Assembly: GCA_002633005.1 (NCBI GenBank)
Contig: NMRA01000596.1
Coordinates: 192,998 to 245,376, forward strand
DNA: 52,379 nt
Direction of reading: 5' to 3'
DNA from: Phoronis australis
Lineage: Eukaryota; Animalia; Phoronida
Program-made: the position numbers and the translations under genes
The notes under the pieces: generated by a model
Database searches by the model: none
What the model was told of the DNA's origin: nothing
The model's input: only the letters and a program-made list of their open reading frames with translations
Part shown: positions 1-52,379 of the stretch, piece after piece
Layout of the letters: every line of letters starts with the position of its first letter
Position numbering within the stretch: the stretch's first letter is position 1

Positions 1-556
1 ACTGAAGCACTTTTCAACAAACTACTAAGAGACTCAACAACATCCTTGTTTGCTTTTCATGCCGTGACCGGGTTTGTCACCAACTCGTACTTTGCCAATC
101 ACATGAAACTATCATCATGGAAGGTGTTCCTAGAGCATCACAGATTGCTTAAGAACCCCTGCATTGAGCAAATTACGATGGCTTCAGAAGTATTTGTCTG
201 CAGTATATACAACACGACCTGTAGATGTAGCACGCCATTTACTATTCTCCAACCCCGTGAACCCAGAAGTCCTTCCCCCTCACCCATAATGCTCGCCGTT
301 TCCATCTGATGAGAGTGCACTATCAGGTCAAGGTATGGCGAAATGATCATTGTTCCATACCTGAGCTCCCAGCACCTTCTGATATGGGGGGACACACACT
401 AACTTATGCTTGCAGTCCATACTAATGACACAGAGTTCTATCCCAGACAGGTGCCTAGAGATGGTATTGCGTGCATGCCAGAAACAACGCAACAGTAGAC
501 AATGCATATCATTATGCTCATGCCAGCAGCACATTCCTTGTATGCAAACAGTTTGA
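1..556 (+). mobile_element. Decayed C-terminal part of an AcademX-like transposase (XPG/FEN1-like region plus Cys-rich finger)
   Basis: Frameshifted pieces LFAFHAVTG..NSYF..K..SWKVF, FHLMRVHYQVKVW...PELPAPSDMG and IPDRCLEMV..CQKQ...C..LCSC* resemble the HALTGCDT / RAHYQxxxW / Cys-rich layout of these proteins. Confidence 0.6.
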
Positions 557-677
557 TTTGCCTGGCTTTAGGCATGTTAAAAAGTACAAAAAAGTGAATG
601 CTAAAACTGTGTTTAGCAGGCCTGAAAATAATTCATGCAAATGAGAATTTAATGTCTTCAATAACAATAACTATATT

Positions 678-880
678 NTCCCATATCATGAACGTACGAT
701 TCACTGTTGAAAAGCATCGCCTCTTGTCTCTGTCGACGCGTTTTCAAATAGTGCTAAAACACTCATCGATTCCACCAGGAACGTCGTTTAGCGACAGTGT
801 ATTTGCCTCTGACATCTCGTTCGAATGTCGGGTATCACGTGACTTTTCGCATAGGGGCGGAGCTTGCGATAGGTCAATTC
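678..880 (-). mobile_element. Terminal fragment of a DNA transposon with end AATTGACCTATCGC
   Basis: Close reverse complement of 38457-38660; ends GCGATAGGTCAATT. Confidence 0.75.
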
Positions 881-1101
881 CTGTTGGAATTGGGGAAAAT
901 GGCACGGCCGTGAATGTACACCTCGACTTCGGGTTTCCGACATGACCCATATCCTAACACTGGGTCAATAAGGACAACGTACTTTCTTACCACTGGGACG
1001 TAGAGTAGGGGAGTTTCATACCTGTGTAATACGGCGCGGCACTATTGTAGGTGGCCTACTTGCAATAAGACCATCCCTGATTAGACGGCGACAGAACTTA
1101 C

Positions 1102-1285
1102 CTTTGCCCAGGAGATAAGAAAGTGCTTGCCCTTGTTTTGGATATAAGGCACATTTTCGTGTCTTTCGTTGATGTCAAGAAGTCTACGAATTTAATTCAC
1201 GCATACATGGGTATTTGTCCAGTTTATCAAACTTTCTCACGTTGGAGTGGCAGCCCACAGCACAGCAGTAGTATTTCATTGGCAT
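1102..1285 (-). pseudogene. THAP-like N-terminal relic of a DNA transposase
   Basis: MPMKYYCCAVGCHSN fits the C-x-V-x-GC-x-N THAP start and is followed by stops. Minus-strand donor aag|gtaagt at 1101. Confidence 0.45.
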
Positions 1286-1554
1286 TGGAAGGACGAACAA
1301 AATAATGCAACCGAAAAACATGTAAAGAATTAGACAACAACAAATAATTTGTGAAACCTCAGTGGCATGAAAACGAGGCAGCAAATGTTCCTGGCGGATG
1401 TTTACGGTATTGTGGGTAAATACAGCGAGATTCGAGTGTCGCTGTGTACATGTTATCCGGGACAGATTTAATAGTATTGACGCCATCTATCGATAGCGTA
1501 AATGTTTGTCGCTTTCCTGCACTTCAATTGAAGTTAACATTCTGTATTGCCTAG

Positions 1555-1627
1555 GATGTTATGCATGTTTTCTACAACGATGAAAAGCCTGACAATGAAT
1601 GGACTGTGACGTTTGGCCATTCAAAAG
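1555..1627 (+). CDS. DNASE2: DNase II family nuclease, internal coding exon with first HxK motif (earlier exons lie upstream of the window)
   Basis: Acceptor tgcctag| at 1553-1554 and donor g|gtaggt at 1628. Translates DVMHVFYNDEKPDNEWTVTFGHSKG, matching the DNase II YND..P...GHTKG motif. Not in the ORF track. Confidence 0.9.
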
Positions 1628-2049
1628 GTAGGTGGATATGGTAGTGTGGTTCCACAATACAAAATAGAAGTGATGTAAATAAAACCACTCGGGGGCCATA
1701 ACGTGTATAATTACCCTCTCATGCAGAACGGGCAACTGATGAAGGTGGAAAATTAAAAATTATGGGAATTATGGTACACTAGTAAAGTTGGATCGTCCGT
1801 AGAACATATGTGCTGGTTACTTGTTTATGTTTGTTGACTCCTTGAGATTTAAATTGACTAAAAAATCTGCTGGCTCATTTATATTTCGTGGTGTATACTT
1901 CAGAAATGACATATTTTGATTGTCTATTATCTCCAAAATAAAGGCGTTTGGGGAATTGGGCACTACAATGACATACAATTCTTCATTACTTTGTAACTGG
2001 TGTTTGCATAGTTCCAAAATGTAAGTTCCTAAAATTGACTTGCTGATAA

Positions 2050-2099
2050 TAGCAGCAGCAGCATCAGCAGTAGTAGTAGTAGTAGTAGTAGTAGTAGTC
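2050..2099 (+). repeat. Compound (AGC)n/(AGT)n microsatellite
   Basis: Directly visible agcagcagca...gtagtagtag run. Confidence 0.95.
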
Positions 2100-2418
2100 G
2101 GTGAGCATTAACAATGAAACAATTAGTCAAGCTTCAATTTTATTGATTCTCACTAATACTGTTGAGACCCTGCAAAGCGTGGTAAAGTATATTGCCGATT
2201 CTTCAATAGGCCCAAGGGTCTATGTTTGTATTTTTTCTACGTATCGGCCCATAAGATCCGTACATTTGCTTCAGAGTGCTGGTCCGACAGTCTGCCTAGT
2301 GATCGGTTAGTCTGTTAACACTGATAGATTATTTTATTTTCAACCCTTTAGCTCTGTTTACGCGATTGTAGTCTGAACTTGCTCATGTCTATGAAGTCTT
2401 CAATTCTTTTGTCAACAG

Positions 2419-2574
2419 GTGACGTCTGCTTCGACAAGAAATCTGGATTCTGGTTGGTACATAGTCTTCCACGGTTCCCGCCATTCGGGCAGTACAGTTA
2501 CCCCCCATCAGGCAAAGTATACGGGCAGACGTTTCTGTGCATGAGTTTATCATACGATCAGCTTGATGAGATAG
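2419..2574 (+). CDS. DNASE2: DNase II exon (GFWLVHSLPRFPP...YGQTFLC), ending at a GC donor
   Basis: Acceptor tcaacag| at 2417-2418, phase 1 continuing from the previous exon. GFWLVHSxPxFPP and GQxFLC are DNase II signatures. Ends ATA G|GCAAGT. Confidence 0.92.
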
Positions 2575-2744
2575 GCAAGTGGTGTTCAGTTAGTCTCATG
2601 TCTTCAGTCTAAAGCCCTGTTGTTGAGAGGTACAGTGTACAAGTAGAACCATTGATGTGGTGCATTGTGAATGCGTGAAAATTGTCAAAATGTGACTTCC
2701 CCTTGTCGGGAAAGGGTCTCTGATTCTACTAGTGTGTGCCATTG

Positions 2745-3138
2745 TATACCCACGTGATCAAGGTTTCATTGTTTCATACTTTCTTTGTTGCGTTAATCCA
2801 GATCGACACAGCAGGGTGGCTCAGATACTTTAAACCTAGTTTTACTAAACCGGCTCCATGCGCGCACCCAGCCTCCAGTTTGGGAGGGCTCGAACTTCTC
2901 ACCAAGTGGACCTTTTGCTAACAAAAAAGCTGGAGGACTAAAAAAACCGGGTACCACCTTCAGTACTGTAAACTGCGCGTCTGCGCCTTTTTAGTGGACT
3001 TTTGTCTCGTTTTCTCGGACTTTTTGTTTTCTGAGGCAGACCTTTTTGCCCACTTCGCCAAATGGGGGGGGGGGCTCATTCGAGACCAGGTTTTAGTCTT
3101 AAGTCTGGTTTTGGTAAACCACATTTATGAAATCGGCT
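2745..3138 (-). mobile_element. Fragment of the Harbinger-like family at 15950-16918
   Basis: Ends AAACCACATTTATGAAATCGG. The reverse complement aligns to 15950-16350 but lacks the nested MITE. Confidence 0.65.
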
Positions 3139-3314
3139 TGAAGTGTTTACGCCTGCCAAAGCTGATCGTGCCCGACCCTGGTGAGCAAATCTCGGATTAC
3201 TCATCTCAGGAGGAAAACGTGGCATTGAAATGAAGAATGGTTTCATGTGTTTGGTACAATGGACCCGGTTGGGTGGTCTGAACATGTCTGGTGCCATGTT
3301 TATGAGAACACAGG

Positions 3315-3461
3315 CAGTGGCGGATTTAGGGTGTGGGGGTCCAAGGGGGCCATGCCCCCGGCCTAAAACTCTCAGAATCCATTTGGCAGTTAGTTCGGGG
3401 GTGCGAATGTCTGACTGGAAAATATTTGCTAAATACTGTGCCCTGCCNTGGATCCGCCTCT
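3315..3461 (+). mobile_element. MITE with CAGTGGCGGAT...GGATCCGCC ends (hAT-like); related ends at 4553-4648, 28268-28315, 30510-30526, 36376-36672, 39150-39341, 41765-41819
   Basis: Recurrent terminal motif followed by G-rich and C-rich subterminal tracts; no clear TSD identified. Confidence 0.6.
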
Positions 3462-3753
3462 TACCTGTGCTCTTTCAATATGTGAAATAGGCAGGAAGAG
3501 TTCACCTTATCAATTTTGTGATGCATGATTTACGTTTTTGCACAGTGGCTGGAGAAGGTTCAACTTTCCCTTTACCTAATTTTATGACTATTGCTCAATT
3601 CAGTACTGAGATTTTCTTGCAAAATTGAATGGAACATTTTCTGGGCAGTTGGTATATAGTTCCCCTGATTCGTAATTTCATTCTGACGTATCAGGAACGG
3701 TTACCATTCATTGATTGGTTCATTGGAGAAAAGTTCTTCTGCTGCCATTACAG

Positions 3754-3954
3754 GAAGACAAATGCTGTACTCTTATCCATGGGTTTACGACTATAACTTC
3801 CCGTCTGCATTCAAGTCGGACAATCCAAACATGGCTGCCGTCCTGGAGCAGAAGAAGCACGTGCCTTCGCCTCCGTGGAATGACACTGCTGAGTTCATCA
3901 CGCTCAAAGGCCAGACATTTATCAGCTTGGCTAAGTTCAACACATTCGGAGCAG
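3754..3954 (+). CDS. DNASE2: DNase II exon (GRQMLYSYPWVY...FISLAKFNTFGA)
   Basis: Acceptor ttacag| at 3752-3753 and donor g|gtttgt at 3955. Resembles mammalian GKQLTYTYPWVY...FQSFAK; phases are compatible on both sides. Confidence 0.92.
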
Positions 3955-4339
3955 GTTTGTATTGTGTTTGCTATAGAGTTAGGACTTTTTAGCTAAAATT
4001 GAGTATATATATCAAGAAAACCATCATTGCATGGATTACAAAAGGTCTTCATAGCTGCATAGTTCTAACACGGAATACATGTAAATAAAGAAGTGCAACA
4101 CAGAGATGGGGAAAGCTTTATCTTCTAAAACGTTTTGGAATCGAAGCAGGTTTGTGTTGTGTGTTGTATGGAGTTAGCAAAGGAGTCAGGTCGGTTTGGC
4201 TAAACTTGAGTGCATATCAGGGAAACCGTCAGTCGACTGTAAAGGTTCCATAAGCGCTGTGAAACAGTCCTAACAGTGCAGAAATAAAACGGTACCACAG
4301 AGACGTGGCGAAAGTTTTAGGTTCAAAAACGTTTTGAAA
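3946..4339 (+). repeat. Diverged ~195-bp tandem duplication including the DNase II splice donor
   Basis: tcggagcaggtttgt...aaaacgttttggaa (3946-4140) versus tcgaagcaggtttgt...aaaacgttttgaaa (4141-4339). Confidence 0.75.
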
Positions 4340-4919
4340 CAACGTGATAGTCCCACAAAAGCACGCACATTTGACTTGCCGAAAAATATCTCATATGTAA
4401 ATGATGATGGACGAAAATAAACACGTTCTCTCACCCAGGTGCTTGTTTTATATTGGAATTAAGACCATTTTGGGCTCTATGTTCTATCAACACCAAACTT
4501 TGAGACTTATTCCAGTTACCGGTTTAAAGGCGAATTCTATTCCTTCCTGGACCTCTGGCGGATAAAGAGGGGGCCAAGGGGGCCGAACGTCTGACGGGCA
4601 AAATCCTGTTTAATACTCTGCCCCCCCCCCNACTGGATTCGCCCATGTTGACCAAATAGAAGTAATTTGTCGGATTTAGGAAGAACTGAAAGCTGGTTAA
4701 ATATTGCTCAAAACGAGGCTCAGACGCTAAATGACTAGCCGAGCATGTCAAAGTATTCTGTTGTGTGGTAATATGTATGTAAAATCCTCATCTCCCGCAG
4801 CTCAACATTCTGAGTTATATTATTTATTCTTATTTTTTATGTCATGTTGCAGAACTCGTATTATTTGTCGTGTTTGTTTTAACTTCACATTGAAGACATT
4901 TGTACATGTATGTTATTAA

Positions 4920-6015
4920 GAGTTCCCACCATGTATTTTCTCTCTTTTTAAGTTTTCAGTTAGTAATATGAAATAAATACCACAAATTCTAATAAACACT
5001 TTTTAAGCCAAATAGTCTAGATTTTTTTAATTTTGAAAAACATTTAGTTATTTCCAAATTTCCCGCCAAATGATGTTATGGGTGGAAGACGTTGGTCACT
5101 TGACAATCAAATGTAATATCGGAACGCAGCAGAGGACGATATTCAGCGAGAACTGGACAACTATTAATCAGAGAGGAGAACAGATACGGGCAGCACCGTC
5201 AACTACTTGAAAAATTAGACAATGAGTTCGATTTTCCACTCAGAGAATTTTCGTCGGAATCGAGGCAGTATGAACTCGTGCCACTTGCACACGAAATGCC
5301 ACAGACATAGCTGAACAGCAACCAAATGAAAGAGGAAGTGGCCAATAATCACAAAATAGTCACTTGATATCACTGAAAAGGGGCCACAGCAAACCTATGT
5401 CACTCGAATTCACTATTGACATGACGGAATGAGCACGGTGTAACCACAATGCCCAAGCCTACGTGTCTAGCACCCGATCTGGGCCGAGGTCGAGAGCCTG
5501 GCATCACTTACACTAGGGTGGAAGCCGTTTGTTCGTTATTTATAAAATTTGCAAATACACTTACAAGGTGACGAGTCCTTAATCGAAACACCGCTTTTGT
5601 GTTTGATCGAAACACGATTCGTTGACTGAATATGCCAAACAAGATGTGGCTCCTGACCGAGTCACATGTTCCACACCGACATGCCACATTGTTGTACGAC
5701 ATACAAAACGATGCAATTTCTGTGCAACTTTCACGTATTTAGGAAAGTTGAACACAGAAACGTTCTCCATCAAGTTCCTATTACTATAGCCTTCACAAGC
5801 GCTCCTTTTCATATCTGAAAAAGGCGACTTTCTGCGGACGTTTTTTACAATCCTTCAGTATTGCACTGGTAAAATCAACAACGGCCGAGACGGTCTTAAA
5901 CTAATTACGTACAACCCAGCAAAAAATTATTTATTTAAAATTTTCGGCTATTAAATCTCCTGAGGTGTATTAATGAAAGTATTTTTGAGACACAGGGTCA
6001 TGGTGGGAACTCACT
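4920..6015 (-). mobile_element. Non-autonomous Kolobok-like DNA transposon with a THAP relic
   Basis: 14-bp perfect TIR GAGTTCCCACCATG (4920-4933) / CATGGTGGGAACTC (5999-6012), with TTAA at left and TTAC at right. Minus-strand THAP-like remnant ACEGYSN...SVFNFPK...HRFV (5579-5812). Confidence 0.65.
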
Positions 6016-6069
6016 TTACATTGTGGACTTCCGTTCCGTGGATTACAGTAAATTTTAAAGCTTTTTTGC

Positions 6070-6870
6070 ACATGGCTGTATTTCTGTAACACTTCGCAGG
6101 ATCCTTAGTAAATTTAGCAAGTACATTTATAAGAATTTGACAATGAACGACGACAACATTCGAACGGATCTGACTACCGGTGTGGCACCTACTGGCATTT
6201 TAGTATTTTACCATTACCTCTATATCTTCAAAGGTCCTTGATGGATTTTCATAAAATTCGGAATATAGGCATTTATTGAATAGCTGACACTATTCTTTTG
6301 TTTTCGGATTGAATCCAGGTATTTTGCACCACCTAATGGTCATTTTTGCTGTTTTCGATTCTGTCCCTCTATCAACCAAACCATTCTTAGAATGATCATG
6401 AAAATTGGCATGCGTGTTCGTAGTGTGAAGAGGATGGTTGACGATGATTTTCCGACGATACTGACTGCTGTGGCGCCTCCTGGAGGCAGTTTTGTTTCTC
6501 TTTGCGCTTATAGCTCTATTTGCTAAACCTACCTGTACTGCAGGATATTTATTAAATTTAGCAAGTGTATTTATATGAAGTTGACAACGGACGAGGATGA
6601 CTTTCAGATGAATCCGGCACACGCTGTGCCCTCTAGTGGCAATTTCGTTTGTTTCTGTTTTCCTTTGCTTCTCTGGAGTTCCTTGACAGATTTTTACGAA
6701 ATTTGGTATAGAGCTTTCTATTAAAGACGCCGTGGCATGTTCCTGTTTTCGGATAGATTCGATGTATTTTGCAGCATTTAGTGGCCATTTTATGATGCAA
6801 ATATACACTCCCATAAGCACATCGTTAGCGATGCGTTCGTGAGCGCATTTCAACGCTCCGCGTTGCTCTT
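6070..6870 (+). mobile_element. Helentron/HINE-like non-autonomous element, 5' part not evident
   Basis: Internal diverged repeats containing cctctagtggc; 3' hairpin CAACGCTCCGCGTTG followed by CTCTT, same as the end at 48219-48240. Confidence 0.7.
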
Positions 6871-7423
6871 ATTTCAATTGGTTGCCGGGATTGTTTGAGA
6901 TTATGGTTTTGTACTTGCCGGCTTCGGTCGTGTATCAGTTGAACATCTGCTAACCTGTCAAAAAACGCGACCTTTGAGTTATTGAAAGGTTCAATAAACT
7001 GTTCATGTTTGTCACTACAGCATCAAAACTCACCAATGAGTTATGAGCGACGATAACCTAATTGTTGACATTGGGCTGCTAAATGCGCTGTTTATGTGTA
7101 CGGAAATCAAGTCAACGAGGCTCGGTTACTATACACAATGGTTCACTGTGGCGCCTCCTGGAGGCAGTTTGACTTTCAGATGAATCCTCTAGAAATTGTG
7201 TTAAGAGATAGCAATGGTTACGACGCGTCATTTTCAAAAAATCTGGAAATGGAATTGTTTGAAATGAACGGAAACGGTATTGAACTTGATTTGTTTTGGC
7301 TTGTACTTTAGGTGTTCTTGTTATTAGGGACTGCATGGCTAAGGCGTCAAATTTGTGTTATGGTCTTGGAAATCTCTGTGGGTTCTTTTCTCCCGCATCT
7401 TAACCTTTACGTCTATCTTGTAG

Positions 7424-7533
7424 ACATCTACAGTGAATTTGTGGCCCCCTCTCTGCAGACCGATCTTCAAACAGAAACATGGCAGAACGACAACGGAAGC
7501 CTCAAACCTTACTGTGCGTGTAAGGGGTTTAAG
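7424..7533 (+). CDS. DNASE2: DNase II exon (DIYSEFVAPSLQTDLQTETWQ...CKGFK)
   Basis: Acceptor cttgtag| at 7422-7423 and donor aag|gtacgc at 7534. DxY..xAxxL...ETW pattern of DNase II. Confidence 0.9.
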
Positions 7534-7627
7534 GTACGCAAAGTTACTGCGCAGTACTACTATAGCAGTTCTTCTTTTGCTGAAATGAGATATAATCGAC
7601 GAGTCTGTTGCATAAAAAGCAGCTTAA

Positions 7628-9290
7628 AGGAGAACGCCACCCGATTCAGGCCCTAATTAGTATTTTATACCGTCTGAATCGGTGTATATACACATTGCCT
7701 CTTATACGGTCGACCTCACCGTGCCGAGAGGTGTCTCGTTAACCTGTGAGGAAGGTGAGAAACGACACAGCGACGTCAGTGGTTCGTCTGCAGAGTGAAT
7801 GCCGCAATATCGGGGTGCATCGTTCCCGCTTGTGCGAACTATGAGGATGCGAAGAAAGCGGGTATATCGTTTTTTCGACTTCCTCGAGAGCCCGAAATGC
7901 TTAGGAAGTGGCTCGCGGTAGTGAAGAATGAAAGGTACGCTGTTAATAACAAGTATGAGGCCGTGAAACATCTTCGTGTCTGTGGCCGGCATTTCATCGA
8001 CAGTGATTTCTGTAACGAATTCCGGCTTACCAAAGAATTATCCATACGTTCCGTTGCCTGTGCATGTTCACGGCACCTCTCTAGTATTTCTTGATCAGTG
8101 TATTCCGGTTCGAATTGATAGCCTGTGAAACCTAACGATCCGATTCGTGAAGTCGGTCGGATGAGCTCTTGACTAACTAAGTCGGGACTTGGCGCCGGGC
8201 GAGTTGCCATGTTTGGGTTCTGTTTCAAAATGAAGTATTCTCATCCTAACCAATGCTTATATAAAACTGAAACAAAGTCTATCTCATTAGATACAATTTC
8301 TAATGCCTTTGCAGTATTCGTGAGTGCAAATGTTGAGAAGCCAGTAATGAATAAACCACTGCGTTACCGGCTTTTGATGCCGGCAATAAAGGGGCACCAA
8401 GGCCGTGTGAGCGCATGTTAATTCAGTGTTTGTTGACGATTTTGTATCTAAGGTCACATGTTAGGGGAATCATTATTCAGAAATACAAATACATTATTCA
8501 AATCATTGTTACTGTACAACCTTTGCCCTGACGGTCTGTGGAAGGGGAACCCGAATTCGCGGCCCCCGACAAGTAAGTAGATTTTCAGTTTCGTGGCTAA
8601 TTCCCATTATTTCTTTGGCTCATTATTACAGTCTTTTTGTGATTGGAGGTTTACAACTCAAGCTGGTTTATGTTCGTGCCAGTCCCGGCGGCCGCGACGG
8701 GTCTGATCGGGTTCCGAGCCACTGGCCGCCGGGGATAACGAGTCAGACGGTCCGGCCGCGACGGGCCTGATCGGGTTCTGAGCCACTGGTCGGGATAACA
8801 AACATTTTTATGTGTTAAGAACTCAAGAAATCGTAAGTCTAAACAACACAGTTGTTGGCCTCCTGTCTGTATTTCACGAAAGAATACTTCGAATTTATCT
8901 CCGAACAGACCCCAAACTCCTGCTATGGACCTTGGTAAATTGGCCTGCCGAACTTTGTAGGCTACGGTGTGTCCAAATACCGATAAATCCGTAAGAGCGA
9001 AATAAAACAACACGTTTTTATAAGAACTCGGTGTATTTTTAAGGATTTTACGCCGAAGTTTGATTATTTATTGGTGTTAAACCATGAATTCAAGCGATAA
9101 CCTGACACCAGTAACCCGTGTTGTGAACTGCTGAACAGACTGCGCGTGAAATCAATTACGCCATTAGACAATTTCAACACCTCCGTCAGCCGTCAGGTGT
9201 CAGGTAACACAACCGAACGTACCGTTAACGTGTAGAACTACTCGATCTAAATTGATACAAAACGAGTTGTTTTTTGGGTGGCATTCTTCT
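7628..9290 (+). mobile_element. Kolobok-like DNA transposon (TTAA TSD) with convergent THAP and second-ORF relics
   Basis: TTAA at 7624-7627 and 9291-9294. TIR AGGAGAACGCCACCC / GGGTGGCATTCTTCT (13/15 match). THAP CIVPAC...FFRLP...W...VCGRHF on + (7799-8010); GYQFEPEYTDQEI on -. Confidence 0.75.
8688..8800 (+). repeat. Two-copy GC-rich tandem repeat inside the Kolobok-like element
   Basis: cggccgcgacgggyctgatcgggttcygagccactgg occurs twice. Confidence 0.85.
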
Positions 9291-10151
9291 TTAAGACTTA
9301 AGTCAGAAATGTGTTCTTTCGCTCCATACAATTATTTCAGAAATAAAATTAACTCTAACTTAAGCAAAAGTCCTAAGTCTCTTGGAATATGCAGCTTTAC
9401 ACATAACTTCTAATTACTCAGGTAATATCTGTATTTCATATTTCTAGACCGCGGTGCGCTCATAATTACCCGCATTCTTACTTTAGATATATGAGAACAA
9501 TTGATACTAAAATGTTTACTCACATTGCAGTCCATTTTTAAGTATGAGCTTTGCAGAAGCAAAATCAGCCCTTGCTACTAGGATTTGCCATTCGGTTAAC
9601 TAAGGAAGAAAGGTAATATATTCCTAAATGAGCAGTCCAATCTCCAGTGTGTAGTCCTCTTGACTTTGCTTCGAAGCATATGAAGTGCATGCAGTGATTT
9701 TCCGAATGACAATAAAATGTAGTGTTGTTGATCCACCCTAGAAAGTTCATTGTATTCCAATTAAATAAATTAACATTGTGATAGGTTGGTTGGTCTAGTT
9801 ACAAAATTGAATTTCTAGCACCTGAGAGGCGCCACGCCTCCTTTAAAGGCAAGAGATGGTAGTCCCCGCCAAACTTCGGTACCATCTTCCCTTTGAGGGA
9901 TGCTTGGTGCCTTCGAGATTCTTGGAATACAGTTTTGTACTAAATAGTTCAGTATAGCACATTTAATTCGAATACTACCTAAATGATATCAATAATACGT
10001 CAGATTTGATCACTTTGTATCAGTTTTACATCAGTTATTACATGGGATATGAGTCTTTGGAAAATTGGATAAGTTAATGTCATGCACAGCCTATCTGCAG
10101 TCTCAGGCGTAAAGAACGTCCGTAAACAGGCGTGTGTCCGGTGCTTTTTAG

Positions 10152-10277
10152 GTAGAGAACATTCTCAACCTGTCCTTTCCGAAGAAGATATCATTCCCTA
10201 ACACATTCGATCATTCCAAATGGGCAGTGTCCAGTGACGGGAAAGACTGGACATGCATTGCAGATATTAACAGAGAG
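10152..10277 (+). CDS. DNASE2: DNase II exon with second catalytic HxK motif (DHSKWAVS...WTCIADINRE)
   Basis: Acceptor tttttag| at 10150-10151 and donor gag|gtttgt at 10278. DHSKW and WxCxxDxNR are diagnostic. Not in the ORF track. Confidence 0.93.
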
Positions 10278-10529
10278 GTTTGTGGCATAGATAGAATGAA
10301 CTAATGCAATGCAATTTAAAATCACTTAAAACATTTCAGTGATTGATGACTGCCAGTTGTATAGTGTTGCTCTTTTGTTCAATTTTAGGGTTCTTGGCCC
10401 TGTTTCCCGGTATCTACATTCACAGTCCCTACGTTGTCCCGACCCTTTAATTCCCCCTCCACCTATGTTTTCCCAGGCCCTATCAATATTTGCTATCGGA
10501 AGTCAATTTCATTATCACTTCATCATTTA

Positions 10530-11470
10530 CTTTAGATCCCAATCTTAAATTTAATATGCACATAGATCATATCACAAAGAAATTATCTAAGAAAATCGGT
10601 GTACTTAAACGTCTAGGCAAATTTCTTAATGTCAGTACTCTTAAGACCCTTTACCATTCTATTATTCAGCCTCATATTGATTATTGTTTACCGGTTTGGG
10701 GGCACACTAGTGACACACTTGTCAGCAAAGTCCAAGTAATCCAAAACAGAGCGGCCAGGGCTATCCTGGGTACTAAAATTAGGGACACTAGGGTTGACGA
10801 CTTGTATTCCAAGCTGGGATTTATGAAAATAAGACAAAGAAATAAATATCTCTCTGCCTGTTGTATGTACAGATGTATCAATGGCTTGGCTCCAGCATAC
10901 ATGTACATGTATCTCAGCAGTAAATTCAATAGCAGCCAGGCTGTATATTCTACACGTTCTTCTGTTGTTGGCAATGTTTATTGTAAAAAAATTAAAACCG
11001 AGACGGGCAAGAGATCTTTTATCTATGCAGCTGCTATAATATGGAATTCTTTTATCCCAGAAATTAAACGGTCCAATTCAATTACTACCTTTAAAGTAAA
11101 TATTAAAAAGTGGCTGTAATTTACTTGACCTTTTATACCCTGCCTGTCATAATCATGTCATTTTTTTCATTGCCGTAAATACTCTCACTGTCTAGAATCA
11201 TCTCTTAATTTATTTCATCTGTCTTAGTTAAATTTTTACCATTATTTGTCATTTAGTTATTGTCTTAATTCTCAACCTGTTTTAATTCATGATTGTACCT
11301 TTGTTACGTATATTTCATTGTTGTTTTATTACTTCATTGTATTATACATGTATTACTGTTTTTTTTTTTGTTGAGGGCCCTCTTGGAAACCAGTGCTATC
11401 ACTGAAGAGGCCACCCTCATTTTAAATATCACAATAATAAATAAATCAATAAATAAATAAATAAATAATA
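10530..11470 (+). mobile_element. 5'-truncated CR1/L2-clade LINE (RT C-terminus, 3'UTR, (AAAT)n tail)
   Basis: ORF 10490-11119 reads HIDHITKK...LYHSIIQPHIDYCLPVWG...QNRAARAI...WNS, followed by a 3' end gagggccctcttggaa...gaagaggccaccctc and a TAAA-repeat tail. Confidence 0.88.
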
Positions 11471-11479
11471 TCAAGCCGA

Positions 11480-12850
11480 GGCAACATACGTCCATGGGAA
11501 CATCCGGAGGGAAGAACACGGAGCCGTCGGAACGTCGGGGCAGGGGAATATGTAGAGAACCGACTAAAGGAATTCATTGAAAGTTGACACAGAAGTTTGC
11601 TGTGGCAATGCGGCCGCACCATTGAATTTCCGAGCAGATTCGACCACTGCAGCACCTCTTAGTGGCCGTTTTATTTTCGACATGGGCTTTTCAAATGCAG
11701 TTTGTGTGAAGAGCTCTTCTGGATGATATCTAAAGAAGCGATTGGTGGAATTTGTTCACACTTGACGCAATGGTATATTAGGAAATTGCGCTGACATTAT
11801 TTGATTTTCAGGCAGATTTGGTAGCCATTTGTGTGCTAGTGTTTCCGCATGATAGGTAGAAAACTGACTGAAGGATTTCATTGAAAGTTGAATATGTGAT
11901 GACAACACGATGGCAACACTAAATATTGGGTTAGGTTCGACCACTGTAACAACTCGTAGTTGCCAATTCGTGTGAGAGCGTCTCTGGGTGATATGTACAT
12001 GTAGAGAACAGATAAATAGAATTAAATGAAAGTCGACACGGAGGAATGTGATGGCAATGTGCTAGCACCATGAAATGTTCGGTTTGATTTGGTCACTGGT
12101 GGCACTGAGGTATATGAAGCCAATGCGCTGGCAGCATTTCATTTTCGGGCCAATTCGATCACTTTAGCACATTCTGGTGGCCATTTTGGTGCAGGCAGTT
12201 TCAGGAAGGTATCGTGAGATCTGATCAAATTATTTTAACAAAAGATGACTTAGGGGTATGTGATGTCATTGCGCTTGCACCATTTCATTTTTGTGCTGAC
12301 TTTACCGCTGCTGCACCTCCTAGTGACCATTTTGTTCTCGACATGGGGCTTTCCAAGTGTTGTTTGTGGAAGTGTTGTTGGATGATATCTAGAGAAGCGA
12401 TTAAGGGATATCAATGAAACTTGGCAACGCGCCAGTGCCATTACGTTTTCAGACAGATTTGGCGATTGCAATACCTCCTAATGGTAATTTTGTTATCGTC
12501 AAAGAGCTTTTAAGTGTTGTTTGGTGGTTTTGTTTCTGGATGATATCAAAAAAGATTAACAGATCTCGCTAAAAGTTGTCGCTGAAGTATACTTTGTCAA
12601 TGCGAATGGATTCTACCACTTCAACACCCTCTAGTGGCCATTTTTGTGAAGCTATTTCCGAATGATACCTTTTGAACTGATTGATGGATGTTCATGGAAT
12701 TTGAGAATGTTGCACCACCATTAAACGTCCTGGCGTATTCGAGTGTTGCGAGTACTGGGCAATTTGTTCTCAAGGGGTTTTCATGCGCTGTTGTTTGGGG
12801 GAAGAGCAACTCCAGACGCTATCTACTAGCACCTCGCCGTAATCTTAGAA
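11480..12850 (+). mobile_element. Older HINE-like element or array of diverged internal repeats
   Basis: Recurrent cacctc(c/t)tagtggcca and ggatgatatc.a.agaagcgatt blocks, similar to the HINE core repeats elsewhere in the window. Confidence 0.45.
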
Positions 12851-14131
12851 ATACATGTATGTTGAATGAGATGCACCGTGGACGTACGCCATGTCAAAAT
12901 AAGCTGTAGATGGTTTGAGTTGTGGATCCAGCCAAAGCATATGAAGCTTAACTATTAGCTGCACTCTGTACACAGGGAGGTTCAATCACGTCAAAAGCTA
13001 TCCAGATATTGCAATCGGAGCCTTAGTCGAACTGTCGCCAAAACTTTGATTGACATGTGTCTGCTCAATGGAGCAAAGCATCACCGTATATACCCTTCTT
13101 TAGAGTACATGAAGGTCCATGTCTGTGCAGCCGAAATAATGCGAACTTTCATGGAAGGTTTTGAGTCAAGTGTGTTGCACCATAGACTATAGTACATGGA
13201 CCACCAAGTCCGTATATTTTCAATGGACCAAATCTGTGCTCTTACGCACAAGTCGTAACGTCATTATTCACTAGCGACACCTGGTCAAATTATCGGGTTT
13301 TATTTCGGGTAAGTACGTCGTCTGCTAATCATGGTTGGCTGTTGCGTGGTGGTTGCAGCATTGCTAGAAGTTCTCACGATAGCAATAGTTTTGGTATTGG
13401 AAAACTTTGAACAGCGTTTCAATGCCGAAATGATTTTTTTCGTTGTACTGCAGAGTAAAATAAATGAGAGAATTTCCCCGTCACAATACACTAACCGGAA
13501 TTAGCTAATTTAGGAGAGTGGCGCCTCCTCTAGGATAGTATGCAAGAAAATGTCGGAGATGCGAATCTGTTGTCTTTAATCTAGGGTTGCATAGATGCTC
13601 AAGCATGGTGGTGTTTCTTGTATTTTTTACATTTTAAATATTTTTTTCTTTGTGGTTCTCTTATGAAATTGTGCTTTTCATTTGAAAGGTTGATGTTCAA
13701 CATTGAATGCACGTCAAAGTCTACCGTTTTACAATGGATGACAGTTTCACTAACACATTTTTAAAATTACTCTCGTGGCCTTGGTTTTACTTAGTTGCTT
13801 CAAACATAGGCACATGCGCCTAGTTACGGATTAAGGTGGTACAGTTTCACATAAAAGGACGTGAACCTAAACTCATGTACACGTGTTTACACTAAGGAGA
13901 CGTTGTGAATTATCATATTAGCTTGCTGTCTAGAATTTAATTGATTTTGTAAAGTGGTTCGATAACTTTGTCTCATAAGCAATCTGTTTCAAAATCCACT
14001 GCTTGACATTTACTATCATAAATTGAAGAAAGCAGTGTCAGAAGACTATTCCAACTGCTTATTTCATGCAGACGTCGCATGGTGGCACTTTTGTAACAAT
14101 GTATTAGTATTAAAAGCTCTTGTCTTTTTAG

Positions 14132-14233
14132 TACCGGCAGTTCAAGAGAGCCGGCCTTGCCGTGTGCTTTGAGATCCCCAGTGTCCATAAAGCCTTCGCA
14201 AGTCTTGTTGCAGACGTGGAGCAATGCCCATGA
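14132..14233 (+). CDS. DNASE2: DNase II terminal coding exon (YRQFKRAGLAVCFEIPSVHKAFASLVADVEQCP*)
   Basis: Acceptor ctttttag| at 14130-14131, phase 0, TGA at 14231-14233. Aligns with the DNase II C-terminus (R-GGG-xxC...KAF..LV...C). The six exons total 768 nt, i.e. 255 aa plus stop, in frame. Confidence 0.88.
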   Translation, partial: YRQFKRAGLAVCFEIPSVHKAFASLVADVEQCP

Positions 14234-14588
14234 AGCAGGTGTACTTCCGGAATCTACTTGACAATTCATAATGCTGATGAAGTAGATTGCATCATGAAAT
14301 GTAAAAAGTAGTTTTAAAGTGAATTTGCATCTGTGTAAAGAATACAAATGTGTAATATTCTGAGATTTGCATTTTATGACTTATTCTGCTGATAATGCCT
14401 GCTTGCCATGTATCTTTCCAAATTTACAATTGCCATGTGATGAATTTAAAAAAAAATTATAGAACGTCTTTGATCATGCCAAGTCCCTGTAGACATAGGC
14501 CCTCGACAGATTAACTTCTAACTGACCATAGATGTTATTGTGTATGTTTTAACACCTAAAAGTTCTTACTGAAGAAAAGGCGACAGGA

Positions 14589-14594
14589 AATAAA
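14589..14594 (+). promoter_or_regulatory. Candidate polyadenylation signal of the DNase II gene
   Basis: AATAAA about 355 nt after the stop codon; positional inference only. Confidence 0.35.
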
Positions 14595-14635
14595 GCACAT
14601 GGATTGATCCGCTAGTAGATTAGTCTGTTATGCTG

Positions 14636-14810
14636 CCTCCCGTTCAGTAAGGCTAGGACCTCGCTAAAAAGCAAGACTTCACGAGATTACGTGAGATATT
14701 GCCGTGTATTTTAAATACAAACACGTGACTTTGACTAGATTTTAGCTAGGTCCTAGCGTAGGTCCTAGCGTAGGTCCTAGCGTAGGTCCTAGCGTCTACT
14801 GAACGCACGC
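14636..14810 (+). mobile_element. Harbinger-like MITE, copy 1 (CTG TSD, four 12-bp units)
   Basis: Ends CCTCCCGTTCAGTA / TACTGAACGCACGC with CTG on both flanks; (TAGGTCCTAGCG)4 at 14747-14794. Confidence 0.8.
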
Positions 14811-15279
14811 CTGGTTTAAACGCTCAATTTGGCATCTACGAAGCAGGAAACGTCTCTGCAGTAGTATAGTTCCACTTCGCGCTGTGAAAAGGTGGACGTG
14901 TGGTTGTACACTTGGCTCTAGACACTGATGATTGAAGTGCCCGCATTGAATCCCGTTCATTGTAGTTTGATATTTTTTATCATTGGGGGCTCTGTGGAAA
15001 AAGATGTGTGGAAATATTTGCAGTATTTTGAAGGTAAAGGGGTGACTAAGGCCAAGCAGAAACAACCGCTCTCGTTTCATTTACCAGGCAAAGGTTTGAG
15101 ACTTTAGAGCACATACCATTTGCACCCAGTTTTATAGAAGAAATCAATATCATTTTCAAACAGTCTGAGAGAAAATTTGACTGCTACTTTACCCTGAAAT
15201 AAATGGGCCATATGAAACGCACACGTTCCGGCTGCTTACACAAACAAGTTCTGAAAGCCGCTGAAGTGCCAAGTGCCCA

Positions 15280-15490
15280 AGTTCCTGAAAGAAAAGAGCC
15301 CTGGCACAATGTATTATCAGAAAGTTAAGGAGGCCGTTTACATCAAGACCAGATAGCCCAGCATTAATAGGGACCAAGGACTGCAGCTCCCCCACGTGTA
15401 TGACAAAATCCCGTATCTGGGTCACCGAGACGAGCGAAATCCATTCGTTGAAGGAAGCTCCTAGCTGAAGGCGGAAATGACCGAATCATC
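15280..15490 (+). mobile_element. Penelope-like element 3' relic (C-terminus of the GIY-YIG region)
   Basis: Reads RKVKEAVYIKTR*PSINRDQGLQLPHVYDKI, matching the R.xKEAxxI...PxLNRDxG..LP..Y end of PLE proteins. Confidence 0.65.
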
Positions 15491-15694
15491 CAAAGCAAAT
15501 GTTCGTAGCAAGTGGAATTTCCTGTTGGGGCAATTTCACTATGAGAAGAGATCAGTTTTTAATATCCTTACATGTAACTGGTTAACTAAATTTACAGTTC
15601 AAGTAAGTCAAACGTTTAAAATGTAGAATACACTGTATATCCGACGCATCTTTTGTCGTGTTGGCGGTGACTTCATTTTTTCACTCTTCAAAAC

Positions 15695-15860
15695 ATCAAA
15701 AGGATACCAAACCCGGTTTTGGCCTATTAACAAATACTAAAAACGACATTCCCATCCATTTCTCCGAAACAAAATAATGCTCTTTAATCCTTGACCGCCT
15801 TCAAAAGTTTGCACGAAAATTTGAAAACTCCTATCAAAGTTAGCTAAACGGGAAAGCTTG
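15695..15860 (+). repeat. Dispersed repeat; inverted second copy at about 43960-44120
   Basis: gatacca.mcccggttttggcctat.aaca.a.actaaaaacgac.ttcccatc is shared between both loci; class uncertain. Confidence 0.65.
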
Positions 15861-15949
15861 ACTTGAAAATTATGACTGCTAATCGCCACCTGCAATAAAA
15901 AGTTGTGTAAATAATCCCAAGGACATAGAGAAAGCTGAAACTCAAACAG

Positions 15950-16918
15950 CCGATTTCATAAATGTGGTTTAACAAAACCAAGTTTAAGACTTAAACCTGG
16001 TCTTCCTAAACCTGTTCTAATTTTAAGCCCAACTTGCATTTCACCAACCTGGTTTAAAAGTCTGAAAGCCTGGTTTTGCTAGATCAGGGAGCAGTTGCGT
16101 AACACCAGGCGTGCATTCAGTAAACGCTAGGACCTACGCTAGGACCTAGCTAAAATCTAGTCAAAGTCACGTGCTCTTATTTAAAAGACACAATATCTCA
16201 CGTTATCTCGCGAAGTCTTGCTTTTTTGCGAAGTCCTAGCGTTACTGAACGGGAGGCTGGTTTAAAGTATCCAAGGCACCCTACTGTGTAGAGCTCGATT
16301 AACCCAACAAAGAAACTGTTGAAGTGCTTCAACGGAACTGTGATCACGTGAGTATCAATGAGAGAATACAGTGGTATGTAAAATCAGTCCAGACGTGCAT
16401 CTCCTGGTGGCTCTGTCATCATTAAAATGAGTACAAAAAGGCCGGAAAACTTTTCTCCAGAGGAAAAAGGTTTCCTCAAAGAACTGATTACCAGTACAGA
16501 AAAAATCGAGGTCAAAGGGAACAAGATTATGATGTCTGTCATTTTCTGTTTTGCCATTGAAGTTTGAGTCGTCGTAAAATTGAAATTATTTTTCTGTCGC
16601 TCTAAAATTGCGTCTGCGACGCACGCCGCGACGTTTTTCAGCAGCACGGTTGAGCACATGTACATCGCGCAAGCCAGAATCAGTCACCTTTACGTTGTTA
16701 AACCTGGGTCTGACCAGGCTCAAAGTCTTAGCACAGATCTAAGAAACTTAGACCACGGTGGAAAAATGAAAAGCGTCTTAGGCCAGGTTTAAACTGGTCA
16801 GGAGATAAACCAGGTTTTACTAGAATACTGGTCTAAAAGTGAAAAGCGGGTTATCTTTAAATCCGGTCTTGGTCCACTTTAAACCAGGTGTAACTTTAAA
16901 CCACCTTTATGAAATCGG
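15950..16918 (+). mobile_element. Non-autonomous PIF/Harbinger-like element with a Myb/SANT-like relic
   Basis: TIR CCGATTTCATAAA.GTGGTTT / AAACCACCTTTATGAAATCGG and many aaaccagg subterminal motifs. MSTKRPENFSPEEKGFLKELI near 16428 resembles the N-terminus of Harbinger Myb/SANT proteins. Confidence 0.7.
16109..16256 (-). mobile_element. Harbinger-like MITE, copy 2 (nested; two 12-bp units)
   Basis: Reverse complement of 14636-14810; flanked by CAG / CTG. Confidence 0.8.
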
Positions 16919-16919
16919 A

Positions 16920-17680
16920 TAAAAGAGAGTGGAAGTCCAAATTATGCCACTTAACATCATCACGGTCAGAATTCCATCTTTCAAATTAGTGGAATGGAAG
17001 TGCACGCTACAGCTCACACAGGAAGGCATTGTAAATAAAATGCTTACCACGACTGTTAAGAAACCAGTTGATTCGCCATGGAGCAATAGCGTTGTTCTCG
17101 TGCGGAAAAAGGACCTGGTGCTCTTCGATTCTGTGACGAAAACGCAGTGATTAAAAAGACGCTTACCCGTTGCCACGCATTGACACTGTCTCAGGTGGCT
17201 TTCTGGGCCAAAGTCCTGGTTTTCGTCATTAGATGGGGCATGTGGGTGTTGGCAGGTTCCCATGAAAGAACGTGACAAGAAGAAAACTTCGTTGGAATGT
17301 CACAGGGGACTGTTTCAGTTACGGTCTGTAAGGTTTTATGCAAGCGCTAGCTTTCAGCGGCTCGTCAAGAAAGACTTCAAGACACGCGGTGGAAGAATGC
17401 TCTTATGTACAGAGATGACGTTTTGGTGTTTTGCACTGTCATTTTGGGGGCCTTCGGCTACCTTTGAGAATCCTTCACGGAATGGTGAGTCGGGGTTACG
17501 GCTGAAGCCGAAGTAGTGCATTCTGTTCCGTGACGATAAGTGTCTTTCTTAGGAAACGTGGTTTCGGAAAGCGGATTGACATGCGATCCGCGCAAAGAAG
17601 CAGCGGTTGCAGATTGGAAGACCACCCACGCCAGTGGCGGACGTCCAGTGTAGAAAAATTAGAGGTAAGTAGGCACCGAA
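16920..17680 (+). mobile_element. Decayed Ty3/Gypsy pol (RT) fragment
   Basis: Frameshifted motifs SPWSNSVVLVRKKD, KDAYPLPRID, FSSLD...WQVPM...DKKKT and GLRLKPK. Confidence 0.8.
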
Positions 17681-17879
17681 TGTCCACCGTATCACCTTGA
17701 GCACTGAATTTTAAAAGTGCACTGAATTCGCACTATAACGTAATTTACGGTGCGTAGGCGCTACGTTTAAATGCCAAAAGGTGGTTGGCTGCGTCTACGT
17801 GAGCCTACGCCTCACCACAGCACTGCGGACGTCCTCAGTTGCTAAATAATAACTTTGAATGTGAAGTTGGTGAAACCCA

Positions 17880-20800
17880 TCATGATGATAAAGGAACGTT
17901 GTTGTCCTCGAATTACTTATTGAAAAGCAAGTCTCAATAACGTTAACTAATATTTATGGTCCCAACAAGGATGACCCTGATTTTTTAGAACCCTGCTTCA
18001 AGTAGTCTCTGGTTACAATTCAGAGTTCATAATCATTTGCGGCGACTGGAATTTGGTTCAGCACTTCAATCTTGACTGTTTAGGATACAAGCACCAACAC
18101 TATTCGGCTTTAAGAGAACAAGTTATCAGTCTGATGTCGCAGTTGAATGTGGTCGACCCCTTGATTCAGAATTACCCTTGTAAGCAAGCGCGTCTGGACC
18201 AATTGTCTGGACTATTTTCTAGTGTCCAGGTTATAGAACCGATCACCATTGTGTCGTGACTACTATTCAGGCCTCTAAATTTGTTATAGGTAAAGGTCTC
18301 TGATGACTTAACAAATCCTTATTACGTGATGTAGAATATATCAGTAATGTGAAAGACATCATAGTTAAAACAGAGAAGGAATATTTAACTCCTGATAATG
18401 ACTCCAATTTGTCAGTCGACTATAGACGACTCTCTTCTTTTTGGGATGATTCTATTAAGTATTAGAAATTAACTTTGTCTTATTCAGCTTTCAAGAAAAA
18501 AGAAAAGCATCGACGTGAAAAGAATTTAGAGGAGCAAATAAGTTTTCTTAGAGAAGTGATGTGCAACAGTAATTCTGCTCTGCTCTGCTCCTTGAAATTC
18601 AGTCAGATTTGCAGAAAGATTACGAAGAAATTAGAAAGGACAAAGTGAGAGGCATGAGGCTGAGATGTAGGGCAAAATGTATCGAGGATGGTGAAAAACC
18701 GTCCAAATATTTTAGTAACTTAGAAAAACGCAATTACGTGAACAAGAATGCTCACAAACTTATAGACGAGACTGGACGAACCTTAACAAACCAAAAAGCT
18801 ATACTGTGTGCAATCGAAAAGTTCTGTGCAAATTTATATGCAGCCAAAGAAAATGACTCTCTCCAATATGAATTAGAAGACTTGCTGACTCTGAAAATTT
18901 AACGAAAGTAGACGCCGACTTGAAAAAAAACAGAAGGACCAATAACATGTACTGAAGCGGCGGCTGTCCTCAAATGTATGAAAAATGACAAAACTCCGCG
19001 GACTGATGATTTTCCTGTAGAGTTTTACAAATTTTTTGGAAAGAATTGTCACCATTTGATCGAATCTTTTAATTACAGTTTTCGAACTGGCCGTCTCCCT
19101 ACCACTATGTGTCATTACTTTGATTCCTAAGGGCAAGAAACCAGGTGAATATATTAAAAATTGGAGACCAATCTCCTTACTAAATTCAATTCAAGTTATA
19201 AACTATTATCAGCATGTATTGCACAAAGGATAAAATCAAATTTAAATAAGTTAATTCATCCTAATCAAACTGGGTTTCTCTCAGGTCGTTTTATCGGGGA
19301 GAACACCAGAGTAATTTATGACATCTTACAATGTACTCAAGTTAAGGATATTCCCGGACATCTAGTATTACTCGATTTCGAAAAAGCCTTTGATTCTGTG
19401 TCCTGGGGATTTCTTAAGAAAGTTCTACACTATTTCAATTTTGGTGACGATATTATTAGTTGGTTCACAATACTCATTGAAAGTGTCCATTTTTTGGTCA
19501 TTCAGTATGGCTTTACGTCTAAGTACTTTAACAAATGCCGAGGTTGCAGACAAGGGGATCCCCTTTCACCTTATCTTTTTTTGTTGCGTGCCGAAATTAT
19601 GGCATCTATGTTAAGGCAATGCGAGAATGTTAAAGGCATAAAAATAGACTCTTTAGAGTGTAAATTAATGCAATATGCAGCGACACGGTCCTCTTTCTAT
19701 ATGGTTCAGAGACCTCTTTAAAATCGTCACTTAACCTTCTTGACGGTTTGACACCCAATATCGATAAAACTGTTTATATATGTATTGGTTCCAAGATATG
19801 TTGTGGTGATAAGCTTTGTTGTGAAAAAGATTTAAAATGGGTAAATTCCCAGTTCACATCCGTTGGAATTAACTCCTCTGTCAACTTACAGAACATGATT
19901 CACTTAAACTACGATTTAAAATTAAACGAGGTTAGAAAAGGCATTAAAAATTGGTCAAAAAGAAATTTAACCACCTTTGGTAAGATAACGGTTGCCAAAT
20001 CTTTTTTATTACAAAACTGGTTCACCTCTTTTACACACTTCCTCTTTTTCCAAGTGCTACTTTTTTCAAGGAATTTGAAAAAATATTTTTAATTATATAT
20101 GGGTACCTCTTTTGATAGAATCTCAAGAAAGACCATGGTACAGAAATCTGAAGATGGGGGTGGGAATATGGTCCATACTGCTGACTTGGATTCGGAGATT
20201 CTTCAAAAATTATCTCAATATTTCTCCTTGGCTAAATATTTTATGTGAAACTATTCCTCATATAAAAATGATTCTTTTCAGTTAGGTTCTTGTTTTTCCT
20301 TGAAGTAGCTAACCGTACTAAGAATATTTTTGAAAGGACATTTTTATATCTTATACCAATTTATCAATCTGTGTGAGATAGATGACCTTTTGTACCAACC
20401 TTTGTGGTATAACCCCAAAATTTGTATAGACAGTAGTCCAATTTTTGGAAGGAGTGGTTTCAAAAGGGTATACGATACGTATACGATTTAATTGACCCTG
20501 ATAAAGGATATATTTATGATTATCATACCTTTTGTACACGTTTTTAATTTTACCCTTGTATTACTCATTTTTATGGAATTCGAAGTTCAATACTTCGTTC
20601 CTGGTATCATCTAAGAGACAAGAGTACTATAGTCACTCCATTTTTTCCAGAACATATTTGTCGAATCTCTTCAGAAAATAAAGGGACGGGGAACATCTAT
20701 CAATTATTCATTTCCAAATTGTATGTAAAACCTGTCGCGGAATTGAAGTGGGAGAGAGAAATTAACTAATGCGATGATACTCAGTCTTGGAAAATAATCC

Positions 20801-21284
20801 CTCTGCAATTTATCATTGTACTTCCGATGTCAGACTCAGATGGTTTCAATTCCGTATCAACCACAGACTTATGGGTACAAACTCTTATTTAAAGAAAATA
20901 GGTGTTAGTGAATCGTCTTTGTGTTCTTTCTGTGAGCAACACGAAGAAACAATTGTACATTTGTATTGGGAATGTTTACTTGTTTAGAAGTTCTGGGGAT
21001 GATTAAAAACATAGATGATAAATCATTGCAATTTCCCTCTACAGTTAAATATGTCTTGTTTGGAGATCTAGCGTGTAGATTAGATGTTGTAAATTTAATT
21101 CCTTACTTAGCGAAATTCCACTTATATAGGCAAAGACGGCAAAAAGCTAAGCCCAATTTTCAGTCATTTTTACGTGAGGTAAGTGATTACCATTTGATTT
21201 GTTTGATGTACTTGACTAGATTTCATATTGCTGTACAAATATGTAGTGGTTGGTTGAATTAATAAATCTTTCATTAAAAAAAAA
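17880..21284 (+). mobile_element. Decayed L1/Tx1-clade LINE ORF2 (endonuclease, RT, CCHC finger, polyA)
   Basis: NIYGPN.DDPDF and CGDWN endonuclease relics; GEKPSKYF; QTGF..GRFIGEN; LDFEKAFDSVSW; GCRQGDPLSPYLF; CSFC...ETIVHLYWEC. AATAAA at 21261 and an A-run at 21276-21284. Many stops and frameshifts. Confidence 0.92.
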
Positions 21285-21517
21285 CTTGCTTCGCATCAAC
21301 ATTCCATGAACTAATGTTCAACGTTCGTTTTTTTTTCGAGTATCGATAAATATGTATGTATATACGTTGTACCAATATGTATGTAAAACTGAACGTGCTA
21401 ATGCCTACTTCACATCCACGTGCATATCTCTCACGTGATCCTCGTAATGACACCTATTGAGATAGAAAATAACGTCAGCGACATCTGTTTCCGATGTATT
21501 GAGGAGGCACAGAACAG

Positions 21518-21655
21518 CCTCCCGTTCAGTAACACTAGGACCTCGCTAAAAAACAAGACTTCGCGGGATTACGTGAGATGTTGCCGTGGATTTTAAATGA
21601 GAACACGTGGCTTTGGCTAGATTTTAGCTAGGTCCTAGCGTTACTGAACGCACGC
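21518..21655 (+). mobile_element. Harbinger-like MITE, copy 3 (CAG TSD, one 12-bp unit)
   Basis: Same termini as 14636-14810; CAG at 21515-21517 and 21656-21658. Confidence 0.8.
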
Positions 21656-22264
21656 CAGTTCTCACAGGGGTTTGCCTATCGGAACACGCGTCAATGGACT
21701 CTTCACCCTTTCTTCACTCTGTCAAAAACTGCATGCAAAAAAAGACAAATTTTGAGTCATTTCACATCACAAGCCCTACAGATGAGCACAGAAACTCTAT
21801 TCTCTCTTGTATTTTTGACCCTTTCACACCCACTGAAAATCAACCTCAACTAAGAAAAATAGGGGGAAAATGCACTTTTGACCCCAAAACCACCACTTCG
21901 CTGCCGATGGTCGACTAAAGCCAATTTCCTACCGATTCCAAAAGTGTGATCCAAAAGTACTGTCAACCAACTAGTTGTTTTGGAAATCTGGCTTGTTTGA
22001 GGGCTACCTGAAATCGCGGCCAAATTTTCAGTTTTGACAATTGCAACAGGGGGCCATCATCTTGAAGAGCGCAGCTACAACCGAACAAGTGGCATTTTTT
22101 ATTCTCAGCATGTTCACAAATTCATACAAACCCCATTCATTTGGCCTACATACAATCCTAACTAAAAAATTCCCCCAAGCGTGGCCTACCCTAGATTTTA
22201 ATATTTTGTGAGGGCAAATTGGCCGCGGCCGCAGTGTAACTGTTCAGTGCTACCTGAGGATTTT

Positions 22265-22510
22265 GCAGTGTTGTGTAGGCGGGGTGGTGTTATTACAGTA
22301 TGTGTTTTGTGGATTTTGGGGTGTTGTGACAATTGTGGGAAGTGTTCTGGCGATTTTGGGTGGTGTTGTAGCGATTGTGGGTGGTGTTGTGGAGATTGAA
22401 GGGGGTGTTGTAGCGCTTGTGGGGGTGTTGTGAACTTTGTAGCGTGTTGTGAACGTTATAGGGTGTTGTGATATATGTAGAGTGTGGTAATATTTGCGGG
22501 GTGTTGTGGC
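22265..22510 (+). repeat. Degenerate GT-rich ~21-bp minisatellite
   Basis: Recurrent ggtgttgt...ttgtggg units. Confidence 0.8.
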
Positions 22511-22822
22511 ACCTACACGCTTCCCTAGCAGGCAGTCTACCATCGTACGTATTGAAAGCTATGGTGAGACCTGTTAGTGTCGACCAGAGCCCACCCGGCA
22601 GAAAACACGAAAATTTTTGTTTACTAAATTACAGCGCGATTCTGTGGCGATTGCTGAAGACATGCGAGAGCGCAAAGCTAATGTATTCCTTATGGGGTGA
22701 AATAATAAATCTTCAAAACGAATGCATTCTACATCGTTAATTCTGAAACAATCCTTTGGTTGTCTGTTGACTAGGACATACAGAAGGTTCTAATGCAAGA
22801 CTTTGTCGCGCCGTGCTCTTTG

Positions 22823-25438
22823 TTACTTTCCAGCTTCAATGACTTTAGCATTTGTTAACTGTGACATAAAATTCGAGGCTGTGCAGGTATAATTACCTTC
22901 GTCAAGTTCGTCCACGGGAATAATCGAAACTCCCACCGTTTTGGCTTCAGTAACACTCGGTTGTGAGGAACAATTCATATCGTTTCCTTTAGGGTCTTTG
23001 ATTACTATCCTTGGAGCTGGATCTCCGTAAGACGTGCACTGGATTAGCACCTCCGTGACGTTATGTATAACTTCCAGAACTGGTTGACTGGGCTTACGAC
23101 AGACAAAATTGCGGGATAAGTACGACTCAACGGTAGGGAAAGTTTTAAAGGGGGAATCGCATGTAGGGATGTCATATATACGTCTTTCATTTCTATAATA
23201 ATTATAGGCCCACATCTGTAACGGAGCGAATAAGCAGTTGCAGTGAAGTGGATTGCTCGATACAAAAATTGTTTGAAGGTGCTTTTCTCTGCTAACTAAC
23301 CTTCGCAGTATATCCAGTGGTAAAACATTTATACTGTTATTACGAACGGAGAGGTGTCGCAAACTGTTCAAATTTTTCATGGCCCCTTCCTCAATATCCT
23401 TTATGCCGCAACTGTCCATTTCGAGCCATTTCATCGACACAAGAGAATCAAACATATGCTGACTTACTGTTCGAATTCTGTTCCCAGAAAGACAAAGATT
23501 CAACAAAAAAGGCAAGTTGCCAAAGGCATCATCGTCTATGTGGTCAATTTGGCAATATGCCATATTCAATATACGAATATTCGGCAATCCTGACAGGGTA
23601 TTGTTTGTAACGGAACCTAGGTTATTAGCGCTTAAGTCTAAGTACCTTAACGCGATCATTTTGGCTGTCGTCCACTTTCCAAGGTTGTTATTCTCTATTC
23701 TAAGTACCTTGATGTTGCTGGGAAGAGCGTTCGGACTAATATGCACTATCCTGTTTCCTATCAGAAAGAGATCTTTAAGTAACGTCATTTTCCCAAAGAC
23801 ATTGTCTCTAAGTGACACAATGTTGTTATGCGACAAAGATAACTTTATTAGAGATTCCAGTCCTTCAAGCATATAGCCGTGTATGTCTTTTAATTTATTA
23901 CTGGAGAGAATAAGGGTTCTAAGACCACGAAACGATTTGAAGGGTTTGTCACTCAGGTCAGATATGTTACACAAAGACAATTCAAGTGTATCGATATCCC
24001 GAAAATTCCCAACGAACGTTTGTGAAACTTTAAATTGTTCGAAATCTCCTTTCAGTCTCAGTATTTTGATATTCGTGAAATGTGACACGTTAATTGTTAA
24101 GTTCACATTAGTTACTTCCAAATGGACCTCCTCACAGTTAATGGGGGTAAAAATGTCCATCTCACCGACTTCATTGCCGTCCACTGCTAAGAGTTTAAGT
24201 CTCTTTGGACCAACGAACTCTTTAGACCTTATCGTGGACAATTTATTTCCAATCAACGACAGATAATTGAGACTGCTCAAGTCTTCAAAAGTTCCACTTT
24301 CTAATGACAGTATCCCGTTGAAGCTTAGAAGCAGGGTATGCAGCTTTTTTAGACCCGCAAACATTCCGCGCTTTAAGATAGTAATTGCGTTATTTTTTAG
24401 AAATAGATATAGCAAGTCTTTCATATGAGAAAACGCCTTCTTTTCAATTGTCGCTATTCTGTTGCCTGTCAGGCTAAGTGAATATAATGACTTCAGACCA
24501 ATGAACATAGATTTCCTCACCTCTGGGATCCAATTTTCAGACAAAGCAAGTTTTCTAGCAGACAAATGAGACCTAAACGCTCCCCTTTCAAGCTCCGATA
24601 TTCTGTTGAGTGACAGGTCAACGTAGACTGTTTGATTGGAAAAAACGTACGATTCTTCAACTACTTGTAAATGGTTTTGCTTCAAATCCAAGTATAGCAA
24701 CGCAGGGAGCACCAGACCATGAACCTCACTTATGGAGTTGTTTCTCAATACTAACGTCTTCAAAATTTCCAGTCCGTCAAAAATATTCTCGTGCACTACC
24801 ATTAAGTGATTCTCCTCGAGGTTAAGACGCGTCAACCTGTTCAACCTGCTAAACGTACCATTTGCTATCCAAGAAATTTCGTTATTTCCAATCTGCAAAT
24901 CTTCAAGACTTAACAATCCATCACCAAGAGAATTGCGGTCCAGCGAAGTAATAGCGTTGGACGTTAAATGTAGAACTCTTATCAAAGGCATTTCTGCAAA
25001 TATGCCTTTTGACAGAAACGATAAGCGATTATTTGTGAGATCGAGGATTTCTAAATTTCTCAAGCCAAACAAAGTTTTGCGTGTTAGTACACGAATTCTG
25101 TTATCACTCAAATCCAGCGATTTCAATTCAATCAATGCAGAAAAAAGTCCGTCAGGGAAATCACTCAATAGATTCTTTGCAAGACACAGTTGCTTCACTT
25201 GTAGAAAATGGGTGAAAGCGTCACTCCGAATCTGGCGAATGCCACAGTTCCACAAGTCCACAGTTGCAGCGTTCGCTAAGTTCAATGTTTTCTCTCTGTT
25301 CAACACAGTTTCTCTCCGCTGCAGGCAGTTAATGGAATAGACAGTCCACCATCTTGCACTGAGCGCAACCAATAGGAGCACACGTCCTCTCGTCACAGCC
25401 ATCGTAGAGAAAATGATCTGAGTGCGTACAAGCGTCAT
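22823..25438 (-). CDS. Extracellular leucine-rich-repeat protein: signal peptide, about 27-29 LRRs, LRRCT and one C-terminal Ig-like domain; single coding exon
   Basis: Uninterrupted 871-aa ORF with repeated LxxLxLxxNxI units, NPLHCNC...W...C LRRCT and an Ig domain (IQCTSYGDPAP...DEGNYTCTASN). Hydrophobic N-terminus RGRVLLLVALSA. The second ATG at 25402 (acgATGG) has the better Kozak context. A minus-strand acceptor ttttttcag at 25464-25465 implies a 5'UTR intron. Confidence 0.92.
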   Translation of the reverse strand: MTLVRTQIIFSTMAVTRGRVLLLVALSARWWTVYSINCLQRRETVLNREKTLNLANAATVDLWNCGIRQIRSDAFTHFLQVKQLCLAKNLLSDFPDGLFSALIELKSLDLSDNRIRVLTRKTLFGLRNLEILDLTNNRLSFLSKGIFAEMPLIRVLHLTSNAITSLDRNSLGDGLLSLEDLQIGNNEISWIANGTFSRLNRLTRLNLEENHLMVVHENIFDGLEILKTLVLRNNSISEVHGLVLPALLYLDLKQNHLQVVEESYVFSNQTVYVDLSLNRISELERGAFRSHLSARKLALSENWIPEVRKSMFIGLKSLYSLSLTGNRIATIEKKAFSHMKDLLYLFLKNNAITILKRGMFAGLKKLHTLLLSFNGILSLESGTFEDLSSLNYLSLIGNKLSTIRSKEFVGPKRLKLLAVDGNEVGEMDIFTPINCEEVHLEVTNVNLTINVSHFTNIKILRLKGDFEQFKVSQTFVGNFRDIDTLELSLCNISDLSDKPFKSFRGLRTLILSSNKLKDIHGYMLEGLESLIKLSLSHNNIVSLRDNVFGKMTLLKDLFLIGNRIVHISPNALPSNIKVLRIENNNLGKWTTAKMIALRYLDLSANNLGSVTNNTLSGLPNIRILNMAYCQIDHIDDDAFGNLPFLLNLCLSGNRIRTVSQHMFDSLVSMKWLEMDSCGIKDIEEGAMKNLNSLRHLSVRNNSINVLPLDILRRLVSREKHLQTIFVSSNPLHCNCLFAPLQMWAYNYYRNERRIYDIPTCDSPFKTFPTVESYLSRNFVCRKPSQPVLEVIHNVTEVLIQCTSYGDPAPRIVIKDPKGNDMNCSSQPSVTEAKTVGVSIIPVDELDEGNYTCTASNFMSQLTNAKVIEAGK

Positions 25439-27663
25439 GTAAATGTATCGACATACCCTTGAACTGAAAAAATAAGTCCACTATGAAAACCACTGATTCC
25501 TCGCTGAAATTATCAAAATTAGAGACAAAATAAAGTTAACCAGGATTACCCAAGTCTACGCCAGATAACGACATTCAAGTGCAGCAAGTGAACACACTGA
25601 ACAGCTCATTTTTCAAATGACATATTGTTATCTAAATGGCAAAGGCAGCAAATTTAATTTCGATCTTCAGAAGTGGAAGCCCCAGTAATACTATAACAAA
25701 GCTTCAATCTTTGACCACTTTTGGGCTGATCTATATTATGATAGGGAAAAGCTTTTCAGCTGACTTCACGTAATGCCTCCTGTGACAGTAAAGGGAGTCT
25801 AGCTATCCGACCGTCTTCAGGTGGGGCTCCCGCTCTTCAGTCACCATCAGGTGGTGCCCCTCTTTTGAGCCCTACCGCAGGGCCCCTATATAGGGGCATC
25901 TGTCAAACAATTTTGCATCTGTATCCTCTGCATGCCATCTTGGATCGCTATCGCAACTAAATTAAATGGAATTATCTATTCCTGATGCCAGGCAATCCTC
26001 GTTGTCTCTAGCTCCGTGACTGGGGCCAGTTGAAGATGATTAACGTTATCACTGGGTGGAGGTATGACACTGTTACGCATTTTTTTTTCTTCAGTGGCCT
26101 TCCAGCGGACAACAGAGGAGTGGTGAACATTGGAAAATATCTAGCTCATTCTTAAATCTTCCAGGTATCCATTGTTAGGTATCACAACATACATCACAAT
26201 TGTCTACCATACATGTACTTCTAAAACCACTTGTTCAATGACGTGAACCCACAGTCAGGGGTAAGCTTTTAACCATGTTTGAGCAGATGTCAAACAATAG
26301 GCCCAGTGGTTTGTACTTTATACAGCGCAGAATATATGTACATGTAGGTGTACTAGTTCGAAGAATTATGAAATTTGATGTTATTTCTTAAAAAAATTTT
26401 CAAGTGAAATTGATAGGTGTTATTACGAGCATATTCATGTTTCGATTTTAAATTATATTTTGATGTTGGTCATTTTGAAACATGCAATGTTGATTCATTA
26501 TTGCAAATTCCAGTTTCAATCTGAAAATGAAACGTGAAACCATGAGTGACTTTTGCGATCTTGTAAATAAGTTCATTGAAGCTCTGAAAGGCCAAAGACA
26601 CACAGAACAGTTGAACAATGTATACATAATGCGGTGTAAACAGCAAAAACAATTGACATTCTTCTAAGAGCTTTGTCCTTGTGCGCATAGCATGATACAC
26701 TAACTTTAACAGCTTGATTTAACTGCTGACGTCATTCTTGGTAAGAAGTTTCTTATATGTCAATATATTTAGATCACACCACGCCCACGTGGCACAATTT
26801 TCAGATCTTGCCTCTTGCCTTTTAACCAACCACAACTCTGCAATTCGTAAAAGTCACTTTATTGTTTGAGAGGTTATACATCATTCGCGCCAACGACTGA
26901 TCGAGTTTCTTCTCCAACCAAACGTCTAACAATCGGTCTGTTTGGTCATGGTCCGCGTTTACGTGGGCGGACCTTCGTGTTCATGTCTTGTTGATTTCTA
27001 TCTTCCTGCGATTATTATACGCAGCACAGTCAATTGTTGTTTGACACATTGCCGTTAACCGGCTGCTTGAAAACTATCACAGTGTCGGGATGTTAACACC
27101 AGTAAACAAGAATATTGGCTGAATTTTCAAATTTACTTCATTTTTTCAGTTTAGTACTAATTGTATCGTTTCGCAGCATAATTACAAAGCCACCTGTGCA
27201 AATCCGAGTTAGTTTGCGCCGCAAGGTAAACAAGGATGCCCAAATTTATCTTAAAGTTACCTTGGTTCTACGGGTCGTAGCCTAGAACTGAGTTCCTGTT
27301 GCCAGTTGCCTGAAACAGTCACAAATAGGGACTCAAAGTTTCTTAAAATCTTTTACCTGCTTGCGTCTTTATTTCTCACAAATATTTTGTTTTTCTATCA
27401 ATTTATCGTTATTACGAGTTCCTCTTTGCCTCAATGCGATTTTTTCACAATTGATCTGAAAACTGAAATGAATATTGACCTAATCTTTAAATTTGGAAAG
27501 TTCCGTGACAAGATTCCTATTGATCGTCAGTAATATAGAGAATTCAGTAGAGTTCAGTGTGTATCGAAGCCAAACGTAATCTCGGTAATGAAAACAAAAC
27601 AGCACAACAAAGGACAATCGGTATTTTCACAAGAAAACAAATACGCATCGAAGGTCTATAATC

Positions 27664-28220
27664 TATGGTGCAATGAAGAAAATCACTTCATTTTTTTAAA
27701 GAAAATGGAATCTGAGTGATGATGAAAAAACAGAAGCTGCTGGTAAGATGTGAATTTTAATCGAAGTCTTAGTGAATCACTCAGAAATTCACAATTCTCT
27801 CTTTATCAAACCTTATCTTAAAACGATTTCCAAAGCAATCGCGTCATTATTGTCAACAAAAAAAACGTATTTGGTCTTTTGAGCAATTGAAGACTATTTA
27901 AATACAAAACATTTGTGAAGAACTGATTTCACAAAATATAAAACATGTAATAAGCATTACAAAAGAAGGAGGTTTCGCGCGCAAACGCTGTGAACCATAA
28001 ACAAGTAGGCCTTTTCGTATCTAGTTATGCGTTAAATCGTGGTGGTGCAGTGGTGAAGCACGCCCGCGTAATCCGCCAGGTCGTGAAATCGAGTCTTTGG
28101 TACTTGTAGTTTTTCCTGTTTGACACTTTCTCCGTGTTTTTTTTTTTTGCCTCTTTTCTTGGATAATACTCCAGGAATCAAGGAAAATGCTTGATTTTTA
28201 GAGGAAAAAACAGAAAAATT
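27664..28220 (+). mobile_element. Partial copy of the CAC-ended element at 40504-41512, opposite orientation
   Basis: About 550 bp reverse-complementary to 40957-41512, including the tRNA-like segment at about 28039-28100. Confidence 0.8.
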
Positions 28221-28483
28221 TACTGGGCGATGCTATGCGCATCTACAATCGTGCTTTGAGCAAATGTTTACAGACAAAATTTTGTCCCCCTTGTGATATC
28301 CTAGATCCGCCACTGAGTCCGGTGCCCCCACGTTACTGGAAAAACTTTTACCTTTAATTTTCCGCTTAGCTACCTCTCCTTTGCAATGAGTAACTGTAGA
28401 ATTAAATTTATTACGTAGAGTTGAATTTGCAAAACCGAGTTGGTTTTTTTTACAATTTTTGTCCTTTCCGCCTCTCATATAAA

Positions 28484-29884
28484 TGAAATGCGCCCACGAA
28501 TGCACCACTAACGGTGTGCTTCTAGAGGTGTTTATTTAGAACATAAAAATTTGCAACTAGATGGCACAAAATATGTCGAATCCATCCGAGAACTTCTAAG
28601 TGTCATCAAAGCTATTTACCAAATTTCATATAAATCTGTCAAGGAACTTCTGAGAAAACAGGAAAATGAAAAAATGAAATTGCCACTAAGAGGCTATAAG
28701 CGCAAAAAACAACTGCCACTAAGAGGCCCCAAAATAGATAAAGTCGTTGGAAAATTATTGTCAGACTTCCTCTTCCCATTAGGAACATAAATGCCAATTT
28801 CCACGACCATCCTTATAGTAGTTTGGTTGACAGAAAGGCAGACGTCAAATAACAACTCGAAAACAGTAAAATTGGCCACAAGGTAGCACAAAATGCCTCG
28901 AATTTTACCTGAAAACCAAATGATAGCGTCATCTCACTAATAGAGGCTTAACTGCCAAATTTTATGAAAATTCATTGACTGTCCTTTCATATACAGAGGT
29001 AAACGTAAAAAACTAAAATTGCCACTAGGGGGGACACCGGTAGCCCGATCCGTCGGAAAGTCGTCATCCTCTGTAGTCAGTTTCATATAAATACACAAGC
29101 AAAATTCAATAAAGATCCTGTAGAGCATTTAGGAGATACAGCCATGGGCGCAAAAACAAACAAAACTGCCACTAAGAGGCGCCATATTATTCCAAGTCAT
29201 CGGAAAATCATCGTCAGCCGCCTTCATCACAGCAAATTTAAAACATATATGCCAATTTCAAAATCATACCAAGAGCGGTTTGGTTGATAGAACGGCGGAC
29301 ACCAAAAAACAAACTTGAAAACAGTAAAAATGGCCACTAGGTGACGCAAAGTACACCTGAATCCGTCCGAAAATGGGAGGATGGCATCATCTCACTAATA
29401 GATGTCTAACTGCCAAATTTTATGAAAATCCGTTGAGTCGGCGGACCTGCAAATGTACAGAGGTAAGCGTGAAAAAAATAAAATCGTCACTAGGGGGCAC
29501 ACCAGTAGTCGGAGAGGTCCGAAATTCGTTGTCATCCGTCGTGATCTTCATGGGAACACATCTGCTAAACCTCATTAAAATCCTGTGAGGGGTTTATGAG
29601 ATACAGCCATGGGCGCAAAAACAAACAAAAATACCACTAGGAGGCGCCACAGTTGTCGAAGTCGTCGGAAAATCATCGTCAGTGGCCCTCATCACAGTAA
29701 GAACTTGCATGCCAATTTTCAAAATCATTCTTAGAGTGGTTTGGTTGATAAAACGGCGGGGTTTGGGAGATACAGCTGCGGACGCCGGACGACGGACGCC
29801 GGACACCGAATGCCGGACGCCTGGACGCCCAGACAGAGATCGACGGCAACATACGACCACATTGTACATGTGGGCGCATAAAAA
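28484..29884 (-). mobile_element. Helentron/HINE-like element with expanded internal repeat array
   Basis: TTTTATGCGCCCACA start on the - strand, (GTCC/GGCGTCC)n microsatellite, internal ccactag repeats and an inverted sub-terminal GTGGGCGCAT; same family as 47453-48240. Confidence 0.8.
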
Positions 29885-29889
29885 TCGAC

Positions 29890-30260
29890 CCTATATTTCA
29901 AAATTCAATCTAATTGTATAAAATCAATTCTGTTTTATAAATTCGTTCCTATTTGAGAAATTCAACATTACTTTAGTCATTCAATGCTATTTTAGAAAAT
30001 CAATGCTAGTTTAGAAATTGGATGCTATTTTATAAATTCAACACTATTCCACAATTTTAACCCTATGATATAAATTCAGTCCTAGTTTTAGAAATTCAGT
30101 TCTATTTCAAAAGTTCAACCCTATTCCATGAATTCAATCCTATTTTATAAATTCAATTCCATTTTTAGAAATTGAATCCTATTTTACAAATGCAATCCTA
30201 TTTCATAAATTCAATCTTATTTCATAGATTCAATCCTGTTTTGCAGATTGTAGCCATTTC
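29890..30260 (+). repeat. AT-rich ~22-bp minisatellite
   Basis: Repeated aaattcaatcctattttata-like units. Confidence 0.85.
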
Positions 30261-30571
30261 CCAAATTGCGCTTGTTTTGGGAATTCACTGATATTATTTG
30301 GGGAATTCACTGATCTTGTTTGGGGAAATCAATCCTCAGCGATTAATGAAACTAAACAAGTTGCAAAGATCGTTTTGGAATTTCAATCCTGTCGATAGGA
30401 AATAGAACTGTCTTGTTGGCCTGCGCCAAATGAACCTACGGAGCATGATATCGTTGCTCAAATGACATGTGAGACGTTGTCTAGCAAACTTAAGCCACCT
30501 GAACACCGCCCGTAGATCCGCCACTGTATTGCTTCAACCTCTAACATTGGTTCGACGTTTCGTTAGGTAAT

Positions 30572-30645
30572 ATCTACGGCCGTCTAGCGTTACGTCATTT
30601 CTACGGCCGCCTTCAGCGTTAGGTCGTTTCTACAGCCGTCTTCAT
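30572..30645 (+). repeat. Three-copy ~29-bp tandem repeat
   Basis: tctacggccg...agcgtta.gtc.tt repeated. Confidence 0.75.
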
Positions 30646-30884
30646 ACTGATAGGCATTACTCTCAAAAATTTGCAACTAGAACAGGAGGGTGAAAACGGG
30701 GTGGATTATGTTGACTTGGGTGAAATGGGTGATCACGAGGTGAGGACGTGAAACCGTGCAATATTAAAATGAGTCTTGTTTATGCCAAGAAACAAAGGAC
30801 AAAACAGCAATACACAGGTAATTTTGTCATGTGTAAGATACCGTCAAGCGACTTCTACAAATTGGACACGAAAAGACTGCCTGT

Positions 30885-31108
30885 GCTAATGGTAGATTAG
30901 TTAGAGCTTCGGACTCCCCCTTGTGAGACATGGGTTCAAATCCTGGCTTCACTTGATGACATTCGAGCTTTGCCGCACAAAGACGTCTCCTATTCCTCTG
31001 AGCTCGGTCTTACTTGTGAAGTTGTGCAAGGGAGTGAATGAAAGTTTGTTTGAGGACCGACATGCTATATAATAGCCCTTGGCTAAAGCATGTTTCCTTT
31101 TAAAAAAA
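30885..31108 (+). mobile_element. tRNA-derived SINE-like element
   Basis: Degenerate A box (tggtagattagttagagc), B box GGTTCAAATCC at 30933-30943, a ~150-bp body and a short A-run; no TSD confirmed. Confidence 0.5.
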
Positions 31109-33108
31109 TGAAAAAGAGAAGCTTGGAAATTACAAAACCGAGGAAATGATACGTTCTGCGAGTATTGCAACCATAACACTAGTGACCACTGTGAGATATG
31201 TACCAAAGACCAATACTAAGTCACAATTAAGTGTACTGGGGTGGTTTAATAATCAAAATAATGAATCCCTTCATATGAGCTGTTCTTCCCATACGTCCTC
31301 AGTTCACTGCCACATGAAACAGACATCAGAAGTACATGTAACGTAGGACATCACGTCTCCGTCAAGTAAAATACCTTGTTGCTGAGACAAACGCTCAAAA
31401 TAGCTGATGTATCCAGTTACAGCATACACTGTTCACTGTCAGGTGTACCGTTGGTATAATACAGGTTGGTCTCATGTCACGAAAGAAGAGTCTTCAAAAA
31501 TGCCATAGTAACCTAGACATTACAACGAATAGGTGGAAGTCATCACAAATCACCAATGGCATGAAACTGAACAATCACCAAGCGCATGGCTCAGCACCGG
31601 CAAAATTAATGCTAGTGGTTTAAATTTCGCAGTATTTCATCATCTACATGTAAGTGACACGGTTCACTCATTTGAGACAGAAGACGTGAGGGTACTGATA
31701 AGTAAAGTTCTTGGTTTGAACGAGGTGTCAGGGAGGCTGCCTGGCTTAAACTTACAAATCCCTTTCTGCATAGACACGCTGGTGTCAGATTTAAACTCAT
31801 GGTGCAGGACCTTACAGTTTTTGTCGACGAACTCCGAAAAACTTGAGGGCGACGAAATAATACAGTTCACGATTAATCTCTAGTAAACTCCTCTGCAATG
31901 TCGGGAAGTTTGTTTTATAGCAAGTTTAGTGATTTATATTTTGCAACTATTTATTCGCCATCGTCTAACTTTTGACAATAATATTACGTAACTTTGCCGT
32001 TTTTCAACTTTTCACTATTTTTGATCGTTATTGCATAATGCTCAAAGCCCCTACGTGTTTGTTGGCAGATTTAAAGAGAAAAGCATAGCATCCTGGTCAA
32101 GCATTGCGAAGAATAATTTTTGTAAACACTATCTTACCATGACATTTCATTTGTCTGCGGTGTTAAATCAAAATCTGCTCTAGATACTGAAGTGAAGAAA
32201 AATCCAAATTCAAAGTTGCCATATTTGCTGGACAGGGATATTTCAACTCCTGCCACTTACGTGGACATTTGGCAAGAATCAAAACTATTTCCTGGAAGGC
32301 TCCCATTAACACCAATCACGGTTCGCTTGATAATTTAGAACTTCCCGGAGAGAAAGTGATAATTTGCACGATGTTTTTTGATAGTTTAGAACTTCCTGGA
32401 GGGAAATTGTCAATTGGTGCATTCACAGCAAGGGATAATTGGAAAGAATTGCAGGCTACTGCAGAACAAATCATGAGGAGGGTACTAGTTTTGCTGAGTG
32501 TTTCTCTGGAAAAGTGAATGCCCCTGTACTGATTCTATGGAAACTCACACATTGGGAATGTTTTCCGGTAAGGTATATTCTGAAATTCTTCGATGTGGGA
32601 AAAGTATTGGTATAACTACGTTATTGCCGCAATTGCTCAAACGGTAAGTTATTAGCTACTGTCTCGCGAAAATGGATGTTATCACTTCGTTCTACCAGCA
32701 TGGATTAAATTTGTTTTGGGGGTCCTTATAAAACCTGTGGGAAAGCAAACCTTGGTCTAAGTATTGTGTCCGTGTGTTGAATACGTATAACGATTCGCGG
32801 GAAGGCATAAACAATCTCGGCTTCCCTGTTCAAGTACTCAGTAATTACTGTGCAGAACCGATACTATTTGTAATAAATTCAATGAAGTGAAGTTCAAAGT
32901 TGGTGCAAATGTAATTCAGCAAAAGCACTACTCTATTTGTAAACATTGGCTACGACTCCCAGGACTATTCCGTCCGAAAGTCCTGACTGGGGGACGACCC
33001 ATGTAGTCCGGGAGCCAAATGCTGTTTTTTTACTTAACCTGGATTTGCCGGATAAAGTTTTTGCTTTGCTGAGCATTTCATGTTGGCTAGACGTAAGTAA
33101 TCATGATT

Positions 33109-35887
33109 TAGGGGGGTGACCGTTCGCAACCCTTGAGCATTTTTAAGATATGAAAATAAGGTCGCCATTATGCATCATTTTATTTTTGCGTATAATTTCC
33201 TTACTACACACTGAAGTAAGATTTTGACGTTTTACCCATATTTTCATGGTCAGCGAATTTTATAGTGCAATTTTTTGTTGAATACATTGTCAATTTGCAT
33301 AATTTATTGAAATTAAGGCCGCTTTATTCAAAATTTTACGTGGTCTAATAGCTATGGTACCAATCATCACAAGTGAACTCTCATGATATTTCCACCTATG
33401 TTTCTATGGTCAATTAGTTTAATGAAATCAGTTTGCATGCTGTTTCATCAAAAATTTGCATAATTAATGCAATTTAAGGCCACCATTATTCAAAATTTTA
33501 TTTTGCTTAAAGCTCCGTTTACCAAGCACTGCAGACTGGTTACTTTAATGTTTTCACCTATGCTTCCATGGTCATTGAATTTCATGGACCTCGTTTGTTG
33601 GTGGATACGTCGTGAATTTGCATAATATGTGCAACATAGTATCGCAATTATTCTACTTTTGCTTATTGCTGAAGTACCAGGCATCCCAAGGAAACTAGTT
33701 TAATATCTTTACCCATGTTTCTTTGAAATCAGTTTGCAAGTTGTTGCATGATGAATTTTCATAATTTATAGAAATAAAGTACACCAGTATTCCAAATACT
33801 GTTTCAGCTCGGCATAATTTCATTACGGGCATTATGTAGATTATTCTTGAATTTATCTCATGTTTTCATGCATAATTGATAATTTACATAAACTACAGCT
33901 GCTTCATTTAAAAGTCTGCTTGTGCTTATAACTGCTGCATGAGACACCAGAGGTTAGTCATAAATGATTGCACCAATGTTTCAGAGGTCAATGAATTTAA
34001 CGAAATCTGTTTGCAGGTTGTAGCATCTGCTTTTCAAGGATGAAGTAAGAAAATATTTTGTGTAGTGGGTGTTCTGCAGTTTGAGTTTAAAATTCCAAAA
34101 AAGATATTGCCCTGTGCTCCCCAGTCCATACAAAAAACGCAGATTAGTTGACCTGTGTGAATGCTGAAATGAGGCTCGGAGTCAGTTTATAGGGACCACG
34201 TTCACAAATACGAACATACATGTACAGTAGTGAGCGTATAGTAGGGATTTGCCCTCAAAGTAGAGACTCTTAAGGTTTGGGCACAAGTTGCCATTTGTCT
34301 TACGAGATTGAAACAGATTTTGGAGATACGGAGAACGGTAACATTAGATCTTGTACTAAAACCTATCACACGGAAGAAACTAATGCACGCCTTGATGCAC
34401 ATCTCAGGATATTGCACGAATCTGTCAAAAGTAGATACCAGCATCGATCCCAATGTCCATCCCAAAGACGCAGTGGTGAACATTAGCAGTGACAGCGTAG
34501 TTACTCCAACAGTTAATCTACGGGAAACAAAAAGCACTGGACTTCGAGAAAGGCTAGCAGTACGTTAGGAACACAAGTAGGCAATCACTGATGAAGATTC
34601 TTGTCCCTTAATACAGTACAAGGACATTGGAGATATCCTATGAAGAAGCTAACTCCATAATTGTGCAACAGGACGTGAAATGTGCATGTGAGCGTAACAA
34701 ATTTTAGCTTGTTTCGGACGACAAAAATGTATTTGTCTTGTCGTGTGCATTACTAAGACAAGGAACCGCTTCAAATACCACAACCATGAGATCACCTAGT
34801 AAGCGCAGAACAGTCGTAGACATAAAGGTAACAGTGGAAACATGTAGCGACATTGGGAAGGCCTCCTCTCTGCCCATGCACTGTAGGGGTGTAACACGGT
34901 AGCATACTACAATCGGGAGTTACAAAGGGATCCATCGTTAAAATATTAAAGGCTGGACATGACCTGTCGGCCATCTGCACATTTCTCGGATGTCAGACCA
35001 ATAAATTTTAGTGTGCCTGTTATGGAATGAAGAGAATCAGGAAGACTACTGGTATAGGGAAGTACTAAGAGCAAGAAATGTATGTCCGTCCACAAACTGT
35101 CACCGACATCAGAATCATTCACAGAGATTGTAAACGTAAACAGAACCCATTAACAGTCAGTCACGTGTTGGAATGTCACGTGACCAACACTAGATCCAGA
35201 TTACAATGGAACTGAGTGGATGGAAGAAAGATACCATAAACAAATCACTCTCACCATCAACAATTAAGCATGGTGTCCAACTAGCTCTATATATTGTATA
35301 CTGGTGATGATTTGATGTGACTGTAAAGGTCATATTCCACGAAATTCAAGTAGGATACAGTTGCAATGGCAATTTTCTATCCCCCCCACAATATTTTAGG
35401 AACGTTATACTGAAGTGTGCTCGCGTTCCGAGTGTTGAATTAGCATTTGAAACGTTTTGAGACTGGTTTCCAGTCGATAGGTTGTTGTCCTAGGTTTATA
35501 CAATTAAACAATTTGATCATCTACATATGTCCTGGGAATCAGACAAAACTTGAATTTGTAATGTAACGTGTAATAAATTACAGGCTATTTATATTTATGA
35601 CGTAATGACGGATTATATTACATTCACCAGTAAAAGTACCACAATAATCTACATGTAGTGCCCCCCCCCCCGTAAGAAAGCTACGAGCTAACAGAACTTT
35701 TAATAATGGCCGCATTTATTTGCATAAATTATGCAAATTTGTCGTGTAACTTGCAAACTGATTACATTAAGCTAATTGACCATGGGAAAGTAGGTTCAAA
35801 TATCATGAGAGTTTACCTGTGGTGCTTGGTACCGCAGCTATAAGCAAAAGCAGAATTTTGAATAATGGCGCCCTTAATTTGCATTAG
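33109..35887 (+). mobile_element. Decayed AcademX-like DNA transposon with long modular subterminal inverted repeats
   Basis: Relic motifs EEANSIIVQQ, VSDDKNVFVL, LLSAHAL*GCNTVAY, PTSESF and CDCKG in 34600-35370. 35700-35887 is reverse-complementary to about 33300-33490. The left arm is an array of ~170-bp modules. Confidence 0.65.
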
Positions 35888-38456
35888 TTTCTTGTTTGTC
35901 TTAACACACACTACATGCACCAGTATCGTTATTTTGTTCTTTGTAACGAAATTACTTTGATTTCCATGTAATGCTCTAAACTGCACCCATGATTCAATCT
36001 AATGCGAGCTCTACACAGCATATTTCAAACTTACAGAATAGATGTGATTTGTTGGCTCATTTTTATCTATCAGAAAGCAACTTTGTCTGCAATTTTCGGA
36101 TAGATAGTCGTAGTAATTTGCTGATTACAATTTTCGTAAATGCGATTACATCCTGAGTTTTTACTTTGAAGAATATAGTTGTACCAAACGGCTCTTCGTT
36201 TTTAAAATTGAGAAATATGAACCCGTATGCAAAATAACAATTGTTTAGGAATTGAAATTATTTGTTTTTTCCTTATGCTTATAGCATCCGCCAGCAAGAG
36301 TTCATAATGCCGATGATGGGCTTCCTAACTTATATGACTCTTGTGCAATTCGCCGGGTTGAAAAACGGCAGAGTTCAGTGGCGGATTTAGTTCAGTGGGA
36401 GGGGGGTCAAGGGGGCAATGCCCCCCCTAAAATTCTACCAGATACCATTTGGGAGTTCGGGTGCGCGCAAACCGGGGGGTAAATAAACAACGCATAGGCC
36501 CTGAGCAAACAGAACATGAACGGCCGTTTACCTTTTTTTTCTAGTCAACAGATCCGCAACCCCACTCATTCGAGGCCCCTGCGTCCCTACACTTTAGGCT
36601 GGGCGTGCGCATCTGTCGAAATTCTGGTTATTCCAGTGCCCTGCCCCCCACTCAAAATCCTGGATCCGCCCCAAGTTGCGAAAAGTTTTGTTGACAGTAA
36701 AGAAATTCCCGGCGGCAACTCTCGAAACCCAACCACATACTGTGAATGCTGTACATATTAAGGAAAATCCAGGACCGTGTGAACTTGTATTTTACACTTT
36801 TACTGTGTAATTTGGTGATGATTCGACGCCCAGCACCAAAGCTATTATAGGCCTAATTACAATTAAGTACCGTACATTTATCTCTGACAGCGACTCACAC
36901 ATGAGTGCCGTCAGGTTAGCCGGGAACAAAGTTGTGTGACGAGGCCGCTTGGTAAATGAAACAATTTTCAAACGAAAATGAAAACATCAAAAAAACTGAC
37001 AAAAAAATCTCAATGTCGAGCTTTATCGGCAAGGGCAAACCTTCCGTAGCCAGTGACCTTTGTTTGGACATATCTCACTTGACCTATTTTTAACTGTGTT
37101 AACGTCTTCTTAATTTGACCTATTTTTAACTGTGTCATAACACAAGTGGTGGACGTGAGCTGAGAAAGGATCCCGTCAACACTGGTCAAGGATAAGAACA
37201 ACCGTGACGGGCTTAAACGTTTACTGACATCACAGCACAGTTCAGTGAGATAGACTGGGTAATGTGAACAACTGCTTTTCGATTTTTCCATCATAGCCTA
37301 CCGTTTAAGTTTTTAGTCAGACTATCTGCTGTTAACCGATGGCCAGGCGATGGATCTTCGTTAGCCTCTGTTTAGCGTGCTGTGCGGGGTAAACCCTGGA
37401 TAAGGTCCAGCGACCTGGTTCAAATCATTACATAATCGGATGGCGAAGGAGTCTCTTGTTTCCAGTCATATGTATTTCGCTGCTGACAGGGTTGTCTCTT
37501 GTTGAAGTTATAAAAATGGCTCAATCTCATGCCCGTTGTTGGATTTTAGGGTAGGACTTAAGTCCAACAATTAATAATTACCTCGTAATCAAAGGACCCT
37601 GGACAGGTGCTTTGACCTTGGCCCAGTTTTTAAGCCCAGCTAAGAAATAGTTCGACACCAAAACACTGCTTTTCAACACAAAATAATAGCACTGCATGAA
37701 TCTGTTGCACAGGGCAGTTCTTTCAGCGCTGTCAGTGAGTAAGAAGGATGTCACTTTTTAAATGAACCACATATATAAGTCAAATTTGAGTGCACAGAGT
37801 TGCAGGACCCGGATTGGAAGTCTTCTGAATTTTTATTAATGTGTTAATTTATTGAAATAATAATAAATCCAAGGCATCATGAAATATTACTTGAAGATGG
37901 CAGTGAACATGTTATTTCAAGCGTTCATTGTGGCTAGTTAATTCTATCATGCTTTGATAGAAATGAAAGAACAATTCGGAGAACGGTGATTTCGGACATT
38001 AAGTACTCCACAGTTCAAATTAAAATAAATTGCCTTCAGTCGAAATTATATATTTGGTTTCTATGTAGTGAAAGACTTTCAAGGTAGTTGAGGGTTACAT
38101 CTACTGAAATAATCTCAGTACAGTAAAGTTGACATGTAGCCTAAGCCAATTAAAATAAGTAACTTAAAATTCATAGTACTTTAGAACATTTAAGACATTA
38201 CAAATGTTATCCAACAACACGACAAATTTACATGATATGAATGTGGACATGCCTAACTATTACCATGGCGACCAGGTGTTTCTTTACACTGGAATTTGGC
38301 AAGCATGATTTAAAAAAATAAGAAGTTGTAAGGATCTAGGATTGGAGACTGGAAACTTCACAGTCCAACACTATATCCTATTACTCTAAATAAGAGTCTT
38401 TACATTTTGCTGCCTTGATAACTTGAATTGAGAAACGAACAAGTTACAGCGCATGT

Positions 38457-40317
38457 AATTGACCTATCGCAAGCTCTGCCCCTATGCGAAAAGTCACATG
38501 ATACCCGACATTCGAACAAGATGACAGAGGCAAATACACTGTCGCTAAACGACGTTCTTGGTGGAATCGTTGAGTGTTTTTGTACTGTTTGAAAACGCGT
38601 CGACAGAGACAAGAGGCGATGCCTTTCAACAGTAAATCGTATGTTCATAATATGGGAATATGTAAAGGTGACGATGAAAAAATAAGTGCTCGAGGAGCCA
38701 GCGAAAATCCGAAGAACCCCTCGGCCTCGGGGCCACCTTCACCTGACAAATGACAAGGCCACTGATACGATATGTTCATGTAAAGCTGGGTATGTACCTT
38801 AAAGTCGAATTATCTGTATGATTCCATAGATTTCATGATCTTTCGAATAAAATCAGTGAAGATTCATCGATATTTTTATTCTGTCATCTGCTAAATTTCG
38901 CCAAATGAAAAGTAGGTCACAACTGGTGGGACTCCTGGAGTAAAGTAGGTCATAGATTACAGACAACACATGCACTATAGTGTCTGACTAGGTCGACTCG
39001 ATAGCACTGTTTGCGCTTTTCTAATCTTGTAACGAAATATTTTGATCAAAAAATTCAGGTTCATAGCTCAGGTACATACTCATCTCGTCCAAGGCAAACA
39101 GCTCCTGTAGATCTAGGGCTGTGTCTAAGTAAAATTAATGTCTGGAATTCAGTGGCGGATCTAGGATACCACAGGGGGGCCAACATATGTTGCCTCGTGG
39201 AATTGGGCAAAGTGCGATTGTATGTGCACAGGCGGCCCGAAAGTTGCAGGGGCCAGGGATGTAGACCGTTGGACCTTCTGTTCAGAAAATCTATCGGTGG
39301 ACTTAAAAAAACAGCCAGGAACACGATTCTGCCGCGATCTGNNNNNNNNNNNNNNNNNNNNNNNNNNNNNNNNNNNNNNNNNNNNNNNNNNNNNNNNNNN
39401 NNNNNNNNNNNNNNNNNNNNNNNNNNNNNNNNNNNNNNNNNNNNNNNNNNNNNNNNNNNNNNNNNNNNNNNNNNNNNNNNNNNNNNNNNNNNNNNNNNNN
39501 NNNNNNNNNNNNNNNNNNNNNNNNNNNNNNNNNNNNNNNNNNNNNNNNNNNNNNNNNNNNNNNNNNNNNNNNNNNNNNNNNNNNNNNNNNNNNNNNNNNN
39601 NNNNNNNNNNNNNNNNNNNNNNNNNNNNNNNNNNNNNNNNNNNNNNNNNNNNNNNNNNNNNNNNNNNNNNNNNNNNNNNNNNNNNNNNNNNNNNNNNNNN
39701 NNNNNNNNNNNNNNNNNNNNNNNNNNNNNNNNNNNNNNNNNNNNNNNNNNNNNNNNNNNNNNNNNNNNNNNNNNNNNNNNNNNNNNNNNNNNNNNNNNNN
39801 NNNNNNNNNNNNNNNNNNNNNNNNNNNNNNNNNNNNNNNNNNNNNNNNNNNNNNNNNNNNNNNNNNNNNNNNNNNNNNNNNNNNNNNNNNNNNNNNNNNN
39901 NNNNNNNNNNNNNNNNNNNNNNNNNNNNNNNNNNNNNNNNNNNNNNNNNNNNNNNNNNNNNNNNNNNNNNNNNNNNNNNNNNNNNNNNNNNNNNNNNNNN
40001 NNNNNNNNNNNNNNNNNNNNNNNNNNNNNNNNNNNNNNNNTTCAACATCATTTGTCGGCTTAGGACATGTCAAAAATGACGGGATATTATTCTGGAGCAG
40101 CATAACGGCTGTCGGCGCTACACACGCCATATCAACACCGTTTCCCCATTCTTAGCGGACAATTTCTTGAGCTATAGACTAAAGTAAATTTTACTCGACT
40201 GTGTGTGGTTTGTCGGGTAAAATGGCGGCTTGGAAACGCAGACGAAGGTGTGCCAAGAATGCTGCATTCTGATTGGTCAATTAAGCCGTCCGTCATAATC
40301 CTGGCGATAGGTCAATT
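38457..40317 (-). mobile_element. Putative TIR DNA transposon (ISL2EU/Harbinger-like) with a THAP start, spanning the gap
   Basis: 14-bp perfect TIR AATTGACCTATCGC (38457-38470) / GCGATAGGTCAATT (40304-40317). Minus strand MGKRC*YGVCSADSRY...CPKP runs from about 40149 into the gap. Confidence 0.5.
39342..40040. other. Assembly gap (699 N)
   Basis: Run of N. Confidence 1.
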
Positions 40318-40503
40318 GAAAGAACGATTTATACGTAAAATTTAGAAAAGCATGTTGTGACACCAAAACCTTGAAGCTCAATTGACTTGCAAAGAAAAAA
40401 CGATTTCAAAACTATTTCAACTATTTTTAAGCTGAGTGTAAGGTCAACTGAGTGGGATATTCACACTTAGAATATTCCTTATATTTTTGAACAAAATCAT
40501 AAA

Positions 40504-41512
40504 CATTGTGCAACGTTGCCTTTTTATATCAGCTTTCATCAAAATTTATCAAAGTTAAATCTTCACCAAGTTCAAAATAGCCGATTGAACATGCACTTCA
40601 GTTCAGCGTACGTCGCCATGTTTTCGGTGCCGAAGGTTCAACGGGAATTGTGTGCACTTTTATCACTCAATAAGTAACATCTGCGTGGCTGATATCAAGT
40701 GAAAACTGTTGAATTGCTCAGAATAGTAGGTATAGATATTTTTCACTAAAATTTCATCGTAAATTATTGGTGAAAATAATTTATACACGGTTTTAAACTC
40801 GTAACTTATGTTGTTTCCGACTCAATAAAAAAATGACCCAAATTTTGCCACAAAATTGCAATAACTTTGCACTGCTTAACCCGATTTTGATAATTTTTTA
40901 ATTTTTACTGACTGGGATGCATTATCTTTCCGATTACATGGACTAGGCTAAAATTCAATTTCTTTTTTCCTCTAAAAATCCAGCATTTTCTTTGATTCCT
41001 GAAGTATTATCCAAGAAAAAAAAGACAAAAAAAAAATCATGGAGAACGCATCAAACGGGGAAAAACTGCAAGAACCACAGTCTCGAACCCACGACCTGGG
41101 GCTTAGAGCGCGCGTGCTTTACCACTACACCACCACAATTTAACTACTAATTGGTACTAAGAGACCTACTTGTTTATGGTCCACAGCATTTGCGCGTGAA
41201 ACCAACTGCTTTTTGTTATGCTTATTACACGTTTTATATTTTGTGCAATCGGTTCTTAACAAATTTGTTGTATTTAAAATAGTCTTCAAATGCCCAAAAG
41301 ACCAAATCCGTTTTTCATGTTGGCAGTAATGACTGTATTGCTTTGAAAATCGTCTTAAGTTAAGGTTTGACAGAGAGAGAATTATGAGTTTCTGAGTGAT
41401 TCACTAAGACTTCGATTAAAATTCACATCTTACCAGCAGCTTCTGTTTTTTCATCATCACTCAGGTTCCATTTTCTTTAAAAAGTTAAGTAAATTTCCTT
41501 CATTGCACAGTG
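40504..41512 (-). mobile_element. Non-autonomous CAC-ended (Transib/CMC-like) element containing a tRNA-like segment
   Basis: Ends CATTGTGCAA (40504) / TTGCACAGTG (41512). Homology with 27664-28220 stops at this end. No matching TSD seen. Confidence 0.55.
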
Positions 41513-43012
41513 GAGCAGACGACGGAAACGGAGTCGTAGTTCGCAGCGCCACTGTCGGTCGCCTGGGATATCGCGGGAGAGCCTATACTTAGCCATAGTT
41601 CCGTTACGAATTTGACACTTGAAATTGGATCTGAGCCCCTCCCCCCCTCCCCAAACACTAAAACTGCACACATTTATATCTTGTTTCATCCGTATAATTT
41701 TAATTACCGAAGTTAATTAAAAAAATCAACATTTCCCTACGCTCTTGCTGTTGTATTTTTTTTTGCGGTAGCCAAGGGGGGGGGTGGGCCACCTGCCCCC
41801 CCCCCTAAATCCGCCTATGATACTAGTAGTTTATAAATCCTAAATCGAGGGCAGTATTTATAAAAAGCAATCAAATATAGAACTCTATTTGTGCAGCTTT
41901 TCTCAAGTTATTAACAGAGAACTTATCATTTGAGTTAGCATCATTGTCTGGATCTTGTTCTTGATGTCTTATTAAACTGGAGACTCTAGTGTCTACTATA
42001 GTTGGAAGTGACCCGCAAGATAATATTTCTTTGTTGTGGAGGCGACCAGGCAAGGGGGAGGATGGGTGTTCCAACTACTTGGTTGATAAGCTTTAAATTT
42101 TCTTATGGTAATGCGAGTGAGTGCAGTAAATTTTATGAGTGAGTATTTTAGCCACTGTATCACAGAATGTGGGGGCATCTTACACCCAGTGTGGCAGTGA
42201 GCAATTCATTAAATGCTGCTTCCGGGAGTCCTGTTGCCCCCCCCCCCACATGTAGTCTCCCTGTAAGTAGTTTGTCCAAAGAGAGCATTATGTTCGCAAG
42301 GCAGAAATAACAAACATGAAGGTCGCTCTTCGATTGCGTCTCGCGATGAAAGTGCAAGTGTGAACTGAGCGTGTAGCTGATTATTACTGCTTCTTTGACT
42401 CTACACTTTCTGTTCACTCGGGCACTTGTGCTAGATTATTTGATTGTGTGCAATCTTATCTCCAACCTTATTTAACTTCTCAATAATCATTCATTTTGGG
42501 GTTCTCAATTATCTGGAAGTTGAAACACATAGAAAACTTCTTTTGGCTCTTCTATTTCCGAGGTACACAAATATGACGTCACAATGACATCACTGTTGTC
42601 AACAATATCATTAGCATGTGGTGGTTGCAGTAAAATTACATAGTTTCATGTATTGTTAATTAAATTTCAATAAGTAAGTTTAATTTTTATCAGTATGACA
42701 ATTTTAAGCAAGACTTTGAAAAGACGCATGTATAGTTTAATCAAAGGTTTGAATTCAAGATAATTTAGACACTCACAGTTCTTTAAATTACTGAATTACT
42801 GACTTTTTCGATCTATGGGATAAGTAGTCATACCAGTTGGGTCACTGTTTGTCCTCATGTTCAGTTAAACCAGGATATTTGTTCCTGGGAAAACTGTCTG
42901 TGTGGACGCAGCATCTACATTTGCCGTGTTTACTCATCAGTCATTTGGGTATTGTTTACTTAATAAAAACATGAACTTGTTTTTTATTTCAGAATAAAGA
43001 ATACTTGCAAAA

Positions 43013-43130
43013 ATGGCGGGTACTTCAGACGACAGATTTGAGTTTGCGAGTAAAGGCTATGGAAAGAACAATGTTAAGCTGCTTCACATTCGACGAGATG
43101 GTCCAATACATCATATCCAAGAGGTTGAAG
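43013..43130 (+). CDS. UOX: Urate oxidase (uricase), first coding exon (MAGTSDDRFEFASKGYGKNNVKLLHIRRDG...EVE)
   Basis: aaaATGG start and YGK motif with the catalytic Lys. Donor g|gtattt at 43131. An acceptor tttcag at 42991-42992 indicates an upstream non-coding exon. Confidence 0.92.
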
Positions 43131-43602
43131 GTATTTTCAATGTTTAGATCGAAGGGTATAATACGATTAACCTTTTCTTAAGGTGCCTACTAATCTTCTG
43201 GTTTACGCTTCTTTAAGGGTGTTTCTAAGCGACAAGTGTGAGATTTCAGCCATTTATTGTGATCCTATTTCAAGGAGAACAGTTGAACTATAGTAGTAAG
43301 AAATCTTCAAAATGCCAGCAGATCAACCGATAAGGGTCCTCTGACAAGTCAACTTGGAGAGCCCTGGTTTTAATTAACTGCAGACTGTGAACTCTCTTGA
43401 AACCCTGAAACCATCTCCGATTTGACTTAGGAGACGAATTGCATAATGATATGGCAGTGGTCTAAATCTAGTTTTTGTGTTTTAATGAAGTTTACGTAAT
43501 AGCCTTTAAAACATACTCTAAAATTATTGATCAGGGTACCTGGCACTGACGAGTATATATAATGCTACGGTTATAATTAATAATATTGTTATTATTTTTC
43601 AG

Positions 43603-43718
43603 TCAGTACTCAGCTTGAGCTGAACTCTACCTATGATTACATTGAAGGAGATAATCGTGACATTGTTGCGACTGACACACAGAAGAATACAGTCTATATC
43701 TTGGCCAAGAAGCATGGG
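43603..43718 (+). CDS. UOX: Uricase exon (DYIEGDNRDIVATDTQKNTVYILAKKHG)
   Basis: Acceptor ttttcag| and donor ggg|gtgagc. GDN..IVxTDTxKNT motif with the catalytic Thr. Confidence 0.95.
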
Positions 43719-44109
43719 GTGAGCGTGTCTGCAGTACACATTTCATCAATACACATGAATTATTGTTGTACTTTAAAAGGATACTGAACCCTGTTATGAT
43801 CTGTTTCCACCAATCCTCGTTCTGTCACCTGCTAATTCATCATTGGCGTCAATCTTCCAAGTTGAAGGTAGGAATCAATCAAAAAACCATACTCCCTATG
43901 TCACAGGTAGGACATTGTGGTCCTTGGTGGGTGGTCTTTTCCTCGCAATTGTGGGTCTCGATAGCTCATTAAGCAGACTTTGAAAGGCGTTTTCAAATTT
44001 TCCTCCAAACTTTTTATAGTTTTTATGGATGACGAAGCATTCTTTTGTTTCTGAGAAGTTGATGGGAAAGTCGTTTTTAGTGTCTGTTGATAGGCCAAAA
44101 CCGGGGTTG

Positions 44110-44410
44110 GTATCTTTTTAAGAAATCCCAGTCTCACCTGTACACAATATCATTCTTAGTCAGGAGCCCACTGACAATCTCATCACTTCACAGACTAAGA
44201 GATCCCGTTCTTGTCAACGCAACATACCATTCTTGTTTTAAGAAGTCACAATCTCACCAATACACAAATGAATATCATTCTTGTTTTTAAGAAGCCACTT
44301 TGCCATCTCAGTACTCAGTATTTTTGATTTAAGATGCCATGATCTCATCAACAGATCACCGAATATCATTCTTGTTCAAGCCAGAATCTCATCAATACAT
44401 TCAAGTTATT
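44110..44410 (+). repeat. Degenerate tandem repeat in a uricase intron
   Basis: Recurrent aatatcattcttg..ttaagaag...aatctca blocks. Confidence 0.6.
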
Positions 44411-45008
44411 GGTCTCCTCGTTATATAGAGAAGCTTTGCCCGCAAATTATGAGTATTCTTGAGTAAGCAACAGTTTATAAATTCGCATTAGCCAAAATAT
44501 GGCAGATAACTATTTGTTCTGGTCTTCGCCCAACTTATTTTGAAACCTGCCACTCAAACCTGGCATCAAGTGGCGTGGAAAAAAGAATTCTGGGCCATTT
44601 CAACTCCAACCACTAGATGGGGCTACGGCTGATGTCTGCTTGCCACCAGACCCCACTAAGAGAAATCATTTATTGAGTCAACATACAGGATGAAGTAGTC
44701 CCTCGTGTGTATTTGCAATTGTCAGATTTTAAATCCACAAAATAGTAAATTATGTGAGGACTTTATATGAGTTACCTTGACTATTACATTCATTTGAAAA
44801 CTGCTGTATACATGGTTAAAAAAGACACAAAAATCATTCTGATTTGGAATGTGGTTATGCTCGAGGGATGCCTGCTTTTCCACAAGTGAAACTTTGGCAC
44901 ATATGTCTTCATACAAACAAAGCAAAAACATTTTTTTTTTTGAAAAAAATGCATCATTTTTGATATTTATGTAACTTACCTAAATTCACGGTTCACTGAT
45001 GCTTTCAG

Positions 45009-45131
45009 GTTAAGACAATTGAGAGGTTTGCGCTTCAGCTAGCAGAGCACTTTCTGATGCGGTATAGCCATGTGATCAGGGTCAAGATCACTGTACAGCT
45101 GTATCCATGGCGGCGGATTACCCAGGAAGAG
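45009..45131 (+). CDS. UOX: Uricase exon (VKTIERFALQLAEHFLMRYSHV...YPWRRITQEE)
   Basis: Acceptor ctttcag| and donor gag|gtggga. ExF...xxHFL..xxHV and PWxR motifs. Confidence 0.92.
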
Positions 45132-46324
45132 GTGGGAGGCTTACGCAAAAATGCCTGTTCTTGCTTTGATTATCGGGCTTTAGACTGTTGAAGCGAGCTC
45201 TAGCGTTAATCTGCACTTATCTCCCGAGATTTTTGAAGACATTGAGAAAACATTTTATGTTTCGGCTGACTGTATATTGTTATTTTGTATTTTTTGTTTT
45301 CTTAGGCAGTATAAGTTTGCTCGAAAATTTACTCAGACTGAGTAGATTACCATGTTTTGGAGACCACTAAAATGTACTTAGCCAAAATTACTCGAAATCT
45401 TATTAAGTAATTTTAAGTATTTCAGAAGGAAAGTGGGACCATCATTAATTCTTGAGTAAAATCTCTACAGCAAGTTTGGGAAAATTACTTGAAAATTGCA
45501 AAACCTTGCATACTCAATGTATCGTGCTATTGTTTTGAAGCCTTAAATTCACAATTCGATGTCTCATTATACTTTGCGTGTGTGTTAATTAGAATATTGC
45601 AATAAGTAGGAATATAAAAAATTTATTTACAAGGTACATGTACATACCGTGCACCTCTTTATTAAAAATTAGCAGACGACAATTCTTTTCACACCTCCTC
45701 TAATGGAAACTTCAAATTTGTTTACTGGGTTGTGGATGCACTTATTGTTGAGCAACTCGAGAACAGTTCTCGAGTCTTGAGTTCATATTGACTGTACTTA
45801 TCAATAAAAGTGGTAGGTGCCATTTTCCTAGTATTTTCAAGTCTGTTTTTTTTTGACATCCATATCCCTATCGGCCAAATTACTCTTAAGAAATTGGTAG
45901 ATGTGTTCTTACTTGGTAAAGCATGACCTCAATGATTTTTGGACAGTTTTGACTTCTGTCAAAGAAGTTCTGTGGTGCCCATTAGCGTCTGTTCTGCTGT
46001 TTTCGCATCCATAGCTGTTAACCCTTAAACCCCTGCCAGATCTTTGTGAAATTTGACAACGGATGACAATATTACTTTTGGACATATTTGACTAGCACCC
46101 AGTTTATTTTTTTTGCGATCTTGGCAGGTTTGTTCCCACTGTGGAAAGCATTTCTGACTTGCTGTGCACCCTCTAGAGGCTATTTTAATTTACTAGCATT
46201 GCTCCCTTTAGTGGGAATATTTGACAGTAATCATCCCTTGTATCTGTGATGCGATGCACACGGTGGCCACATATCAACACTTCGCAATGTTCTTGTGGAC
46301 TGTAATGCTTCTTTATTTTTCTAG

Positions 46325-46403
46325 GATGACAGAGAACACAATCATGCCTTTATATTTTCCCCGGAAGCCATGCGTTACTGTGAGGTTGAGCAGCTGAGGC
46401 ATG
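46325..46403 (+). CDS. UOX: Uricase exon (DDREHNHAFIFSPEAMRYCEVEQLRH)
   Basis: Acceptor ttttctag| and donor g|gtaatg. HxHAFI...CEVEQ motif. Confidence 0.93.
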
Positions 46404-46735
46404 GTAATGTTGTGAATTTGTCTTGTACTCTTGTGCATTATACTGTATTGCTGTGCTGTGCAGTGTGGAGTAGCTAAGACATGGTTAAGGCCAAAGAAAA
46501 TTGCATCTGACTGGCTTTGAAATATTAGCCTCATTGTTTAAAGATAAGACTCCCACGTGCATCATATTTAGCGAAGTTCTTTTTCATTCAAAAGCTACAC
46601 AAAAGGAATTAGACGGCCACCTCCTTTATGGCTTCAATTTGACTTGATGTTGAAGAGCCCTGCTATGGGTGGCGCTGAATATCGTGTAGCAGCACGACTC
46701 ATTTCAATACTGGAAATTGTCCTCTGATGTTGCAG

Positions 46736-46925
46736 GTAAACCTCAGGTTATGTCTGGCCTCAGTGGACTACGTGTACTGAAGACAACACAGTCTGCCTTT
46801 GTGGGTTTCCACCGAGACGAGTACACCACTCTTCCCGATGCCCACGATCGCTGCTTCTCGACGGTGGTCGACGCAAAATGGTGGTACGACAGATTTGATG
46901 ACAGCACGATGTTCTGCCGCAACTG
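46736..46925 (+). CDS. UOX: Uricase exon (LRVLKTTQSAFVGFHRDEYTTLPDAHDRCFST...W); remaining exons beyond the window
   Basis: Acceptor ttgcag| and donor tg|gtatgt. Uricase signature LxVLKTTQSxFxxFxxDxYTTL and the substrate-binding Arg of DR. No downstream SPSVQxTLY exon was found before 52379. Confidence 0.95.
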
Positions 46926-47264
46926 GTATGTTTTTCTCGGACGTCGTGAGTGCTTAAAGCACCATGCAGCACCAGTTTGAAATTGAACCACTTTGTGCTG
47001 GATTTTCCGTTTGTAGAAACAATTATTTATGTTGATTGAACTCCATTTTGTCCATAATATAAATGTCTAAAAATTTTAGTGCTAAACTGCTAATTTGACT
47101 TAATGAAACGCATTGCAAAAGGGCTCCACCCTGTAAAAATTGATGTGTTGTTTTCACATAGTTCTGCTGAAAAACACTCTCAGTCCTGGGTAAGGCTGTT
47201 TTATTCTAGTACTATGGCTCACAGAGTTAAATAGCAGATTTGACTGAAGCAGTTGTGTGCTATG

Positions 47265-47410
47265 AAGTCAACTAAGAACAAGAGGGGCCAGCTGGCTATA
47301 GGTCAGTAGCAATGAGGTCAACGAAGAACAAAAGGGGCAGCAGGCAATAGGAGTAATGAGGTCAACTGTAATCAAAAGGGGGCAGCAGGCTATAGGAGTA
47401 ATTGGGTCAC
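47265..47410 (+). repeat. Three-copy ~40-45-bp tandem repeat
   Basis: tgaggtcaac...aaaggggcagcaggc.atagg repeated. Confidence 0.75.
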
Positions 47411-47452
47411 TCGTAGGGGAAACCTAAACAATTTGAGCTATCCAGGTGATTG

Positions 47453-48240
47453 TTATGCGCCCACATATTTATATGTGGACGCATTATGCCGTCATCTCTG
47501 TCCGTCCGTCCGGGCGGCGTCCGTCCGGCGTCTGGCGTCCAGCGTCCGCTGCTCTATCTCCAAAACCCTTTGACATACGTTCATGAAATTTGGCACATAT
47601 GTTCCATTCATGAATGGGACGGCATGTGCGAACTTTCGGACGGATCCGNACTACCAGTGTGTCCCCTAGTGGCAATTTTGAATTTTTTATTTTACCTCTG
47701 TATCTTCAAAGTACCTCTAGGGATTTTCATAAAGTTTGGCCGATAGGCATCTATCAGTGAGTTGACGCTATCGTTTGGTTTTCGGTTTGATTCATGGTAT
47801 TTTGCACCACCTAGCCAGTGGCCATTTTTACTGTTTTCGAGTCTTGTTAATTGGCGTCTCCCCCTCTGTCAACCAAACCACTCTTAAGGATGGTTGTGGA
47901 AACTGGCGTGTATGTTACTATTGTAAAGAGGAAGTCTGATGATGATTTTCCGACGACTTCATCTACTGTGGTGCCTCTTAGTGGAAGTTACGTTTTTTGC
48001 GCCCATAGCCTCCAAGCTGCAATTTCATTTTTTTTTTGTTTTCCTTGGTTTCTCAGAAGTTCCTTGACGGAATTTTATGAAATTTAGTAATTAGCTTTGA
48101 TGACAAGTACCAGTTTTTGGATGGATTCAACATATTTGCACCATCTAGCAGCCATTTTTATGTTCCAAATAAACACCCCTAGAAGCCCACCGTTTGCGGT
48201 GCATTCGTGGGCACATTTCAACGCTCCGCGTTGCTCTTGT
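47453..48240 (+). mobile_element. Full-length Helentron/HINE-like non-autonomous element
   Basis: 5' TTATGCGCCCACA plus an adjacent inverted repeat, (TCCG)n microsatellite, internal repeats, inverted GTGGGCACAT and a 3' hairpin CAACGCTCCGCGTTG. Confidence 0.8.
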
Positions 48241-49258
48241 GTTTGTGTTTAAATGGTTTATGTATACTTCAAATCAATTTGACTGTACTCAATCTTCTAA
48301 AATTCCAAACTGCAAAATTCATTTTAGGTGTACCCAGTTAGGAACTTGGTATTTAGCAATGTTTGAGCACAGCCAAAATGGATTTGAGTGTAAGTTAGTC
48401 AAAAGGAGGATTATTTGTTCAATGCTTATTCAACCAACTTACTTTCCACATTACTCAGTCCTCGACAGATTCGTTTTTCAACTGCATAATTGATTATCTT
48501 CACATCTAGTTTAGGTGAACCCATATTTGTATGAGTGAGTGCCTTTTAGCAAATATTTGATGACATGGTGCATACTGAGTGGACTCAATCTCAGAAAGGT
48601 ATTAGACACACTGAAACCTCATTTTTTTGTTTTCCTCACAAACTGCAGGTAGATGAATTAACGGCAACATGAAGTTATAATAACTTAATTATGCTGAGTG
48701 AAAACGCAGTGTGATAAGACCCGAGAGGAAGGGTCACAAATGAAACACCTGAATATCTAATGGCCATTTGTCTCGGAGTCTGATACTAGCTTCCAAGAAT
48801 GAGCAAATGAGCTAATTCTAAAGCAATAACGAACTCCCAGAGCATTAGACAGTTCATACAGATTTTATAACAGTAAGTACCGTAGTCAAAATCAACAGTT
48901 GACTTTTTGACAGAAAGCACTAACTTTAATCACACCTTTAAAGCCAACTATGAGTTTTTGAACATAAATGAGACTATCTTAGCTTAGATGTATACATGGT
49001 AGAACCAATGACCTAAATATACCTTAGCTCACTGGTAGAACATTGTCTGGTGACCAAGAGAGTGGACCTGATGAGTTTGTGTGCAATCGGTATCTTCAAC
49101 TACTCAGAAAAAATACTTAATAGTAAAAACAAGCAGTTCCCTTTGATTAGCACTGTCTTAAGGTTTTGAACAGACATCATAGTATTTCAATTAAACTATC
49201 AAGGTGGATTGAAAAAAGACTTACAAAATTATATGTCAAACATCAAGGTATGTTGATA

Positions 49259-49835
49259 TATGAACATTGTAACCTTAACAGATTACCGTATTTATTATTC
49301 CTGTATAGTATCCATATTCCATCCTATCATGTAAACTTGTCCTAGATAGCTTCATAACCTTATGAACAGAATACCACCTAGCTGCCTTGCCTGGAACACT
49401 CACAGTATATCAAAGTAGTTCAAATCTGTGTCCTAAATGCTGACAATATAAAACCAATCAGTTAGATAGGATACCACTAGTCAGTATTTAGGAATGGGAA
49501 CATTCTAATTTTAGCACCAATACCAAGGTCATTGTAACTGAGTACTNTATGAACATTGTAACTTTAACAGATTACCGTATTTATTATTCCTGTATAGTAT
49601 CCAGATTCCATCCTATCATGTAAACTTGTCCTAGATAGCTTCATAACCTCATGAACAGAATACCACCTAGCCGCCTTGCCTGGAACACTCACAGTATATC
49701 AAAGTAGTTCAAATCTGTGTCCTAAATGCTGACAATACAAAACCAATCAGTTAGATAGGATACCACTAGTCAGTATTTAGGAATGGGAACATTCTAATTT
49801 TAGCACCAATACCAATTTCATTGTAACTGAGTACT
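49259..49835 (+). repeat. 288-bp direct duplication separated by a single N (probable assembly artefact)
   Basis: 49259-49546 versus 49548-49835, about 7 mismatches, N at 49547. Confidence 0.9.
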
Positions 49836-50734
49836 GTAAATGCATTGTTAATAGACTGAGGACTGATGTAAACAAAGATTACACTGGCAGTGTCTCACAC
49901 TGTGGTGTAGACCACATAAACAAAGTCAAATTGAAGCTAGAAACACTCTGGATTTGAGCTCACATTGGCAATCAGAATTTTTGCCTTCATTCCATCACAT
50001 AGCTTGCTACACTGAAGTTAGGTTTTATCAAAGTAATGTGTCATAGATACCTAGCACGAAATTGAAAGTTTTTGCAGAATTTTTGCCGTAAGTCATCGGG
50101 AAAGAAAAATTTTTCACTTCTGGTAAGGATTTCTTTGACTCTCAGTTTTACTTTTATATTTCCCTCTATCTCACTGGTAAAGCATCAGCTTTTATGTAAA
50201 AATGAGGGTCAATAAGCAAATTGTGCGATTAGTTGGAAAAACATTTTGTTATTGAGACAATTTAATAGCAGCTGTGTTAAGACAATAATATTTTAAATAA
50301 AATATGTTCACAGTTTATTAAGAATGTCTTGGATGTAACTTTCAAGTATCTTACCACTTCATATCCGGAATACTGGCAGTGTTTTGCAAACTTCGAATAA
50401 AAATCAATTGTCCTTCAAAATGCTCTCAGTGTTTCAAAAGGACATTACACCAATCATATTATAACAAAAACTTCCAAGTAATTACTGTAAAGAGCAAGGA
50501 ACTGTTTTCCGTTTGTTGAATGGTTATCCAACAACTTACCAAAAATAAGATATCAAATTCATGAAGCTATCGAGTTTCATGAACAAAGGTAATTCCTTGA
50601 TTGGTTGAGTAACAATGGATAGATATCCTCAGATGACTGTGTCCCGTCTGTATGCATCATCCCCTCTTGGTATGGTATAGGGGAATTCCACAATAGTTTT
50701 GTAGGTAACGGAGGGGGCAAATTTATTTATTAGC

Positions 50735-50915
50735 TAATCTCTCAACCTGTCTTAATTATTTCTTTGTTATATTTATTTAATTATTGTTTTACTATTTTAT
50801 TGTATTACATTACTGTTTTATATTTTGTTGTTGAGGGCCCTCTTGGAAAGCAGCGTTGCCTCTGAAGAGGCTACCCGCATTTTAAAAAATACAACAAATA
50901 AATAAATAAAATAAA
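50735..50915 (+). mobile_element. 3' end of the same CR1/L2 family as 10530-11470
   Basis: ctcaacctgt...ttgttgagggccctcttggaaa...ctgaagaggc.accc.cattttaaa followed by (AAAT)n. Confidence 0.8.
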
Positions 50916-51633
50916 TGCTGTGAAAGTGCATGCAACCGAGAACAAAAAAATATTAATTCTGCAGTCTATAATTCGCAGCTTTCAATTAAGATATCTTTTA
51001 CAATTCATCTATATTTTCATTCAAGTCCAATATAGATTTTTAAAGAATTAATCAACATTAAACTGCAGCATTCCTGTCAGTTATGTTTCAATTCTATTCT
51101 AAAATAAAGCACCTGTCCTCTCATAGTTTAGGGTCATTGCTAGAGCACCAACTGCACTACACTGGCCACCCACTCACTGACCAGTTCAAGGGAGGCAAAT
51201 GGGACTCATTATGTAATAGTTTCTGTGATCACAACCCCAAAGTCCATGGTTGTGGTTCAGTCTAGGCAGGGATAGTTTTGAATTGCTGTGCATTTGTGCC
51301 AAAGTAGATCTGTCTGTAGCCCACTACAAATTGAAGTTATGATTTTAATGTTAGTTGATCAATTATTGTACTACACAAATTCTTAAAAACATTTCAAAGA
51401 ACATTTCAGCAAAGTCAGAGGGCAACTTAAACTCATAGTATTACTATGCAGTAAGTCTGGATCTGTGTAGTACTTCACTTATATCACTCAAAATAAACTA
51501 TTTCTTTTAACAAGTTAGTGTGGCAAAATAAACTGAATAGACATATGCTTTATAATTCAATTAAGGTTATTGTGTTACAAGCGTAGGTATCAGGAATAAA
51601 AAGCTAACACATATGGCTACTGAGGAAATGAGA

Positions 51634-51711
51634 TTACTATTAGTCGCAGGATTGTAACTTTTGAAGGACAGGTTAGGTTAGGTTAGGCTAGGTTAGGTTA
51701 GGTTAGGTTAG
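51634..51711 (+). mobile_element. Short insertion with a (GGTTA)n tail flanked by a 10-bp direct repeat
   Basis: GGAAATGAGA at 51624-51633 and 51712-51721; about 8 GGTTA units at 51671-51710. Confidence 0.6.
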
Positions 51712-52379
51712 GGAAATGAGACTTCAGAACACATGCATTTTAGTCGAAAATTGGAGAATTTCCTATTTGATTCAATCCTGTGCTTTCCTCATTATGCACT
51801 TCCCGAAACAAAAAACTACATGATAAAAATGTGGTAATTATTAAAATCAACACTGTGTCAGGTTTATGGCAAGTTAAATGTGTAAAATTTGTTTAATAAG
51901 TCATTCATATTTTTTATACAGAGTGCTACATGAAAAAATCACTGCTTAGTTGTTGACCTCTTGTATCATTAGGAGGTGACACCAACAAGAAAAGGTCAGT
52001 ATGGCCACATCAGGCTACATTTGAATTTTCAGTACTCTAATTCCAAAACCAAGTTTTCAGTCAGCAACTTTTCTGCTGACTTTTCAAGAATTTAGATTGA
52101 CAACAGATGCTCACCAATGTGTCAAATCTTCCTTTTGTTCTCTCAGTTACCCAGCTGCACAAATGTCAGTGAAAGTGAACAACAATAAATTTTGCGAACC
52201 ACACTGCCTGACATCCACTTTCACTTTGACATGATTCTCTAAACAGTGTTGAGCTGGGAACAGATTTTGGACTTTGTCTTGTGTTTGTAAGCAAGCATAC
52301 CTGAAGTTCCTGACCTGGCATAATTTCATGATTTTGCAAGACATTAAATTTATCTGTGTGTGATGAGTTCTGTGTGTAA

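What the first reader, a model, noticed from the sequence alone, without database searches (positions are those of the whole stretch)
1555..46925. DNase II and urate oxidase are neighbours in an invertebrate: possible ancient microsynteny of the mammalian DNASE2B/UOX pair
Seen: spliceable DNase II exons end at 14233 and uricase starts at 43013 (~29 kb apart, same strand), with only one clear gene between them. Established: mammalian DNASE2B (DLAD) lies head-to-head with UOX. Inference: the linkage may predate vertebrates, with an inversion in one lineage. It pairs lysosomal DNA breakdown with terminal purine catabolism, which could reflect shared regulation.
Basis: partly seen in the sequence, partly recalled or inferred. 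Interest (0 to 1): 0.78.

Follow-up and report, generated by a model that had tools for sequence, protein, structure and literature searches.

The report
Flipped DNase II–uricase gene pair
This invertebrate has a transcribed DNA-digesting gene (DNase II) 29 kb from the uric-acid enzyme uricase, a pairing already published as about 700 million years old; the only difference is that both genes point the same way here, likely through a local flip that would have broken their shared promoter.

Summary
Six DNase II exons (1555-14233) and five uricase exons (43013-46925) lie on the + strand, 28,780 bases apart, with one LRR-Ig gene between them. Four of five DNase II junctions are seen in stranded RNA, and uricase exons are transcribed from the same strand. 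The headline inference is already in print: Mori et al. 2022 (PMC9208542) report DNase2b head-to-head with Uox in nearly all chordates, an acorn worm and a brachiopod. That fixes the polarity: head-to-head is ancestral and this tandem layout is derived. No second DNase II lies in the window, so a shared bidirectional promoter is excluded in this assembly. The order DNase II then Uox is what flipping the DNase II side gives. The likeliest cause is a real local inversion (0.5); rivals are an inverted duplicate (0.22), an assembly flip at the repeat-flanked gap (0.22) and a chance join (0.04). No contig listed bridges the gap. A candidate uricase 5' exon left of the gap (37154-37258) argues against an assembly flip, but its junction was not seen. 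Orientation changes in ancient gene pairs are common. Species not identified; likely a lophotrochozoan. Low interest.

The parts
1555..1627 (+). DNase II exon with the first HxK motif (HSK); first exon found in the window, earlier exons lie outside it
   Evidence: Pfam DNase_II 71-94, E 0.029; profile of 141 homologues E 1.3e-6; RNA reads at 1569; its downstream junction was not among the rows shown
2419..2574 (+). DNase II exon (GFWLVHS motif), followed by a GC-AG intron 2575-3753
   Evidence: Pfam E 1.7e-19; joint skipping 1179 bases in 25/10/29 reads; donor GCAAGT
3754..3954 (+). DNase II exon
   Evidence: Pfam E 6.4e-10; joints on both sides
7424..7533 (+). DNase II exon
   Evidence: Pfam E 2.1e-6; joints on both sides
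10152..10277 (+). DNase II exon with the second HxK motif (HSK)
   Evidence: Pfam E 1.5e-11; motif; joints on both sides
14132..14233 (+). DNase II last coding exon with stop; a polyadenylation-type hexamer lies at 14589
   Evidence: Pfam E 2.8e-4; joint in 13/17/1 reads; hexamer
22823..25438 (-). Intervening gene: one ORF of 871 aa, leucine-rich repeats plus a C-terminal Ig domain, no clear membrane helix
   Evidence: Pfam LRR_8 E 1e-98, Ig_3 E 6e-7; Atlas LRR-Ig clusters; hydrophobicity scan; not covered by the read calls
37154..37258 (+). Candidate non-coding first exon of uricase (inferred; junction not seen)
   Evidence: 6 molecules end at 37154 in X6; the bin has - first mates 4.29/3.56 against + 0.15/0.17; a low-depth DNA contig covers 37116-37732; no ATG, donor GTAATG at 37259
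39342..40040 (.). Scaffold gap of 699 N inside a cluster of high-copy repeats (about 38300-42300)
   Evidence: DNA depth 4,300-6,000 in the flanking bins and up to 75,609 nearby in X1, against 5-9 for unique contigs; no listed contig bridges it
42993..43130 (+). Uricase exon with start codon at 43013, preceded by a pyrimidine tract and AG at 42991-42992 (acceptor inferred from sequence)
   Evidence: profile E 6e-11; RNA on - first mates only
43603..43718 (+). Uricase exon with the ATDTQKNT motif
   Evidence: Pfam E 2.2e-8; RNA depth 20-24 (X5) and 9-12 (X6)
45009..45131 (+). Uricase exon (donor inferred from sequence and frame)
   Evidence: Pfam E 1e-3; profile E 1e-13
46325..46403 (+). Uricase exon
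   Evidence: profile E 1e-7; no Pfam hit alone
46736..46925 (+). Uricase exon with the VLKTTQS motif; later exons are not in the window
   Evidence: Pfam E 3e-17; PDB uricases E 3e-15

Best explanation
A spliced, transcribed DNase II gene and a transcribed uricase gene lie 29 kb apart on one strand; they are likely the published ancestral DNase2b-Uox pair, likely turned from head-to-head to tandem by a local inversion of the DNase II side that would have broken the shared promoter. Shown: both genes, strand, order, distance, and no second DNase II in the window. Published: the head-to-head ancestral state. Inferred: orthology, the inversion, and that the genes now run from separate promoters and stay close only because small inversions do not move genes far. 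One inversion giving the order DNase II then Uox must flip DNase II, with one break between the two 5' ends; the LRR-Ig gene was then either in DNase II's old 3' flank or inserted later.
For: Gene models and RNA. Head-to-head in chordates, Saccoglossus and Lingula. Chance proximity about 1-2.4 in 10,000. A profile of 141 DNase II proteins finds only the six + strand exons; the next hit has E 2. The candidate uricase 5' exon left of the gap has the right strand and about the right depth: 2,450 read-bases seen against 2,310 expected in X5, 2,033 against 1,050 in X6. Orientation is kept in all sharing species for only 51.4% of human 5'-5' ancient pairs (PMC3514665).
Against: No contig listed bridges the gap and no long-read run was among the 8 listed; a scaffolding flip gives the same picture. 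The junction from 37258 to 42993 was not seen, and an A/T-rich box at 42961 allows a start right at the coding exon. The tree does not place the copy: its sister is a rotifer protein at support 0.83 and the next node has 0.51. A freshwater mussel has two DNase II loci 17 locus tags apart and two Lingula proteins are listed by Mori, so paralogs occur. No genome was held to count copies.
Confidence: 0.5

Rival explanations
1. Assembly flip: the true genome is head-to-head like Lingula, and the block left of the gap (or of another repeat) was scaffolded in the wrong orientation.
For: The gap sits between the genes inside high-copy repeats and no listed contig bridges it. Flipping the left block brings the DNase II 5' side toward Uox, the published ancestral layout.
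Against: A + strand RNA signal starting near 37154 in low-copy DNA left of the gap, with a donor site, no ATG and uricase-like depth, fits the missing uricase first exon. If it splices to 42993, the DNA left of the gap is correctly oriented. The junction itself was not seen.
Confidence: 0.22
2. Inverted duplicate: DNase II was copied nearby in the opposite orientation and the head-to-head copy was lost or moved, so this gene is a local paralog. The linkage is still ancestral in origin.
For: Local DNase II paralogs exist in a bivalve. RNA samples carry a divergent form of exon 3754-3954, with 7 listed differences of which 5 change residues.
Against: No remnant of another DNase II in the window. 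All reads of X7 at those positions carry the other form (for example 50 of 50 at 3771), and uricase exon 43603-43718 differs as much (4 in 116 bases, all silent), which fits alleles.
Confidence: 0.22
3. Chance or misjoin: the two genes are unlinked or only accidentally near, for example through a wrong join at the gap.
For: The join is unverified.
Against: A random join would hit the one partner known from other phyla with odds near 1 in 5,000-10,000.
Confidence: 0.04

Closest known systems
DNase2b-Uox head-to-head locus of bilaterians (Mori et al. 2022, PMC9208542)
   Same: DNase II family gene next to urate oxidase in an invertebrate; two HxK motifs; both genes transcribed.
   Different: Tandem, not divergent; 28.8 kb and an LRR-Ig gene lie between the DNase II stop and the Uox start; no bidirectional promoter is possible in this layout.
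Reptilian Uox-Dnase2b locus (Mori et al. 2023; bioRxiv 10.1101/2023.06.02.543418 = PMC10517255)
   Same: The genes stay linked while the shared promoter is lost.
   Different: Reptiles gained a new Uox first exon beyond Dnase2b without rearrangement, and Uox expression moved to skin. Here the DNase II side appears inverted and no expression shift has been tested.
Conserved ancient microsyntenic pairs (Irimia et al. 2012, PMC3514665)
   Same: An ancient neighbouring pair, 5'-5' in most lineages; a change of orientation in some species is common in that survey.
   Different: The pair is not named in the main text (0 hits for uox and dnase); the supplement could not be read.
Invertebrate DNase II proteins auto-named 'plancitoxin-1-like'
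   Same: Best identities 45-49% over shared columns to annelid, bivalve and unnamed proteins; Mori class such invertebrate proteins as DNase2b.
   Different: The name is transferred by annotation pipelines; nothing here indicates a venom role.

Membership tests
DNase II (PF03265) | Pfam DNase_II domain | tested here: met
   6 of 6 exons hit in order, profile 71-326 of 326
DNase II (PF03265) | Two PLD-type HxK motifs | tested here: met
   HSK in exon 1555-1627 and in exon 10152-10277
DNase II (PF03265) | N-terminal signal peptide for lysosomal targeting | not testable with these tools
   The N-terminal exons are outside the window; no genome held
DNase II (PF03265) | Three conserved cysteine pairs, without the vertebrate fourth pair | tested here: inconclusive
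   7 cysteines in the part present; not mapped onto Mori's alignment
Cofactor-independent urate oxidase (PF01014) | Uricase domains with YGK, TD[TS]QKNT and VLKTTQS motifs (motif list recalled) | tested here: met
   Motifs present; Pfam; 25 distinct PDB uricase-family sequences
Cofactor-independent urate oxidase (PF01014) | C-terminal active-site residues and peroxisomal targeting signal | not testable with these tools
   Profile positions after 227 of 322 are not in the window
DNase2b-Uox conserved locus | Physical linkage of DNase II and Uox | tested here: met
   28,780 bases apart in the assembly; the join at the gap is unverified
DNase2b-Uox conserved locus | Head-to-head orientation with a bidirectional promoter | tested here: not met
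   Both transcribed from +; no - strand DNase II piece in the window
DNase2b-Uox conserved locus | Orthology to the Uox-linked DNase II of Lingula, Saccoglossus and chordates | tested here: inconclusive
   Tree of 141 proteins plus this one is unresolved, and none of the named rows is a known Uox-linked copy
DNase2b-Uox conserved locus | Co-ordinated expression | not tested
   Only two RNA runs of unstated tissue were laid on both genes

The most novel reading that the evidence does not exclude
The inversion is real and shared across a lophotrochozoan (probably molluscan) lineage, yet DNase II and uricase stay close and co-expressed without a bidirectional promoter. Something else, such as a shared digestive-gland enhancer, would then hold the 700-million-year-old pair together, giving a natural test of why lysosomal DNA breakdown and purine disposal are linked.
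Probability: 0.12. Interest if true: 0.55.

Novelty: new variant of a known kind. Interest (0 to 1): 0.25.

Why it matters
The main claim, that the DNase II-uricase linkage predates vertebrates, is published. This window adds one more invertebrate and a layout in which the shared promoter cannot exist. If the layout is real, it is a second natural case, after reptiles, where the pair stays linked but is uncoupled, and it allows a simple test of whether the bidirectional promoter is what preserves the pair. That interests specialists in purine metabolism and microsynteny but is not surprising, since about half of ancient head-to-head pairs change orientation somewhere (PMC3514665).

Tried and rejected
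A hidden head-to-head DNase II upstream of Uox: none by tblastn, motif search or three profiles; the 699-N gap is too short for a gene like the one seen. DNase II N-terminal exons misplaced near the Uox start: best hit E 0.95. The 549-base inverted pair 27668-28210 / 40963-41508 as an inversion-breakpoint duplication or a partner gene: rejected, the copy laid is a very high-copy repeat (X1 depth 75,609 against 5-9). Species by exact look-up of the LRR protein: 0 of 4 start variants in the collection. Taxon by DNase II tree: unresolved; 141 of 154 candidates were kept (230-460 aa). The first run used wrong exon boundaries and was discarded (corrected). Synteny in other animals through metagenome contigs: 0 of 80 loci had a uricase hit (best E 0.45); 29 of 80 were 4 kb or longer and the matches were mostly uninterrupted, so this does not test animal synteny. 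A homologue search with exon 3759-3953 found nothing. TGACCT half-sites near the candidate exon (3 within 68 bases): 31 in the window against 24.9 +/- 5.3 by chance, and two of the three come from a short direct repeat; not support. No RNA holder was listed by index; RNA came from raw-read runs with the same species label. tRNA and Rfam scans were empty; the sigma-70 scan does not apply to an animal. Earlier findings: none near this place, by sequence, or holding all the words.
Full report
Observation. The window is animal DNA, about 40% G+C, with a 699-N gap at 39342-40040 and five single Ns. No whole genome is held for it. Six DNase II exons on the + strand (1555-1627, 2419-2574, 3754-3954, 7424-7533, 10152-10277, 14132-14233) keep one frame to a stop and match Pfam DNase_II in order over positions 71-326 of 326. 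Both HxK motifs are present. Stranded RNA from three runs with the same species label shows 4 of the 5 junctions, with first mates on the - strand only, which in most stranded libraries means + strand RNA. The fifth junction was not among the 15 joints listed; 327 were hidden. One intron is GC-AG (2575-3753). The first ~95 residues are not in the window.

Uricase has five exons on + from the ATG at 43013 to 46925; its last third is not in the window. The repeat-poor uricase bins have RNA from - first mates only, depth 20-24 in X5 and 9-12 in X6 at the second exon. Its junctions were not among the 15 joints listed (343 hidden), so those splice sites rest on sequence and frame. The stop-to-start distance is 28,780 bases. 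Between the genes lie one clear gene, an 871-aa LRR-Ig ORF on -, and transposon remains. For assumed genome sizes of 0.4-1 Gb, two given single-copy genes would be this close by chance about 1-2.4 times in 10,000.

What is known. Mori et al. 2022 (PMC9208542; I saw abstract and discussion passages, sections 10 and 11 in full, parts 3-4 of the supplementary table and searches of the supplementary PDF, but no figure) state that DNase2b has been in synteny with Uox for 700 million years. They report it head-to-head with a bidirectional promoter in nearly all chordates, Saccoglossus kowalevskii and Lingula anatina. Mori et al. 2023 (passages of the bioRxiv text; supplement passages of PMC10517255) repeat this and show that reptiles lost the shared promoter without rearrangement. 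The B. floridae accessions for Uox (XP_035684771-3) and DNase2b (XP_035684834) are close in number, which is weakly consistent. Five searches on the pair turned up no paper describing a tandem invertebrate case, judged from listings and from the passages read; Fig. 5a of the 2022 paper, which includes Octopus, could not be seen and may show one. The original mammalian head-to-head report (Shiokawa and Tanuma) is recalled, not read.

What differs here. Both genes run the same way. A profile from 141 DNase II proteins finds only the six + strand exons, with the next hit at E 2, so no head-to-head copy lies upstream of Uox. A bidirectional promoter is therefore excluded in this assembly. From the ancestral divergent layout, flipping the DNase II side gives the order seen (DNase II then Uox); flipping Uox would give the reverse order. 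This is inference from geometry. Irimia et al. 2012 (PMC3514665; passages; supplement unavailable) found orientation kept in all sharing species for only 51.4% of human 5'-5' ancient pairs, so such changes are ordinary. PMC13508932 (one passage and a supplement search) does not mention the pair. PMC5138847 (passages) was not relevant.

Is the layout real? The same geometry results if the block left of the gap was scaffolded backwards. The gap is flanked by repeats at depth 4,300-6,000 in X1, and up to 75,609 nearby, against 5-9 for unique contigs; none of the 16 contig pieces listed bridges it, and none of the 8 runs listed is marked as long-read. One lead argues against a flip. The uricase coding exon is preceded by a pyrimidine tract and AG (42991-42992), the bin upstream has almost no RNA, and the exon's implied depth (about 21 and 12) equals that of the next exon, as for an internal exon. 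Left of the gap, in low-copy DNA, a + strand RNA signal starts near 37154 (6 molecules in X6), followed by 105 bases without ATG and a GTAATG donor. The bin holds 2,450 read-bases in X5 against 2,310 expected for such an exon, and 2,033 against 1,050 in X6; some of the signal comes from a repeat near 37680. If this is the uricase first exon, the transcript spans the gap. The junction was not seen, and an A/T-rich box at 42961 leaves a start at the coding exon possible, so I give this about even odds.

Which copy and which animal? The tree (141 of 154 candidates, 248 columns) puts the protein in a group of 26 at support 0.945. Its 12 named members are all invertebrates: annelids, bivalves, echinoderms, a nemertean, a bryozoan, a rotifer, a centipede and a sponge. 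The set was gathered with an annelid query, and inner nodes are weak. Best identities are 45-49%, to annelid, bivalve and unnamed proteins. Unchecked notes on other pieces of this genome call it a likely mollusc; my data fit a lophotrochozoan but do not prove it. Paralogy is possible: Sinanodonta has two DNase II loci 17 locus tags apart. The variant form of exon 3754-3954 in the RNA runs is more likely allelic, since X7 carries it in all reads at those positions and uricase differs by a similar 4 in 116 bases. A scan of metagenome contigs gave 80 DNase II loci with no uricase nearby, but they are mostly short and uninterrupted and do not test animal synteny.

How it works. By family knowledge, DNase II is an acid lysosomal endonuclease whose two HxK motifs form one active site, and uricase oxidises urate at the start of uricolysis; the products of the first feed purine catabolism, and in mammals the shared promoter gives joint liver expression. 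Here the two genes most likely have separate promoters and stay close because a small inversion did not move them apart. Co-expression was not tested; only two runs cover both genes.

Verdict. Real genes and very probably a real ancestral linkage (about 0.95), already published. The tandem layout is a modest variant: real inversion 0.5, inverted duplicate 0.22, assembly flip 0.22, chance join 0.04. Interest 0.25.

Noticed in passing
window 2575-3753 (+): GC-AG intron in DNase II, supported by 25/10/29 junction reads.
   Followed up: yes
window 22823-25438 (-): Single-ORF LRR-Ig gene of 871 aa with no clear membrane helix; a possible GT donor at 22826 just before the stop could lead to a further exon.
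   Followed up: partly
window 27668-28210 and 40963-41508: Inverted pair of a 549-base element, 86% alike; about 10,000-fold DNA depth and RNA on both strands at the copy laid. An unclassified very high-copy repeat.
   Followed up: partly
window 14635-16259, third end copy at 21515-21641: Element with ~137-base inverted ends (91% alike) and decayed internal frames that look by eye like a Harbinger-type transposon with a Myb/SANT piece (label recalled; no Pfam hit).
   Followed up: no
window 17981-21262 (+): Frameshifted LINE remains; RVT_1 E 2e-18 at 19158-19718.
   Followed up: partly
window 7759-8091 (+): THAP domain fragment (E 3e-13) inside a high-copy repeat in a DNase II intron.
   Followed up: partly
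window 10451-11460 and 50721-50916: 3' piece of a LINE-like element ending in an AAAT-rich tail inside a DNase II intron, with a related tail near the window's end (label by eye, no Pfam hit).
   Followed up: no
window 16923-17516 (+): Decayed frames resembling an LTR-retrotransposon reverse transcriptase by eye; no Pfam hit.
   Followed up: no
window 3754-3954 and 43603-43718: RNA samples differ from the window by about 3.5% in coding exons of both genes (7 listed in 201 bases; 4 in 116), pointing to a very polymorphic species.
   Followed up: partly
window 49259-49838: Tandem 291-base duplication, 97% alike, with a single N at the junction (49547); possibly an assembly artefact.
   Followed up: no
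window 37054-37121 (+): Three TGACCT nuclear-receptor-type half-sites just upstream of the candidate uricase first exon; not enriched window-wide.
   Followed up: partly
window 51671-51711: Short interstitial TTAGG array of about eight units.
   Followed up: no
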